Positions 1-40,108 of a stretch of 40,108 nucleotides of DNA are shown here, piece by piece. The position numbers were made by a program, and so were the translations under genes. The notes beneath the pieces were generated by a model that saw only the letters and a program-made list of their open reading frames with translations, was not told where the DNA came from and ran no database searches. This DNA is from an uncultured Bdellovibrionales bacterium (GTDB lineage: Bacteria; Patescibacteriota; Minisyncoccia; Moranbacterales; DUUL01): assembly GCA_964393045.1 (NCBI GenBank), contig CAYMRZ010000002.1, positions 1-40,108 on the forward strand. Reading direction: 5' to 3'. Every line of letters begins with the position of its first letter. Within the stretch, counting starts at the first letter, position 1.

Positions 1-45
1 ACAAGGCATCCGTAGCGGAAGCTGTGGATGGATCACCTCCTTTCT
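1..45 (+). rRNA. rrs: 16S rRNA gene, extreme 3' end (partial; body lies upstream of the window)
   Basis: ACAAGGCATCCGTAGCGGAAGCTGTGGATGGATCACCTCCTTTCT aligns with the universally conserved helix-45/anti-Shine-Dalgarno tail (E. coli ACAAGGTAACCGTAGGGGAACCTGCGGTTGGATCACCTCCTTA). Confidence 0.9.
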
Positions 46-110
46 AGGGAGATTTTGACAAAACCGCAGAAATATTTTTTGCTAATAATCTACACTCTTT
101 ATAGTGGGGT

Positions 111-264
111 TAGAAAAATATTGGTTTTGTCCGCTGGTCGAGTCTGCCTCAACGGCAGGTTCAAAGCTAGGCTTAACTGAGCTAATCCGCCAACTGGCGG
201 AATTCAGTAGTCATACTTTTGTACAGGTATGCTTGGCTCTCGGGCTAATCGCAAAAAGTTGTGA
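111..264 (+). ncRNA. Unclassified structured RNA 'X', copy A, ~65 nt downstream of the 16S end
   Basis: The 24-nt 5' block TAGAAAAATATTGGTTTTGTCCGC is identical in all three copies. The 3' block GGGCTAATCGCAAAAAGTTGTGA is shared with copy B. Hairpins CTGCC/GGCAG (144-158), CCGCC/GGCGG (187-200) and CATAC/GTATG (212-231) are replaced in copies B and C by different sequences that remain complementary. Confidence 0.6.
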
Positions 265-458
265 TTTTTTAACAGATTATTATTAATTTAAGCTCAATTC
301 ACTGAATTGAAGCTAAAGAAAATATTAAATCAAATTAAAAGTGCGGGAATGTTTTTTAAACATTTCATTACAATACAGTAATCTGATGCTCCATTTTTAT
401 GGACATTAACATATTGCTATTATTGCTTTTAATAATAGCTATCAAAAAATAATTTTTT

Positions 459-485
459 AGAGTCGCTTTTTGCGGCTCTTTTTTG
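459..485 (+). terminator. Rho-independent terminator-like hairpin
   Basis: AGAGTCGC-TTTTT-GCGGCTCT followed by a T run. Confidence 0.5.
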
Positions 486-504
486 ACATATTTTTTAGTT
501 TTAT

Positions 505-565
505 AAATTAATATCTCCCTGGAAATAGTTCATTTCGAGGGCTGAAAATGAGGGAGATTTTTAGT
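505..565 (+). repeat. Element 'Y' copy A: conserved bulged hairpin plus T-run
   Basis: ATCTCCCTGGAAATAGTTCATTTCGAGGGCTGAAAATGAGGGAGATTTTTAG. The outer stem is ATCTCCC/GGGAGAT and the inner stem is TGGAAAT/ATTTC(G)A. A second, closely similar copy lies at 34189-34262. Confidence 0.55.
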
Positions 566-695
566 CCACCGCTCTGCTCTGTTTCACTGCCACAATTTGA
601 CGGTTTTTTGTATTCTTACAGAAGTGGATAACTCGTCTTGACTTCCTGTCTCACGAAGCTAATGTGTTGTTGCCTTAATAATTAAGCAACAATAT

Positions 696-881
696 ATGAA
701 CAAAAAAAAGTTCCAAGCCTGGGAAAAAGTCCGAAAAAGCGGACTCACCAATATGTACGACATCAATGAAATACGCTTTATAGCAGTGTCAAAATACGGA
801 CAAGAACTTACCAAGAAAGACTGTTTTGACATTATGCTTCACTATGATAAATGCAAACAAAAATATGCAAAGAAAAATTAG
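696..881 (+). CDS. Small hypothetical protein (61 aa) upstream of the integrase; from memory, the motif SG-TNM-D resembles small phage proteins
   Basis: ORF with an ATG start, overlapping the integrase 5' end. The family assignment is recollection only. Confidence 0.4.
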   Translation: MNKKKFQAWEKVRKSGLTNMYDINEIRFIAVSKYGQELTKKDCFDIMLHYDKCKQKYAKKN

Positions 882-1749
882 TAACACAGCCGAAGAATTT
901 CTAACCTGGCTTCAAGTGGAAAGAAGATTTGCTCAAAGTTCCATAATTAGTTACAGGTCAAGATTTAAATGTTTTATAAGAGACGTGGGTGACATTGAAA
1001 TCGAGAAATTTGGGATGGAACACATTTTCAAGCTCAAGCAGATTTTGTATGAAAGAAAAAATAGTGAAGTTTTTATAGGAGTATGTCTAGCTTGTATTAA
1101 AGGACTTCTGTTCTACTGCAAAAATCAGCTGTCTACTCCGCTCCGCTTCGACCCCAATCAAATAACGATTCCCAAGCGACCCAGAAGAGAGGTCGTTTTT
1201 TTAACCTCAGAAGAAATCAAAAGATTTAAAGAATCTATAAACATTAAACCAATTTATGGTCTGCGGTTCCGCACATTAGTAGAAGTTCTTTTAGCAACAG
1301 GAATGAGAATTTCTGAAGCACTTTCTCTCGACAAAACTTCAATAGACTTCGCAATCAAAGAAGCGAGAATTATTGGAAAGGGGAATAAAGAACGAGTTGT
1401 ATTCTTTACCGATGAAGCTCTGGGATGGATTCAGAGCTACACAAACGCTCGTACAGACGATAATAATGCCTTGTTTATAACTACTGGTAAAAAACCTAGA
1501 AGACTCAGAAATCAAGACTTAACTAGATATTTTAAACGCCAGAGAATATTGGCTGGAATTAACAAAAAAGTTACACCCCATTGCCTAAGACATTGTTTTG
1601 CTTCGCATCTTGCATTTAACAACTGTCCCTTTACTGAAATTAAAACATTAATGGGACATGAAAGACTAGATACAACCATTCGCTACTATGTAGGCCTAAC
1701 TGATAAAGAAAAAGCTAAACAGGCCCATCAACAGTATTTGAAATATTAG
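826..1749 (+). CDS. Tyrosine recombinase/integrase (XerC/D-like) no. 1; the likely true start is ATG 865 (MQRKISNTAEEF...)
   Basis: Catalytic signature visible: ATGMRISEAL (Arg), GKGNKERVV (Lys), HCLRHCFASHL (HxxR), GHERLDTTIRYY (His...Tyr). Confidence 0.85.
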   Translation: MTLCFTMINANKNMQRKISNTAEEFLTWLQVERRFAQSSIISYRSRFKCFIRDVGDIEIEKFGMEHIFKLKQILYERKNSEVFIGVCLACIKGLLFYCKNQLSTPLRFDPNQITIPKRPRREVVFLTSEEIKRFKESINIKPIYGLRFRTLVEVLLATGMRISEALSLDKTSIDFAIKEARIIGKGNKERVVFFTDEALGWIQSYTNARTDDNNALFITTGKKPRRLRNQDLTRYFKRQRILAGINKKVTPHCLRHCFASHLAFNNCPFTEIKTLMGHERLDTTIRYYVGLTDKEKAKQAHQQYLKY

Positions 1750-1955
1750 ATTCTATGGACTTGACAATGTTTTTTAGCTAGCATATAATATAGATAAAGA
1801 TTAATAATTTAACAACAGAATAAAAAGCTCAATACAATGAGCTTCCAAGATTGGAAGTCCCAATACAATGGGGCACAAGGCTTGAAAGAGTCTTCTTTGT
1901 GTCTTATTGTATCGGGATTTTTTTATAAGGCGCAGAGACATTCTGTGCCTTATTT

Positions 1956-2918
1956 ATGTTTTTATTTAATAAAGAAAGATATAGGTTTTCTGCTTGTTTT
2001 CAGCGATATATTGATAGAGCAATTGCTGAGCAAAGCTTGTCTTCTAATTCAATAAAGAAGTATCGAGAGGTATCAAAAAAATTGATTGAAATGATCGGGG
2101 ATATTGATATAAGAAAAATTGATGAAAATGCGATCATTAATCTTAAAAAAGTTTTAAACGAGCCAGTTTTTATTTTTGGTAAAGAGCGCACAAGGAGTCC
2201 AGCAAGACGTAATCATTGCCTAGTTGTTCTTAGGAATGTATTGAAATTTTTAAGAGAAGTGGAAAACTTGCATTCCATCTACGATTTTAATCGTATTAAA
2301 AAATTTAAAGAACGGAATAGACCAGTTGAATTTTTAACAGACGGTGAGGTAAAAATTCTTCTAAATTCGATAAAGGAAAACTGTATCACGAAACTGCGCT
2401 TAAAGACATTTATTATTTGTTTGTTAAGCACGGGAGCGAGGGTGTCAGAGATATTATCACTTAATAGAGAAGATGTTGATTGGGAGAGTGGAGTTGCCAA
2501 CACCAGAGGCAAAGGAGACAAGTCAAACCAGGTCATCTTTAACGAAGTTAGCAAAAAGTATCTGAAAAAATATTTAAGATTAAGAAAATATTTAAGATTA
2601 AGAAAAGATGATTGCCAAGCATTATTTGCAACAACCAATGGAACTCGATGGCAAATGAATTGTGCTGAGAGAGCAGTCAGAAATCAGGGCAAAAGAGCTG
2701 GTATCAGAAAAAGAGTTTATTGTCACTTGTTTAGAAAAACATCTGCATCAAAAATGTTTTTTTCGGGGGCTCCTCTTCCGGTGGTGTCAAAATTCCTTTC
2801 TCATTCTGATTTAGCAACTACGCAGAAATATTATCTAAGGGGAGCAAGCTTTGAAGAGGTCAAGCAATATCATAGCAAGTCAATGAATTTTAATAGTTTA
2901 GTTAAGAGTCACAAGTAA
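1956..2918 (+). CDS. Tyrosine recombinase/integrase no. 2 (tandem with no. 1)
   Basis: STGARVSEIL, RGKGDKSNQV, HLFRKTSASKM and SHSDLATTQKYY give the R-K-HxxR-H-Y set. The N-terminus MFLFNK resembles that of integrase no. 4 (MFLFKK). Confidence 0.8.
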   Translation: MFLFNKERYRFSACFQRYIDRAIAEQSLSSNSIKKYREVSKKLIEMIGDIDIRKIDENAIINLKKVLNEPVFIFGKERTRSPARRNHCLVVLRNVLKFLREVENLHSIYDFNRIKKFKERNRPVEFLTDGEVKILLNSIKENCITKLRLKTFIICLLSTGARVSEILSLNREDVDWESGVANTRGKGDKSNQVIFNEVSKKYLKKYLRLRKYLRLRKDDCQALFATTNGTRWQMNCAERAVRNQGKRAGIRKRVYCHLFRKTSASKMFFSGAPLPVVSKFLSHSDLATTQKYYLRGASFEEVKQYHSKSMNFNSLVKSHK

Positions 2919-3004
2919 AGATTATTTATATATAAAATTAACACACGTTTTCTGTTGCTCACATTTTTCGTGTGTGGTGTGAGCAGCAAAAAACCTAAAA
3001 AAAT

Positions 3005-3802
3005 ATGAGAAGTATGAGAAATCAGCCATTCTGTTGGCAAGAGAAAAAAATAAATAGACTAATACGGTCAAGATATGAAAAATCGCAAAAAACGAAGATG
3101 CTGCTTTTGTATGCCACAATAACCGAAATGGAGAGCGATTTTAATAATAGGGATATTAAGTATTATACAAAAACAATTGCTACTTATTCTGGATTGAGTA
3201 AAGATTTTATCCCAAAAGGATTAAAAAAATTGGAAAAATTAAAAATAATTAAAATAATTTCTGAAAGAGAGAAAGGAAAGTTTAAAGGAAAAAGAATTAA
3301 CTTTACCCCGAAGCTTGTCCTTGAAAGAGAAAGATATAAAAAATCCGTTTCTGGAAAATTCATTAACAGAAATAGCTATTCATCAGAAGATAGTAATTCT
3401 AAAGAAGATAGTAGAAGTAATCAATCTATAAAAAACAAAAAAGAAAATTTTTCAAATTCTAAAAATTCTGAAAAAGAAGACAAAAACCTTGACGAAGAAG
3501 TAGAAAATGTTTTGAATTTTTTTTCTTCAGAAACAAAGAAGCGGGAAGGGTTTTTTCCAAAAACTAATGAGGATGACCATGGTAAAGTGCAATATTTTCT
3601 TGAGGCTTCTAAAGACCCCAATATAAATTGTCGACCATATAACAAGGAAGACGCAAAGGAATTGATAACTTTCTTTTTGGACAATATAAGGAGCTTTGAA
3701 GATCAATACATAGCTATCTCAAACATATTTTGCAAAGAAGTTGTTGACAAGTGGAGAAGAGGGAATATTAAAGAACTCGAATGGAGGATGTCAAAGAATT
3801 AA
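3005..3802 (+). CDS. Hypothetical protein with a probable N-terminal winged-helix DNA-binding domain and a low-complexity acidic/Ser-rich linker; possible replication or regulatory protein
   Basis: The segment IATYSGLSKDFIPKGLKKLEKLKIIKII looks wHTH-like. I recognise no catalytic motif. Confidence 0.35.
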   Translation: MRSMRNQPFCWQEKKINRLIRSRYEKSQKTKMLLLYATITEMESDFNNRDIKYYTKTIATYSGLSKDFIPKGLKKLEKLKIIKIISEREKGKFKGKRINFTPKLVLERERYKKSVSGKFINRNSYSSEDSNSKEDSRSNQSIKNKKENFSNSKNSEKEDKNLDEEVENVLNFFSSETKKREGFFPKTNEDDHGKVQYFLEASKDPNINCRPYNKEDAKELITFFLDNIRSFEDQYIAISNIFCKEVVDKWRRGNIKELEWRMSKN

Positions 3803-4048
3803 AATAAAGCAATTCCTGCTTGAAATTTATTCAAGCAATGTCTTGCAGCTAGACATAAGGTTATTAGAAAAGAGTTAACGAGTTATGAGAAAGCTAAATA
3901 ACTAAAGAAATAATTATGCGAAACAAGATAAAAAGATTAAAAGAAGTTTTTTCTAAAAAAGAACTATCGGAGAATTACAATATTCAAAGAAAAAGCAAGA
4001 TTATAGGCTTAGTAGTATTAAATTTACCTTCAGAATTAAGCTAAAAAA

Positions 4049-5107
4049 ATGATAAAAAATCGAAAAATTCATGATGCTACTATTCCTTTTTTAGGAGGAA
4101 AAAGGAAAATGGCTGATAGAATAACCAAGGAGTTTAAAGGCGAAGTGTTACTGGATGTATTTTCAGGTGGAGGAAGTGTGTCCTTAAAAGGGAAACAATT
4201 AGGTATGAAAGTGATTGCTAATGATATAGCTTACAGGAGCAAAATAATTGGTGAAGCTTTGATAAAAAATTATACAGATAAAATAACAAAGGATGATGTG
4301 TATAGCCTTTTTATTCCTTCAGAAAATAACGGCTTTATTGAGAAGAATTTTGTGCCAAAAGTGTTTATACCGCAAGTGGCAAAAAATTTGGATAATTTCT
4401 TCGCCAATGCCAAAAAAAGAGAAAGTCCCAAAAAAGAATTATTGTTGCTTTTATTGATGAAATACATTTTTAGTCTCAGGCAATATGGAGGTTTTCAGGT
4501 TGGAAGGCAGGACAACGAGATGTTGCTAAAGGGCAAGGAAATAGAACTTCTGGAAGAGGCAAGCGAATCAAGAGGTAAAAAGGTGGTTGGCAATATTTCT
4601 CACCCCCTTCCTATTCTTCTAAAACTCAAGGACCAGATAAATTTTGGAGTATTTAACAATGGAAAAGAAAATGAGATTTATCAAATGGATTGTTTTGAGT
4701 TGTTGGAGATGTTTAAAAGCAATAAGGAGAAAATTGACACCATCTACTTTAACAGCCCGTATTTTAACTCAAGTGTCTACTCCAGTCACTATAAGGTGCT
4801 TGATGAAATTCTGGAGGGTGAAAGAGGATTAGAAATAAAAGATACGGCATTCAACGCTAAAGATGTGATGCAAAATTTTGAAAAACTTTTTGCACTTTCA
4901 GAGTTTATTCCTAAGTGGGTAATCTCAATGGGTTTCAATCCTGCTTCTAATGCTGGGATAAAAGGGGAGGAATTATTAAAGCTGATTCAAAAGTTCAGAG
5001 ATGCAGAGTTATATTTCATGAAACATAATTGGGCAATAAACAATATTGCTTCAAAGACAGGCAAGAGGCAAAGTGAAAACGTAGAGTATTTAATTGTAAC
5101 GAAATAA
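4049..5107 (+). CDS. DNA methyltransferase, Dam/D12-like
   Basis: N-terminal PFLGGKRK, SAM-binding motif LDVFSGGGSV and catalytic-like motif IYFNSPYF ((D/N/S)PPY variant). It sits next to a ParB-like gene, as in many phages. Confidence 0.55.
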   Translation: MIKNRKIHDATIPFLGGKRKMADRITKEFKGEVLLDVFSGGGSVSLKGKQLGMKVIANDIAYRSKIIGEALIKNYTDKITKDDVYSLFIPSENNGFIEKNFVPKVFIPQVAKNLDNFFANAKKRESPKKELLLLLLMKYIFSLRQYGGFQVGRQDNEMLLKGKEIELLEEASESRGKKVVGNISHPLPILLKLKDQINFGVFNNGKENEIYQMDCFELLEMFKSNKEKIDTIYFNSPYFNSSVYSSHYKVLDEILEGERGLEIKDTAFNAKDVMQNFEKLFALSEFIPKWVISMGFNPASNAGIKGEELLKLIQKFRDAELYFMKHNWAINNIASKTGKRQSENVEYLIVTK

Positions 5108-5109
5108 AA

Positions 5110-5745
5110 ATGAGCGAAAATAAAATATATAGCGATATTCAGATGGTGGAAACAAATAAGTTGAAACCGAATGATTATAACCCAAACATTATGACTGATG
5201 AACAGTTTGATTCATTGGTTCAGGATTTCAAGGAGAATGGGTTTGTAGGCCAGCCTATTATTGCAACGAAAGACAATATCATAATTGATGGCGAGAATCG
5301 TTGGAGGTGTGCAGGTTTCCTGAATTACAAAAAAGTTCCGGTGGTGTATTTTAATCCCAAAAACAAAAACCATCAGAAGATGCTAACTATTGCTTGGAAT
5401 GCCAAGAGAGGAGAATTTAGTCCGACAAAATTGGCTGGTATAATTCAAGAATTAAATCAAAAACATACTTTGGATGAATTAAGTGGGAAATTAGGGTTCA
5501 GTGTGGAACATTTAAAAGATACGATGTCGATGTCTGAATTAACGCCTGAGTTTGTAGAAAAATTAAAAAAAGAAGCGGAAGAACAAGAAAAGGAGATCCC
5601 GACAGTAATGAATTTTGCAGTTTCGAGAGAGCAGGAGAAACTAATTAATGAGGCGTTAGAAATGAGTATAGGCAAGAGTAAAGGAGAAAAATTAAGTTAT
5701 ATTTGTTCTGCATATTTAAAGCAAAAACCGAAAAATGGCAAATAA
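5110..5745 (+). CDS. ParB N-terminal (ParB/Srx nuclease-like) domain protein
   Basis: KLKPNDYNPN...GFVGQPIIATKDNIIIDGENRWRCAG matches the ParB-N signature, including the DGxxR box. Confidence 0.65.
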   Translation: MSENKIYSDIQMVETNKLKPNDYNPNIMTDEQFDSLVQDFKENGFVGQPIIATKDNIIIDGENRWRCAGFLNYKKVPVVYFNPKNKNHQKMLTIAWNAKRGEFSPTKLAGIIQELNQKHTLDELSGKLGFSVEHLKDTMSMSELTPEFVEKLKKEAEEQEKEIPTVMNFAVSREQEKLINEALEMSIGKSKGEKLSYICSAYLKQKPKNGK

Positions 5746-6316
5746 AAAATCCAAATCCAAAACCGCAGTCGGGAGATTAAGTGTTGAAGGGGTAAAGAGT
5801 GTCAAAAAGAATCTAAAGGTTCAAAGGAAGCACGGGGCGTTTGAATTTTTGAGAAAAAATGTAGCACCTGTGCCAAGTTGCAACCAGTGTATACTTGCAA
5901 GCGAATGTGAGTATTATCAAAAAGGCCAGAAGCAGTGTAAGGCAATATTGAAGCTTCAAAAAGAAATATATGATGAGATATGCCAACTTGAATACATTCA
6001 GCAAGCGGATAAATATTTAGTGGACCGCTTTGTGAAGAACATCTGCTTTTTGATTATTATTGAACGATGGGTTGCTAATGTGGGACCCTTTCAAGTCAAG
6101 GATAACGGAGTTGATGTCCAGCCAATATTAAAAGTCAAAACCAGTTATGAGCGGTTAGTTTTAAAGCAAGCCGATGCTATCGGAGTTGGACCGCAAGCCA
6201 GGGCTAGATTGAATTTGACCAACGTCCAATCTTTTTGTTTTGCAGAGGCCTTGCAAAAAGCAAAGCCAATAAATAATTATGGTAATTCAAATTTTAAAGA
6301 TGAGAAAAAGAACTGA
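5735..6316 (+). CDS. terS: Probable terminase small subunit (P27-like)
   Basis: Lies immediately upstream of the large terminase and overlaps it. The C-terminal ...QADAIGVGPQARARLNL resembles the P27-family 'GLTPasRsRL' tail. Confidence 0.5.
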   Translation: MANKKSKSKTAVGRLSVEGVKSVKKNLKVQRKHGAFEFLRKNVAPVPSCNQCILASECEYYQKGQKQCKAILKLQKEIYDEICQLEYIQQADKYLVDRFVKNICFLIIIERWVANVGPFQVKDNGVDVQPILKVKTSYERLVLKQADAIGVGPQARARLNLTNVQSFCFAEALQKAKPINNYGNSNFKDEKKN

Positions 6317-7847
6317 AATAACGAATAAAAAATTGCTGGAATATAGGAACGACATCTGTGTTTTTTTGGAAGAGCAGTATTATTTGGAATCAGGAAAATT
6401 GATTAAACTGGAACCCATTCAAAAGAAGATTCTAAGAGATATTTTCCAAACAAAAAACAAGAACGGCTTGCGTGCATATAATGATGCATTAATAGGAATG
6501 ATTAAAAAGTCAGGGAAAAGTTCTTTGGCAAGCGGAGTTGCATTGTATATGCTATTCTGTGATCCCATATTCGAGGAACCGAATGAAATCTATTCTATTG
6601 CTTCTGATAAGGATCAGGCAACGATTATTTGGCGGAAAACAAAGCGAGCTATCGAACGCAATCCCATATTACTGGGTAGCGTTAAAATTTATCGCGATTC
6701 TATCTTAGTGCCTTCAACGAGAAATATTTACAAAGTTTTAAGCTCAGATAGTTTTTCAGCGCATGGGCTAAATCCAACTTGTGTTATCGGTGATGAAATT
6801 TGGAATCAAAAAGACAGAAATCTGTTAGATGCATTGCAATTTTCTCCAACCAGGAAGCAGCCGCTAAGATTTATTGTGACTTATGCTGGAACCGACACTA
6901 CGTCTATTCTCTATGAGTTATATGACAAAGGATTGCGCGGGGAAAATCCTAAGATGTATTTTCATTGGTCGCACAAACCAGAAGTAAGCTGGATAACCAA
7001 GGATTTTTTAGAGGAGAAAAGAAAAGAACTTCCGCCAGCAGTTTATCAGAGATTTTGGGAAAATCGCTGGGCTGGAGGAGAAAATTCTTTTTTTACCAGA
7101 GAGGATGTTATGCAATGCCGGGATGAATTTTTAAAGCCGGTATTTCAGGGAAAAGAAGGAGTTCAATATTTTTACGGATGTGATTTAGGGCTTGTCAAAG
7201 ATCGAACAGTTTCTGTGATTTTGCACTACAGCAGAGAAGAAGGTGTGGTAATAGTAGACAGCGTTAAAACTTGGGAAGGAAGCAGGAACAATCCAGTAAA
7301 AATTGCCGACATTGAAGAGGATATGATCTTGGCCTCGCAAAATTTTCCAAGACTTCGTATTGTGGTCGATCCTTGGAATCTCAAAGGAACGGTCGAAAAA
7401 TTAAAACGGTATTGCCGAATAGAAGAATTTACTTTCACAAGCTCAAATGTGGAGAAAATAAGCCGTAATTTATACTATTTTGTCCATAATGGTCTAGTTA
7501 AATTTTTCCCTCATAAAGAATTAGAAAGAGAACTTCTTTCATTGAATTTAGAGCAGAAAAGTTATGGATATCGCTTCGATCATCCCAGTTCCCAGTTTTC
7601 AGATCATGCCATTGCGTTATCAATAGCTCTTATGCAAGTGGCGGTTATTAAAAAACCCACAGCGGGGATAATTTTTACGGGAAGTCCAAGTTTTGAAGAA
7701 TTCGAAAGGAAATGGGCAAGGAGTGAGAGGGCAGAGCCCAAAATAGTCAAAAAAGAGAGGAAAAAGGAAAAGGATGAAAAAGAGAACAAAAAAGACTTTT
7801 TTAAGCTTTCTGAATCAGATAAGTGGAGAAAATCAATGAATAGGTAA
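6279..7847 (+). CDS. terL: Phage terminase large subunit
   Basis: Walker A-like GMIKKSGKSSLASG and Walker B-like TCVIGDEIW, followed by a C-terminal nuclease-like half (FYGCDLGLVKDRTV...DHAIAL). Size is ~520 aa. An alternative start is ATG 6300. Confidence 0.7.
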   Translation: MVIQILKMRKRTEITNKKLLEYRNDICVFLEEQYYLESGKLIKLEPIQKKILRDIFQTKNKNGLRAYNDALIGMIKKSGKSSLASGVALYMLFCDPIFEEPNEIYSIASDKDQATIIWRKTKRAIERNPILLGSVKIYRDSILVPSTRNIYKVLSSDSFSAHGLNPTCVIGDEIWNQKDRNLLDALQFSPTRKQPLRFIVTYAGTDTTSILYELYDKGLRGENPKMYFHWSHKPEVSWITKDFLEEKRKELPPAVYQRFWENRWAGGENSFFTREDVMQCRDEFLKPVFQGKEGVQYFYGCDLGLVKDRTVSVILHYSREEGVVIVDSVKTWEGSRNNPVKIADIEEDMILASQNFPRLRIVVDPWNLKGTVEKLKRYCRIEEFTFTSSNVEKISRNLYYFVHNGLVKFFPHKELERELLSLNLEQKSYGYRFDHPSSQFSDHAIALSIALMQVAVIKKPTAGIIFTGSPSFEEFERKWARSERAEPKIVKKERKKEKDEKENKKDFFKLSESDKWRKSMNR

Positions 7848-7923
7848 ATTTTTAGTAAAGAGATAGCGAGATTTAATTCGCATAATGGAATGTTATGTAT
7901 CCATTTATTATTAAAATGTTAAT

Positions 7924-8301
7924 GTGAAAATTATTATTCAATTTACAAAGCCTGTATCGAAAAGCAGGCTGTTGTCGTGTCTTAAAGACGCAAAAAATAG
8001 AATTCCCGCCTTCAGAGAATATCTATTCGAAATTAAAAAGGGGAAATATTTATTTAAAGACAAAGAAGGGGAAATTGTGACCAGGTTTAATTTTGTGCTT
8101 GACGAAGAGAATCATCTGGCTTTTTTTGATGATCTTGAGGGTGAATTAAGGGATCAAGTCGAGAGGATGCTAATATTTGATTTCCCGGAAAGGGTGGGAG
8201 AAGAGTGTTTTGCGTGTAATAAGGAGGAAAATTGGAAGCTGTATTTTAGCATGTCGGAATGGTTTCTTATAGAAAGAGGGTATTTTTTTAAAATAGAGTG
8301 A
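7924..8301 (+). CDS. Hypothetical protein (125 aa, GTG start)
   Basis: ORF only; no recognisable motif. Confidence 0.35.
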   Translation: MKIIIQFTKPVSKSRLLSCLKDAKNRIPAFREYLFEIKKGKYLFKDKEGEIVTRFNFVLDEENHLAFFDDLEGELRDQVERMLIFDFPERVGEECFACNKEENWKLYFSMSEWFLIERGYFFKIE

Positions 8302-8428
8302 GACAGAGAAAAACTAATTGAAATGGAGTCATTTTATGTTTTTCAAGGAGCCAAAAAAGCTCTAAAATTAACTTGACTTTATTTCCTTGCAAGCTATTGT
8401 TGTGGTGTAAAGAGTTAAGAGCAAAACA

Positions 8429-9289
8429 ATGAAATATCTCAATAGCTATATCAAATACCTAAAAATTGATAAGAATTTAAGCCATAAAACGATTGAGGCA
8501 TACAAGAGAGACATTGGGGAGTTCCATGAAAGCTTAGGAGGGATAAATTCAGTTGGAAACATAAAAAGGGCTCACATTCGTGAGTTCTTTTGCTATCTAG
8601 ATAATAAAAAGAATTGCCCAATAACCAGAAGGAGGAAATTAACTTCTCTTAGAAATTATTTCAAATACCTCAAAGATGAAGAAGTGATCAAGAAAAATCC
8701 GACAGATTCGATTTCAATGCCGAGAGTTTCCCAGATAGAGCCCAGCTGTCTTACTGAAAAGGAAATAAGGAGAATTTTGCATGAAGTGAAAGATGATAAA
8801 ACACGCTTTAATGAAAGAAATTATTTAATGATAAAGATATTAGTTGAGACAGGGATAAGAATCAACGAATTAACAAATTTAAAGAATGAAGACGCTGATA
8901 TTGAAAATATGCTGCTTAGAGTTAAAAGAAAAGGGGGTGATAAGCAAGAAATTCCAGTAAATAAAGAGTTGAATTTATTGATAGCCGGGCATATAAAAAG
9001 CAAAAAACCCGCAGAGCCAATGTTTATCAGTAGTTACGGTAGCGCGATAACTAATCGAAGAGTCGGCTTAATGTTTCAAAACTATGTGAGAAAAGCCGGG
9101 ATTAAAAAGCCTAATGTTTCAGCTCATACTGCCAGACACAGCTTCTGTTCAAGGCTCCTAGATAAGGGGGCCAGCCTTAAATCAATCCAGATATTAGCCG
9201 GCCATAGAAGTATTTCGACTACCGAAAGATATCTGCATATAGCGAAGGAAAAACTGAGACAAGAGGCAGCGTTAGCTGGGATCAATTGA
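8429..9289 (+). CDS. Tyrosine recombinase XerC/D-like no. 3
   Basis: ETGIRINELTNL, KRKGGDKQEIPV, HTARHSFCSRLL and GHRSISTTERYLH give the full R-K-HxxR-H-Y set. Confidence 0.85.
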   Translation: MKYLNSYIKYLKIDKNLSHKTIEAYKRDIGEFHESLGGINSVGNIKRAHIREFFCYLDNKKNCPITRRRKLTSLRNYFKYLKDEEVIKKNPTDSISMPRVSQIEPSCLTEKEIRRILHEVKDDKTRFNERNYLMIKILVETGIRINELTNLKNEDADIENMLLRVKRKGGDKQEIPVNKELNLLIAGHIKSKKPAEPMFISSYGSAITNRRVGLMFQNYVRKAGIKKPNVSAHTARHSFCSRLLDKGASLKSIQILAGHRSISTTERYLHIAKEKLRQEAALAGIN

Positions 9290-9338
9290 AAAATATTGAC
9301 CAAAGTTCTTTATAGGTTTAATATATAAGCAAAAGATA

Positions 9339-9430
9339 CCAGCTGTGACATTACCAAGTTAAGCACTTGGCCTAGTTATGCACAAAAAGGAGCAACTCTC
9401 CGAAAAGTGCGTAACTAGTGTCACAGCTGG
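9339..9430 (+). ncRNA. Candidate structured RNA or recombination site: 92-nt three-way junction
   Basis: Perfect 12-bp closing stem CCAGCTGTGACA/TGTCACAGCTGG (9339-9350/9419-9430). It encloses hairpin CCAAGT/ACTTGG and stem CTAGTTATGCAC/GTGCGTAACTAG, which is capped by GGAG/CTCC. Confidence 0.4.
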
Positions 9431-9492
9431 GACAATCTTAGTAGGGGGTTGTTCCTTTATGTATCTTGAGTTAATAATAATTATTTTAAAAG

Positions 9493-10533
9493 ATGAATGA
9501 TGTAAATAAAAATTCGGAGGGTAAAAAAGCTAAAAAGAAGTGGTATAAAAAAATCAAGTACTGGGTTTTAATTATACTTGGACTATTTATTGGAATTTGT
9601 GTGTTGGCAGGTATTGCATCTCGAGGTATGCCAATTTTCAAAGATGTTCCCGATGAGACTAATCAGATAGAATTAAAACTGAATGGTTCTGGAGTGGATT
9701 CAAATGCTAATGTAAAAATATATCTAAATGGCAATGCTGTTTCAGAAGTAAATGCAGATGAGAACGGAAAATTTATTTTTTCAGTTTCACTATCAGAAGG
9801 AGAAAATATTTTATATGCAGAGGCAATGCATAATGGTAAGACGAAAAAAAGTGTAGAGGAAAAAATCGTTTACATAAACCAAGAGAAGATAGATGCTCAG
9901 AAAAAGGCTGAAGAAGAAGAAAGAGCAAGAGCAGAAGAGGCTCAAAACAAAATAGATGAAGAAGCTCAGCGAAAAGCTGAAGAGGAACAAAAAATAAAAA
10001 AACAGGAAGCTGAACAAAAAGCAGATGAAGAAGCTCAACGAAAGGCGGAGGAAGAGGCTAATACTCAGAGTCAGCAAGCGGAGGTTTTAGAAGAAGCAGA
10101 GGAGGTAGAGCCTGTTGTATTAAATAACTTAGGCGTTTCTTATGAGCAAATGATGAACTATTTATCTAATTTTTTTACGATGGATAAATCAACTCCCGTT
10201 GACGGAAAAGATAGATATATGGGGCAAACTTCTAATGGACTAGCAATGCTGGAAATAATTGGTGATAAAGATGATATCTATCAATCTTCGTTAATGCTAA
10301 GCATTCCATCTGATAGTCCAGATACAATCATTGAAAATTCAGCAATATTATTACGTTTTTTAAAGAATATTGTTCCTGAATGGGAAGGTAGTTCTGAATG
10401 GGCAGTTAATTCAATGGAGGAAATCACTGGTTCATTAAGTGATAAAAAGGAGACTATTCAGGGTAACAAGAAGATTGAAATGTCTATTATGAGAGATTTT
10501 GGGATGATGATTGTGACAGTGAAACATAAGTAA
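9493..10533 (+). CDS. Membrane-anchored protein with an Ig-like segment, a charged KAEEE coiled-coil repeat and a C-terminal globular domain
   Basis: N-terminal TM WVLIILGLFIGICVLAGIA. The repeated EEAQRKAEEE is encoded by a near-duplicate DNA segment (approximately 9955-9990 and 10024-10058). Confidence 0.5.
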   Translation: MNDVNKNSEGKKAKKKWYKKIKYWVLIILGLFIGICVLAGIASRGMPIFKDVPDETNQIELKLNGSGVDSNANVKIYLNGNAVSEVNADENGKFIFSVSLSEGENILYAEAMHNGKTKKSVEEKIVYINQEKIDAQKKAEEEERARAEEAQNKIDEEAQRKAEEEQKIKKQEAEQKADEEAQRKAEEEANTQSQQAEVLEEAEEVEPVVLNNLGVSYEQMMNYLSNFFTMDKSTPVDGKDRYMGQTSNGLAMLEIIGDKDDIYQSSLMLSIPSDSPDTIIENSAILLRFLKNIVPEWEGSSEWAVNSMEEITGSLSDKKETIQGNKKIEMSIMRDFGMMIVTVKHK

Positions 10534-10648
10534 AGACTGGTTTCATACTCACAAGAAGTTGGTGTAAGAATATCACCTCTTTGTTTTTAGTGTCTGTTTG
10601 GTGGTTCTTAGGGGATGGAATAAAATAATTCTTAAAATTTATAAAAAT

Positions 10649-10891
10649 ATGAAAAAAATTAAAGAAACAAAATGTACCTGCAAGGCGTGTAATAACGTGT
10701 GGTATTATGGTAAGGAGGATGTAAGAGAAAGTAGGTCAAACAAATTGCACAATGCAAGCAAAGCAATGATGTGTTGTGGAGGATGCTTGCCAGCTTTGCT
10801 TGTAAAAGATAAAAAAGTTGAAAATTTGAATAAGTGTCCCAAGTGCGGTTCTAAGGCAATATTAAAGGAAGTGGTTGTCCATGATGTCTAA
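10649..10891 (+). CDS. Small zinc-ribbon protein (start moved to ATG 10649 within ORF 10598-10891)
   Basis: The pairs CTCKAC...CPKCGS are typical of a Zn ribbon. Confidence 0.45.
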   Translation: MKKIKETKCTCKACNNVWYYGKEDVRESRSNKLHNASKAMMCCGGCLPALLVKDKKVENLNKCPKCGSKAILKEVVVHDV

Positions 10892-11126
10892 AATCTTAGT
10901 CTTTATTTTAAGGATTTATAAAAAAACTTTATCTCCAATCTTATATAGATTCGGGGTAAGATGTCGTTTCCATCCTTGTTGTTCAGATTATGCGGTAATG
11001 GCCATAAAAGAATTCGGCTGGTTAAAAGGATTGAAGATGATTTATTATAGATTGAGACGTTGTAATCCTTACAATTTAGAAAGTTGCATAGACTTTCCCT
11101 CCGAAAAATTAAGACGCAAAAATTAG
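10881..11126 (+). CDS. yidD: Membrane protein insertion efficiency factor YidD
   Basis: YKKTLSPILYRFGVRCRFHPCCSDYAVMAIKEFG...RLRRCNPY matches the conserved YidD/DUF37 core. The ORF track begins at TTG 10875; ATG 10881 is more likely. Confidence 0.8.
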   Translation: MMSKILVFILRIYKKTLSPILYRFGVRCRFHPCCSDYAVMAIKEFGWLKGLKMIYYRLRRCNPYNLESCIDFPSEKLRRKN

Positions 11127-11129
11127 AGG

Positions 11130-11154
11130 CCAGGGTTTAAAAACCTGGTTTTAT
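11130..11154 (+). terminator. Rho-independent terminator after yidD
   Basis: CCAGGGTTT-AAAA-AACCTGG followed by TTTTA. Confidence 0.5.
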
Positions 11155-11287
11155 TATAGCTTGTTACTAATTCACTAAAAAACTCGCACACAGGCTAAAT
11201 TTGGCGTAAATATGGCTTGTTTTCTTTACTTTGTAGTTTTTTGGGGTTATAGTGAAAATATAAAATATCATAAGAATACAAGAAGAT

Positions 11288-13420
11288 ATGAATCTAACAG
11301 ATAATGAAAAAAGAGACATTATAAAATATCTTGAATCTAATAAACCACTTCCAGATAAGTATCGTTTTATGCTTTTTGAGGATAAGCGAGAGGTTGAATT
11401 AATTTGGAATGGTAAGACCAATGAGGTCACTAAAGTCGTTTTGCCTTTTCAAGTGATTGAACAAGTTGACGAACCAAGAGCAGAAGAAGCTGTAAAAATG
11501 CAGGCTTCTCTTTTTGATTTCGACCAATCAGGAAGACAAATTGGCGGTTGGACAAATAAATTGATTTGGGGAGATAATAAGCTGATTCTTTCCAGTCTTA
11601 AAAACGGACCGCTTCGAGAGGAAATTGAGAAACAGGGCGGAATAAAATTGATTTATATTGACCCCCCATTTGATGTTGGGGCCGATTTTTCGATGAATGT
11701 CGAGATCGGTGATGAACAATTTACTAAAAAGCCGAATGTTTTAGAAGAATTGGCATATCGTGACACCTGGGGCAAGGGAGCAGATAGTTTTATCGCAATG
11801 ATTTATGAAAGGCTTTCTTTGATGAAGGATTTACTGGCGGATGACGGGAGTATTTATGTGCATTGTGATTGGAGGGTGAACAGTTATATGCGATTAGTTA
11901 TGGACGAAATTTTTGGAAAGGATAATTTTAGACGAGAAATAATTTGGAACAGAGGTAACCCATCTGGAGGAAAAGCTTCTGCAAACAATTATATTCATGC
12001 TCATGACTCAATAATCTATTACAGTAAAAGCGATAACTTAATTTTCAATAAACAATACGAAGAATATTCTGACGAATATATAGAGCAAAGATTTACACAC
12101 GATGATAATGACGGAAAAGGTCGGTATAGATTGCAAGGATCAGGAGATAATCTAAGAAAACAATATTTGTCAGAATCAAAAGGTAAGGCTTTAGCAAGTG
12201 TTTGGAGTATGCCAGATATAAACGTAATGGCTAAAGAGAGATTAGATTACCCCACACAGAAGCCTGAAAAATTTATTGAACGCATAATCAAAGCTTCGTC
12301 AAACGAGGGCGATATCGTTGCTGATTTCTTTTGTGGTTCTGGAACAACATTGTCTGTTGCAGAAAAACTTGGCAGAAAATGGATTGGAAGCGATCTTGGA
12401 AAATTTGCTGTTCACACTAGCAGAAAAAGAATGATTACAGTTCAGCGGGAAATGAAAAAAGAAAAAAAAGATTATCGGGCATTTGAAATTCTTAATCTTG
12501 GGAAATACGAACGCCAGCACTATATTGGCGTGAATATGAATTTGAGAGAAGATGAAAAACAAAAACAACTGGAAAAGAAAGAAAAGGATTTTGTAAAATT
12601 GATTCTCAAAGCATATAAGGCAGAAAAAATTGAAAACTTCAGAACATTCAGCGGAAAAAAAGCTGGCAGACTGGTAGCAATCGGACCGATAAATTTACCA
12701 GTTTCAAGATTGTTTATTGAAGAAATAATCAAAGAGTGCAAAGAAAAGCAAATCACCAAAGTGGACGTCTTGGCGTTTGAATATGAAATGGGACTTTTCC
12801 CAAAGGTTCAGGAAGATGCCAAAGCCCAAGGCATTGATTTGGCACTCAAGCATATTCCGAGAGAAGTTTTTGATAAGCGAGCGATTGAAAAAAATCAAAT
12901 TGCTTTTCATGATGTTTCATATATTGAAGTCAAGCCTCGTATTAAAAAAGGAACCAAAAGAAAAAAGTCCTCTGTTTCTGTAGAATTGACTGATTTTGCT
13001 GTTTATTATAATCAAGATATTGTAGATAATGTGATTGCTGATCTTAGAAATGGTTCTAATAAGATTGTGGTTGAAAAAGGAAATATTATAAAAATATCTA
13101 AAGACAAAGAAGGGATTGTGACTAAGGATGTATTAACAAAAAAATGGACTGATTGGATTGATTATTGGGCAGTTGATTTTAATTTTGAAAGTAAGAAAGA
13201 AATTGTAAAAATAAAAAATGATAAAGGAAAAATCAAAGAAGCGTGGACGGGAGATTATATTTTTGAAAATGAGTGGCAATCATTTCGAACAAAAAAAGAC
13301 CGTAAGTTAGAATTGAAGAGTATTTCCCGTGAGTGTAGCTCAGGTAGACGGAAGATAGCGGTCAAAGTTGTAGATATTTTCGGTAATGATACGATGAAAG
13401 TAATTGAGATAAATGTATGA
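11288..13420 (+). CDS. mod: Type III restriction-modification methyltransferase (Mod), beta-class N6A/N4C MTase
   Basis: Motif [13 protein letters not shown] precedes motif [25 protein letters not shown]. Size is 710 aa. It shares an operon with a Res-type helicase-nuclease. Confidence 0.8.
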
Positions 13421-15030
13421 AAATAGAAAACATTAAAATTAAAAACTTTCGTTCAATCAAAGAGGTTGATATAAAACCCGAAGATTTTAATGTTTTCATT
13501 GGTCAAAATAATCACGGTAAGACAAATTTTTTTGAGGCAATCGAATGGTTTTATTCTCCAAAAGGTAATCTGGAAGACATCAAAAGAAAAGGGGCATCGG
13601 ATGATGAAGAAATCGAAGTAGAACTGATTTTTTCGGGCGTTAAAGACGGAATAAATAAAATGAAGAACGAAAAGAAGAAAACTACGATGGAAAAAATAAT
13701 TAAAGATACGGATACAATAAAGATTAAGAGGACATCTGAAAATCAAAAATCAAGAAGTATTTTCAAAGCTGAAGATGAAAAATGGGTTAGTGCTCCAACT
13801 GGGTTTGACGGGGCGTTAAATGATCTGTTGCCCAAACTTGAATATGTGAAAACGCAAACAAATCTCAAAGATATTATCAAATACGGAAAAAATACTCCTA
13901 TTGCAGATATGCTCTCTGATGTTTTAGAAATTATTTTAGAAGAAGATAAAAAATATCGTGAGTTCAAAGAAACTTTTGAGAAACTATTTAGAGATAGTGA
14001 TTCAAAAGTAAAGCAACAATTGGATGGTCTAAGCAATCAAGTGAAACTTTACTTGGTTAAACAATTTTCCGAATGTACTAAGGTTGAATTTAGAGTTAAC
14101 GACCCAGTGTTTGAAGACTTGCTTAAAAATTTTGAAACAAAGGTTGATGATGGAGTTGAAACTAGTGCGGAGGAGAAAGGTGACGGAATGCAAAGAGCTT
14201 TAATGTTGGCAATTATTCAAGCATATGCCGATTTTAGAAATAAAAAAGGAGAAAAGGCGAAGAATTTTATTTTTTTAATTGATGAAGGTGAGTTGCATTT
14301 GCATCCTACTGCTCAAAGAAAACTAAAGGATGCTTTACTGGACTTATCCAGAAGGGGTGACCAAATACTCATTAATACACACTCATCAGTTTTGGTGACT
14401 GATGATGTAGAAGAACAGGCTATATTTAAGGTTGAAAAACATAAAATGATAACAAATATAGGCTTAGCACAGGAAAATGAAAAACCTTATTTAATCTTCG
14501 AACTGCTTGGAGGAAGCCCTGCTGACTTGCTACTTCCGAATAATTTCTTAATTGTTGAAGGTAAAAGCGACCTTTTATTTATCAGAAAAATAATTGAAAG
14601 GTTTTATGATGATAAAGTTAAAATTCAGATAGTTTATTCTGAAGGAGATTACAAGAAGCAATCAAGGAGTCTTGATGGGATAAATACCGTGCTTGTTCCA
14701 TTAAATACAAGCCCACTTTATAAGAAAAGCCTAGTAGTTCTATGTGAAGAACCTCAGAATGACAGAAAAAAAGGATTTGAAAGTTTTAAGAAATCATACA
14801 AGCATTTAGTTGATAATAAACAGTTCTTTGAGCTTCCAAATAAAAGCATTGAAGAGTATTATCCTGAGCCCTGGGAAAAAACCAAAGAAGAAGTTAAAGA
14901 AATGAAGTGCGAAGAGAAGAAAGAACTTGCAGAAAAAGTTGCAAGTGAAATTGACAAAAAAGTATTTGAAGATAATATGATTGTAATTTATTCTTCGTTA
15001 TTAAAGTGTTGGGAATTAGCATATAAATAA
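13417..15030 (+). CDS. OLD/PARIS-like ABC ATPase fused to a Toprim-like domain
   Basis: N-terminal IKNFRSI...[16 protein letters not shown] (Walker A), [14 protein letters not shown] (Walker B), ILINTHS (H-loop), then [12 protein letters not shown] (Toprim Glu motif). No clear DxD is seen. The start overlaps the mod stop (ATGA), and res starts 2 nt after its stop. Confidence 0.65.
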
Positions 15031-15031
15031 T

Positions 15032-17695
15032 ATGGCACTACACAAAGACTTTCCAAAATCACCACACAAAATACTTAGTCCAGATATCCGATGGTTTCCA
15101 GCGGATGAACTGTTGCGTGAAAAAGGATTTGAGAAACTGCTTCCTCCCTTGGTTCCCAAACTTAGAAAAGAGGTAAAAAAATGGAGGGAATCTGGATATG
15201 AAGGTGCAAGTAATACTAGCAAGGCACTGATGAGATGGTGGTTTCAAAATCCCCATCCAGTGGAAACAGCTGAGGGTCCAACACATTATTTCCAATATTA
15301 CTTTGCTCAAAGAGAAGCAATTGAAACAGTTATTTTTCTTTATGAAGTAGCGGGAGTTAAAGATAAGTATGACTTAATTCGTTTCGATATGTCTGAGGCG
15401 GTTTCTCCTAATATGTTTGCTGAGGAATGGCTTAGATTTGTTATTAAAATGGCAACGGGAAGTGGAAAAACCAAAGTGATGAGTCTTTTAATAGCGTGGA
15501 GTTATTTTCATAAAATGTATGAAGAAAATTCTGAATTAGCAAGGAATTTTTTACTTATAACCCCTAATATTATTGTGCTTGACCGTATTAGGAGTGATTT
15601 TGATGGACTTAAGATTTTCAATGAAGATCCTATAATTCCCGATAGTGGTTTTGAAGGCAATAACTGGCGAGACGATTTTCAAATGACATTACATATTCAA
15701 GACGAAGCTAATGCGGCCAGGAAAACTGGGAATATTTTTTTAACTAACATTCACAGGGTGTATAACAGTAAAGACAAGGTGGCTGATTTTAAAGATAACG
15801 ATACAACAAATTATTTTCTTGGTTCTCGTCCAGTTGCTCATACTGGTGATTCAAAAGTAAATCTTGGAGAAATTGTGAGAGATGTTGATGAGTTGATGAT
15901 TCTAAATGATGAAGCTCATCACATTCATGATGAAAAACTTGCTTGGTTTAAATCAATTGAGGATATCAGCAATCGAATGAAAATGAAGGATAAAAAATTA
16001 TCTTTGCAAATAGATATGACAGCAACCCCTAAACATAATAATGGCTCAATTTTTGTTCAAACTGTTTGTGATTATCCTTTAGTTGAAGCAATACATCAAA
16101 ATGTAACCAAGCATCCAGTTCTGCCAGATTCTGCTAGTAGGGGCAAGTTGCAAGAACACAAAAGTTCTAAATTTACAGAAAAATACAAAGACTATATTCA
16201 TCTTGGCTATCTGGAATGGAAAAAAGTTTATGAACAGCATGAAAAACTTGGGAAAAAAGCAGTCTTCTTTGTAATGACTGATGATACTAAAAATTGTGAT
16301 GAAGTAAATGAGTATTTACAAAATACATATCCAGAGTTTGAAGATGCAGTGTTAACAATTCATACTAAGAATAACGGTGAAATTTCAGAGAATGTCACAG
16401 GAAAAAAAGAAGAGGAATTAAAGGAACTTAGAAAAGCATCAAATAAAATAGACAAAACAGATAGTCCATATAAAGCAATAGTTTCTGTTTTGATGTTAAA
16501 AGAAGGTTGGGATGTTAAAAATGTTACAACCATCGTTGGGCTTCGTGCATATTCAGCCAAGAGCAATATTTTGCCTGAACAAACACTGGGAAGAGGATTA
16601 AGAAGGATGTATAAAAATTCTGATGTAGCAGAGTATGTCAGTGTAGTTGGAACAGAGGCATTTATGGATTTTGTTGAATCAATTAAGAATGAAGGAGTTG
16701 AACTCAAAAAGAAGAAGATGGGAGAAGGAACAGAGCCCAAAGCTCCTCTTATTGTTGAAGTTGATAATGAGAATATGAAGAAAGATATTAAGAATTTGGA
16801 TATAAAAATTCCAGTTTTAAGTCCAAGAGTTTATCGAGAATATAAAAATATATCAGAGCTGGATACAAGTAAATTTAAAAACAAAAAAATAAAAATCAAA
16901 AAGTTCAGTGAGAAAGAGAAAAAGAAAATTATTTTTAAAGATATTGCATCTGGAGAAGTTACTCACACAACTGAATTTGACAGTAATTTTGTTCCTAATT
17001 ATCAAAGCGTGGTTGGATATTTTACACAAACAATAATGCGAGAATTGAGATTGGTTAGTGGTTTTGATATTCTTTTTGGTAAAGTGAAAGAATTTATTAT
17101 GAATCATCTCTTCGAAAAGCAAATTGATTTAGAGGATTTGAATAGCCTTCGCAACTTGTCTGAATTGGAAGCAACTAGAACAATTATAGAAACCTTTAAA
17201 AAAGAGATTAATGAATTGACAGTGGTTGAAAAGGGAGAAGCAGAAATTAAAGATTATATCAGTGTAGGTAAAACCCGCCCCTTTGTAATAAAAGAACAAG
17301 GATTTATTGTTCCCAAGAAGAGTGTTTTTAATAAAATTGTGGGAGATAGTTATTTTGAATTACAGTTTGCAAGTTTCCTGGAGGAGTGTGACGACATAAT
17401 GTCTTATGTAAAGAATTATTTTGCGGTGCATTTTAAAATTGACTATAAAGATGCCGATGGAAACATCAGGGATTATTATCCAGACTTTATTGTAAAATTA
17501 TCACCAAACAAAATTTGCATTGTGGAAACCAAAGGGAGAGAAGATTTAGATGATATTGAAAAAATAAAAAGGTTAGAACAATGGTGTGATGATATAAACG
17601 AAGTTCAGAATAAAACCAAATTTAGTTGGGCTTATGTGAAGCAAAAAGATTTTGAAAAATATAAACCAGAAAAATTTAGTGATATTTTGAAATGA
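15032..17695 (+). CDS. res: Type III restriction enzyme Res subunit (SF2 helicase plus C-terminal PD-(D/E)xK nuclease)
   Basis: MATGSGKTKV (motif I), LNDEAHHI (DEAH), MLKEGWDVKNV, QTLGRGLRR (motif VI), and C-terminal YYPDF...IVETKG nuclease motif. Confidence 0.8.
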   Translation: MALHKDFPKSPHKILSPDIRWFPADELLREKGFEKLLPPLVPKLRKEVKKWRESGYEGASNTSKALMRWWFQNPHPVETAEGPTHYFQYYFAQREAIETVIFLYEVAGVKDKYDLIRFDMSEAVSPNMFAEEWLRFVIKMATGSGKTKVMSLLIAWSYFHKMYEENSELARNFLLITPNIIVLDRIRSDFDGLKIFNEDPIIPDSGFEGNNWRDDFQMTLHIQDEANAARKTGNIFLTNIHRVYNSKDKVADFKDNDTTNYFLGSRPVAHTGDSKVNLGEIVRDVDELMILNDEAHHIHDEKLAWFKSIEDISNRMKMKDKKLSLQIDMTATPKHNNGSIFVQTVCDYPLVEAIHQNVTKHPVLPDSASRGKLQEHKSSKFTEKYKDYIHLGYLEWKKVYEQHEKLGKKAVFFVMTDDTKNCDEVNEYLQNTYPEFEDAVLTIHTKNNGEISENVTGKKEEELKELRKASNKIDKTDSPYKAIVSVLMLKEGWDVKNVTTIVGLRAYSAKSNILPEQTLGRGLRRMYKNSDVAEYVSVVGTEAFMDFVESIKNEGVELKKKKMGEGTEPKAPLIVEVDNENMKKDIKNLDIKIPVLSPRVYREYKNISELDTSKFKNKKIKIKKFSEKEKKKIIFKDIASGEVTHTTEFDSNFVPNYQSVVGYFTQTIMRELRLVSGFDILFGKVKEFIMNHLFEKQIDLEDLNSLRNLSELEATRTIIETFKKEINELTVVEKGEAEIKDYISVGKTRPFVIKEQGFIVPKKSVFNKIVGDSYFELQFASFLEECDDIMSYVKNYFAVHFKIDYKDADGNIRDYYPDFIVKLSPNKICIVETKGREDLDDIEKIKRLEQWCDDINEVQNKTKFSWAYVKQKDFEKYKPEKFSDILK

Positions 17696-17804
17696 GAATA
17701 AGAAATTTAAAAAATATCTAGAAAATTTAATCTGCCAGTTAAAACAATAAACGAAGCCTTATGGCATTATTCAAAATAATTCTATAAAAATTCACTGAGT
17801 TTAT

Positions 17805-18827
17805 ATGAAAAATAAGCCCATTAACAACAAAAAACTTTTTTTCACAGGCTTAGCGTTGTTCCTTATTGGAAGGACAATATTCTACTTAGTAGGAGGATTA
17901 ATAGGGGAGTCAGTTGCAGTAGCCTTTGATCTTGTTTCTTTGCCAATGTTAGCTATAGCAATAATGAGGTATTTTGTTAAATTGTTTTCGAAAGATGAAG
18001 GTAGCAACGAAGATCAAAAAGAATTAAATGAAAAAATCAAAAATGAAGAGGCAAGGCAGAAACACGTTGAGAATAAGAAAAATAAAATATTTGTTTTAAA
18101 GAAAAAAAAGAAATATACAACAATAGCGTCTATTTTAATTTTTCTATCTTCAGTTTTAACAATATTTTTTGTTTTCTTTTTTGGTATTTCCAAATTAGCT
18201 TTAGTAGGAGTATTGGTTTATCTTTTCTTGGCCTATTTTGTTTATAGGGAAAAAAAATGGGCTATTGTTGCTGTTGCGATTTTTTTTACACTTGATAAAA
18301 TATTGCAAGGGATAGAGGAGCCAAATATGGCAAAAAGCATTTTCTTTTGGTGGATAGCCTTTATGTCTGTATTTTTGGGAGCTTATAGGGAGTTGTCCAA
18401 AGAAAAAAAGATAATAAATAATAAGATTTCCCAAGAGAGAAAGGAAGATAGGCGAAGAGGGAATGGCAATAGAAATAATTCTAAGCCTTTACTTTTATCC
18501 CTTTTCGGAATTGTAATTTTAATAAGTGGTGTAATTTTTTATTGGTTTGCTGTTAGGCCTGCTAATATAAGAAAGGCTTGTTCTTTAGTTGAGATAAAAA
18601 CATATTCTCAAGAAGAAAAGGATGATGCCAAAAAATATCTTCAAGAAAGTTGCCCCAACTTTGAAAGCTTGGCTGGTAGAGTTATACTTAGAAATGAAGG
18701 CAGTCAAGAATGTTTAAATAAACTGGATATTTTATATGCGCCAACAGGTAATGAAAATCAAACCAGATCTGCTACAGATGAAGAATATAAAGAATGTTTA
18801 AGAAGGAGTGGATTACAGACGGAATAA
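17805..18827 (+). CDS. Polytopic membrane protein with a Cys-containing C-terminal extracytoplasmic domain, function unknown
   Basis: Several hydrophobic helices (FFTGLALFLIGRTIFYLVGG, ILIFLSSVLTIFFVFFF and others). Confidence 0.45.
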   Translation: MKNKPINNKKLFFTGLALFLIGRTIFYLVGGLIGESVAVAFDLVSLPMLAIAIMRYFVKLFSKDEGSNEDQKELNEKIKNEEARQKHVENKKNKIFVLKKKKKYTTIASILIFLSSVLTIFFVFFFGISKLALVGVLVYLFLAYFVYREKKWAIVAVAIFFTLDKILQGIEEPNMAKSIFFWWIAFMSVFLGAYRELSKEKKIINNKISQERKEDRRRGNGNRNNSKPLLLSLFGIVILISGVIFYWFAVRPANIRKACSLVEIKTYSQEEKDDAKKYLQESCPNFESLAGRVILRNEGSQECLNKLDILYAPTGNENQTRSATDEEYKECLRRSGLQTE

Positions 18828-18840
18828 ATAAAATTCAAAA

Positions 18841-19446
18841 ATGAAACCTATTTATTTTGGCAAAAAGGAATCAGGAGAAGACCTGTATTTGGATTTGGAA
18901 AAAGAGGGTATTCATTTTATTTCGCTTCTGGGGGCAACTGCATCAGGCAAGAGCGTTTTTCATGAAAATTTATATAAAGAATTGACTGATAAATATACAC
19001 CCGAAGAACTCGGGTTTATTTTTATGGATATGACCAGGGTAGATTTTGTTGATTGGAGATCGCCTGAATATCTTATAAAACCAACTATTGTTGAGCCTGA
19101 TGAGGCCTTGAATGTATTAGGGAATGTCAAAGATGATAGCAAAATAATTTTTATCCATATTGAGGAATGTGATATGGCCTTTATTAATAGAGCCAAAATG
19201 GAGAAAGGTCTGGATAAAATCAGGAAAAAAGAAAATATCTTCTTAGTTTATTCTACTAGCCGAATAGATCAAAGTTATTTAAAGGACTGGATGGATAAAT
19301 ATTTTGATTTAAATATTATCTTCAGAACAGCCGCAAAAGAAGATTCCCAATTTCTTCTGGGAAATGAGAACGCTTTTAATTTTGAAGATCCAGGAGAGAG
19401 GATTTTGGCTTTTAACGATAAACAGATAAAACTAGTTCCATTTTAG
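18841..19446 (+). CDS. Stand-alone mini FtsK/SpoIIIE(HerA)-type P-loop ATPase (201 aa)
   Basis: LLGATASGKSVFHENLYKELTDKYTPEELGFIFMDMTRVDF parallels the FtsK motor Walker A region. IIFIHIEECDM is the Walker B equivalent, and FLVYSTSR parallels the ATQRP segment. Confidence 0.5.
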   Translation: MKPIYFGKKESGEDLYLDLEKEGIHFISLLGATASGKSVFHENLYKELTDKYTPEELGFIFMDMTRVDFVDWRSPEYLIKPTIVEPDEALNVLGNVKDDSKIIFIHIEECDMAFINRAKMEKGLDKIRKKENIFLVYSTSRIDQSYLKDWMDKYFDLNIIFRTAAKEDSQFLLGNENAFNFEDPGERILAFNDKQIKLVPF

Positions 19447-19464
19447 TAAAGAGTTATTTATTAT

Positions 19465-22062
19465 ATGAAAAGTAGTTACAGAATAAAAACAATTAAGAAT
19501 GCAGATTTATATATCAAAAATTGGGCTAAAAGTCGGAACGAAAATTGGCTGAATTTTTTGTGTAGTAAAATTATCGAAACAAGAAAACCAGCGAATGAAC
19601 AATTAATAAGCAAGACATATAAATTATTTCAAAGGGAATATGAGCTGGTTGAAAAAGCAGATGTAAAAAAGTCGAATAGCCCTCAGGGGAATAATATAAG
19701 CGATAGAAATGAAACCACAGAAAAACCAAAATCTGTAACATTATTATCTCTTACTCATATTGAAGGAGTAAATGCCTTAAAACAAGATGAACCAATAAAT
19801 TTTCATCCTAAATTAACAGTTATTTATGGTCGCAATGGAGCTGGAAAATCTGGATATATTAGAATACTTAAAAAAATAAGTAAAGCAAAAACTGCTGAGG
19901 ATATTTGGTCAGATATTCGAGAAAAAAAAGAAAAAAATCAGTGCAAAGCAAAGATTTCTTTAGCGGTTGATGGAAAAAACAAGGATTTTATGTGGTGCGG
20001 AGAGGAGTTATCAGCTCCTTTTAATTTTATTAAAATATTTGATGGCAAGTGTATTCCTATTTATCTTAACGAAAAAATAGATTTTTCATTAACTCCATTT
20101 GGTTTGGAATTATTTTCTTTTATCACGGCTGTTTTTGTGGAGATAAGAAAAAAACTAGATGAAGACATAGAAAGCAAAAAGCAACAAAACAATCCTTCAA
20201 ATATATTTACGGAAGACACAAAAACTTTCAATGTTATAAACGAAATTAGTGCAGATACAAATCTAGATGACATTTTTGAATCGGTTAAAAATGTAAAAGA
20301 AATACAAAAAAAGCTAAGTAATGCAAGGAGCGAGTATAAAAGAATTATTGGTATAGAAGACAGGCTAAAGGTTTTACAAAATGAAGAAAAAGTTATAACA
20401 CGGCTGTTGAATTATTTGGATAAAATAAATGAGAATTTCAACGAAAAGAAAATAGCAGAATATAAAAAAGAGGTAAGCGAATGGATGAAAAAGGAAAAAG
20501 AAGCTAAAAACAAAAGCTTAACAAATTTTTCCAAATATGGAATCGAGAAAGCAGACTTTAATGAGTGGCATAATTTTATTTCAAACGCTGAACAGTATAT
20601 AAAAATTTTAGATAAACCAGCATATCCTTCGGCTAAAGAAAAGTGTATTTATTGCAACCAGGAGCTATCTGAAGAAGCAGTTAGTTTAATACAAAGTTAT
20701 AGAGATTACATAAACAGTGCTGCGGAGAAGCTATTGCAGGAAATAAATCTCAAACAAAGAGAGTACTGTGCAAATGCCGAGTCACTAAGCTACTATAATT
20801 TCACAGAAGACAAAAAGGATTTGAATAATATATTAGGTGAAGAGTTATGCAAAAAGGTGTTTGATTTCTTAGAGGAAGCCAGTCCATTTATTGGTAATTT
20901 CATCGATGGTTTGAAAAATAAAAATTTAGACAAACAAGGATATTGCTCGGAGTATAATTTGAGAAAAGAAACTCAAGAAGTAAAAAATAACCTGCAGGAA
21001 AAAATAAAGCAAGCCAAGTCTGATAAAGAGAAGTTCAGCAGTAAGACAAGAGAATTATTTAACGAGATAAGAAATTTAGATGACTTAATAAAATTAAATA
21101 AGAATAAAAATGCTATCAGTGATTATGTTGATAAATTGAAGTGGATAAGAAAAGCGGATGGCTTGTTGCCAAAATTAAATACACAGCCTGTGACTAATTG
21201 TCAGAAAAAAGCTTGGAAGAGACTTGTGTCTGACAGTTTTGAAAAAAAATTTCAAAAGGAATGTGAAAATTTATCAACGCCAGAAATCGAGCTGTCTTTT
21301 CCTGCTGAATATGGAGTTCAAAAAAGAGCAAAATCTCTTGAAGGCTTGAAAAATATAGACGAGTTTTTGAGTGAAGGGGAGCAACGCTCAGTAGCATTGG
21401 CTGACTTTTTTGCAGAAATTGGAACTGACGATGTTAATGCTCCCGTTATTTTTGACGACCCTGTAAATAGTATGGATGATTTAAGAAGGGATAAACTAGC
21501 TCAACGGATATATGAGGAATCGCAAGAACGTCAACTTATTGTTTTTACACACGACATTTTATTTGTAAGTCATCTTTATGATAAAGTTTACAATAATGAT
21601 AAAAATAAAGTTGAACCAACGTTGGCTAATTTTCACTGGATGGAAAAAGACAGAGGATATTGTGGAAAAATGACAGAAAATGCTTGTCCGAGGATGGACA
21701 AATTAGGGAGAATACGAGGCGAAGTAGAGCAGATAATTAAGAGGGTGGCAAACTCCAACGCTTTTGAAAAAGAATCACAAATTGGAGAGGCATATTCAGG
21801 AATGAGGGAAATGCTTGAGTGCATTGTTGTCGAAAAACTTTTCAACAGGGTAGTTGAAAGATGGAGCGAAAGGATGAAAATGCATAATCTTACTAAAGTC
21901 GTTTTAGATTCTGAAAAGTATAAGAAAACAAGAGCTTTATTTGAAGAATTTAGCGGATATATAAAAGGACACAGTCATTCGGCTGTTAGCAAACAAGATT
22001 TTCCAGACTTAGACAAACTTAAAGAAGATTTTAAAAAAGTAAAAAAGCTGTATGAACAATAA
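19465..22062 (+). CDS. RloC-like ABC ATPase (AAA_13 type) with a long coiled-coil insert, CxxC zinc hook and putative C-terminal anticodon-nuclease region
   Basis: Walker A YGRNGAGKSG, ~500-aa coiled-coil insert with KCIYCNQEL, signature LSEGEQRS, Walker B VIFDDPVNSMD, H-loop VFTHD. The C-terminal GMREMLE...H pattern is reminiscent of the PrrC/RloC Arg-Glu-His triad. Confidence 0.55.
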   Translation: MKSSYRIKTIKNADLYIKNWAKSRNENWLNFLCSKIIETRKPANEQLISKTYKLFQREYELVEKADVKKSNSPQGNNISDRNETTEKPKSVTLLSLTHIEGVNALKQDEPINFHPKLTVIYGRNGAGKSGYIRILKKISKAKTAEDIWSDIREKKEKNQCKAKISLAVDGKNKDFMWCGEELSAPFNFIKIFDGKCIPIYLNEKIDFSLTPFGLELFSFITAVFVEIRKKLDEDIESKKQQNNPSNIFTEDTKTFNVINEISADTNLDDIFESVKNVKEIQKKLSNARSEYKRIIGIEDRLKVLQNEEKVITRLLNYLDKINENFNEKKIAEYKKEVSEWMKKEKEAKNKSLTNFSKYGIEKADFNEWHNFISNAEQYIKILDKPAYPSAKEKCIYCNQELSEEAVSLIQSYRDYINSAAEKLLQEINLKQREYCANAESLSYYNFTEDKKDLNNILGEELCKKVFDFLEEASPFIGNFIDGLKNKNLDKQGYCSEYNLRKETQEVKNNLQEKIKQAKSDKEKFSSKTRELFNEIRNLDDLIKLNKNKNAISDYVDKLKWIRKADGLLPKLNTQPVTNCQKKAWKRLVSDSFEKKFQKECENLSTPEIELSFPAEYGVQKRAKSLEGLKNIDEFLSEGEQRSVALADFFAEIGTDDVNAPVIFDDPVNSMDDLRRDKLAQRIYEESQERQLIVFTHDILFVSHLYDKVYNNDKNKVEPTLANFHWMEKDRGYCGKMTENACPRMDKLGRIRGEVEQIIKRVANSNAFEKESQIGEAYSGMREMLECIVVEKLFNRVVERWSERMKMHNLTKVVLDSEKYKKTRALFEEFSGYIKGHSHSAVSKQDFPDLDKLKEDFKKVKKLYEQ

Positions 22063-22861
22063 CAATGCAATAAAAAAAGAAGTGATAAAATATTTCAAAG
22101 ATATTGATTTTGAATACTGGGAGAAAAGATTGGCAAATATAGTGTCAAAAATAAAGATGCTAAAAACCTCAAAGGCGAAGTCAATATATCTAGTTGATTG
22201 TTATTCTGTTTATCTCCAGTTGTTGGAGATTTTTTTTATAAATATTCTTGCACTATCAGTTAAGGGAAAAACATTTTTCCATTTTCTTTTTATTGGAAAT
22301 CAGGAGTTGAGAAAATATGTCAAAGCAAATTTCTTAAATAAGGAATTTCAGAAGTGGCTGATGGAAAATTATGTTTTCGGATTCAAGGATAAAAGTATAA
22401 TCAGGGAATATGAAAAACATTGTGCTGATAATATAAGTGTCGTTAAGGAATGTGCGAAGGATTATCTCGAAGATTATGATTTTCTGAATGCGTATAAGCA
22501 CGGTTTTCGAGCAAAAGCATTTTTCGGTGGCAACAAAGTAAACATTGGAGGTTATACTATTTTACAGGGAGATTCGGAATTAACTTATTATTCTCAGAAG
22601 GGAAATTCAATTTTCAAATGCACCATAACTTTTAGCCATAAAAGGATATTAGGTAAATCATTTTTTATTTTAGCGATGCTCAAAAATGCTCAGAAAGTTT
22701 TTCTTGCCCAGGGAAATAATAGAAAAATGAAGCTGAGCCACTGCTACATCAAAGATGTTGATGATTGGAATAAATCTTTTGGGACAGCAAGATTCAAAAC
22801 AGAAATACTCGTTGTGGGAAGTAAAATTAGACTTGATAATAATTTTGGTAAGAGTGCATAA
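22052..22861 (+). CDS. Hypothetical protein (269 aa), translationally overlapping the RloC-like gene
   Basis: The start overlaps the upstream stop by 11 nt. No recognisable motif. Confidence 0.45.
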   Translation: MNNNNAIKKEVIKYFKDIDFEYWEKRLANIVSKIKMLKTSKAKSIYLVDCYSVYLQLLEIFFINILALSVKGKTFFHFLFIGNQELRKYVKANFLNKEFQKWLMENYVFGFKDKSIIREYEKHCADNISVVKECAKDYLEDYDFLNAYKHGFRAKAFFGGNKVNIGGYTILQGDSELTYYSQKGNSIFKCTITFSHKRILGKSFFILAMLKNAQKVFLAQGNNRKMKLSHCYIKDVDDWNKSFGTARFKTEILVVGSKIRLDNNFGKSA

Positions 22862-22916
22862 CTAAATTTGACTTCTTGGTAAGGCAAGGTAACATCGGAC
22901 AAATTATAAAAATCCG

Positions 22917-23828
22917 ATGTTTTTATTTAAAAAACAAAAATCAATAAAGTTAAGCGAAGCGGGGAAACAATATCTGGACTTTTGTGAACTGGAAAAGGAA
23001 ATGAGTCCTTTTTCCATCTATGAATACAGCAAAATAATAAAGTGGACTGTTGATATTCTTGGCGATCTGAATATCCAAAATTTAAATGAAGAATGTATTG
23101 TCCAACTCAAGAAAGAATATAACAGACGAAGATTAAAACCATCAACCAGGGCTAATAATCTTTCTGTTGTTAGGGAAATTTTAAAATTTTGCCAAGAAGA
23201 AATGAGTTTGAAAGTTATGAATTTTGAAAAGATAAAAAGACCGAAAATTCCCAAAAGAAGAGTTGAATATCTAACTGAAGAAGAGTTAAAACATTTTTTT
23301 AATGCTATTCCTAAAAAAAGCACTAGAGATTTTAGATTCAGAACATTATTGGCAATTTTAATTTCTACAGGTTGCCGTATTGGCGAGGCATTAGATTTAA
23401 AAATTCAGGATATAGATTGGGAAAATAAAGAGGTAATAATAATTGGCAAGGGGAATAAAGAAAGAAAGTTGTACTTTACTGATTGGTCTTTAAAGTGCAT
23501 AAAAGAATATATAAAAAAGAGGGGGTATGAAGGCAAGTTTATTTTTGTAGCCGAAGGCAAGAAAAATCGCTGGGACAGAAACGATGCCCAGAGAAATTTT
23601 AGAAATTATCGTAAGAAACTAGGGTTGCCATCTCATATCACTGCTCATACCATAAGGCACAGCTTTGCCACACTTTTAATGAAAAAAGGTATTAGCTTGG
23701 GACACATCCAGGTATTACTTGGACATTCAAGTGTGCAAACTACCAGCAGGTATTATTTGGGGATTTTAAATGATGACGAAGCGAAAAGTGCTCACAGGAG
23801 AGGATTGGGTATGGATTCGTGGTTGTAA
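22917..23828 (+). CDS. Tyrosine recombinase/integrase no. 4
   Basis: STGCRIGEAL, GKGNKERKLYF, HTIRHSFATLL and GHSSVQTTSRYY. It is paralogous to no. 2 (shared MFLF-K N-terminus). Confidence 0.85.
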   Translation: MFLFKKQKSIKLSEAGKQYLDFCELEKEMSPFSIYEYSKIIKWTVDILGDLNIQNLNEECIVQLKKEYNRRRLKPSTRANNLSVVREILKFCQEEMSLKVMNFEKIKRPKIPKRRVEYLTEEELKHFFNAIPKKSTRDFRFRTLLAILISTGCRIGEALDLKIQDIDWENKEVIIIGKGNKERKLYFTDWSLKCIKEYIKKRGYEGKFIFVAEGKKNRWDRNDAQRNFRNYRKKLGLPSHITAHTIRHSFATLLMKKGISLGHIQVLLGHSSVQTTSRYYLGILNDDEAKSAHRRGLGMDSWL

Positions 23829-23866
23829 TATTTGATTTAAATCAAGGCTTGTTCTAGTCTTTAGGT

Positions 23867-24712
23867 ATGAAAAGAAGTAATGAAAATATATTTCTAATTT
23901 TGCTTGGGCTAATTCTATTTCTGCAATTGGTTTTTCTTTGGATTGCTTATAATAAAGGTGGAAATATTACATTTGGAAATATTTTATCGGTTTTAAGTTT
24001 GACATTGACTGTGCTTGGTTGGTTTATGATTTATTATTTGGGGTTTAGGCAATCTAAAAAAACCATAAGTATAGAAAAGAAAATAGAGATATACGAAAAG
24101 CTTGTAGAAATTGAGTATAGGCTTTTTAATAAACACTTAATTGACCTTGATGTAACTGTAAATTTTTCAGTTATAGATTATAATAATCAGAAAAAAATTG
24201 GAGACCATTTTTTAAATCTATCCAAAAAGATTTTTAAAACTCAAAAGTGTTTTCAAGAGTTTGTGAGTTGTGCTTATGCCTGGTTATTTCTGATGCCTGG
24301 TTTGGAGAAAGCTAGATATTTGCTTGAAAAAGAATTTAACGATTTTATTAAAGAGCTTCGTTCATATTGCAACTTACTTCAAAAAAGACAGTTAGCTTTA
24401 ATTGAGGCCAAAGCACCTAATTTAATCCCAGTTCAAAATAGGACAAAATTACCATCTGAGCAAGAAATATCTAGAAAAAAAGAAAATATATTTATTTGGT
24501 CAACCGATATATCCAATTTTATCGATGATTTTTTAGAATTAGTTAGTGACCAGTTGATATATCCAACTTTTAATCATAGGCAGAGAAGAGCTATTGAGAA
24601 TTTAAAAGAGGGGCAAATTTATCGTAAATTAACAAAGCATGGTATCATAAAGTCTCGTTACAAGCTTACACCTCTCCAAAAAGAACTTCAAAATGAAATT
24701 AATAGCAGTTAA
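23867..24712 (+). CDS. Hypothetical protein with two N-terminal TM helices
   Basis: IFLILLGLILFLQLVFLWIAY and ILSVLSLTLTVLGWFMIYYLGF, followed by a soluble helical domain. Confidence 0.45.
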   Translation: MKRSNENIFLILLGLILFLQLVFLWIAYNKGGNITFGNILSVLSLTLTVLGWFMIYYLGFRQSKKTISIEKKIEIYEKLVEIEYRLFNKHLIDLDVTVNFSVIDYNNQKKIGDHFLNLSKKIFKTQKCFQEFVSCAYAWLFLMPGLEKARYLLEKEFNDFIKELRSYCNLLQKRQLALIEAKAPNLIPVQNRTKLPSEQEISRKKENIFIWSTDISNFIDDFLELVSDQLIYPTFNHRQRRAIENLKEGQIYRKLTKHGIIKSRYKLTPLQKELQNEINSS

Positions 24713-24718
24713 TTTTAA

Positions 24719-24746
24719 TTCCTCCCACGAATCACCTCCTTTCTAG
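24719..24746 (+). repeat. 28-nt island-end motif TTCCTCCCACGAATCACCTCCTTTCTAG; its last 16 nt duplicate the 16S 3' tail
   Basis: Identical to 38329-38356. ATCACCTCCTTTCTAG is identical to 32-47 at the genuine 16S end. Confidence 0.8.
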
Positions 24747-24808
24747 GGAGTTTTTGACAAAACCGAGAAAATGTTTTTCATTATAGCTTACACTCTTTAT
24801 AGTGGAGC

Positions 24809-24977
24809 TAGAAAAATATTGGTTTTGTCCGCCCGCCTGCAACGCTTTGCGTAGCAATGCGGGCAAGGCTGGTCGAGTCCCGCTAAGCGGGAGAACAGCT
24901 AGCTTAGCAGTGCGAATACTGTTAGTGGATTTTGTACAATCCACGGGCTCATACGGGCTAATCGCAAAAAGTTGTGA
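24809..24977 (+). ncRNA. Structured RNA 'X', copy B
   Basis: Same 5' and 3' blocks as copy A. It has an extra hairpin GCCCGC...GCGGGC (absent in A, present in C) and stems TCCCGC/GCGGGA (24878-24892) and GTGGATT/AATCCAC (24925-24944). The preceding spacer (24747-24808) is homologous to 48-110, including TTGACA and CTCTTTATAGTGG. Confidence 0.6.
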
Positions 24978-24991
24978 TAAACTTAAATAAT

Positions 24992-25019
24992 AAAACACCT
25001 CTACTTTGGAGGTGTTTTA
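24992..25019 (+). terminator. Rho-independent terminator after X-B
   Basis: AAAACACCTC-loop-GAGGTGTTTT with a trailing T-rich run. Confidence 0.6.
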
Positions 25020-25154
25020 TGTTATATTAAAATTATCGAAACAATAGATTTAAGCTAAAAGACAAAAATAGGACCAAAAAAGGTACCTGACCCCTTTTCT
25101 CTAACCGAAGCTAATGTGTGATTGCCCCAGTACAATAACTATACGGGGTAAACC

Positions 25155-25241
25155 ATGAAAACAAGCAATCAAAAACGAACCATCCAAAATACAAAAGAAG
25201 AATTTCTCACTTGGCTTCAAGTGGAAAGAAGATTCGCCTGA
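25155..25241 (+). pseudogene. Relic of an integrase no. 1-type gene (first 28 codons only)
   Basis: MKTSNQKRTIQNTKEEFLTWLQVERRFA* matches ...NTAEEFLTWLQVERRFAQ of the 826-1749 product. The upstream GAAGCTAATGTGT (25108-25120) matches 655-667. Confidence 0.7.
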
Positions 25242-25255
25242 AGCTCAAGCTATCA

Positions 25256-25290
25256 CAAAAAACACCCGCGAGGTGTTTTTTTATTTTTTT
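25256..25290 (+). terminator. Rho-independent terminator
   Basis: AAAAACACC-CGCGA-GGTGTTTTT followed by TTATTTTTTT. Confidence 0.6.
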
Positions 25291-25375
25291 CAATTTGACT
25301 TGGTCGACAATATAAGATAGCATTGACTAGAAGTACATTGAACAATCAACTGAATAGAAAAAAAGGGGGTAATAT

Positions 25376-26413
25376 ATGAAGTCTAATAGCACAAACGAAG
25401 AAGTCTATTGGAGAGATGCTTTGAATTTTAGTAAAAAAGAAGCTGGGGTAGCGGAAAGGTTTAATGACTGGGTTCCTGAAAAGATAATCGATTGTCATGC
25501 CCATTGTGGCTTAGCTGAACACGTAATGAGGCTTGAAGAAATGATTTTTAATCATATGAGCTCAACGTTTCTGAGATTTGGACTCAAACAATCAGCGTTA
25601 ATTCAGAAGCTCTTTTATCCCGGCAAAATTGTTCGTTATTTACGGTTTCCATTTCCGTTTGCAGGAGTTGATGTGAAGAAAGCAAACGCTTATCTCTTGG
25701 ATGGTGCTCGAGAGAAAGACAGGGTTGCAATTTGTGGAATGCCCGATGATGTTGATTATACGGTTGGTCTGCTTGAAGGAGAAAATATTTCGGCTTTGAA
25801 AATTTATCACTTCTATTTTATTCCTCCTGCAAAAAGAATCTATGAATTCTTCAAATCGGAGATACTGGAGGTAACTCAGAGGGAAGGCGTGCCAATTATC
25901 CTGCATCTGCCTAAGCCGATTACCCACTGCCTAAGTGATCTCCGACAACTATTGAAAGACTTTCCTAGGCAAATAGTTGTTTTGGCACATCTTGGTGTCC
26001 CCATTTTTTCGGATGATGAATTAGCAGCTGTTTATGGGGAGATTGCGAAAAATGAAAATGTTTTCATGGACACGGCTATGATTTCTTCAGTTGGCGTTGT
26101 AAAAAAGGCTTTAAACAAACTTGGTGTCAGTCGAATCATGTTTGGGTCTGACGAGCCATTAAATATGGTAAGGGCAATTGTTTATGAAAATCCAAGCTTG
26201 GGGCAACGGTTAGCTTCGTCATACCCATATCATTGGGTCAATCCAAGAGAGTTTGAAGAATTTGGTCATCTGGCTAAGGGGGCAATGCATTTTCACTGGC
26301 AAGCGATCGAGGCTCTTCGAGAGGGGGTAGAATCGCTATCTTTCGCTGAGACAGCTCAGGCCATTGGCAAAATCTTTTTTGGCACGGCCAAAGAAGTCTT
26401 TAGTTTTGACTAA
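25376..26413 (+). CDS. Amidohydrolase-2 family metal-dependent hydrolase (TIM barrel)
   Basis: IIDCHAHCG (HxH), HLPKP, LAHLG and MFGSDEP motifs. Strong RBS AAGGGGG. Confidence 0.6.
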   Translation: MKSNSTNEEVYWRDALNFSKKEAGVAERFNDWVPEKIIDCHAHCGLAEHVMRLEEMIFNHMSSTFLRFGLKQSALIQKLFYPGKIVRYLRFPFPFAGVDVKKANAYLLDGAREKDRVAICGMPDDVDYTVGLLEGENISALKIYHFYFIPPAKRIYEFFKSEILEVTQREGVPIILHLPKPITHCLSDLRQLLKDFPRQIVVLAHLGVPIFSDDELAAVYGEIAKNENVFMDTAMISSVGVVKKALNKLGVSRIMFGSDEPLNMVRAIVYENPSLGQRLASSYPYHWVNPREFEEFGHLAKGAMHFHWQAIEALREGVESLSFAETAQAIGKIFFGTAKEVFSFD

Positions 26414-26597
26414 GAATATTGTTCGCTGACTTGCGGGGTACTCTGAACGAAGAATTCCCCGCTTTTCATTTTTATGTTAGATTTATTGTGTGTATATGTA
26501 CAAAAGAGTATCAGTATATATTTGACAAGAATGTCCTTTTTGTGGAGAATAATCTGAATACTATTTGATAGTCACTCTAATCCATGATACTTTATAG

Positions 26598-27617
26598 ATG
26601 AAAATAGTTGAAAAAAATAAAAGATCCATTGTATATTTAGGGAGCGATTTTTCTCGTGACCTAGAGGAGATATTCGGGGAAGCTCAAATCGAAAATGGAA
26701 GAGTGTTGCTGGTGACGGGAGAGAAAAGCTTTGACCAATCATTTTATAAAAAAGAGTTCCTTGGTTTGTTGAAAAAACTGAATTTGACTGTGTGCAAAAG
26801 AATCAGGACTTCAGCGAATCCTGATTTATTTTCTTTCAAAAAGGAACTAGACGGTTTGGGAGGAACTGTCGATTGGGTTTTTTGCGTTGGCGGTGGATCA
26901 GCTATCGACTATGGCAAGTTGGCGAAACTTAAGAAGTTCAAAGAAGCGAAGATTTTTGTTTTATATACATTGCCGGGATCGGGGTCAATTGTGACGCCGT
27001 TTGCTATTTACGATAATGGAGAGTTTAAAATCGGGGATCATTCTGAGGACATCATTCCAGATGTTGTCTATGCTAACAAAAAAGTCATAGAAGACCTGAG
27101 CCAGGAATTGAGATTGATTGCAGTATGTGACATCTATGCTCATGCGATGGAGTCTTTATTGTCCAAAGCGAATACGGAAGAATCAGAGAGACTTTCTAAA
27201 GAAGTGCTGGACATCTTATCGAAAAAACAAGAAATTGAGAAGATGAATGTGGGAGAATTTTTGGAGGCCGATATTGCTGCGGCAAAAGCCGAGAGCATAG
27301 CGCTTGTTCTCTTTCCCCATGCGATAGGGCATTATTTGACATATAAGCTTGGCGTGTCACATCCAATAGCCTCAATTGTTTTTTTTCAAGAATTTATTGA
27401 ATTATTAATTTCCAAGGGCGTAGAAGTGGATGTGAGCCACATAGAATATTTGTTAGAATTAAAGAAGCTGCTTAAGGAAAAGGGTCTGTTGAGGGAGCAC
27501 TACGAGGTTGAAGCTGAAAGCGCCATGAGTTTAATCGAGAAGTACATGGGCTTTGTTTTTAATAACAGTCCAATTTCCATTCTTCGAAAGGAGTATTTGG
27601 GGATGATTAAGAAATAA
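26598..27617 (+). CDS. Iron-containing alcohol dehydrogenase / dehydroquinate-synthase-like oxidoreductase
   Basis: VGGGSAIDYGKLA nucleotide motif. Metal ligands in DIYAHAMESL and HAIGHYL. Confidence 0.6.
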   Translation: MKIVEKNKRSIVYLGSDFSRDLEEIFGEAQIENGRVLLVTGEKSFDQSFYKKEFLGLLKKLNLTVCKRIRTSANPDLFSFKKELDGLGGTVDWVFCVGGGSAIDYGKLAKLKKFKEAKIFVLYTLPGSGSIVTPFAIYDNGEFKIGDHSEDIIPDVVYANKKVIEDLSQELRLIAVCDIYAHAMESLLSKANTEESERLSKEVLDILSKKQEIEKMNVGEFLEADIAAAKAESIALVLFPHAIGHYLTYKLGVSHPIASIVFFQEFIELLISKGVEVDVSHIEYLLELKKLLKEKGLLREHYEVEAESAMSLIEKYMGFVFNNSPISILRKEYLGMIKK

Positions 27618-27629
27618 CAAAAGCGACAA

Positions 27630-28853
27630 ATGGGCAATGGAAGGGATAAACTTGGAAATCTTAACAGAACCATAAGACAAGCGAAAAAGTCAGTCTTATA
27701 TTCAAAGAAACTTTCAAGTTTTAAAAAATTAAATTCCCTTGAAGAGCTAAGAGATCTTCCATTCACTACGAAAGAAGATTTGAGAGGAAGCTATCCCTTC
27801 GGGGGTCTTTGTGTTGGTAAAGAAAGAATAGTGGAGATGCACACGACGTCAGGAACAACAGGAAAGCCAACGCTTTCTTATTATACGAGAAAAGACTTGG
27901 AAATTGGTTCTGATGAGGTGTCGAAAGCATGGGCTGGTTTAGGCATAAATGAGAAGAGCAGAGTCCAATTTATTATGAGTTACGGTCTTTTTAGCGGCGC
28001 AATGTTGAATACATATGCTCTTCAAGAGCTGGGAGCACTTGTTTTGCCCGCGGGCATTCAACCAATCGTGAAACAAGTTGAAATGATGATAGATTTTGAG
28101 GTTGACACATTGGTTGCGACGCCTGGCTTTCTGTTGTATCTGTGTGAGCATCTTGAGCAAAACAAAATCCCTAGAAATAAATTGAAATTAAAAAAGGCCA
28201 TCGCAGCAGGAGAAGTATACTCAGATCAAATCAGGAAGGAAATTGAAAAGAGACTGAACGTAAAAGTGTTTGATCATTACGGATTGTGTGAAGTGTATAC
28301 GGGGATAGCCTATGAATGCAAAGAGAAAAAGGGACTACATTTATTGGACGATTTTGTTATTACAGAAATCATTGACACAAAAACAGGAGATGTCTTGCCT
28401 GATGGGAAATATGGAGAATTGGTATTTACCAGTCTCAGGAAAGAGGCTTCTCCCGTAATTCGTTATAGAACAGGTGATGTTTCTTGTTTAATAAATAGAA
28501 ATTGTTCATGCGGAGTCGAAGGTGTTCGCTTGGGAAGAATAAAAACTCGAGTTGATGACTTGGTTTTTATTCGGGGAATAATGATAAACCCTCACGAGCT
28601 AAAAGAAACGATTGTTGACTTTGCCGGAAAAAATCTCTTTGGTGGAGACATGCGAATTGAAGTGAAAAAAAATTCTATAAAGAATGATCCTAAGATTTAT
28701 TTGACTCTGAACGGAAAGGCGGGAGAGTTCATCCCAAGGCTCAAGAAAAAAATCAAAGATGAAACAAAGATCAACTTTGAAATCGTCAATGTAGACAAAA
28801 GTTTTTTTGATAGGGAAAACAGTACAAAAGTAAAATTAGTGGAGTATGTATAA
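27630..28853 (+). CDS. PaaK/F390-synthetase-like adenylate-forming enzyme (acyl-AMP/CoA ligase; the LuxE acyl-protein synthetase is a related family)
   Basis: LRDLPFTTKEDLR N-terminal motif, TTSGTTGKPT P-loop, YGLCE. Confidence 0.65.
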   Translation: MGNGRDKLGNLNRTIRQAKKSVLYSKKLSSFKKLNSLEELRDLPFTTKEDLRGSYPFGGLCVGKERIVEMHTTSGTTGKPTLSYYTRKDLEIGSDEVSKAWAGLGINEKSRVQFIMSYGLFSGAMLNTYALQELGALVLPAGIQPIVKQVEMMIDFEVDTLVATPGFLLYLCEHLEQNKIPRNKLKLKKAIAAGEVYSDQIRKEIEKRLNVKVFDHYGLCEVYTGIAYECKEKKGLHLLDDFVITEIIDTKTGDVLPDGKYGELVFTSLRKEASPVIRYRTGDVSCLINRNCSCGVEGVRLGRIKTRVDDLVFIRGIMINPHELKETIVDFAGKNLFGGDMRIEVKKNSIKNDPKIYLTLNGKAGEFIPRLKKKIKDETKINFEIVNVDKSFFDRENSTKVKLVEYV

Positions 28854-30042
28854 AAAAATAATGAAAACCGAAGACGTAAATGCTGTTGTTAATGACCTGG
28901 TAGACTTTTTTGAAAGGAATAAAAAAGAACTTTTGAAGCTAAACGAGGCATGCACTCAGGACACAGACTATTGGATCGAAGAGGACTGGAAGTACGCCCT
29001 AGCGTATTTGATAAATTTTAAAAAGAACATAGTTTTTGCCCTGAAACAAAGGCGAAAACCAAAGGGAATTATCTTTATTATTCTTTCTTATAATGAACCA
29101 TTGCTGCTCTCTATTATTCCGATCCTTAATGCTTTGGCCGGGGGCAACAAGGTCATAGTTAAGCCGAGTAGAAGAGCTGAGGGAATTTGGAATGCTATTT
29201 GGATAGAGTCGGGAATTGTCGAGAGACATAATCTGATGTTGGAAACTGTTTCGGGAAATAGTGTCGAATCTCTTGAAAAATATATAAAAAAGTCTAGCGC
29301 TGTATATTTTTTTGGTGGGCATGGGATTGCCAAGAAAGTTTACAAAGTTTGTGCAAAACACTTCGTAGAATTCTATCCAGAGATTGAAACAGCGGATTGC
29401 AAAATTATTGATATTCACAATGTTGACCAGTTTGATGTTGAAGAAGATGTTTCATTGACATTGCGTGAATCTTTTTCTCATGCAGGTCAAATTTGTCACA
29501 GAATTCAAGGAGTTGCGGTTGTGGGAGGTGTGTATGACAAATACAAAAAGATGTTGGAAAAGAAATTTGACGAACTAGAGGGTGAGGATGACAAATGCTT
29601 AAATGAGAAGTTTAATCTGAATGAGAGCTACCTGAAATTTGCGATGAATGACATTGATGAGGCGAAGCCAAAAAATATTCGTAAGCATAACAACGGTTTG
29701 CCCTTTTTGATCATTGAGCCGGATAAGGGCAGCGCGTTCGTTAAAAGTGCTTACTTTCTTCCCGCTCTTTGGATCGTGAAGATTAAATCAGAGAAAGAAC
29801 TCATTTCGTTTTTGAATGGGAGGAGTTATTTCTTGGGTGTTAACATAATGTGCGATGATGACATTGCGATTGAAAAAATTATTGAAAGCACTAATTTTAG
29901 CAGATATACAGTAAACACTTCTCATACAAAAATAAGACTTGATGAAGGGTGGGGAGGAAATTGGCCTAGTGGATTTTCGGGCTATAAAAATTGGTTTGAA
30001 CAGTTTACAAACCAATTTGACAAGATCACAACTTTATCCTAG
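28846..30042 (+). CDS. Aldehyde dehydrogenase superfamily protein (short; possibly LuxC-like acyl-CoA reductase)
   Basis: NEPLLLSIIPILNALAGGNKVIVKPS and catalytic-Cys context HAGQICHR. The start overlaps the upstream stop by 8 nt. Confidence 0.5.
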   Translation: MYKKIMKTEDVNAVVNDLVDFFERNKKELLKLNEACTQDTDYWIEEDWKYALAYLINFKKNIVFALKQRRKPKGIIFIILSYNEPLLLSIIPILNALAGGNKVIVKPSRRAEGIWNAIWIESGIVERHNLMLETVSGNSVESLEKYIKKSSAVYFFGGHGIAKKVYKVCAKHFVEFYPEIETADCKIIDIHNVDQFDVEEDVSLTLRESFSHAGQICHRIQGVAVVGGVYDKYKKMLEKKFDELEGEDDKCLNEKFNLNESYLKFAMNDIDEAKPKNIRKHNNGLPFLIIEPDKGSAFVKSAYFLPALWIVKIKSEKELISFLNGRSYFLGVNIMCDDDIAIEKIIESTNFSRYTVNTSHTKIRLDEGWGGNWPSGFSGYKNWFEQFTNQFDKITTLS

Positions 30043-30140
30043 GATGTCTTGAACGCCCAAAATGGCAAATATCGCCTAAAACAGACTATTTTGTTGTAAT
30101 TTGGCGCTAACAAGTACATTCAAAATATACGGAGGCAATA

Positions 30141-31193
30141 ATGAATAAACTCACGTTTGATGATGGTTATTATCGAAAGTTGTTACAAGAGGCGAGATGC
30201 GGTCCACACAAGTTTGAGTCTATAGACTTCCCCATCGGTTCAATGTCCGAGGCGGAGGTGAGGAGGCTGTGGCTGTGTCATGCGAACGGCAAAAACTTTT
30301 TCAAGGAAAGAGAACGTGGCAAGCCGGTAATCGTTACGACTGGTTTTGGGCTAACGGGCATACCACATGTTGGTACAATCGCTCAAATTGTAAGATCAAT
30401 TCGTCTTCAAAAGGCCGGAATTCCAGTTCAGATAGTATTGGGAGATCTCGACGCCTATAATGGGAAAACAACAGATCTGGTGTTGGCGTTAGGGCTGGTT
30501 GAGAAATATCGTAACCTGATACTGAAACTTGGCTTTGACGATTTGCAACCCAATGTTCTCAGAACACAATTTGAAGCGCTGCCTGTCTTAAGGACACTCT
30601 ACCTGACTGGACATTACATCACCGATGAAATGTTCGAACAAGCCAAGGAGGATGTCCATGATTACTATTTCGAGCATGGAAAAATAGAGGAAGAAATGAC
30701 ATATCGCATGAAGCTTTCTCTTAATCTCATGGTGGCAGACTTTATTGATCTTTTTACTAATCATGGGTTTCAGTCGGTTCTTGTTTTTTTGGGAATCGAC
30801 GAATACAAGTATTGCGGTTTGTCAATGGATGTAGCAGAAGCGATCAAGTCTGGAAACAGGCAATTCGCTGAATTTTCTCTTAGCGGAATTTTCTCTCCTC
30901 TCTTCAGGGGCTTTCATGGTCATCCAAAAATGGGCAAGAGTCTTCCTGATTCAGGTATTGACGTTGGAATGACGCATGATGAGATAAGAAAACGAATCGT
31001 TAAGGGCGAGGGAGAATTTGATTCGCCTGAGAATAACGTGGTTTTCCAAATCATGTTAGCGCTGGAGAGTCGATCGGAATCAGAGTGGGAAGAAATATAT
31101 CAGGCCTGCAACGAACGTGGAAAGAAATGGTTGGTTATCAAAGAGGGGTTTGCAGAAAAAATAGTTGGAATTTCTCAATTTTGGACCAGTTGA
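30141..31193 (+). CDS. Class Ic aminoacyl-tRNA synthetase-like protein (archaeal-type TyrRS/TrpRS fold, no anticodon/S4 extension)
   Basis: GFGLTGIPHVGT (HIGH position, second His replaced), LGDLDAYNGK, and HPKMGKSLPDSGIDVGMTHDEIRKRI (KMSKS loop). These are colinear with M. jannaschii TyrRS motifs as I recall them. Confidence 0.55.
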   Translation: MNKLTFDDGYYRKLLQEARCGPHKFESIDFPIGSMSEAEVRRLWLCHANGKNFFKERERGKPVIVTTGFGLTGIPHVGTIAQIVRSIRLQKAGIPVQIVLGDLDAYNGKTTDLVLALGLVEKYRNLILKLGFDDLQPNVLRTQFEALPVLRTLYLTGHYITDEMFEQAKEDVHDYYFEHGKIEEEMTYRMKLSLNLMVADFIDLFTNHGFQSVLVFLGIDEYKYCGLSMDVAEAIKSGNRQFAEFSLSGIFSPLFRGFHGHPKMGKSLPDSGIDVGMTHDEIRKRIVKGEGEFDSPENNVVFQIMLALESRSESEWEEIYQACNERGKKWLVIKEGFAEKIVGISQFWTS

Positions 31194-31254
31194 CGATATG
31201 TTGTGGCAATGATAGAATTATAAAAAATAATTCTTAAGTATATGGAGGATAAAG

Positions 31255-32463
31255 ATGAAAAGAGAAGAACGTGAAAAAAAGGTTGACGAACTATTAGACA
31301 GGGGCGTCCTGGTAGAGATTCTTCCGACGAAAAAAGCTTTCAGGAGGAGACTCATTGAGGACAAAATGAAATTCTACATCGGAGCAGATCCGACATCGAC
31401 AGCGTTGCACCTGAGTCATGCCAAGAATTACATGTTGCTTGAAGAATTCAGGAAGCTAGGGCATAAGGTTTTTGTCCTTTTTGGCGACTTTACTGCTCGC
31501 ATCGGTGATCCAACTGATCAATCGGCTGCAAGAACGCAGTTGACCAGGGAAGAGGTTATGGAGAATGTTCAGGGGTGGATTGATCAAATTAAGCCGCTTA
31601 TGGACTTTGGTGCCAAAGTGAACCCTCCTGAGATTGTTTACAATCACGACTGGTTGGCGAAGCTGACAATGGAAGATGTTATTAACCTGTCAGCCAATGT
31701 CACCGTTCAGCAACTGATCGAGAGGGATATGTTTGCAAAACGAATGAGGGAGAAGAAGCCCATTCATCTTCATGAGTTTATGTATCCAATCATGCAAGGC
31801 TACGACAGTGTTGCTCTTGAAGTTGATGTTGAGCTTTGCGGAACTGACCAAATTTTCAACGCGTTGATTGGTCGCACACTCTTGAAAAAACTCAAGAAGA
31901 TGGACAAATTTGTTGCGGCGGTGAATCTGATGGAAAATCCTAAGACCGGCGAGTTGATGTCGAAAAGTCGTGGTACTGGGGTGTTTCTTGATTCAACCCC
32001 CTTCGACATGTACGGCGCAATTATGTCTCAGCCGGATGAAATGATTGAGGTTATTCTGGTGAACAATACCCGTATTCCATTGGATGAAGTCAACAGCATA
32101 GTCGAGAAAAAAGGTCCACGAGATGCGAAGATGTTTGCCGCGCTTGAAATAACCAAAATATTTCATGGCGAAGACGAGGCGAAGCGAGCTCAGGATAAGT
32201 TTATTCTCCTTGTTCAGAGGAAAGAGTCGGCAGACGATGTTCCTGAAATTCATGTCGGCTCCGATGAACATACGTTATTTGGTGTTTTGAGAAAATGTTA
32301 CGATAAAGGCACCAGCAATAGCGCGATTCGTCGCCTGATCAAGCAGCGAGCCGTCAAAGTTGATGGCAAGGTCAATGTAGATGAAGACTCGCTCATTGTT
32401 ATTCCGGATGTCGGGCTCAACATTAAGGTCGGCAAGAAAAAGTGGTTTAAGGTATTAACCTAG
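31255..32463 (+). CDS. tyrS: Tyrosyl-tRNA synthetase
   Basis: YIGADPTSTALHLSH (HIGH), FGDFTARIGDP, CGTDQ, ELMSKSRGTG (KMSKS), and C-terminal S4 domain IRRLIKQRAVKVDG. Confidence 0.85.
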   Translation: MKREEREKKVDELLDRGVLVEILPTKKAFRRRLIEDKMKFYIGADPTSTALHLSHAKNYMLLEEFRKLGHKVFVLFGDFTARIGDPTDQSAARTQLTREEVMENVQGWIDQIKPLMDFGAKVNPPEIVYNHDWLAKLTMEDVINLSANVTVQQLIERDMFAKRMREKKPIHLHEFMYPIMQGYDSVALEVDVELCGTDQIFNALIGRTLLKKLKKMDKFVAAVNLMENPKTGELMSKSRGTGVFLDSTPFDMYGAIMSQPDEMIEVILVNNTRIPLDEVNSIVEKKGPRDAKMFAALEITKIFHGEDEAKRAQDKFILLVQRKESADDVPEIHVGSDEHTLFGVLRKCYDKGTSNSAIRRLIKQRAVKVDGKVNVDEDSLIVIPDVGLNIKVGKKKWFKVLT

Positions 32464-32501
32464 TAGACAAAGTCCTTGACCGTTGCAGTTAACTTAATCC
32501 G

Positions 32502-32537
32502 AGCCCATCCTTTTTGAAAATTGGATGGGCTTGTTCA
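32502..32537 (+). terminator. Terminator-like hairpin after tyrS
   Basis: AGCCCATCC-loop-GGATGGGCT followed by TGTT. Confidence 0.45.
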
Positions 32538-32605
32538 TAAGTTTGTTGTATTATAGGGGAAGTTTTTTGAAAATATAAACCTATTTTAGGAGTGGGAGGT
32601 GAAGC

Positions 32606-33613
32606 ATGAGCGAAAAACAGAGCAACAAGAAACAGATGCTCTTGGTCGCCTTCAACATGACGAACAAGAGCGCACTAAGCAGGATAAAAGGGCTTTGGCA
32701 AAAAGAAGAAGGAGACGGTTACGAGGGACTTGGAAGGAATGAGGAAGACACTCGTTCTGTCACGAGTGATCAACTTGGCGGAGAAATTGTTTTAATTGAT
32801 CCATTTGATCTAACAAAAATCGTGAAAAGAGTTAATGTTCGAACTCCGATGGGGCTTCACTACGATGAAAAAAGAGAGGTGTTGTTGGCTGGGTCTGACC
32901 ATCACATTTCTTGTGTTGCTGGTGACGGTATAATTGAAACTATCAACAACAAATTATTTAACTGTATTCACTGGTTATCGCCTACTTATGATGGCAATAT
33001 TTTGGTAGTTTCTACTGGTATAGATGCAATTTTGAAAATTGACTTGAACAAGCCCTCCGAAATTATTTCATCCTGGTTTGCCACGGAGAACGGCTATGAC
33101 AAAGATCCGTCTGGCAGGGTGAGGGTTATTGATGGCAGTACTATTCATCAAGGAATCGAGTACTGTACTCCCCAGCACACAACTCACATTAACTCAGCGG
33201 TCGAATTTGAGCCTGATAAATTGCTGGCCACACTGTTTCACCAAGGCCAACTAGTTAAGATTGATCTAGGGTCTGGCAAAACAAGCGTGGTGTCAAATGG
33301 ACTCAAACAGCCGCATGGGGTCAAGAGGGCATCGTTTGGGTTTATGTTAGCCGACACAAATGGCGCAAGATTTCTGAAGGTTGATTCACAGCTGAATTTA
33401 ATCGGAGAGGTTAAAGGTAATTTTAATTGGATCCAGGACGTAGTAGAGCTAGAGGGTGGTGATTTTGTAGTAGCTGATATCAATAATGGACGGCTGGTTT
33501 TAATTAGTCCATGTGGGGAGACTAAGGATCAGGTGGTCTATGGCGCCAATGAAAAAAAAGTGGGATCAATGTTATTGATTACAGAAAAAGAGGCCAAGAG
33601 AATCTTTTATTAA
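32606..33613 (+). CDS. Hypothetical protein, probably beta-propeller (NHL/SMP-30-like repeats)
   Basis: Repeated beta-strand-rich segments (for example GDFVVADINNGRLVLISP). Strong RBS GGAGTGGGAGG. Confidence 0.45.
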   Translation: MSEKQSNKKQMLLVAFNMTNKSALSRIKGLWQKEEGDGYEGLGRNEEDTRSVTSDQLGGEIVLIDPFDLTKIVKRVNVRTPMGLHYDEKREVLLAGSDHHISCVAGDGIIETINNKLFNCIHWLSPTYDGNILVVSTGIDAILKIDLNKPSEIISSWFATENGYDKDPSGRVRVIDGSTIHQGIEYCTPQHTTHINSAVEFEPDKLLATLFHQGQLVKIDLGSGKTSVVSNGLKQPHGVKRASFGFMLADTNGARFLKVDSQLNLIGEVKGNFNWIQDVVELEGGDFVVADINNGRLVLISPCGETKDQVVYGANEKKVGSMLLITEKEAKRIFY

Positions 33614-33649
33614 AGAGCAAAACCGCTAAAGCAAAAGGGGAGGCAAATC

Positions 33650-33817
33650 ATGCTACACAGCAGACTTGAATTAGGAGACTTAGAAGATGCAAAGCTAGCT
33701 CATATGAGTCCAGAAGCATATGAAGCTAAGATGCAGGCGAGACGGGAGTATAACCCGTTTGTTGATCCGTTCAAAGAACTGTTCGCATTCGCCAGAAAAT
33801 TATTCGCCAAGAAATAA
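33650..33817 (+). CDS. Small hypothetical protein (55 aa), not in the ORF track
   Basis: ATG preceded by AAAGGGGAGG at proper spacing. Translation is MLHSRLELGDLEDAKLAHMSPEAYEAKMQARREYNPFVDPFKELFAFARKLFAKK. A hairpin follows. Confidence 0.4.
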   Translation: MLHSRLELGDLEDAKLAHMSPEAYEAKMQARREYNPFVDPFKELFAFARKLFAKK

Positions 33818-34188
33818 AATCAAGGCGAATCATGAAGATTTAGAAAACATAAGCGTCTCGATGTAATTTTATCGGGCGCTTATATTCTTTTAATGTCAAC
33901 TGCAAAGTGAGACTTTAAATGTTAAAAAATGTTACGGCGGTTGTATTTCTGGTTCAATTGCTTCAACAGGAAATCCTGATGACGTATTGTGCTTTGTTGA
34001 TGTATAAACAACATCACAGAAAGCTCTCCATTGCGATATTATTTGCAACGGAGAGCTTTTTTACTTATACTTTAATAAAACTGATAATCAAAACATTTAT
34101 ATGAAAAAAATTAGTTGTAAAAATAATTTTGGAAAGATTGTGAATTCTTATAACAAGGCACCCGCATAGGGTGTCTTTGTATTGTCTA

Positions 34189-34262
34189 AAATAAATATCT
34201 CCCTGGAAATGACTCATTTCCAGGGTTGAAAGCGAGGGAGATTTTTAGTTCACTTGCCTCAC
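34189..34262 (+). repeat. Element 'Y' copy B
   Basis: ATCTCCCTGGAAATGACTCATTTCCAGGGTTGAAAGCGAGGGAGATTTTTAG. Here the inner stem is perfect (CCCTGGAAAT/ATTTCCAGGG). As with copy A, a separate terminator hairpin precedes it (GGCACCC/GGGTGTC). Confidence 0.55.
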
Positions 34263-34364
34263 TTTGTTCTAATTTATTTCAGATTAATTGAAGCTAGGGC
34301 ATTTACTTTTTATCAATTCAAAGTTATTATATAGTAAAATTGGTAATTCTTTAAAATAAATAAT

Positions 34365-34901
34365 ATGACAAATAAAATTCAAAAATGGGAGGAGGTTTCA
34401 AGAGAAGAGGCTTTCAGTAAATATGGGAAAAAAATAGAAAAAGTTGACTTTAAATTACCGGATGGAGAGGCGAGTGATTTCTATATTAAAAAAGAGGGAC
34501 CTGCTGTCGGAATCCTAGCTCTCACCAAAGACCAGCAAGTGATATTGGTCAAACAATTTCGTCCAGGCCCCAAAGAGATTTTGGATGAGCTTCCCGGTGG
34601 TTATGTGGATGAAAACGAGACACCCAAAGAGGCTACAGAAAGAGAACTTTTAGAGGAGACTGGATACAAAGGAAAACCAGAGTTTGTGACTATTGCTTAT
34701 GACTGTGCTTATTCAACCATGAACCGACATTGTGTTGTAGTCAAAGATTGCGAAAAAGTTGCTGAGCAAAAATTAGACAAAACTGAATTTGCCGAGGTGG
34801 TTTTGATGAGTCTTGAAGAATTCAGGGAGTTACTCAAGAGTGGTAAAAATACTGATGTAGAGGTGGGATATATCGGATTGGATTATTTGGGATTATTATA
34901 A
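34365..34901 (+). CDS. NUDIX hydrolase (ADP-ribose pyrophosphatase-like)
   Basis: Complete Nudix box GGYVDENETPKEATERELLEETG (GX5EX7REUXEEXGU). Confidence 0.85.
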   Translation: MTNKIQKWEEVSREEAFSKYGKKIEKVDFKLPDGEASDFYIKKEGPAVGILALTKDQQVILVKQFRPGPKEILDELPGGYVDENETPKEATERELLEETGYKGKPEFVTIAYDCAYSTMNRHCVVVKDCEKVAEQKLDKTEFAEVVLMSLEEFRELLKSGKNTDVEVGYIGLDYLGLL

Positions 34902-35005
34902 TTCTTCCCATGAAGCACCTTCTTAGCGGAGAGTAAATAGGCCTTAAACCTTTTTTCTTATATAAATCGATATAATCTAATATAGGTAATATAGAACAAA
35001 GATTG

Positions 35006-35051
35006 TTGACTTTTCTTATATAATCTAATATAATCTTATATAGGTAATATA
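35006..35051 (+). promoter_or_regulatory. Sigma70-type promoter of the fic operon with an overlapping direct-repeat operator
   Basis: TTGACT (35006-35011), 17-nt spacer, TATAAT (35029-35034). The 23-nt repeat TATAATCT(A/T)ATATAGGTAATATA lies at 34971-34993 and 35029-35051. Confidence 0.5.
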
Positions 35052-35063
35052 TAAGATAAAATT

Positions 35064-36125
35064 ATGTTAAAAAACAACCAATTTGAAGCTAGAATTAGCA
35101 GTCTTTCACCTGAGATATGGTCAAAGATAACCAAAATAGATGAAATCAAGGGTCGTTGGATTGGGGGAGTCAATTTGAGTCCTCAAATTTTAGGTCGTCT
35201 TAAACAATCAGTTTTAGTTACTTCGGCTGGTGCTTCTACTCGTATTGAAGGGGCGAAGCTGACTGATGAAGATGTGGAAAAATTGATTCGGGGTGTGAAA
35301 ATCGGGAAATGGAAAAGCCGAGATGAGCAAGAGGTGCGGGGATATTACGAGCTGCTCAGGAATGTCTTTGAATCCTGGAAAAATTTGACTTTTAGTGAAA
35401 GCTCTATCAAACATTTTCACAACGAAATGCTCAAATATGTTTCCAAAGATGAGAAGCATAAAGGTGAATACAAGATGATGCCTAACAATGTCGTAATGAA
35501 GGATAAAAAGGGAAATGAAGTTGGAGTAGTTTTTGAAACCATTCCGCCTTATCTTACCCCGAAGAAGATGGAAGCGTTGGTTGATTGGACGAAATCAGCA
35601 TTGGAAGAGGAAAAGTTCCACCCGCTTTTGGTTGTAAGTAATTTTATTGTGGAGTTTCTAAATATCCATCCGTTTCAGGATGGAAACGGGAGACTTTCCA
35701 GAATTCTAACCAACCTCTTGTTGCTAAAAGAGGGGTATTTGTATATGCCCTATATCTCTCACGAAAAATTGATTGAGGACAATAAGAATGACTACTACCT
35801 TGCTCTTCGCAGGAGCCAAAAAACATTTGGGGAAAAAGATGAAAATATTTCAGATTGGCTGGATTATTTTTTAGATATTTTCCTCAAGCAATCAGAAATG
35901 GCAGTAGAGTTGCTAGAGAGCGAGCAAGTGGAAAAACTGCTTTCACCCAAACAACTGAGTGTTTGGGAGTATTTCCAAACTGTTTCCGAAGCAACTCCAG
36001 GTGAAATAACCGAAAAAACCAAAGTTGCCAGACCGACAGTAAACCAAGCATTGAAGAAGTTACTAAATCTGAAAAGAATAGAAAAAATTGGTTCAGGCAG
36101 GGGAACTAGGTATAGAAAGCTGTGA
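35064..36125 (+). CDS. fic: Fic family protein (AMPylase-type) with an N-terminal inhibitory-helix motif and C-terminal wHTH
   Basis: Canonical HPFQDGNGRLSR motif. STRIEG fits the (S/T)xxxE(G/N) auto-inhibition motif. The C-terminus ATPGEITEKTKVARPTVNQALKKL is HTH-like. Confidence 0.9.
   Translation: MLKNNQFEARISSLSPEIWSKITKIDEIKGRWIGGVNLSPQILGRLKQSVLVTSAGASTRIEGAKLTDEDVEKLIRGVKIGKWKSRDEQEVRGYYELLRNVFESWKNLTFSESSIKHFHNEMLKYVSKDEKHKGEYKMMPNNVVMKDKKGNEVGVVFETIPPYLTPKKMEALVDWTKSALEEEKFHPLLVVSNFIVEFLNIHPFQDGNGRLSRILTNLLLLKEGYLYMPYISHEKLIEDNKNDYYLALRRSQKTFGEKDENISDWLDYFLDIFLKQSEMAVELLESEQVEKLLSPKQLSVWEYFQTVSEATPGEITEKTKVARPTVNQALKKLLNLKRIEKIGSGRGTRYRKL

Positions 36126-40108: not shown

Follow-up and report, generated by a model that had tools for sequence, protein, structure and literature searches.

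The end of the 16S rRNA gene in Moranbacteria-like CPR bacteria is probably the target of a family of integrative modules that replace the 3' trailer of the 16S precursor upon insertion. The modules would range from a phage-like element of ~25 kb down to single-gene units of 1.6 kb, with the last 16S bases as their attachment site. No earlier description of stacked mobile elements at the 16S end was found in the literature, and the 3' end of an rRNA gene has apparently not been described before as a landing site for such elements.

The window analyzed here, 40,108 bp long, is an entire contig of a Moranbacteria-like (CPR) bacterium and begins 43 nt before the 16S 3' end. Bases 1-43 correspond to positions 1491-1533 of the Rfam model SSU_rRNA_bacteria (37.8 bits, E=2e-9), and helix 45 and the tail are unchanged in contigs L001, L003, L012, and others. 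Examination of the window revealed three copies of the 16S tail ATCACCTCCTTTCTAG(GGAG) with an RNA designated X, starting at 32, 24731, and 38341 (Table 1). The first two tails (32-47 and 24731-24746) are identical over 20 nt counting GGAG, the spacers behind them are ~85% identical (48-110 versus 24747-24808), and the X 3' ends match at all 25 nt (241-265 and 24954-24978). A 24-nt block, TAGAAAAATATTGGTTTTGTCCGC, shows no differences between 111-134 and 24809-24832 and is identical in all three copies. The 28-nt motif at 24719-24746 recurs unchanged in the third copy (38329-38545), which has X-C and lacks 61 nt of the spacer. In all three copies, homology to 16S ends exactly with the shared tail. 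A scan of the window for the 29-nt core, allowing up to 10 mismatches, returned 6 sites versus 0.1 expected from shuffles. Every item in the order listed by the earlier note, from the 16S end to the int1 relic, is present in the sequence. The third copy, the decayed core at 34905-34933, the second Y, the X 3' relic, int3, and int4 were absent from that note.

Table 1. Features of the window, with the evidence for each.
Feature	Position	Strand	Evidence or remark
16S rRNA gene 3' end (helix 45 and anti-Shine-Dalgarno tail)	1..47	+	Rfam SSU_rRNA_bacteria match
attL/attB-type core, TGTGGATGGAT-CACCTCC-TTTCTAGGGAG	23..51	+	Core scan; left arm is 16S helix 45; right arm and center same as downstream copies
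Trailer A (spacer hairpin H0, 54-131, and X-A)	48..265	+	Alignment and covariation; pre-16S 3' trailer supplied by unit 1
Intrinsic terminator past trailer A	459..489	+	Sequence; also given as 459-479
Y1 palindrome, CTCCCTGGAAA-TAGTTCA-TTTCGAGGGCT	515..543	+	Half-site consensus same as core site
Conserved promoter-like region upstream of small ORF and int1	637..669	+	91% identity to L079 1465-1497; kept also in L003/L004
Small ORF (61 aa), 17-nt overlap with int1 start	696..881	+	Candidate accessory factor
int1, Xer-like tyrosine recombinase, catalytic set intact	865..1749	+	Pfam PF00589, 2.9e-36
int2, second Xer-like tyrosine recombinase	1956..2918	+	Profile matches, catalytic residues
Conserved phage-like core	3005..9289	+	Replication-initiator-like protein, D12 methylase, ParB_N, TerS, TerL, 125-aa protein, int3
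int3, further tyrosine recombinase	8429-9289	+	Within phage-like core
Defense cargo	11288..22062	+	Type III restriction-modification genes, OLD-family ATPase/nuclease, PDC-S06
int4, Xer-like recombinase near unit 1 right end	22917..23828	+	Profile matches, catalytic residues
attR-type core B, intact, CTCCCACGAAT-CACCTCC-TTTCTAGGGAG	24722..24750	+	Core scan; identical 25-nt junction in 57 metagenome contigs and L016
Trailer B (spacer and X-B)	24747..24978	+	Mosaic: 5' 56 nt as X-C, 3' 25 nt as X-A
Terminator past trailer B	24990-25020		Sequence
Relic of older int1-type element (promoter fragment and int1 5' end)	25106..25246	+	Sequence alignment
AMP-binding enzyme, aldehyde dehydrogenase, TrpRS-like protein, TyrRS, 335-aa protein	27458..33614	+	Synteny, GC
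X 3' relic	34131-34144	+	With terminator and Y2, collinear with X end, terminator, and Y of L003
Terminator	34156-34179	+	Between X 3' relic and Y2
Y2, second Y	34199-34227	+	Half-site/core scan
NUDIX gene and decayed attR-type core	34365..34933	+	Alignment to L026
Decayed attR-type core	34905..34933	+	9 mismatches in core scan
Fic (SoFic-like) and TOTE primase-helicase cargo	35064..38269	+	Profile matches
attR-type core C	38332..38360	+	4 mismatches; left arm and center intact, right arm lost to 61-nt deletion
Trailer C (X-C)	38358..38545	+	Without 5' strand of hairpin H0

Comparison with other contigs placed the 25-nt junction CTCCCACGAATCACCTCCTTTCTAG in 57 metagenome contigs, with different upstream DNA in each and the spacer and X always following. 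Two genome contigs also have the junction and trailer behind unrelated DNA, L016 with an identical junction and L008 with differences upstream of CTCCCACGAAT only. Two or more modules were found in 11 contigs at spacings of 1.6-24.7 kb; eight of these have the real 16S end with an attR-type core 1.6-24.7 kb downstream, and the other three have two non-16S cores. The phage-like element with int1 and TerL lies directly after the real 16S in at least seven genomes and behind an attR-type core in L008, L038, and L061. A 49-kb IMG/VR contig encodes TerL, HNH, and an int1-like integrase, with a 16S-tail core and short trailer ~220 nt past the integrase gene. The recurrent junction, the eight two-site contigs, and the displaced int1/TerL element fit the tandem accretion at the 16S end that the earlier note had suggested, with each unit replacing the part downstream of the crossover. 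A chimeric contig joined via short shared repeats is exceedingly improbable: the contig does begin inside 16S and has perfect repeats as long as 56 nt, but the same architecture is seen dozens of times in assemblies made independently, by different projects and with different assemblers, the window copies differ from each other outside the short blocks, and the junction of the int1 relic with the TyrRS block is also present in L079 and L080.

The crossover core is the 16S tail. We infer the exact strand-exchange region within it; read off the sequence, the layout would be 11-7-11, the two arms forming an imperfect dyad with 8 of 11 positions matching around a 7-bp center, and the 7-bp overlap would be the anti-Shine-Dalgarno sequence. 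No conserved extended arm was found upstream of the core. Two models had been put forward for this locus, one in which the core is the tail and every element has an X of its own, and another in which X is the target gene, crossover takes place in its 5' block, and the attP arm brings along the 16S tail and spacer. The former is borne out by the 57 junctions, whose invariant part is the tail core, with the 16S break exactly at its left edge. The latter could draw on the identity of the 24-nt block in the window, but appears highly improbable and already contradicted by the sequences compared, in which that block makes up the 3' side of hairpin H0, co-varying with its partner strand across genomes, and the copies within other arrays (L016, L040, L072) differ in the block region.

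The earlier note treated X as a gene. Alignment instead revealed that X does not stand alone as a small-RNA gene but forms the structured 3' trailer of pre-16S RNA. The + strand RNA has 19 pairs, with compensatory changes in 16 of the 19, and many G-U pairs; the loops GCCAAAUAA and UUGUACA are conserved, and no Rfam family matched. In relatives, the last ~24 nt of X pair with the 16S leader, the leader of the window's own genome lying off the contig. The helix of ~23 bp formed by the X 3' block and the leader shows compensatory changes in L001, L003, L010, L014, L040, and L072, and in L040 and L072 the leader can still be matched by either trailer, proximal or displaced. The 16S gene here has no tRNA or 23S genes after it. 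A Y palindrome is found 200-270 nt past the tail in L001, L003, L010, L013, and L040; by its sequence, Y1 may be either a terminator-like hairpin or a candidate recombinase-binding site.

That the trailer is a conserved structured RNA, that CTCC...GGGAG can fold into a small hairpin with a T run behind it, and that Y resembles a terminator would also suit processing or termination modules reused after many operons and spread by duplication, without site-specific integration. We regard this as very unlikely. Away from the 16S leader the trailer 3' block has no pairing partner, and distal copies decay: copy C has lost 61 nt, the core at 34905 is degenerate, and X survives as a relic at 34131. 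Moreover, the modules are consistently flanked by Xer-like recombinase genes, the 11-7-11 core symmetry is of the recombinase type, and the modules occur only in 16S-headed arrays wherever contigs extend that far.

All four recombinases, int1 to int4, are Xer-like and keep their catalytic residues, the R-K-HxxR-H-Y set being complete in int1. The scores of int1 against Xer models are under their cut-offs; its closest solved structures are XerD and XerA, and its homologues form more than 120 clusters at 63-86% identity. The small ORF, whose sole match is phrog_8677 (function unknown), precedes int1-type genes in L001, L003, L010, L013-L015, L025, L038, L040, and L061. In about 15 contigs, homologues of int4 (55-71% identity) are located 0.2-4.6 kb ahead of the attR-type core. 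The int4-type genes are found shortly before the core, and small-ORF/int1-type genes shortly past the trailer. The phage-like core follows 16S in the same order in L001, L009, L010, L012, L013, L014, and L017, at 70-84% amino acid identity, and defense genes predominate in the cargo. Unit 1 is probably composite.

In the mechanism we propose, the acting recombinases would be 'simple' Xer-like tyrosine recombinases of the int1/int4 clade, recombining a ~29-bp core, CTCCCACGAAT-CACCTCC-TTTCTAGGGAG, with the chromosomal 16S end, TGTGGATGGAT-CACCTCC-TTTCTAGGGAG. Insertion would separate 16S from its 3' trailer (spacer hairpin and X), which must pair with the precursor's 5' leader, and each module would therefore bring its own trailer and terminator directly after the core, restoring the 16S transcription unit. 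The 16S-adjacent junction would stay an intact chromosomal site, so that more modules could enter there. With this presumed order of arrival, repeated entry next to 16S would build up an array of modules in one orientation, with decay of the distal sites and trailers. Neither an unoccupied allele of the same locus nor an excised circle was found on searching, so we infer current mobility. The element proteins (70-85% across species) and TyrRS are conserved to a similar degree, and the large element could therefore be a long-standing resident passed on vertically and not a recent arrival.

A variant of this mechanism, overlapping with it and not exclusive of it, would be an integron-like or IMEX-like platform in which a resident Xer-like int1 beside 16S captures integrase-less cassettes at the tail, giving a cassette array and not stacked autonomous elements. 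Small, co-oriented, recombinase-free units do lie between the real 16S end and an attR-type core in L045 and L064 (1.6 kb each) and L067 (2.4 kb), single NUDIX, Fic, and TOTE genes abut the core, int1 is highly conserved and syntenic with 16S, and the site is a simple core without arm sites. We nevertheless consider a resident platform unlikely. The int1 gene sits within the array, past the insertion point, and is displaced from 16S by 4-6 kb (L012, L014) or follows attR-type cores (L008, L038, L061); it therefore moves along with a unit. Integron-integrase models score far under their cut-off (93 versus 265 bits), the units have their own terminators, and attC-type hairpins were not seen.

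The preferred mechanism of integrative modules has several known parallels. Surveys by K. P. Williams reportedly describe genomic islands and prophages, including tandem arrays, in the 3' ends of tRNA and tmRNA genes. There, as here, a tyrosine recombinase crosses over within a stable-RNA gene, the element replaces the displaced 3' part, the displaced fragment forms a direct repeat at the far end, the regenerated site is reused to give stacked islands, and the cargo is defense-rich. Here, however, the target is the extreme 16S 3' end with its anti-Shine-Dalgarno sequence, most of what is replaced is non-mature RNA, namely a ~200-nt precursor trailer pairing with the leader, and small Xer-like recombinases without an arm-binding domain face a bare ~29-bp core. 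IMEX elements (CTX, TLC, the gonococcal island) use XerC/D at dif and share simple 11-(6-7)-11 sites, Xer-type chemistry, tandem stacking at a single place in the chromosome, and small recombinase-less elements; the site here is the 16S end and not dif, no skew switch was found in the window, and many units encode their own Xer-like recombinases and carry a functional RNA replacement. Integrons likewise have co-oriented small gene units beside an Xer-related recombinase and single-gene units ending in a conserved recombination site, whereas the recombinase here lies inside the array without an integron-integrase signature and the sites are duplex-type dyads of the conventional kind, in contrast to folded attC hairpins. 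Bacterial pre-16S rRNA forms a leader-trailer processing helix, the RNase III stem of E. coli rrn operons, comparable to the ~23-bp helix joining blocks on either side of 16S here, but the trailer here is an elaborate, conserved multi-hairpin RNA. The eukaryotic rDNA-specific elements R1, R2, and Pokey also use a conserved essential rRNA gene as a safe, universal landing site. They are retrotransposons or transposons whose insertion within 28S copies of a multicopy array inactivates those copies, without recombinase-mediated insertion at the gene end and functional repair.

Downstream of trailer B, the int1 relic comprises a promoter-region fragment (25106-25119) and a segment (25188-25246) with 81% identity to 883-941. 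The relic recurs in L079, from another species, fused to the same TyrRS block, so part of the structure is ancient. That block has 72% nucleotide synteny with L079/L080 and a GC content of 37-43% versus 30-35% in unit 1; the AMP-binding/Aldedh/TyrRS synteny extends to the distant L081, where tail and X motifs are absent. The block at 27.4-33.6 kb is probably resident chromosome and not mobile. Outward pushing of older elements, as the earlier note had it, therefore need not apply to the third copy; the resident-looking DNA between B and C calls for a second explanation of the distal copies, which may represent a second, decayed 16S-end locus, as in L079. Farther along, window positions 34364-34924 align with L026 2598-3156 at 74.7% identity, running through the intact L026 core, and homologues of Fic or TOTE lie immediately upstream of the core in L028, L030, L063, and L065.

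The window is one entire contig of 40,108 bases, of which the first 43 match the 3′ end of bacterial 16S rRNA (Rfam model, 37.8 bits, E=2e-9), and at the gathering threshold no tRNA, tmRNA, or other Rfam family was found in the window. The 16S end is intact and is followed directly by a full trailer, trailer A, with all conserved helices present. Nearly all genes of the window are carried on the + strand, and the GC content rises from 30-35% in the first 25 kb to 37-43% over 25-34 kb, reaching about 42% in the 30-34 kb part; at 39-40 kb it is 42%. The nearest relatives of int1, one of four tyrosine recombinases (int1-int4) encoded here, are labelled Candidatus Moranbacteria or Moraniibacteriota, and helix 45 and the 16S tail of the window are identical to those of the genomes of these groups carrying the int1 relatives. 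The earlier note had described a row of features running from the 16S end and a putative RNA gene, X, through two integrases and cargo to a second X copy, and searches for repeats, genes, and terminators recovered every one of them in place. A 20-nt direct repeat is present in identical form at 32-51 and 24731-24750, with a third copy at 38341. Allowing up to 10 mismatches, six sites in the window matched a 29-nt core that includes this repeat, against 0.1 expected in shuffles, and only two of the cores are intact.

Cores, trailer copies, and probably resident DNA in the window.
Feature	Position	Remarks
Intact core at the 16S end	23-51	
Intact core, distal	24722-24750	
Probably resident block	27458-33614	AMP-binding enzyme, aldehyde dehydrogenase, TrpRS-like protein, TyrRS, 335-aa protein
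X 3′ relic and terminator	34131-34179	beyond the range of the earlier note
Second Y palindrome	34199-34227	beyond the range of the earlier note
Decayed core	34905-34933	beyond the range of the earlier note
Third copy	38329-38545	28-nt motif identical, running into X-C, 61 nt of the spacer being absent; beyond the range of the earlier note

The limits of the core were apparent from junctions in other DNA. In L016, a contig from a related genome, a real 16S end and its trailer are followed by 8.6 kb of genes, then by TTCCTCCCACGAATCACCTCCTTTCTAG and a different spacer. A metagenome scan with CTCCCACGAATCACCTCCTTTCTAG returned 57 contigs in which the upstream DNA is different in each while spacer and X follow; with L016 and a second related locus, L008, these represent the same junction with different cargo in independent genomes. 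Homology to 16S at the junctions always starts at (A)TCACC, and in the junction alignment the information content is about zero 5′ of an 11-nt left arm. The left arm, CTCCCACGAAT, and the right arm, TTTCTAGGGAG (reverse complement CTCCCTAGAAA), lie on either side of CACCTCC (7 bp), the anti-Shine-Dalgarno sequence, and agree in 8 of their 11 positions. Cores of the Xer, Cre, and FLP type have this 11-7-11 layout, and judged by symmetry alone the 7-bp centre would be the region of strand exchange. Only the last 16-20 nt or so of the site derive from 16S, and the flanking arms are lineage-specific. The terminator search also marked the stretch CTCC TTTCTA GGGAG plus a T run at 32-51 and 24736-24750 as resembling a terminator; before processing, the precursor RNA could form a small hairpin there between its anti-Shine-Dalgarno bases and the first bases of the trailer.

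At related loci, the order after the real 16S end is tail, spacer, X, terminator, and a palindrome termed Y. Alignment of 32 copies of the trailer gave a consensus of 19 pairs, 16 of them with compensatory changes. Its elements are H0, a long spacer hairpin; a GCUG/CAGC helix around an invariant GGUCG; and a hairpin with a conserved UUGUACA loop, whose five pairs are all formed in 29 of 29 copies. The 3′ strand of H0 is the conserved block at the X 5′ end that the earlier note had put forward as one of two candidate crossover cores. The block covaries with its partner strand as part of an RNA helix, and in other arrays its two copies are not alike; it is therefore excluded as the core. The numerous G-U pairs in X on the + strand indicate an RNA read in the 16S direction. 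Read as reverse complement, the 3′-most 24 nt or so of X (GGACTAAYCGCAAAAGNTTGTGAT) correspond to a block located 150-250 nt 5′ of 16S (ATCACAATTTTTTGCGRTTAGTCC), and this complementarity was found at all six loci whose contig includes the 16S leader. The resulting helices are about 23 bp (-34 to -46 kcal/mol) and are kept by compensatory changes, for example G:C in L003 where L010 has A:U, and TTCCC/GGGAA in L001. As X pairs with the leader and the pairing is maintained by compensation, sequence comparison identifies X as a structured RNA that forms the 3′ trailer of pre-16S rRNA, closing a leader-trailer helix around 16S; the likeness to pre-rRNA processing helices is this 16S-flanking complementarity kept by compensatory change. 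The leader of the window genome lies off the contig, so the pairing is seen in relatives only; that leader would be expected to hold a block near ATCACAA(C/T)TTTTTGCGATTAG(C/T)CC, which would pair best with X-A and X-B.

We also considered X as a known RNA and rejected this: searches for tRNA and tmRNA found neither, by eye it is unlike SRP RNA, 6S RNA, or RNase P RNA, and it matches no Rfam family, with only the 16S end credible among matches of E up to 10 over bases 1-700. The X copies of the window are themselves informative. X-B has a mosaic make-up: its 5′ 56 nt match X-C and its 3′ 25 nt match X-A, both at 100% identity, a pattern suggestive of gene conversion between copies. The spacer deletion in copy C lies between CTAG|GGAG and GGAG|CTAG. 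Y has a half-site consensus in common with the core, and from its sequence it may be either a terminator hairpin or a candidate recombinase-binding site, two readings we rate as equally possible. With the terminator reading standing level, with Y found also after displaced trailers (as in L047), and with no insert bounded by two Y sites found, Y as a second crossover site is no more than a possibility.

All four recombinases match PF00589, and their catalytic R-K-H-R-H/W-Y motifs align with those of XerD. They fall below every curated cut-off, the catalytic residues are kept, and the nearest solved structures are XerD and XerA; by sequence and structure match, all four are classed as Xer-like. 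The catalytic domain of int1 also matches PDB chain 9i5v_14 (401 residues, E=1.7e-16), labelled "Ribosome-associated translation inhibitor RaiA", which may be a naming mix-up. In L016 (5306-6215) and L025 (oriented, about 1465-2370), the N-terminal part of a recombinase is 77-80% identical to int1 and the C-terminal part 64-78% identical to int4. These mixed genes, of which that in L016 is frameshifted, may be int1 x int4 recombination hybrids or intermediate family members.

What lies behind the 16S end varies among the related loci. At least two tail-trailer modules are present in 11 contigs, at spacings of 1.6, 1.6, 2.1, 2.4, 3.6, 4.3, 6.7, 6.8, 7.6, 8.6, and 24.7 kb. A phage-like element with 70-84% protein identity follows the 16S trailer in L001, L009, L010, L012, L013, L014, and L017, its gene order being small ORF, int1, int2; D12 methylase, ParB, TerS, TerL; int3. 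The proteins of this element match housekeeping proteins in their degree of conservation, and the element may therefore have been resident for a long time. In L008, L038, and L061, the element stands behind an attR-type core, one with a non-16S left arm, and another unit therefore lies between it and 16S. Genes of the int4 type are located 0.2-4.6 kb 5′ of the core in about 15 contigs, and in others a gene for a Fic, NUDIX, TOTE, or 269-aa protein adjoins the core; the window NUDIX gene with its decayed core is homologous to the NUDIX gene and intact core of L026. In L045, L064, and L067, the unit separating a real 16S end from a core encodes no recombinase. The cargo is of defence type, including type III restriction-modification, OLD-family, PDC-S06, SoFic, and TOTE primase-helicase proteins. 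A LOOT RNA (Rfam RF03000, 90.8 bits) lies just 3′ of the int3 homologue in L001 (19798-19924) and L002 (10144-10270), and none was detectable at the matching window position (9290-9492). LAGLIDADG-type insertions are known in rRNA genes of CPR bacteria, and in L003 (5711-8544) the 16S gene has an insertion encoding such an endonuclease (ORF 7907-8341); L003 also has a trypsin-like protease gene between Y and the small ORF/int1 pair.

Not all DNA of the window seems to belong to such units. The block containing TyrRS is collinear with L079/L080 at 72% nucleotide identity, and its AMP-binding/aldehyde dehydrogenase/TyrRS order recurs in a distant Parcubacteria contig with neither tail nor X nearby. 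In L079, an int1 relic is fused 5′ of the TyrRS block as in the window, and the arrangement of trailer, int1 relic, and block is therefore older than the species split. Synteny and the L079 relic suggest that the block is resident rather than mobile, and the idea that all DNA between copies B and C is cargo was rejected for 27.4-33.6 kb. The wider cluster at 25376-33613 comprises an amidohydrolase, Fe-ADH, a LuxE-like AMP-binding enzyme, a LuxC-like aldehyde dehydrogenase, a divergent TrpRS-like paralogue, and TyrRS; its gene order, conserved in part in distant Parcubacteria, pairs acyl-activating/reducing enzymes with two class-I aaRS-type genes. After its TyrRS block, L079 (GCA_053999975.1 JBMXUF010000182.1, 7840-8017 and 1-130) has a 16S leader block, TTCACAATTTTTTGCGATTA, within 24 nt of a helix-45 remnant, 16S tail, and trailer, an arrangement that, read from the sequence, is a 16S locus whose body has been lost by deletion. 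Given the probably resident block and this locus, we read the window as two zones: the first (1-25.3 kb), the region of the earlier note, is unit 1, the segment between the two intact cores, with an old int1 relic at a live 16S end; the second (34.1-38.5 kb) is a NUDIX unit and a Fic-TOTE unit, and may be located at a second, extinct 16S-end locus.

In the mechanism we propose, a circular module would have a core and, 3′ of it, a trailer and terminator of its own. On recombining with the 16S end, the module would bring this trailer to lie behind 16S, and the earlier trailer would move to the far end, where it would follow the left arm of the module. As the right arm is identical in both partners, the 16S-side junction would again be a perfect chromosomal-type core that can be reused, and as the distal junction would be an element-type core, one unit or several together could in principle be excised. 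An int1-type or int4-type enzyme, or both as a pair, would be the candidates for the acting recombinase. Unit 1 (24.7 kb) could be the sole unit in the window still able to excise; the predicted junction of the excised unit is ...TTTTAATTC-CTCCCACGAAT-CACCTCC-TTTCTAGGGAG-ATTTTGACAAAACCGCAG..., and that of the emptied site ...GCTGTGGATGGAT-CACCTCC-TTTCTAGGGAG-TTTTTGACAAAACCGAG.... The outward rise in decay (int1 relic, degenerate core, X relic, spacer deletion in copy C) fits increasing age with distance from 16S.

Among the compared loci, no clean empty site was found. With the downstream Germane/Gmad2 gene as probe, the sole close homologue was at the very start of a 2-kb contig, and an all-against-all comparison of post-site flanks gave one partial case, L012 versus L047, differing by 1.2 kb. 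Terminal overlap was absent from L001-L078, and when all loci were rechecked it was found in L079 only. The 25-nt overlap falls within X, and therefore L079 may be a circle or two X copies merged by the assembler. In IMG/VR, there was no exact copy of the 23-nt Moranbacteria junction, and scans with TerL and int1 peptides found nothing close. L088, a 49-kb IMG/VR viral contig, encodes TerL and HNH proteins and an integrase resembling int1 (39% identity); after a gap of about 220 nt, the integrase gene is followed by ...CAAT|CACCTCC|TTTCTAGGGAG and then by a short-class trailer, a terminator, and ORFs without known family. This arrangement is attP-like in sequence and could equally be attR with a flanking array. 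Two further viral contigs start or end at the real 16S end of other taxa, and in one of them a tyrosine recombinase adjoins the trailer.

The logic is like that of islands at tRNA and tmRNA genes, with which these loci share a tyrosine recombinase, direct repeats of the target end, a supplied copy of the displaced 3′ part, and a recurrent junction. IMEX elements and integrons resemble them in site type and arrays; of the defining features tested, the dif site of IMEX elements and the integrase type and attC sites of integrons were not found. IMEX elements lack a recombinase of their own and use host XerC/D at chromosomal dif, at the replication terminus; here the site is the 16S 3′ end, the cumulative GC skew rises monotonically over the window, and while some units are likewise without a recombinase, others encode Xer-like enzymes, which may be of host or of element origin. 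The integron integrase signature is absent (TIGR02249, 93 bits versus a cut-off of 265; NF011946, 62 versus 435). Integron attC sites are imperfect hairpins of variable sequence at cassette ends, whereas the unit ends here carry one conserved 29-bp duplex-type core.

Taken together, the sequence comparisons lead us to lean, by a small margin, towards the view that Xer-like recombinases of CPR bacteria and some phages use the anti-Shine-Dalgarno end of 16S as a universal attachment site, that the elements carry a host-matched pre-rRNA trailer so that ribosome biogenesis survives insertion, and that reuse of the site builds integron-like defence/toxin arrays behind 16S, including integrase-less cassettes moved in trans. 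To our knowledge, the bacterial integration targets described so far are tRNA and tmRNA genes and a small number of protein genes, and full-text literature searches returned no description of a 16S-3′-end attachment site or of a trailer RNA like X. If true, rRNA genes would join this list as an extreme case: crossover would apparently fall within the ribosome's most conserved functional sequence, and the organisms concerned usually carry a single rRNA operon, the 16S rRNA gene being usually single-copy in CPR bacteria. It would explain contigs that break or look odd just 3′ of 16S in Moranbacteria-like lineages and would mark this position as the place to seek accessory and defence genes in such genomes. 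The trailer with its leader pairing would be a new conserved structured RNA bearing on how CPR bacteria process unlinked rRNA genes, and since an imported trailer would have to match the host leader, the host range of the elements would become open to test. For DNA insertion at a conserved locus, a possible tool would be the compact Xer-like recombinases, whose site of about 29 bp overlaps the conserved 16S tail.

Three further repeats were observed in the window. At 34953-35054, directly 5′ of the Fic gene, two 44-nt direct repeats, 86% identical (TTTTCTTATATAA...TATAGGTAATATA), look like a duplicated promoter or operator region. Between trailer C and a small AbrB-like ORF (38949-39125) is a near-perfect, spacerless 23+23-nt palindrome (38699-38744, 96% complementary). 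Imperfect 24/45-nt tandem repeats at 9891-10028, within ORF 9493-10533, encode a Glu/Lys/Ala-rich, probably coiled-coil, part of the 346-aa protein that follows int3.

What the first reader, a model, noticed from the sequence alone, without database searches (positions are those of the whole stretch)
111..264. Three diverged paralogues of an unclassified ~155-180 nt structured RNA with compensatory stem substitutions
Copies lie at 111-264, 24809-24977 and 38359-38540. All share an identical 24-nt 5' block (TAGAAAAATATTGGTTTTGTCCGC) and conserved single-stranded patches: CTAGGCTTAAC in A and C, and GGGCTAATCGCAAAAAGTTGTGA in A and B.

At least three hairpin positions change sequence while keeping complementarity:
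- CTGCC/GGCAG (A), TCCCGC/GCGGGA (B), GATCCCGCC/GGCGGGATC (C).
- CCGCC/GGCGG (A), CAGT/ACTG (B), TCCCGAG/CTCGGGA (C).
- CATAC/GTATG (A), GTGGATT/AATCCAC (B), CGTGT/ACACG (C).

One further hairpin (GCCCGC...GCGGGC) is present in B and C but cleanly absent in A, like a variable arm. This pattern points to RNA rather than protein. The 60-62 aa ORFs called over copies A and B do not keep a common frame across these indels. I cannot match it to tRNA, tmRNA, SRP, RNase P, 6S, 5S or the 23S 5' end by eye.
Basis: seen in the sequence. Interest (0 to 1): 0.75.

Follow-up and report, generated by a model that had tools for sequence, protein, structure and literature searches.

The report
Duplicated 16S rRNA trailer at island boundaries
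The three "unknown RNAs" are copies of the folded spacer that follows the 16S ribosomal RNA gene in a Moranbacteria genome: one working copy and displaced copies, probably left by integrase-carrying gene islands that inserted at the end of the 16S gene.

Summary
Three diverged copies exist, and their stems keep pairing through compensatory changes: 96% of cells pair against 36-43% in slid controls, and 23 of 40 pairs changed on both sides.

They are not a free-standing sRNA family. The window starts inside a 16S rRNA gene, and copy A is its 3' trailer. The repeat starts earlier than reported, at the last 16 nt of 16S (32-47, 24731-24746, 38341-38356). This is the classical leader-trailer processing helix.

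B and C are orphan trailers. Both are preceded by the same 12 nt (TTCCTCCCACGA), a junction that recurs in another genome. B is followed by a truncated integrase gene. C has lost two helices. A fourth remnant lies at 34133-34177.

The best reading is serial integrase-mediated insertion at the 16S 3' end, each element bringing a replacement trailer. That step is inferred, at about 0.6.

No Rfam family matches the trailer.

The parts
1..46 (+). 3' end of the 16S rRNA gene, including the anti-Shine-Dalgarno CCUCC. The contig begins inside the gene.
   Evidence: Rfam RF00177 model positions 1491-1533, E = 1.3e-9. 95-100% identical to the 16S ends of L047, L049 and L045.
47..265 (+). Copy A, the working 16S 3' trailer. 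P0 47-51/237-241; P1 57-66/122-131; P2 133-136/164-167; H2 143-148/154-159; Px 176-180/204-208 with an extra arm in its loop; H3 212-217/226-231 (loop UUUGUACA); leader-pairing 3' block 242-265.
   Evidence: Homologous trailers follow 16S in L047, L049 and L052-L061.
459..479 (+). Terminator-like hairpin plus T run downstream of trailer A.
492..569 (+). Element E1. A dyad site (TCCCTGGAA-N9-TTCGAGGGC) lying between the trailer and the integrase genes. Possibly a recombinase or regulator site.
   Evidence: (D4). Also present upstream of the integrase in L047, L045 and L073.
826..1749 (+). Tyrosine recombinase, the first gene of the conserved integrase module that follows the 16S trailer. A second integrase lies at 1956-2918.
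   Evidence: Pfam PF00589, E = 2.9e-36. 63-86% identical homologues occur in many Moranbacteria, always downstream of 16S where 16S is visible.
24719..24746 (+). Junction J. A foreign 12-mer TTCCTCCCACGA fused to the last 16 nt of 16S. Dyad arms TCCCACGAA / TTCTAGGGA flank the anti-SD spacer. Candidate recombination core (attR).
   Evidence: (D1). The identical 27-mer occurs in L062-L065, L067, L070 and L071.
24746..24978 (+). Copy B, an orphan trailer with all helices intact plus a junction arm at 24831-24867.
25155..25241 (+). Truncated integrase pseudogene. It encodes 28 codons (...EEFLTWLQVERRFA) and then a stop. Homologous to the N-terminus of the integrase at 826.
   Evidence: D8 (81% over 59 nt).
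34133..34177 (+). Fourth trailer remnant. It keeps the last 12 nt of the 3' block (AAAGATTGTGAA) and the trailer terminator hairpin.
   Evidence: Alignment with the trailer ends of L047 and L045.
34176..34253 (+). Element E2, the second copy of the dyad element (81% identical to E1).
   Evidence: D4.
34902..34929 (+). Degenerate junction-like site (20/28 identical to J) immediately after the NUDIX stop codon. Tentative.
   Evidence: D1.
38329..38356 (+). Second exact copy of junction J.
   Evidence: D1.
38357..38545 (+). Copy C, an orphan trailer that lacks the 65-nt segment carrying the 5' strands of P0 and P1. It keeps the junction arm 38381-38416, P2/H2, Px with its arm, H3 and a diverged 3' block 38522-38545.

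Best explanation
The element is the 3' external spacer (trailer) of the 16S rRNA precursor of a Candidatus Moranbacteria (CPR) genome.

How the working copy operates. In copy A the transcript runs from the mature 16S 3' end straight into a domain of about 195 nt. That domain has a closing helix P0, a long helix P1, P2 enclosing hairpin H2, hairpin Px and hairpin H3. A 22-25-nt block follows the domain and base-pairs with a complementary block 105-210 nt upstream of the 16S 5' end. This long-range leader-trailer helix brings both ends of 16S together. By analogy with other bacteria, it is the substrate for endonucleolytic release (RNase III type).

How the extra copies arose. Copies B and C, and the remnant at 34133-34177, are displaced trailers. 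Integrase-bearing elements recombined at a core site whose spacer is the anti-SD end of 16S (…TCACCTCCT…). Each element brought its own copy of the last 16 nt of 16S plus a complete trailer, followed by its integrase, so 16S stayed intact. The previous trailer was pushed downstream behind the element's right end (…TTCCTCCCACGA). Repeated events gave an array, and older units decayed.

What is shown and what is inferred.
- Shown: contiguity with 16S; the structure with covariation; leader complementarity in relatives; the exact junctions; the integrase remnant.
- Inferred: cleavage by RNase III; recombination by these integrases; the order of events.
For: Identity as the 16S trailer:
- Window 1-43 is the 16S 3' end.
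- Homologous trailers lie directly after 16S in L047/L049 and L052-L061, and in reduced form in L045 and L076.
- The 3' block is complementary to a leader block upstream of 16S: 22/22 in L047, 20/22 in L052, 19/20 in L045 and 24/25 in L076. Compensatory changes occur, for example C-G to U-A and GGACUAACC/GGUUAGUCC to GGGAACC/GGUUCCC.

Structure:
- 96.2% of cells pair, 23 of 40 pairs changed on both sides, 0 of 500 shuffles reach this, and slid controls give 36-43%.
- The 24-nt block pairs with the start of the omitted segment: helix P1 is 98% paired, with 6 of 10 pairs compensatory.
- Folding z-scores are -3.8 to -6.9.

Duplication by insertion:
- All copies start at the same base inside 16S.
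- B and C share the identical foreign 12-mer.
- The same 27-nt junction precedes an orphan trailer in a different genome.
- J is a dyad with the same arms as element E, which sits beside the integrase genes.
- An integrase gene follows A, and a truncated copy of the same gene follows B.
- In five lineages the integrase module lies 0.5-3.5 kb downstream of 16S, while the genes upstream of 16S differ: S9, FtsX, or DnaJ plus a tRNA.
- The A-B block holds four integrases, terminase genes and defence genes at 31-35% GC.
- FtsX is next to 16S in L045 and next to a GerM-like gene in L072. In the window, 38 kb separates 16S from the GerM-like gene.
Against: - The leader of this genome is not in the window, because the contig starts in 16S. 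Pairing of A's 3' block with its own leader is therefore not shown.
- No empty site or excised circle was found.
- In L073 an integrase module abuts a GerM-like gene with no distal orphan trailer. L048 likewise shows none within 6 kb.
- The B-C block contains a tyrS that passes the equivalog cut-off. Its GC is 37-43%, which resembles host DNA. It is therefore not obviously a mobile element, and it has no intact integrase.
- Identity among copies is mosaic: B = C over 56 nt, while A = B in the 3' block. This needs later recombination or gene conversion.
- C's 3' block resembles that of L047 rather than A's. Whether C is this host's original trailer is therefore uncertain.
- The structural alignment was hand-fitted, and it covers only four genomes.
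Confidence: 0.7

Rival explanations
1. This is a free-standing family of trans-acting structured sRNA genes of about 155-180 nt, with three functional paralogues, each with its own promoter and terminator.
For: - Stems covary.
- Terminator-like hairpins follow A and B.
- A weak promoter-like match lies inside B's upstream segment (TTTTCA-17-TATAGT).
- Orphan B and the orphan in L062 keep every helix.
- There is no Rfam match.
Against: - Copy A is contiguous with 16S.
- Every homologue found lies either directly after 16S or behind the 16S-derived junction.
- The 3' block pairs with the 16S leader, with covariation.
- The domain starts at the 16S end, not at the 24-nt block.
- C has lost P0 and P1.
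- Promoter-like matches are no more frequent than in shuffles.
Confidence: 0.08
2. The copies are 16S trailers, but they were multiplied by something other than site-specific integration. Candidates are unequal or illegitimate recombination, rearrangement of a former second rRNA locus, or chimeric assembly of strains in a metagenome bin.
For: - Identity among the copies is mosaic.
- The B-C block contains tyrS and has host-like GC.
- Some relatives show an integrase module with no distal orphan trailer.
- No empty site or circular form was recovered.
Against: - All orphans are cut at exactly the same base of 16S and joined to the same 12-mer, in two window copies and in an unrelated genome.
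- The junction is a dyad that shares its arms with a site next to the integrase genes.
- An integrase remnant follows B.
- Copies differing by 20-40% cannot be an assembly collapse artefact.
Confidence: 0.17
3. The orphan trailers have been co-opted. For example, they could be RNA pieces carrying two anti-SD-like CCUCC motifs that act as decoys or regulators for the islands. Alternatively they could act as terminator or insulator modules between islands.
For: - B and the L062 orphan keep all helices.
- Each orphan carries UUCCUCCCACGAAUCACCUCCUUUCUA at its 5' side.
- All genes are co-directional, so read-through transcription is plausible.
- The islands encode defence genes.
Against: - There is no evidence of expression.
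- C and the fourth remnant are visibly decaying.
- Conservation of the helices is explained by recent descent from working trailers.
- No leader partner lies nearby.
Confidence: 0.05

Closest known systems
Leader-trailer (spacer) processing helix flanking 16S in bacterial rRNA operons. The RNase III substrate of E. coli and B. subtilis is textbook knowledge, cited here from memory. Archaeal processing stems are described in PMC7038931 and PMC10351888 (abstracts).
   Same: - A sequence just downstream of 16S pairs over 20-25 bp with a sequence upstream of 16S, looping out the whole rRNA.
- The helix covaries between genomes.
- It is co-linear with the rRNA and followed by a terminator.
   Different: - 16S is unlinked from 23S here.
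- The paired block lies about 190 nt beyond the 16S end.
- A conserved multi-helix domain (P0, P1, P2/H2, Px, H3, with optional arms) separates it from 16S. This domain is absent from Rfam.
- The nuclease is unknown.
Integrative elements that target the 3' part of small RNA genes and carry a replacement copy. Examples are tRNA and tmRNA islands (general knowledge) and phage phiEf11, whose attB lies in ffs (PMC12540744, abstract).
   Same: - A tyrosine integrase sits next to the RNA gene.
- The direct repeat starts inside the gene and runs through its 3' end.
- Tandem arrays form, with older, decayed units further away.
   Different: - The target is the anti-SD end of the 16S rRNA gene.
- The replaced segment extends about 220 nt beyond the gene, through a structured trailer that must still pair with the host leader.
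- I found no published precedent in the searched library. Absence there is not proof.
Multi-recombinase islands such as GInts (PMC5385486, abstract only).
   Same: Several tyrosine recombinase genes are clustered at one end of an island.
   Different: Not tested here. The gene set (two integrases with a 236-398 aa protein between them in relatives, adjacent in the window, then D12 methylase, ParB, terminase and a third integrase) and the target site both differ.

Membership tests
Pre-16S rRNA 3' trailer with leader-trailer processing helix | Lies immediately downstream of, and on the same strand as, the mature 16S 3' end. | tested here: met
   Copy A starts at window 47, directly after the 16S end. 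The same holds in L047, L052, L045 and L076.
Pre-16S rRNA 3' trailer with leader-trailer processing helix | Extended complementarity to a block upstream of the 16S 5' end. | tested here: met
   Met in four related genomes: 22/22, 20/22, 19/20 and 24/25 bp. It cannot be tested in the window itself, because the contig starts inside 16S.
Pre-16S rRNA 3' trailer with leader-trailer processing helix | Compensatory changes keep the long-range helix intact. | tested here: met
   L047 C-G against L052 U-A at the same position. L045 has GGGAACC/GGUUCCC where the others have GGACUAACC/GGUUAGUCC. Only four lineages were compared.
Pre-16S rRNA 3' trailer with leader-trailer processing helix | Co-transcribed with 16S and cleaved by a processing endonuclease. 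| not testable with these tools
   No strong terminator lies between the 16S end and the trailer. The first convincing one is at 459-479. There are no expression data.
att duplication by an integrative element targeting an RNA gene | Direct repeats that begin inside the target gene flank a block carrying an integrase. | tested here: met
   ATCACCTCCTTTCTAG plus a trailer occurs at 32, 24731 and 38341. Integrases lie at 826, 1956, 8429 and 22917, with an integrase remnant at 25155.
att duplication by an integrative element targeting an RNA gene | The same element-side junction recurs in independent genomes. | tested here: met
   The 27-mer TTCCTCCCACGAATCACCTCCTTTCTA occurs in 7 loci of the L062 group, in front of an orphan trailer. 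All seven probably represent one population.
att duplication by an integrative element targeting an RNA gene | An empty target site in a relative, or an excised circular form carrying attP. | tested here: inconclusive
   No viral or circular contig carries J. L072 has FtsX next to a GerM-like gene but no 16S there. L073 lacks a distal orphan trailer.
Any Rfam 15 family | A match at or above the gathering score. | tested here: not met
   No hit at the gathering threshold in the window. E-value scans of A, B and C give only sub-threshold hairpin matches. Trailers in L047, L052, L062 and L045 are also unmatched.
Free-standing sRNA gene | Its own promoter and terminator, and occurrence independent of 16S. 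| tested here: not met
   Every homologue found is 16S-linked or lies behind the 16S-derived junction. Promoter-like matches are not enriched.

The most novel reading that the evidence does not exclude
Moranbacteria (CPR) host a family of integrase-bearing elements that use the anti-Shine-Dalgarno end of the single 16S rRNA gene as their attachment site. Each element carries a replacement 16S 3' end plus a full structured trailer, which must stay compatible with the host's 16S leader. Successive insertions build arrays of defence and metabolic islands behind the rRNA gene, with orphan trailers as their scars.
Probability: 0.5. Interest if true: 0.65.

Novelty: new variant of a known kind. Interest (0 to 1): 0.42.

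Why it matters
It removes a false lead: this is not a new class of sRNA. It also documents two things of moderate interest.

1. A lineage-specific, covariation-supported structured domain lies in the 16S trailer of a CPR group whose ribosome biogenesis is poorly known. The domain is absent from Rfam and could be added as a cis element.
2. The end of a 16S rRNA gene apparently serves as an integration hotspot, with the rRNA's 3' end and processing signal supplied by the incoming element. If confirmed, this extends the "integrate into an RNA gene and repair it" strategy from tRNA, tmRNA and ffs to ribosomal RNA.

If the insertion model holds, orphan trailers could also serve as markers for delimiting islands in CPR metagenome bins.

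Tried and rejected
Searches that led nowhere:
- Exact-pattern scans with the 5' block gave only chance or coding matches: viral contigs (none), GTDB genomes (36 hits) and metagenome contigs (8 hits), checked. Later work showed that this block varies between genomes.
- A 27/28-nt match in Thermincola (L034/L039) has no similarity beyond the block. I judged it chance.
- BLAST of copy B against the phage and plasmid collections found nothing.
- Exact look-ups of four window proteins failed because of start-codon differences.
- The search for related loci in viral contigs with the integrase gave one 23% hit, which was irrelevant.
- Viral scans for J, for the 16S end plus GGGAG, and for the 3' block gave nothing from Moranbacteria.
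- Contig L075, from a close relative, starts 9 nt before the GerM-like gene, so it says nothing about the empty site.
- Literature searches found no report of integration into the 16S 3' end and nothing on CPR 16S trailers.

Ideas considered and dropped:
- The first RNAalifold model paired the 5' block with the 3' block. I dropped it once the true partners were found: segment S1 for the 5' block and the leader for the 3' block.
- A small GGCUU/GAGCC hairpin was rejected in favour of Px, which covaries.
- A "TOTE conflict system" link was considered because of the AEP-TOTE domain. TOTE is defined by TPR, OB, TBP and an effector (PMC12458937), and none of these were found.
- Small-protein coding was rejected: the ORFs of 50-60 aa share no frame.

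Full report
**1.

The three copies are at the stated coordinates. They align with 71% mean column identity. The 24-nt block is identical in all three. B and C are identical over 56 nt, and A and B share a 25-nt 3' block. Each copy folds much better than dinucleotide shuffles, with z = -3.8, -6.9 and -5.3. No tRNA or tmRNA is present. No Rfam family reaches its gathering score, and E-value scans of the three copies give only sub-threshold hairpin matches.

**2.

The window begins inside a 16S rRNA gene. Positions 1-43 match positions 1491-1533 of the bacterial SSU model (E = 1.3e-9). Copy A follows without a break.

The repeated unit starts earlier than the 24-nt block, at ATCACCTCCTTTCTAG. These are the last 16 nt of 16S, and they recur exactly at 24731 and 38341 (0.05 matches expected). 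A and B also share a 65-nt segment (S1) between that point and the 24-nt block. C lacks it.

**3. Source organism and relatives**

The window is a complete 40,108-bp NCBI contig. The integrase at 826-1749 has more than 100 homologue clusters at 63-86% identity, and several are named Moranbacteria. Contigs encoding these homologues supplied related loci.

A profile of the RNA found homologues in two settings:
- Directly after 16S in L047/L049 and in L052-L061.
- Between protein genes in L062-L071.

L045 and L076 keep only the 3' block after their 16S.

**4. The 3' block is the trailer strand of the 16S processing helix**

The same profile hit the opposite strand upstream of 16S. The table gives the sequences.

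| Locus | Leader block | Trailer block | Paired |
|---|---|---|---|
| L047 | CACAATTTTTTGCGGTTAGTCC | GGACTAACCGCAAAAGATTGTG | 22/22 |
| L052 | ...GCGATTAGTCC | GGACTAATCGC... | 20/22 |
| L045 | ...GTGGTTCCC | GGGAACCGC... | 19/20 |
| L076 | AATCACAATTTTTTGTGGTTAGTCC | GGACTAACCGCAAAAAGTTATGATT | 24/25 |

The C-G to U-A change between L047 and L052, and the indel-compensated L045 version, are covariation. The leader block lies 105-210 nt before the 16S 5' end. The trailer block lies 110-190 nt after the 3' end. This is the classical leader-trailer helix that loops out 16S for endonucleolytic release (established knowledge for bacteria; the nuclease here is inferred).

**5. The rest is one folded domain that starts at the 16S end**

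When S1 is included, the minimum-energy folds of all full-length trailers agree:
- **P0:** GGGAG, right after 16S, pairs with CUCUC just before the 3' block.
- **P1:** Examples are GACAAAACCG/UGGUUUUGUC in A and B, GAUAGAAUCG/CGGUUCUAUC in L052, GGUAACAUUC/GAAUGUUAUC in L062, and GGCAAUAGC/GUUAUUGUC in L047.
- **P2:** GCUG/CAGC or GACG/CGUC, enclosing hairpin H2.
- **Px:** ACAGA/UCUGU, which is ACUGA/UCAGU in A.
- **H3:** a hairpin with the conserved loop UUUGUACA.

I built a hand-curated structural alignment of A, B, C, L047, L052 and L062. Each row reproduces the true sequence, gaps are written as N, and MAFFT left it unchanged. The pair counter gave these results:
- 96.2% of 209 cells paired, against 36-43% for partners slid by 1-3 columns.
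- 23 of 40 pairs carried changes on both sides.
- 0 of 500 shuffles reached any of the five measures.
- P1 (6 of 10 pairs), H2 (8 of 9) and H3 (5 of 7) carry most of the compensatory changes. P0 does not covary.

Caveats: the alignment was fitted to the structure, and it represents four genomes.

Three points about the variable parts:
- The arm present only in B and C is a separate hairpin at the P1/P2 junction.
- B's CAGT/ACTG is Px itself.

Copy C lacks S1, and so lacks the 5' strands of P0 and P1. It cannot form the complete domain.

The 24-nt block is not conserved between genomes. Its identity within the window reflects the shared P1 partner in A and B and the recent common origin of the B and C segments.

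**6. Why there are several copies**

The evidence comes from the junction, its neighbours, further remnants, synteny and the block contents.

*The junction*
- B and C are each preceded by the same foreign 12-mer, TTCCTCCCACGA, fused to the 16S-derived 16-mer.
- The identical 27-nt junction (J) precedes the orphan trailer in the L062 group, behind unrelated genes.
- J is a dyad: TCCCACGAA - TCACCTCCT - TTCTAGGGA, with 7 of 9 arm positions symmetric.
- Its arms match those of element E, TCCCTGGAA-N9-TTCCAGGG. E lies between the trailer and the integrase genes in the window (twice) and in L047, L045 and L073.
- This is the layout of a tyrosine-recombinase core site whose spacer is the anti-SD end of 16S.

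*What follows each copy*
- Trailer A is followed by two integrase genes.
- Trailer B is followed by a 28-codon remnant of the same integrase. It reads ...EEFLTWLQVERRFA and then stops, where the intact gene reads ...EEFLTWLQVERRFAQSS.

*Further remnants*
- A fourth trailer remnant at 34133-34177 keeps the end of the 3' block and the terminator, and it is followed by E2.
- A degenerate J-like site follows the NUDIX gene at 34902. This one is tentative.

*Synteny*
- In five lineages the integrase module lies 0.5-3.5 kb downstream of 16S. The genes upstream of 16S differ: S9 in L047 and L076, FtsX in L045, and DnaJ plus a tRNA in L052.
- FtsX is adjacent to 16S in L045 and adjacent to a GerM-like gene in L072. 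In the window, 38 kb separates 16S from the GerM-like gene.

*Block contents*
- The A-B block has 31-35% GC. It carries four integrases, D12 methylase, ParB, terminase genes, a type III restriction system with an OLD-family nuclease, and PDC-S06.
- The last 3.4 kb before C carries SoFic and a PrimPol-helicase.

The most economical reading is serial integration at the 16S 3' end. Each element supplies a new 16S end plus trailer and pushes the previous one downstream. The newest unit is A, and older ones are progressively decayed.

**7. What does not fit**

- No empty site or circular form was found.
- L073 and L048 show integrase modules with no distal orphan trailer.
- The 25.4-33.6 kb segment has 37-43% GC and includes a tyrS that passes its equivalog cut-off. 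It may be host-like DNA or unusual cargo.
- Identity among the copies is mosaic, which needs later recombination.
- C's 3' block resembles L047's, not A's.
- The window lacks its own 16S leader.

I put the trailer identity at about 0.9 and the serial-integration origin at about 0.6.

**8. Comparison with what is known**

The RNA works like the leader-spacer processing helices of bacterial rRNA operons. It meets the testable membership criteria: position, leader complementarity and covariation. The interposed multi-helix domain is lineage-specific and is not in Rfam.

The duplication works like tRNA, tmRNA and ffs-targeting integrative elements (for ffs, PMC12540744). It differs in having 16S as the target and a much longer repaired segment. 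I found no precedent in the searched literature.

**9. Verdict**

This is a real structured RNA, but it is the 16S trailer and its displaced copies, not a new sRNA family. Interest is moderate. It rests on the CPR-specific trailer domain and on the probable use of the 16S end as an integration site.

Noticed in passing
window 492-569 and 34176-34253 (dyad cores 516-542 and 34200-34226): A 78-nt element ('E') occurs twice at 81% identity. It has a near-perfect dyad, TCCCTGGAA-N9-TTCCAGGG, and lies between the trailer terminator and the 62-aa ORF plus integrase. It is also present in L047, L045 and L073. Its arms match those of junction J, so it may be a recombinase core or operator site.
   Followed up: partly
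window 826-9289; L045, L046, L062-L067, L076: A conserved module of about 9 kb (integrase, second integrase, D12 methylase, ParB-like protein, small and large terminase, third XerC/D-like integrase) lies downstream of 16S in several Moranbacteria lineages. Cargo around it varies. It looks like a phage-satellite-like resident element.
   Followed up: partly
L062 13881-14006: A LOOT RNA (Rfam RF03000, 95.8 bits against a gathering score of 46.4) sits just after the third integrase of the module. The equivalent window region (9200-9600) has no match.
   Followed up: yes
window 11288-17695: In a type III restriction-modification system, an OLD-family ATPase-nuclease gene (13417-15030) is inserted between the Mod and Res genes.
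   Followed up: no
window 19465-22062, 35064-36125 and 36122-38269: Candidate defence genes: PDC-S06 (SMC-like, E = 1e-121), SoFic, and a PrimPol (Pfam AEP-TOTE) fused to a superfamily-2 helicase. The PrimPol-helicase is the last gene before junction J of copy C.
   Followed up: partly
window 25376-33613: A higher-GC block (37-43%) holds an amidohydrolase, an Fe-ADH-like protein, a PaaK-like CoA ligase, an aldehyde dehydrogenase, a weak TrpRS-like paralogue and a bona fide tyrS. This is an odd combination to find between two orphan trailers.
   Followed up: partly
window 38-51 and 24736-24750: The anti-SD CUCCU can pair with the GGGAG that opens the trailer (CUCCUUUCUAGGGAG). This is an alternative to helix P0. 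The same CTAGGGAG follows 16S in unrelated bacteria (L077, L078), so it is probably a general feature.
   Followed up: partly
window 34902-34929 and 34953-35054: A degenerate junction-like 28-mer (20/28 identical to J) lies right after the NUDIX stop codon. It is followed by two 44-nt direct repeats (86% identical) upstream of the SoFic gene.
   Followed up: no
L047 1711-4540: The 16S gene of this relative carries an insertion of about 1 kb encoding a LAGLIDADG endonuclease. Because of it, the Rfam SSU hit ends early, at 3593.
   Followed up: no
window 9891-10028: Imperfect tandem repeats (24-45-nt register) lie inside ORF 9493-10533 and encode a Glu/Lys/Ala-rich stretch.
   Followed up: no

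Follow-up and report, generated by a model that had tools for sequence, protein, structure and literature searches.

[quoted passage not shown] We consider it probable that this is a canonical type III system bearing a self-contained, putative Class-1-like OLD nuclease in a cargo slot between mod and res, that is, a case of embedding rather than a three-part enzyme. Three observations point to embedding: the host operon occurs intact without an insert (seven related backbones), the OLD family is found largely outside type III systems (about 70 of 80 loci), and alternative co-oriented genes occupy the same position. An earlier note on this DNA had taken the middle gene to be integral to a new three-gene system; that idea is not supported, since the sister loci are either plain mod-res pairs or contain unrelated cargo. 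The locus is best read as one defense gene nested in another, a pattern known from PrrC and, as far as the available text of the preprint goes, from guilt-by-embedding (bioRxiv 10.1101/2024.01.29.577857). Our literature search recovered no paper on embedding in type III operons or on an OLD protein with Mod and Res, in agreement with the earlier note, whose author was not aware of a system of the latter kind.

The locus and its type III host

The three genes share one orientation on the forward strand and are closely packed: mod (11288..13420; 710 aa), coding for a type III beta-class DNA methyltransferase upstream of the slot; the OLD-family cargo gene (13417..15030; 537 aa), whose Class-1-like product combines an ABC ATPase and a Toprim domain; and res (15032..17695; 887 aa), coding for the type III restriction subunit downstream of the slot. 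The ORF list of the window bears out the coordinates and strand given earlier for this mod-ATPase-res series, in which a third gene of 1.6 kb stands between the two genes of the mod-res form. Both junctions can also be read from the sequence as previously reported, namely an ATGA shared by the stop codon of mod and the start codon of OLD (13417..13420, forward strand), and a TAA-t-ATG (15028..15034, forward strand) in which the OLD stop (TAA, 15028-15030) lies 1 base ahead of the res start. Such translational coupling is weak evidence for an integral middle gene because tight packing is not special in the window, where a count from the ORF list gives a gap of at most 5 nt or an overlap at 9 of 30 same-strand junctions. 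Comparison of junction sequences showed that the ATGA overlap recurs in a related locus with an unrelated OLD-like cargo (L098), that two others (L001 and L093) have TAATG at the mod stop and cargo start, and that the junction aaataatATG precedes res in the window, L001, L082 and L101. A scan of the locus for promoters and terminators gave a result at chance level.

Pfam, PADLOC and motifs confirmed the earlier assignment of the two flanking genes to a type III system, as its mod and res. Mod matches the Pfam N6_N4_Mtase family (e-value 4.6e-49) and the PADLOC MTase_III model (5.7e-116), and displays the beta-class motif order, with DPPF at residue 125 followed by FCGSG at 348; it is 68-81% identical to the Mods of the sister loci L081-L101. 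Res matches ResIII (4.7e-18) and RE_endonuc (2.7e-4) in Pfam and, over part of its length, the NCBIfam BPTD_3080 family (6.8e-87). It combines the SF2 helicase motifs GSGKT143, DEAH293, TAT330 and QTLGR517 with a C-terminal PD-(D/E)xK nuclease motif, PDFIVKLSPNKICIVETK817. At least 120 Res homologues show 72-83% identity, and the close relatives of this R-M lineage come mainly from Patescibacteria (CPR).

The middle gene encodes an OLD-family protein

The N-terminal ABC ATPase region of the middle protein (approximately residues 1-372; 13417..14532, forward strand) was delineated by Pfam matches to AAA_15 (1.4e-33), AAA_21 and SMC_N together with its motifs: Walker A GQNNHGKT29-36, the signature KGDGMQRA, the Walker B/D-loop [14 protein letters not shown] and the H-loop NTHSS. 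The columns of these motifs (GQNNHGKT29-36, [20 protein letters not shown] and NTHSS) are invariant in alignments of both 20 and 62 sequences. In PADLOC the protein is recognized as 'Old' (6.7e-68), far better than as AriA (4e-36) or GajA (1e-21), both of which match on the ATPase half. The AlphaFold2 model (pLDDT 81), used as a query in Foldseek, aligned over its full length with GajA (1e-18, the best structural match), the retron Eco8 OLD (3e-16) and the Thermus scotoductus OLD, TsOLD (PDB 6P74; 7e-16), even though identity to the solved OLD proteins is only about 15%.

The C-terminal Toprim-like domain (approximately residues 373-537; 14533..15030, forward strand) was recognized from the topology of this model and its motifs: residues 376-472 adopt a beta-alpha-beta-alpha-beta-alpha-beta arrangement fused to the ATPase, and sequence searches of Pfam and PDB gave no match to the C-terminal 140 residues, including none to the Pfam OLD-like_TOPRIM family. 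Retained in it are E381 and D385 of EGKSD (381-385), E444, S477-I-E479 and K501. The metal ligands of TsOLD are E377, D431 and D433 for metal A, and D381, S478 and E480 for metal B (PMC7049728). Judged by motif spacing and secondary-structure position rather than by superposed coordinates, five of these six ligands and a conserved basic residue have counterparts in the window protein, D385, S477 and E479 corresponding to the metal-B triad. A motif scan of the C-terminal domain found no DxD, and the earlier observation of an EGxxD without a clear DxD thus stands. The role suggested earlier for the protein, that of a sensor as opposed to a nuclease, is neither established nor refuted. The alignments show at position 444 a single acid followed by x-Pro; the acid is aspartate in most homologues and glutamate here, a clade-specific change common to the OLD proteins of the three mod-OLD-res loci. 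The second aspartate is missing throughout the family and its absence is not a lesion specific to the window. Across 62 homologues from many phyla 95 columns are invariant, among them all the ATPase motifs, E381, E479 and K501. Conservation of the ATPase motifs and of most Toprim ligands argues for a gene product that would be a functional enzyme.

Comparison with known systems places the protein closest to the Class 1 OLDs (P2 Old, TsOLD and Vibrio cholerae Vc OLD). Like them it has no helical insert-sized extension, no UvrD, reverse-transcriptase or AriB partner, and a family with variable neighborhoods; unlike them its family has the metal-A DxD reduced to one acid. Gabija and PARIS also combine an ABC ATPase with a Toprim domain. 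In contrast to Gabija, which has a Class 2 OLD, the downstream gene here codes for a type III Res and not for the UvrD/PcrA-like GajB; in contrast to PARIS, with its separate AriA and AriB, the protein is a single polypeptide with no AriB-like gene adjoining. Of the earlier designation 'OLD/PARIS-like', only the first half is retained, because the ATPase and Toprim domains are fused and AriB is absent.

A recurrently used cargo slot between mod and res

We collected 22 distinct type III backbones of this one lineage, with Res proteins 65-84% identical to that of the window (the window, L001 and L100 included). In seven of them the slot is empty and mod and res are 4-5 nt apart (L083, L087, L088, L090, L091, L092 and L109), and sister loci with this two-gene form have Res proteins 78-81% identical to the window Res. 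The slot is filled in the other 15, about two thirds of the sample, with at least 12 kinds of cargo, the window OLD included. The window, L001 and L100 have the same OLD. L098 has a second OLD-like protein (534 aa), which contains a canonical DVD motif and resembles the window protein at the ATPase motifs only, and a third, of 622 aa, is found in L110 (PADLOC Old, 1.5e-26); three unrelated OLD families thus account for 5 of the 15 filled slots. The remaining cargo comprises PDC-M04A and B (L081; 9.7e-63 and 2e-14), a 271-aa protein with DUF3800 (L089), a ClpP-like protein (L086), PIN_12 (L097), a KAP NTPase with AlbA_2/HATPase_c_4 (L107), AlbA_2/HATPase_c_4 alone (L101), uncharacterized proteins of 204 aa (L093 and L094) and 267 aa (L112), and two small ORFs (L082). 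The cargo of L082 and L101 looks broken or fragmentary. In every filled backbone the cargo is tightly packed and on the strand of mod and res. The mod/res junction is therefore a recurrently used cargo slot in this lineage. Moreover, the cargo does not track the backbone tree, because the closest Res (L081, 83%) is accompanied by PDC-M04 rather than the OLD, whereas L001, the outgroup (Res 65.7%), shares the OLD of the window.

These features recall the embedded genes of Hma, BREX, DISARM and type I R-M systems, from which Payne et al. defined HEC and PDC candidates by guilt-by-embedding (bioRxiv 10.1101/2024.01.29.577857). In the part of that preprint available, 96.7% of the embedded genes are co-oriented with these hosts, and the family most often embedded in Hma is that of the ABC ATPases. 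Similarly, in the type III lineage diverse co-oriented cargo lies between the genes of a multigene defense system, ABC ATPase and Toprim cargo is prominent, and L081 has a candidate, PDC-M04, that was itself defined in this manner. Relative to the systems covered in that text, the differences lie in the host, which is type III, and in the slot, which is one precise junction, from the stop of mod to the start of res, in a single lineage whose close relatives belong chiefly to Patescibacteria.

Gene neighborhoods of the OLD family

Homologues of the OLD protein number more than 1,600 and are about 535-540 aa long; we surveyed the neighborhoods of 80 of their loci from different species (L100 is not among them). 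No type III gene was found near about 70 of these. In eight (about 10%), as also in the window and L100, the OLD gene touches a type III Res or Mod. The eight show at least four arrangements: mod-OLD-res (L001), Mod-255aa-OLD-Res in Saccharibacteria (L070 and L080; Mod 28% identical to that of the window), OLD-Mod-(zeta-like)-Res (L036, L047 and L021), OLD-Res (L069) and Res-OLD-SNF2 (L033). Only L001 among the 80 combines mod-OLD-res with related Mod and Res proteins, its identities to the window being 62% for Mod, 70% for OLD and 65% for Res. Members of the clade are also found in other R-M systems, namely type I (hsdM-OLD-hsdS-hsdR; L048), type IIG (L026) and type II (L066). The 80 loci have no conserved partner gene, no cluster of neighbors being common to more than seven; the 57 tightly linked neighbors match 40 Pfam families, and neither UvrD nor reverse transcriptase is among these. 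Over the 80 loci the family thus behaves as Class 1 OLDs, which are defined as standalone genes in variable neighborhoods (PMC12796447), with Mod and Res as its neighbors in the window.

The earlier note had proposed that rare linkage of the homologues to mod and res would indicate a chance insertion. Linkage is indeed rare, but 'chance insertion' understates the case, because the junction is a recurrent cargo slot and the OLD clade has been captured many times by R-M operons. The type III link of the clade is commoner than simple hitch-hiking predicts, and its repeated capture by R-M operons of types III, I, II and IIG, together with the three OLD families in one slot and the D444E change common to the three mod-OLD-res proteins, is compatible with a functional link. 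We raise, tentatively and as a view that we hold to be doubtful, that the DxD-less, Class-1-like subclade serves type III and other R-M systems as a dedicated accessory, and that the mod/res junction is an unrecognized, highly active embedding hotspot. In that role the OLD protein would either detect that the restriction enzyme has been inactivated or process DNA cut by this enzyme. A hotspot of this kind could be mined for new defense genes in Patescibacteria (CPR), for example those of the 204-, 255-, 267- and 271-aa proteins. The immune repertoire of these bacteria is poorly known.

Predicted function and alternative explanations

On the embedding reading, mod, OLD and res would be transcribed as one unit, with the promoter ahead of mod, and the OLD gene would therefore share both its expression and its transfer with the R-M system. 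Its product would form a second defense layer acting alone rather than a subunit of Mod2Res1, much as Vc OLD, of Class 1, defends by itself (PMC12392090). By analogy with P2 Old, TsOLD and Vc OLD it is predicted to be an ATP-regulated, metal-dependent DNA nickase or exonuclease. Cargo turnover probably takes place via recombination between related R-M operons; this exchange has no direct support, as conservation of the DNA flanking the slot does not exceed that found elsewhere in mod and res.

A less likely alternative, though the best of those considered, is that the OLD protein stands guard: it would be latent while Mod and Res are intact and unleashed, possibly with abortive infection as the outcome, when an anti-restriction factor of a phage disables or titrates the type III enzyme. 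The precedent is PrrC, which sits inside the type IC R-M locus EcoprrI and is turned on when T4 Stp inhibits EcoprrI (PMC12707154). Both are co-oriented, ABC-ATPase-type defense genes nested among R-M genes and may serve as a second-line backup to restriction. They differ in host (type I for PrrC, type III here), in effector, a tRNA anticodon nuclease in PrrC and a Toprim domain here, and in setting, since PrrC is almost exclusively embedded according to the accessible part of the preprint cited above, whereas this OLD family is mostly not. Functional coupling to the host has been demonstrated for PrrC and would be a prediction for the OLD protein. Related ABC-ATPase defenses are also set off by anti-defense proteins, PARIS and Gabija by Ocr and OLD by RecBCD inhibitors, according to the accessible part of the preprint (bioRxiv 10.1101/2024.01.29.577857), and both the repeated capture of the clade by R-M operons and the sharing of one slot by three OLD families fit this scheme. 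Against it, the majority of the family has no R-M neighbor. Moreover, the PIN, ClpP-like, DUF3800 and KAP cargo of the slot has no obvious guard logic, and in the same portion of the preprint ABC ATPases are enriched among embedded genes generally, not in a manner specific to type III.

An obligate Mod-OLD-Res system, with the OLD protein as a subunit or a dedicated processing nuclease, appears improbable. The protein might, for example, degrade the ends that Res leaves on DNA, the hosts possibly having no enzymes of the RecBCD type; both TsOLD and P2 Old digest linear DNA as 5'-3' exonucleases. The overlapping or adjacent start and stop codons, the retention of the trio in three loci with similar divergence of its members between the window and L001, and the independent Mod-x-OLD-Res arrangement of Saccharibacteria speak for such a system; however, close packing is common in the window, the family lives chiefly away from type III, and the sister systems with the two-gene form or unrelated cargo do without this OLD. 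Finally, the absence of a DxD and of a Pfam OLD-like_TOPRIM match, along with the apparently broken cargo of L082 and L101, could be taken to mean that the gene is a decaying or selfish passenger without a present function and with an inactive Toprim domain, but this is very unlikely given an intact ORF of 537 codons, the 95 invariant columns, the family-wide loss of the second aspartate and a confident structural model.

An OLD-family gene between mod and res

[quoted passage not shown] The operon lies on the + strand and consists of mod (11288-13420; 710 aa, a beta-class methyltransferase), the middle OLD gene (13417-15030; 537 aa) and res (15032-17695; 887 aa), an annotation which, like the positions, the earlier note had right. 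Mod is recovered by the Pfam N6_N4_Mtase (4.6e-49) and PADLOC MTase_III (5.7e-116) profiles and has the motif order DPPF125 before FCGSG348, while Res displays the SF2 motifs GSGKT143, DEAH293, TAT330 and QTLGR517 and a PD...ExK motif at 817 in its C-terminus. The middle protein matches Pfam AAA_15 (1.4e-33), and PADLOC ranks "Old" best (6.7e-68), followed by AriA (4e-36) and GajA (1e-21); readings of it as a PARIS or a Gabija component are ruled out by architecture.

The mod stop overlaps the OLD start in the ATGA at 13417-13420, and the res ATG begins one base beyond the OLD stop (TAA, 15028-15030). This translational coupling had been offered as an argument that the middle gene is integral to the system, which overweights it, since 9 of the 30 same-strand junctions of the window, counted from the ORF lists, likewise have an overlap or a gap of <=5 nt. 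A promoter and terminator scan of 10500-18200 found no convincing + strand terminator between the genes, and promoter-like sites numbered 30 against a shuffled expectation of 29.8, giving no direct evidence either way on co-transcription. One such site, TTGACA-16 nt-TAATAT (10/12 matches; 14951-14978), falls within the 3' end of OLD, some 55 nt before the res ATG, and would, if genuine, be a promoter for res supplied by the cargo; such sites are at chance level in the region.

The mod-res junction as a cargo slot

We collected related backbones, i.e. mod and res pairs, by a metagenome scan with Res, which gave only 14 loci, and widened the survey by exact-protein look-ups to 22 distinct backbones; it is a survey and no census. 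The best 120 Res homologues are 72-83% identical to the window Res, and the named close homologues are mostly Patescibacteria, a label that is that of their names, the R-M system itself being mobile. Seven of the 22 backbones (comparison loci L083, L087, L088, L090, L091, L092 and L109) are empty, with 4-5 nt from the mod stop to the res ATG. The other 15 carry an insert exactly at this junction, always on the same strand, so that the slot is filled in about two-thirds of the sampled operons, with at least a dozen types of cargo.

Three unrelated OLD families occur in this slot: the 537-aa OLD of the window, also found in L001 and L100; a distinct 534-aa OLD-like protein with a canonical D-V-D (L098; Pfam OLD-like_TOPRIM, 3.7e-7), whose similarity to the window OLD is confined to the ATPase motifs; and a third, 622-aa OLD-like protein (L110/L111; PADLOC Old, 1.5e-26). 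The remaining cargoes include one published defence candidate, PDC-M04, represented by PDC-M04A and PDC-M04B (L081; 9.7e-63 and 2e-14), a ClpP-like protein (L086; 4.6e-21), a PIN_12 protein (L097; 1.4e-16), a KAP NTPase with an AlbA_2/HATPase_c_4 protein (L107/L108), an AlbA_2/HATPase_c_4 protein in two pieces (L101-L106) and two small ORFs (L082). Others are a 271-aa protein (1669-2484 in L089) accompanied by a DUF3800 protein, a 204-206-aa protein (L093, 7380-7994; L094, 417-1037) and a 267-aa protein (L112-L114; 4186-4989 in L112). Pfam and PADLOC give no match for the 204-206-, 267- and 271-aa cargoes, whose embedded position makes them candidates for new defence genes; the survey thus yields several unannotated candidates from Patescibacteria.

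The junctions differ each time yet remain tight: the window and L098 have ATGA, L001 and L093 have TAATG, and "aaataatATG" precedes res in four loci (the window, L001, L082 and L101). On the Res tree the window is nearest to L081 (83%), which has the PDC-M04 cargo, while L001, which shares the OLD of the window, forms the outgroup (65.7%); the cargo is therefore incongruent with the backbone. DNA identity in 60-nt bins beside the slot is about 75-82%, not above that deeper in mod or res, and we accordingly infer an exchange of cargo by flanking homology only as a possible mechanism. In the "empty-slot" loci L083, L084 and L085 a 1,614-aa ORF without a Pfam match (8685-13529 in L083) lies 8 nt downstream of Res, and an HTH gene and a Hypoth_Ymh (PF09509) gene precede Mod; these flanking genes may also belong to this R-M lineage as accessories.

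The OLD protein and its Toprim domain

The window OLD has more than 1,600 homologues (E <= 1e-5). Among the matches listed, nearly all are 530-545 aa long and 50-58% identical to it, only two relatives exceeding this (69-70%), and they span Patescibacteria, Planctomycetota, Acidobacteriota, Bacteroidota and Proteobacteria. The ABC-ATPase motifs are all invariant: Walker A (GQNNHGKT), signature (KGDGMQRA), Walker B/D-loop and H-loop (NTHSS). The C-terminal 140 aa are invisible to sequence methods: a Pfam search of the protein gave no OLD-like_TOPRIM match, the alignment from a PDB profile search ends at the EGxxE motif, and phmmer with the C-terminal 198 aa recovered solely a chance response-regulator. 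Because these searches failed, the Toprim assignment depends on an AlphaFold2 model and Foldseek. The model, built from 62 sequences, is confident (pLDDT 81.2, pTM 0.72) and places Toprim-type strand-helix repeats at residues 376-472; Foldseek alignments spanning its full length were obtained with GajA (1e-18), the retron Eco8 OLD (3e-16) and the Thermus scotoductus OLD 6P74 (7e-16).

The metal ligands of TsOLD are E377, D431 and D433 for metal A and D381, S478 and E480 for metal B (PMC7049728). In the window protein, strand 1 is followed by E381 and D385 (EGKSD), strand 3 by E444, where most homologues have an Asp in the pattern LCDxP, and strand 4 by S477-I-E479; K501 is invariant. By motif spacing and secondary-structure position, five of the six TsOLD ligands and the basic residue have conserved counterparts, and the second Asp of DxD is absent family-wide, which bears out the observation, made from the sequence alone, of an EGxxD without a DxD. 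Judged by these residues, the protein is more likely to be an active nuclease or nickase than a pure sensor. A family that is without the canonical DxD yet strongly conserved is a useful case for Toprim enzymology.

Neighbours of OLD homologues and their links to R-M systems

A scan of one genome per species gave 218 OLD relatives, from which 80 loci were kept, and type III neighbours were sought by tblastn with the window Mod and Res and by HMMs from diverse type III Mods and Ress. The recurrent mod/res linkage that the earlier note proposed to look for was not borne out: among the 80 loci only L001 (OLD 70%) repeats mod-OLD-res with a related Mod (62%) and Res (65%), and about 70 have no type III gene nearby. 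Clustering of three genes on each side revealed no conserved partner, the largest cluster being a C5 methylase at 7 loci. The 57 same-strand neighbours within 100 nt of OLD fall into 40 Pfam families, headed by N6_N4_Mtase (5), DUF2130 (4), ResIII (4) and SLFN_AlbA_2 (3), with two each of C5 methylase, TdeIII, N6_Mtase, Eco57I and nSTAND3. Such variability accords with Class 1 of the OLD family, whose genes stand alone in changing surroundings (PMC12796447). A search of plasmids gave no real OLD homologue, and one of viral contigs just four.

Besides the window and L100, eight of the 80 loci, L001 among them, have OLD in contact with a type III system, and the gene order varies. In two Saccharibacteria MAGs the order is Mod-255aa-OLD-Res (L070, 5400-12351; L080, 33-4935), with genes that overlap or abut; the Mod is just 28% and the OLD about 51% identical to that of the window, and the 255-aa protein is without a Pfam or PADLOC match. 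The Res of L080 is split into 340-aa and 614-aa ORFs, a frameshift or assembly error. Further arrangements are OLD-Mod-(zeta-toxin-like)-Res (L036, L047), OLD-Mod-Res (L021), OLD-Res (L069) and Res-OLD-SNF2 (L033). The array shared by L036 (4054-14064, Nitrosomonas oligotropha) and L047 (a Verrucomicrobiota MAG) runs SNF2 helicase, DUF2130, OLD, type III Mod, a 175-aa zeta-toxin/AAA_33-like kinase and Res, with the OLD start overlapping the preceding gene and OLD just upstream of mod; here the mod and res of an unrelated type III lineage enclose another small gene. The same OLD family also follows a type IIG enzyme (L026) and a type II pair (L066), and in a Patescibacteria MAG (L048, 6544-13060) it lies inside a type I operon, hsdM-OLD-hsdS-hsdR, with overlaps of 4 nt at hsdM and 25 nt at hsdS, the last gene being a 762-aa helicase-like one. 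This layout is that of PrrC, with OLD in its place: PrrC sits inside the type IC locus EcoprrI and is set off once T4 Stp inhibits the restriction enzyme (PMC12707154). Type III-linked members occupy at least three places on the OLD tree and dominate two subclades. Contact with R-M genes is thus more frequent in this clade than would be expected of a pure passenger.

Functional interpretation

The locus is best read as a type III R-M operon with an embedded gene for a Class-1-like OLD protein, a putative nuclease whose Toprim domain is without DxD. In our working model, which is probably correct, a single transcript would start upstream of mod, Mod2Res1 would restrict unmethylated DNA as usual, and OLD would provide an independent second layer as an ATP-regulated, metal-dependent DNA nuclease, with embedding supplying co-regulation and co-transfer. 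Vc OLD, of Class 1, defends alone, as a nickase (PMC12392090).

Alternatively, OLD might be a PrrC-like guard tied to the R-M enzyme. A functional link of this kind is kept alive by the contacts of the clade with type III as well as type I, II and IIG systems, by the sharing of one slot among unrelated OLD families, and by the D444E change common to all three mod-OLD-res OLD proteins. Against it, the OLD family is mostly found without an adjoining R-M system, and ABC ATPases are enriched in embedded genes generally (Payne et al., bioRxiv 10.1101/2024.01.29.577857); we regard a guard as rather unlikely. That Mod, OLD and Res form an obligate three-component enzyme, as the earlier note's integral component implied, draws on the same associations and is very improbable, given that relatives of the backbone are empty or hold other cargo and OLD occurs mostly elsewhere. 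"Chance insertion" is in turn too weak a description, since the slot is used recurrently.

The general phenomenon of embedding is already known: the same preprint describes it as widespread among defence genes in Hma, BREX, DISARM and type I R-M. In 96.7% of cases the embedded genes run in the direction of their host, and in Hma ABC ATPases are the family most often embedded. Type III systems seem to lie outside its coverage, and our literature searches turned up neither a mod-res slot nor an OLD protein associated with Mod and Res. Our results extend "guilt-by-embedding" to type III systems and remove a tempting false lead, the "three-subunit type III/OLD enzyme", in favour of a broader, testable picture. 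While the specific claim for the trio deflates, the slot, the cargo genes in it that lack annotation and the recurring link of OLD to R-M merit systematic study; one backbone with OLD, without it and with other cargo is a natural series that could tell shared regulation of embedded nucleases from cooperation with R-M.

Other features of the window

Directly downstream of res are four tightly packed + strand genes (17805-22861), coding for a 340-aa unknown protein with a weak PD-T4-6 match, a 201-aa FtsK/SpoIIIE-like P-loop protein with a weak mad8 match, an 865-aa SMC_N/ABC ATPase matching the PADLOC candidate PDC-S06 (1e-121), and a 269-aa unknown protein whose gene overlaps that of PDC-S06 by 11 nt. 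Although listed as a candidate of one gene, PDC-S06 here seems to belong to a cassette of four. The window also has four genes for tyrosine recombinases (Pfam Phage_integrase, 1e-28 to 4e-40), two in tandem at the window start (826-2918) and the other two (8429-9289 and 22917-23828) flanking an 8.4-23.8 kb block that contains the R-M/OLD operon and the PDC-S06 cluster, which suggests that this block is a mobile defence island. A phage-like module at 4049-7847 codes for a D12-class adenine methyltransferase, a ParB_N-domain protein that also matches type II MTase profiles, and two terminase-like proteins, small and large (TerL_ATPase 3.7e-20). No other structural genes are near it, and the module may be what is left of a prophage, or a satellite-like element.

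What the first reader, a model, noticed from the sequence alone, without database searches (positions are those of the whole stretch)
24719..24746. Island right ends carry an identical 28-nt motif that duplicates the 16S anti-Shine-Dalgarno tail
TTCCTCCCACGAATCACCTCCTTTCTAG occurs identically at 24719-24746 and 38329-38356. Both copies sit at the right end of accessory gene blocks and immediately upstream of an RNA X copy. Its last 16 nt (ATCACCTCCTTTCTAG) are identical to the genuine 16S terminus and first flanking bases at 32-47, while the 12 nt before them differ from 16S.

That is what an attP/attR arm looks like if the crossover core is the very 3' end of the 16S rRNA gene. I do not know of tyrosine-recombinase elements that use the 16S 3' end as an attachment site.

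Alternatively, or additionally, a transcript through this motif would display a free anti-SD sequence (CCUCC appears twice) fused to RNA X. Such a transcript could act as an SD decoy or share the 16S 3' processing signals.
Basis: partly seen in the sequence, partly recalled or inferred. Interest (0 to 1): 0.8.

Follow-up and report, generated by a model that had tools for sequence, protein, structure and literature searches.

The report
Mobile islands inserted at 16S end
The repeated 28-base motif is the scar left where integrase-carrying defence islands inserted, one after another, exactly at the 3' tip (anti-Shine-Dalgarno end) of the 16S rRNA gene of a Candidate Phyla Radiation (CPR) bacterium, an insertion target I could not find described before.

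Summary
The 28-mer occurs twice, exactly. Its last 16 nt equal the genuine 16S 3' end plus first trailer bases, and its first 12 nt are not 16S.

Comparison with about 40 related CPR (Moranbacteria/Paceibacteria) loci supports the attachment-site reading.
- The 16S is followed by a conserved, covarying trailer RNA of about 215 nt ("X"). Its 3' end pairs with the 16S leader.
- A conserved tyrosine integrase lies just downstream of the true 16S end in 6 of 6 independently sampled homologues.
- Twelve further "stub + X" copies exist. In each, homology to 16S stops at the same place, just 5' of CACCTCC (5-13 of 36 upstream matches, against 34-36 of 36 for real genes).
- In five contigs that hold both ends, the exact shared block is 18-25 bp and always contains CACCTCCTTTCTAGGGAG.
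- Insert size ranges from none (no integrase) to 1.8, 6.7, 9.5 and 24.7 kb.
- A phage contig carries a homologous integrase 224 nt from the same core.

So the motif is an attR-type junction: element right arm plus common core. Each element brings its own replacement 16S tip and trailer. The exact crossover point and present-day mobility are inferred. The anti-SD decoy idea has no support. This is a new variant of tRNA-type integration.

The parts
1..43 (+). Genuine 3' end of the 16S rRNA gene; the window starts inside the gene
   Evidence: Rfam SSU_rRNA_bacteria, model positions 1491-1533 of 1533, E 2e-9. Identical to the 16S ends of 10 related loci.
34..51 (+). attL copy of the 18-bp common core CACCTCCTTTCTAGGGAG. 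It spans the mature 16S 3' end (anti-SD) and the first trailer bases, and is an imperfect dyad (CTCCTT-TCT-AGGGAG)
   Evidence: It is contained in the exact block shared by attL and attR in all five contigs that hold both ends. Hairpin of 6 pairs reported.
48..265 (+). Trailer RNA X1, joined to the real 16S. Stem P1 pairs 57-65 (GACAAAACC) with 123-131 (GGTTTTGTC). The last 25 nt (241-265) are the 3' strand of the leader-trailer processing stem. In the preferred model this copy came in with island 1
   Evidence: nhmmer E 6e-42. Covariation in 21 homologues: 94% of cells paired against 35-45% when partners are slid; score 0.512 against at most 0.118. Leader-trailer pairing shown in L072, L081 and L091.
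459..479 (+). Terminator-like hairpin about 190 nt after X1
492..569 (+). Conserved 'D4' element between X and the integrase. It holds an inverted copy (513-524, minus strand, TTCCAGGGAGAT) and direct copies of the core's right half; candidate integrase-binding or operator sites
   Evidence: 81% identical to 34176-34253 (family D4). Core-like half-sites. Similar elements follow X in L072, L077, L084 and L085.
696..881 (+). Small ORF of 61 aa overlapping the integrase start (DUF5049-like); possible directionality factor or regulator
   Evidence: Pfam DUF5049 E 5e-6, below the gathering score. Conserved upstream of the integrase in L072, L077, L091, L094, L184 and L187.
865..1749 (+). Tyrosine integrase 1 (294 aa from the ATG at 865), the family linked to the 16S 3' end
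   Evidence: PF00589 E 3e-36. 747 homologues at E <= 1e-20, with 63-100% identity among the best 120 listed. 6 of 6 sampled homologues lie 0.3-4.2 kb downstream of a real 16S end.
1956..24718 (+). Body of island 1. Three more tyrosine integrases (1956-2918, 8429-9289, 22917-23828), a replication-initiator-like gene, D12 methyltransferase, ParB-like, TerS, TerL, type III restriction-modification with an OLD-family ATPase, PDC-S06, FtsK-like. Probably a composite of more than one element
   Evidence: Same gene order int-int-MTase-ParB-TerS-TerL(-int) in L077/L078; the same order as far as each locus extends in L094, L185 and L186.
24719..24730 (+). Element-specific right arm, TTCCTCCCACGA, not 16S
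   Evidence: Identical at 38329-38340, L091 8789-8800 and L097 5628-5639.
24731..24750 (+). attR-type stub: the last ~12 nt of 16S plus the first trailer bases (common core at 24733-24750)
24747..24978 (+). Trailer RNA X2 (displaced copy). Its 5' 56 nt (24808-24863) are identical to X3. Its 3' 25 nt (24954-24978) are identical to X1. It holds a 31-nt hairpin insert seen only in this genome
   Evidence: (families D7, D13), nhmmer E 2.5e-36
24990..25020 (+). Terminator-like hairpin after X2
25156..25240 (+). Remnant of an integrase N-terminus (81% identical in DNA to 883-941), preceded by the same GAAGCTAATGTGT leader as integrase 1. Left end of decayed island 2
   Evidence: (family D8)
34128..34253 (+). 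Remnant of a further element's left end: last bases of an X, a terminator, and a second D4 element
   Evidence: sequence. blastn L072 8739-8822 against window 34133-34225, 72%. family D4.
34902..34929 (+). Decayed copy of the 28-mer, TTCTTCCCATGAAGCACCTTCTTAGCGG, upstream of the Fic-PrimPol/helicase module
   Evidence: 71% identical to the motif (family D1). A similar sequence, TTCCTCCCACGAATCACCTCCTTATCGG, lies at L097 5628, upstream of the same kind of module.
38329..38356 (+). Second exact copy of the 28-mer (right arm plus stub). GGAG and the spacer are deleted after CTAG
38357..38545 (+). Trailer RNA X3, the last in the array, with no integrase after it. It lacks the 5' strand of P1. Its 3' half resembles the X of L072
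   Evidence: (E 5e-23)

Best explanation
The 28-mer is the right-end junction (attR type) of integrative elements that insert by tyrosine-recombinase site-specific recombination. Their attachment site has an 18-bp common core, CACCTCCTTTCTAGGGAG, which straddles the mature 3' end of the 16S rRNA: the anti-Shine-Dalgarno sequence plus the first bases of the trailer. The 12 nt TTCCTCCCACGA are the element's own right arm. The next 16 nt are the core. In this CPR lineage the 16S transcription unit is leader, 16S, then a structured trailer of about 215 nt ('X') whose 3' end pairs with the leader. An insertion at the 16S tip would cut the gene off from its trailer. Each element therefore carries, next to its integrase, its own copy of the last ~12 nt of 16S, a trailer X and a terminator. 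This rebuilds an intact 16S unit at the left junction. The previous trailer is pushed to the right end, headed by a 16S stub. This is the same logic as islands in tRNA and tmRNA genes. Repeated insertion at the regenerated site has built a tandem array in the window: 16S | X1-island 1 | stub-X2-island 2 (integrase decayed) | further decayed junctions near 34.1-34.9 kb | Fic/PrimPol module | stub-X3 | chromosome. Shown here: the repeat anatomy, the invariant homology boundary, the short identity block bounded on both sides, the integrase linkage, variable occupancy, and the RNA structure of X. Inferred: that integrase 1 or its relatives catalyse the reaction, that strand exchange falls inside the core (perhaps in the 7-nt TTTCTAG between CTCC and GGAG), and that the elements are or recently were mobile.
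For:: the repeat and the genuine 16S end; of 26 core sites, 14 are real 16S (34-36/36 upstream identity) and 12 are stubs (5-13/36), with none intermediate, and the boundary is always just 5' of CACCTCC; the five contigs with both junctions (window, L091, L093, L090, L085/L084) share exact blocks of 18-25 bp that always include CACCTCCTTTCTAGGGAG, and the sequence diverges on both sides; a family integrase lies directly 3' of X in L083, L085, L088, L090, L093, L096, L098 and L100. In L093 the whole insert is X plus integrase (1.84 kb); 6 of 6 integrase homologues sampled without reference to X lie 0.3-4.2 kb downstream of a real 16S end on the same strand. L079 has 16S-X-terminator followed by membrane and glycosyltransferase genes and no integrase; a 49-kb IMG/VR viral contig with a large terminase has a homologous integrase (39% identity, E 2e-53) followed 224 nt later by caATCACCTCCTTTCTAGGGAG; the bases upstream of that core are not 16S; the 12-nt right arm recurs in other genomes. 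X is a covarying structured RNA whose 3' end pairs with the 16S leader at -39 to -45 kcal/mol against -14 +/- 3 for shuffles; this explains why the elements carry it; extra inverted copies of the core's right half lie between X and the integrase; the cargo is typical of mobile defence islands.
Against: No excised circle, empty site in the same species, or read-level junction was available, so mobility is inferred from comparative anatomy. The copies are mosaic. X2 shares its 5' 56 nt, including a genome-specific 31-nt insert, with X3, and its 3' 25 nt with X1. With a crossover in the core, that pattern needs later gene conversion or homologous exchange. Other kinds of partial X repeat exist: X 3'-half repeats in L097 and a 28-nt repeat of the X 3' end in L079. 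Other crossover points in X may therefore be used. The integrase and its int-int-MTase-ParB-terminase module are so conserved next to the 16S across Moranbacteria that the 16S-proximal element could be an old, vertically inherited resident rather than an active element. Four integrases lie in island 1, and none is assigned to the site by experiment.
Confidence: 0.78

Rival explanations
1. The same kind of integrative elements are present, but strand exchange occurs elsewhere in the ~230-bp homologous region: in the middle of X near GGCTTAAC, or at the X 3' end (the processing-stem strand). The 16S stub would then be just the outer edge of a long element-borne homology arm.
For: Mosaic identities: motif + X 5' 56 nt are identical in copies 2 and 3, and the 3' 25 nt are identical in copies 1 and 2 (families D7 and D13). 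L097 has cassettes separated by X 3' halves that start just 5' of GCTTAGC. L079 has an exact 28-nt direct repeat of the X 3' end flanking a one-gene insert. L072 and L081 share the middle of X but differ at both ends.
Against: It does not explain why 12 independent stubs all begin at the same 16S nucleotide. It does not explain why the only exact attL/attR block in L085/L084, L091, L090 and L093 is the 18-25 bp core, with the rest of X diverged. It does not explain why a phage contig carries the core next to a homologous integrase with no recognisable X. A homology arm upstream of the crossover restores nothing and should decay.
Confidence: 0.12
2. The stub + X copies are relics of degraded extra rRNA operons, or of segmental duplications made by homologous recombination. 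They would not be products of site-specific integration.
For: Three co-oriented copies of a 16S-adjacent sequence could in principle come from duplicated rrn loci. CPR 16S loci are also rearranged by introns.
Against: None of the 12 stubs shows 16S similarity beyond about 12-14 nt (5-13/36 upstream matches, chance level), and all share the same break point. Each unit carries its own integrase or integrase remnant. Unrelated cargo lies between copies.
Confidence: 0.03
3. The stub is kept because transcripts that carry it act as an anti-SD decoy or sponge, or reuse the 16S 3' processing signals, possibly in addition to being an att scar.
For: No terminator-like site separates the upstream ORFs from the stubs, so read-through transcripts carrying CCUCC + X are plausible. 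In copy 3 the pairing partner GGGAG is missing, so the CCUCC would not be masked that way.
Against: In copy 2 and in nearly all homologues the anti-SD is predicted to pair with the adjacent GGGAG. Older stubs drift: CACCTTCTTAGCGG at window 34902, CACCTCCTTATCGG at L097 5628, CTGG in L084 and CCAG in L083. That is the behaviour of relics, not of a selected anti-SD. There are no expression data.
Confidence: 0.05
4. Assembly artefact: the repeats are a chimera created by mis-joining at the conserved 16S end.
For: 16S ends are classic break and mis-join points in metagenome assemblies, and many related contigs end at X or the integrase.
Against: The junction sequences are unique rather than 16S. 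The three X copies differ from one another. The same architecture is found in independent assemblies from JGI, ENA and NCBI, including the same contig in two collections (L084 = L099, L085 = L102).
Confidence: 0.02

Closest known systems
Genomic islands and prophages integrated in tRNA/tmRNA genes by tyrosine integrases (the 'Islander' paradigm; PMC4383910)
   Same: An integrase gene sits at one edge. The target is the 3' part of a structural RNA gene. The island carries a copy of the 3' part, so the gene is regenerated at one junction and a displaced fragment marks the other. Tandem accretion at the regenerated site. The core overlaps a short stem-loop dyad.
   Different: The target is the 16S rRNA gene's last ~12 nt (the anti-SD) rather than a tRNA or tmRNA. 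The restored segment is mostly outside the mature RNA: a ~215-nt structured trailer plus the processing-stem strand and a terminator. The displaced 'fragment' is therefore a whole trailer RNA headed by a 12-16-nt rRNA stub.
Phage attachment sites in other non-tRNA structural RNA genes, such as phiEf11 attB within ffs (4.5S RNA) (PMC12540744, abstract seen)
   Same: A short identical core (27 nt there, 18-25 nt here) lies inside a small or stable RNA gene, close to the phage integrase gene.
   Different: Different RNA target. Here there are arrays of several elements, and the element supplies a long structured downstream RNA.
Integrons
   Same: A recombination hot spot next to a tyrosine recombinase. 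Co-oriented units accumulate in tandem, with the newest presumably nearest the site. L097 shows integrase-less small cassettes separated by partial X repeats.
   Different: In the window and most loci each unit carries its own integrase or integrase remnant and its own full att arm. No attC-type sites were seen. The integrase was not tested for the IntI-specific insertion.
rDNA-specific mobile elements of eukaryotes (R2 and R1 retrotransposons, Pokey); from general knowledge, not tested here
   Same: They exploit an extremely conserved rRNA gene sequence as a safe, universal target.
   Different: They use retrotransposition or transposition into 28S, which inactivates the copy they hit. Here a tyrosine recombinase acts and the only 16S copy is rebuilt intact.

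Membership tests
Tyrosine-integrase integrative element targeting the 3' end of a structural RNA gene (tDNA-island type) | Encodes a tyrosine recombinase (PF00589) near one end of the element | tested here: met
   Integrase 865-1749, PF00589 E 3e-36, about 600 nt after X1. An integrase remnant lies after X2. Same arrangement in related loci.
Tyrosine-integrase integrative element targeting the 3' end of a structural RNA gene (tDNA-island type) | Flanked by a regenerated target at one junction and a displaced 3' fragment of the target at the other, as direct repeats | tested here: met
   Intact 16S end + X1 at 1-265. Stub + X2 at 24731-24978 and stub + X3 at 38341-38545.
Tyrosine-integrase integrative element targeting the 3' end of a structural RNA gene (tDNA-island type) | The displaced fragment starts at a fixed position in the target (the crossover region), with no target homology upstream | tested here: met
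   All 12 stubs break just 5' of (A)(T/A)CACCTCC. Upstream identity to 16S is 5-13/36, against 34-36/36 for real genes.
Tyrosine-integrase integrative element targeting the 3' end of a structural RNA gene (tDNA-island type) | Occupied and unoccupied sites among related genomes | tested here: inconclusive
   L079 has no integrase after 16S-X. Inserts of 1.8, 6.7, 9.5 and 24.7 kb occur elsewhere. No empty site was found in a close relative of the window's organism, and the right-flank gene is not on record by exact look-up.
Tyrosine-integrase integrative element targeting the 3' end of a structural RNA gene (tDNA-island type) | Excision or integration demonstrated (circular attP junction, restored attB) | not testable with these tools
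   No read data. The nearest evidence is a viral contig with a homologous integrase 224 nt from the core.
Tyrosine-integrase integrative element targeting the 3' end of a structural RNA gene (tDNA-island type) | The target is a tRNA or tmRNA gene | tested here: not met
   No tRNA or tmRNA in the window. The target is the 16S rRNA 3' end. X matches no Rfam family.
Integron | A single platform integrase with promoterless cassettes, each ending in an attC site and lacking its own integrase | tested here: not met
   Units carry their own integrase or remnant and a full stub + X arm.
Degenerate or pseudo rRNA operon | Residual 16S (or 23S/5S) homology extending upstream or downstream of the fragment | tested here: not met
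   Chance-level identity upstream of every stub. No rRNA hits elsewhere in the window.

The most novel reading that the evidence does not exclude
A family of CPR tyrosine integrases, present on satellite-like or prophage-like defence islands and on at least one phage contig, uses the anti-Shine-Dalgarno hairpin at the tip of the single 16S rRNA gene as its attachment core. The elements carry functional replacement rRNA trailers: a previously unclassified structured RNA that closes the pre-16S processing stem. Mobile DNA would then routinely supply part of the host's rRNA maturation signals, and the 16S 3' end would be the main accretion site for defence islands in these reduced genomes.
Probability: 0.6. 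Interest if true: 0.78.

Novelty: new variant of a known kind. Interest (0 to 1): 0.68.

Why it matters
If this is right, the most conserved short sequence in bacteria, the 16S anti-SD tail, serves as an integrase attachment site.

- It extends the logic by which tRNA and tmRNA genes serve as safe, conserved integration sites to rRNA.
- Mobile elements would have to carry a working rRNA trailer and processing-stem strand, which ties element fitness to ribosome biogenesis.
- It identifies the main defence-island hot spot in Moranbacteria and Paceibacteria.
- It helps explain why 16S-bearing contigs of CPR genomes break or are mis-binned. Several of the related contigs are filed under Deltaproteobacteria, Bdellovibrionales or Syntrophobacteraceae bins.
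- It offers candidate integrases with a nearly universal target sequence as genetic tools.
- It brings to light a conserved, covarying 16S trailer RNA that matches no family in Rfam.

Tried and rejected
- Rfam at gathering and permissive thresholds on all three X copies, and ARAGORN. No known family, tRNA or tmRNA was found, so X is not a disguised tRNA or tmRNA target.
- Viral-contig scans for the motif (0 hits), for a window-specific X 15-mer (71 hits, all chance) and for the general X pattern (0 hits).
- Exact look-ups of the right-flank gene, to find the source contig or an empty site. Not on record.
- X as RNase P RNA, tmRNA, SRP RNA, the 23S 5' end, or an HDV-like or hatchet ribozyme. 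These were considered from sequence motifs only. None has Rfam support, so they were dropped.
- X as a DNA-level arm only. Rejected because of strong compensatory covariation.
- Integron reading. Rejected because each unit has its own integrase.
- Search for conserved arm motifs upstream of the stubs. Only partial similarity (T/CCCACG...) in some lineages. Not pursued.
- The 80 viral loci with more distant integrase relatives. Only L104 has the core near the integrase.
- LOOT RNA, found after integrase 3 in L077 and L078, is absent at the equivalent place in the window.
- Nine literature searches found no report of an integrase att site at the 16S 3' end or anti-SD. The library does not cover subscription journals.

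Full report
**1.

- The 28-mer TTCCTCCCACGAATCACCTCCTTTCTAG occurs exactly at 24719-24746 and 38329-38356. No other match exists with up to 3 mismatches, and none appeared in 100 shuffles.
- Its last 16 nt recur exactly at 32-47.
- Window 1-43 aligns to the last 43 positions of the bacterial SSU rRNA model. So 32-47 is the true 16S terminus, including the anti-Shine-Dalgarno CCTCC, plus its first flanking bases.
- No tRNA, tmRNA or Rfam family matches X.

**2. What lies between the copies**

- Island 1 (266-24718) has four tyrosine integrases, a D12 methyltransferase, a ParB-like gene, small and large terminase, a type III restriction-modification system with an OLD-family ATPase, and the candidate defence gene PDC-S06.
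- Island 2 (24979-38328) begins with a remnant of an integrase N-terminus, 81% identical in DNA to the start of integrase 1 (family D8).
- Island 2 ends with SoFic and a PrimPol-helicase (TOTE) gene.
- Inside island 2 there are further decayed junctions. The last bases of an X, a terminator and a conserved 'D4' element lie at 34128-34253. A degenerate copy of the 28-mer lies at 34902-34929.
- The region is therefore an array of at least four units.

**3. Organism and integrase family**

- Integrase 1 has 747 homologues at E <= 1e-20, with 63-100% identity among the best 120 listed. Where a source names them, most are from Candidatus Moranbacteria / Moraniibacteriota.
- I sampled six homologues without reference to X (P0004, P0026, P0020, P0061, P0099, P0116). 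In all six the integrase lies 0.3-4.2 kb downstream of a genuine 16S 3' end on the same strand.
- Several of these loci show the same gene order as island 1: int, int, MTase, ParB, TerS, TerL, with a further int where the locus reaches that far.

**4. What X is**

- I scanned the GTDB genome and JGI metagenome collections with the degenerate pattern GGTCGA..GCTTARC..CTAAYCGCAAAA. This returned 21 real loci.
- An alignment of 21 copies gives a consensus fold with 32 pairs, 18 of them with compensatory changes.
- 94% of cells are paired, against 35-45% when partners are slid. The covariation score is 0.512 against at most 0.118.
- The structure starts right after the 16S. The spacer GACAAAACC pairs with GGTTTTGTC, and this pair covaries in other genomes.
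- The conserved 3' end of X (GGACTAAYCGCAAAAGAYTGTGA) is complementary to a sequence about 120-210 nt upstream of the 16S in L072, L081 and L091. Duplex energies are -39 to -45 kcal/mol, against -14 +/- 3 for shuffles.
- X is therefore the structured 3' trailer of the pre-16S transcript. Its end forms the leader-trailer processing stem.
- In the related loci that reach upstream of the 16S, the leader is seen there. The window itself starts too late to show it.

**5. The key comparative result**

- I collected every core-like site (CACCTCCTTT[CT][CT][AG]G) in the window and loci, 26 distinct sites in all.
- The 36 nt upstream are either 34-36/36 identical to 16S (14 real genes) or 5-13/36 identical (12 stubs). 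There are no intermediates.
- The stubs come from different lineages and assemblies: window x2, L082, L083, L084 x2, L090, L091, L093, L095, L096, L098.
- All lose 16S homology at the same place, just 5' of (A)(T/A)CACCTCC.
- This rules out decayed rRNA operons. It is the signature of a fixed recombination site.

**6. Contigs that hold both junctions**

| Contig | Shared exact block | Insert |
|---|---|---|
| window (copy 1 vs copy 2) | 20 nt | 24.7 kb |
| L091 | 20 nt | 6.7 kb |
| L090 | 20 nt | 9.5 kb |
| L093 | 18 nt | 1.84 kb (only X + integrase) |
| L085/L084 | 25 nt | three copies on one contig |

- The shared block always contains CACCTCCTTTCTAGGGAG.
- Sequence diverges on both sides of it. 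On the left it is 16S versus the element arm. On the right the two trailers are homologous but different.
- A family integrase follows X directly in L083, L085, L088, L090, L093, L096, L098 and L100, after stubs as well as after real 16S ends.
- L091's right end is identical over 35 nt to window 24718-24752, although its integrase is only 54-62% identical to the window's. So the 12-nt arm belongs to a family of elements.
- L079 (Paceibacterota) has 16S-X-terminator followed by membrane and glycosyltransferase genes and no integrase in 5.3 kb. That is an unoccupied-looking site.

**7. A phage link**

- Scanning IMG/VR for a stub-type core (not preceded by GG) gave one hit.
- It lies in a 49-kb viral contig, 224 nt downstream of an integrase that is 39% identical to integrase 1 (E 2e-53). 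A large terminase and an HNH endonuclease lie on the other side.
- The bases upstream of that core are not 16S. This looks like an attP on a phage.
- About 0.25 such matches are expected by chance in the whole collection (my estimate from the pattern and the collection size). A match next to a homologous integrase is not plausibly chance.

**8. Mechanism**

- Here the target unit is 16S + trailer. The element supplies the last ~12 nt of 16S, a trailer able to pair with the leader, and a terminator.
- The displaced copy is headed by the stub. New insertions at the regenerated site push older units downstream, where they decay: the integrase remnant at 25156-25240, X3 without its 5' stem strand, and the degenerate stub at 34902.
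- The core is an imperfect dyad. It reads CTCC-TTTCTAG-GGAG, or as a hairpin CTCCTT-TCT-AGGGAG.
- This recalls the 7-nt-loop stem-loops of tRNA genes that integrases favour. That point comes from general knowledge of tRNA-targeting integrases. I propose the overlap lies there, but that is inference.
- Extra inverted and direct copies of the core's right half lie in the D4 element between X and the integrase. They may be integrase-binding or operator sites.

**9. What does not fit neatly**

- X2 shares its 5' 56 nt, including a 31-nt hairpin insert not seen in any other of the aligned homologues, and the 28-mer with X3. It shares its 3' 25 nt with X1.
- With a crossover in the core, this requires later gene conversion among the tandem copies. 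With a crossover inside X it would follow directly.
- L097 has small integrase-less cassettes separated by X 3' halves.
- L079 has a 28-nt direct repeat of the X 3' end flanking one ORF.
- Other exchange points in X therefore probably exist. I give the 'crossover elsewhere in X' rival 0.12.
- The high conservation of the 16S-proximal element suggests it may be largely vertically inherited. Current mobility is unproven.

**10. The decoy idea**

- Read-through transcripts that carry the stub are plausible, because no terminator precedes it.
- In copy 2 the anti-SD is predicted to pair with the GGGAG that follows it or with the CUCCC in the arm.
- Older stubs have lost CCTCC or the CTAG/GGGAG half. 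That is how relics behave.
- I see no support for a selected decoy function.

**11. Novelty**

- Nine full-text searches found no report of an integrase attachment site at the 16S 3' end or anti-SD.
- The nearest precedents are tRNA/tmRNA targets and a phage att site in ffs (PMC12540744).
- I class this as a new variant of a known kind: the integration logic is known, but the target is new and unusually conserved, and the element-supplied trailer RNA is unusually long.

Noticed in passing
window 48-265, 24747-24978, 38357-38545; L072 8540-8753 and about 20 other loci: 'RNA X' is a conserved, strongly covarying structured RNA of about 215 nt that starts right at the 16S 3' end in Moranbacteria and Paceibacteria. 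It matches no Rfam family. Invariant single-stranded motifs (GGUCGA, GGCUUAAC, UUUGUACA, GGACUAAUCGCAAAA) suggest a function beyond a passive spacer.
   Followed up: yes
L072 5479-5504, L081 4839-4865, L091 397-434 (upstream of the 16S), paired with the X 3' ends: The last ~25 nt of X are complementary to the 16S 5' leader. This gives a long-range processing stem enclosing 16S + X (-39 to -45 kcal/mol). The window starts too late to show its own leader.
   Followed up: yes
window 492-569 and 34176-34253; also after X in L072, L077, L084, L085: A conserved 'D4' element between the X terminator and the integrase. It is a hairpin containing an inverted and direct copies of the core's right half (TTCCAGGGAGAT / AGGGAGATTTT). 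It could be integrase arm or operator sites, or a secondary recombination site.
   Followed up: partly
window 24833-24863 and 38383-38413: A 31-nt GC-rich hairpin insert (CCGCCTGCAACGCTTTGCGTAGCAATGCGGG) is present in X2 and X3 only. It is absent from X1 and from the other aligned homologues, and the two copies are 100% identical. This points to recent exchange between the two displaced copies.
   Followed up: partly
L097 1100-3040: Downstream of 16S-X there are small gene cassettes, each followed by a terminator and a repeat of only the 3' half of X (1577-1726, 2790-2936). They end in an integrase remnant. This is an integron-like layout with a different junction inside X.
   Followed up: partly
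L079 4676-4705 versus 5333-5360 (minus strand): An exact 28-nt direct repeat of the X 3' end (GGACTAATCGCAAAAGACTGTGATACTT) flanks a ~640-bp insert with one membrane-protein ORF, in a locus that otherwise has no integrase.
   Followed up: no
L101 about 1430-1800: Between two X copies lies a stretch that by eye resembles a fragment of 23S rRNA (GGAAGAAATCAAACGAGATTCCC...). The second X copy there starts at GGGAG with no anti-SD stub.
   Followed up: no
L077 19798-19924 and L078 10144-10270: A LOOT RNA (RF03000, 90.8 bits) lies just after the third integrase of the conserved island in a Moraniibacteriota genome. Nothing equivalent is found at window 9200-9560.
   Followed up: partly
window 25376-33613: Island 2 cargo looks metabolic or biosynthetic rather than defensive: amidohydrolase, Fe-ADH-like, AMP-binding enzyme, aldehyde dehydrogenase, and two class-I W/Y aminoacyl-tRNA-synthetase-family genes (one weak, one strong TyrRS-like). 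If the strong one is the cell's only TyrRS, part of 'island 2' carries an essential gene.
   Followed up: no
window 11288-22062 and 35064-38269: Defence cargo: type III methyltransferase + OLD-family ATPase + type III restriction enzyme; PDC-S06 (E 1e-121); SoFic; PrimPol-helicase (Pfam AEP-TOTE, E 5e-87). The Fic + TOTE pair recurs downstream of the 16S in L097, and Fic in L084 and L091.
   Followed up: partly
L072 7907-8341; L185 1145-1582; L089 663-938; L100 1318-1398: The 16S genes of the related loci are interrupted near their 3' ends by introns (LAGLIDADG ORFs, a group I intron, a group II intron fragment). The region just upstream of the att core is therefore itself a target of other mobile elements.
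   Followed up: no
L081, L082, L083 (record titles): Contigs carrying this CPR-type 16S end, X and integrase are binned in MAGs labelled Bdellovibrionales, Syntrophobacteraceae and Deltaproteobacteria. This is probably mis-binning of CPR contigs that break at this repeat-rich locus.
   Followed up: no
window 38949-39125: A small MazE/AbrB-like ORF (58 aa) lies directly after the array and before the Gmad2/Germane gene. Whether it belongs to the chromosome or to a last decayed element is unclear.
   Followed up: no
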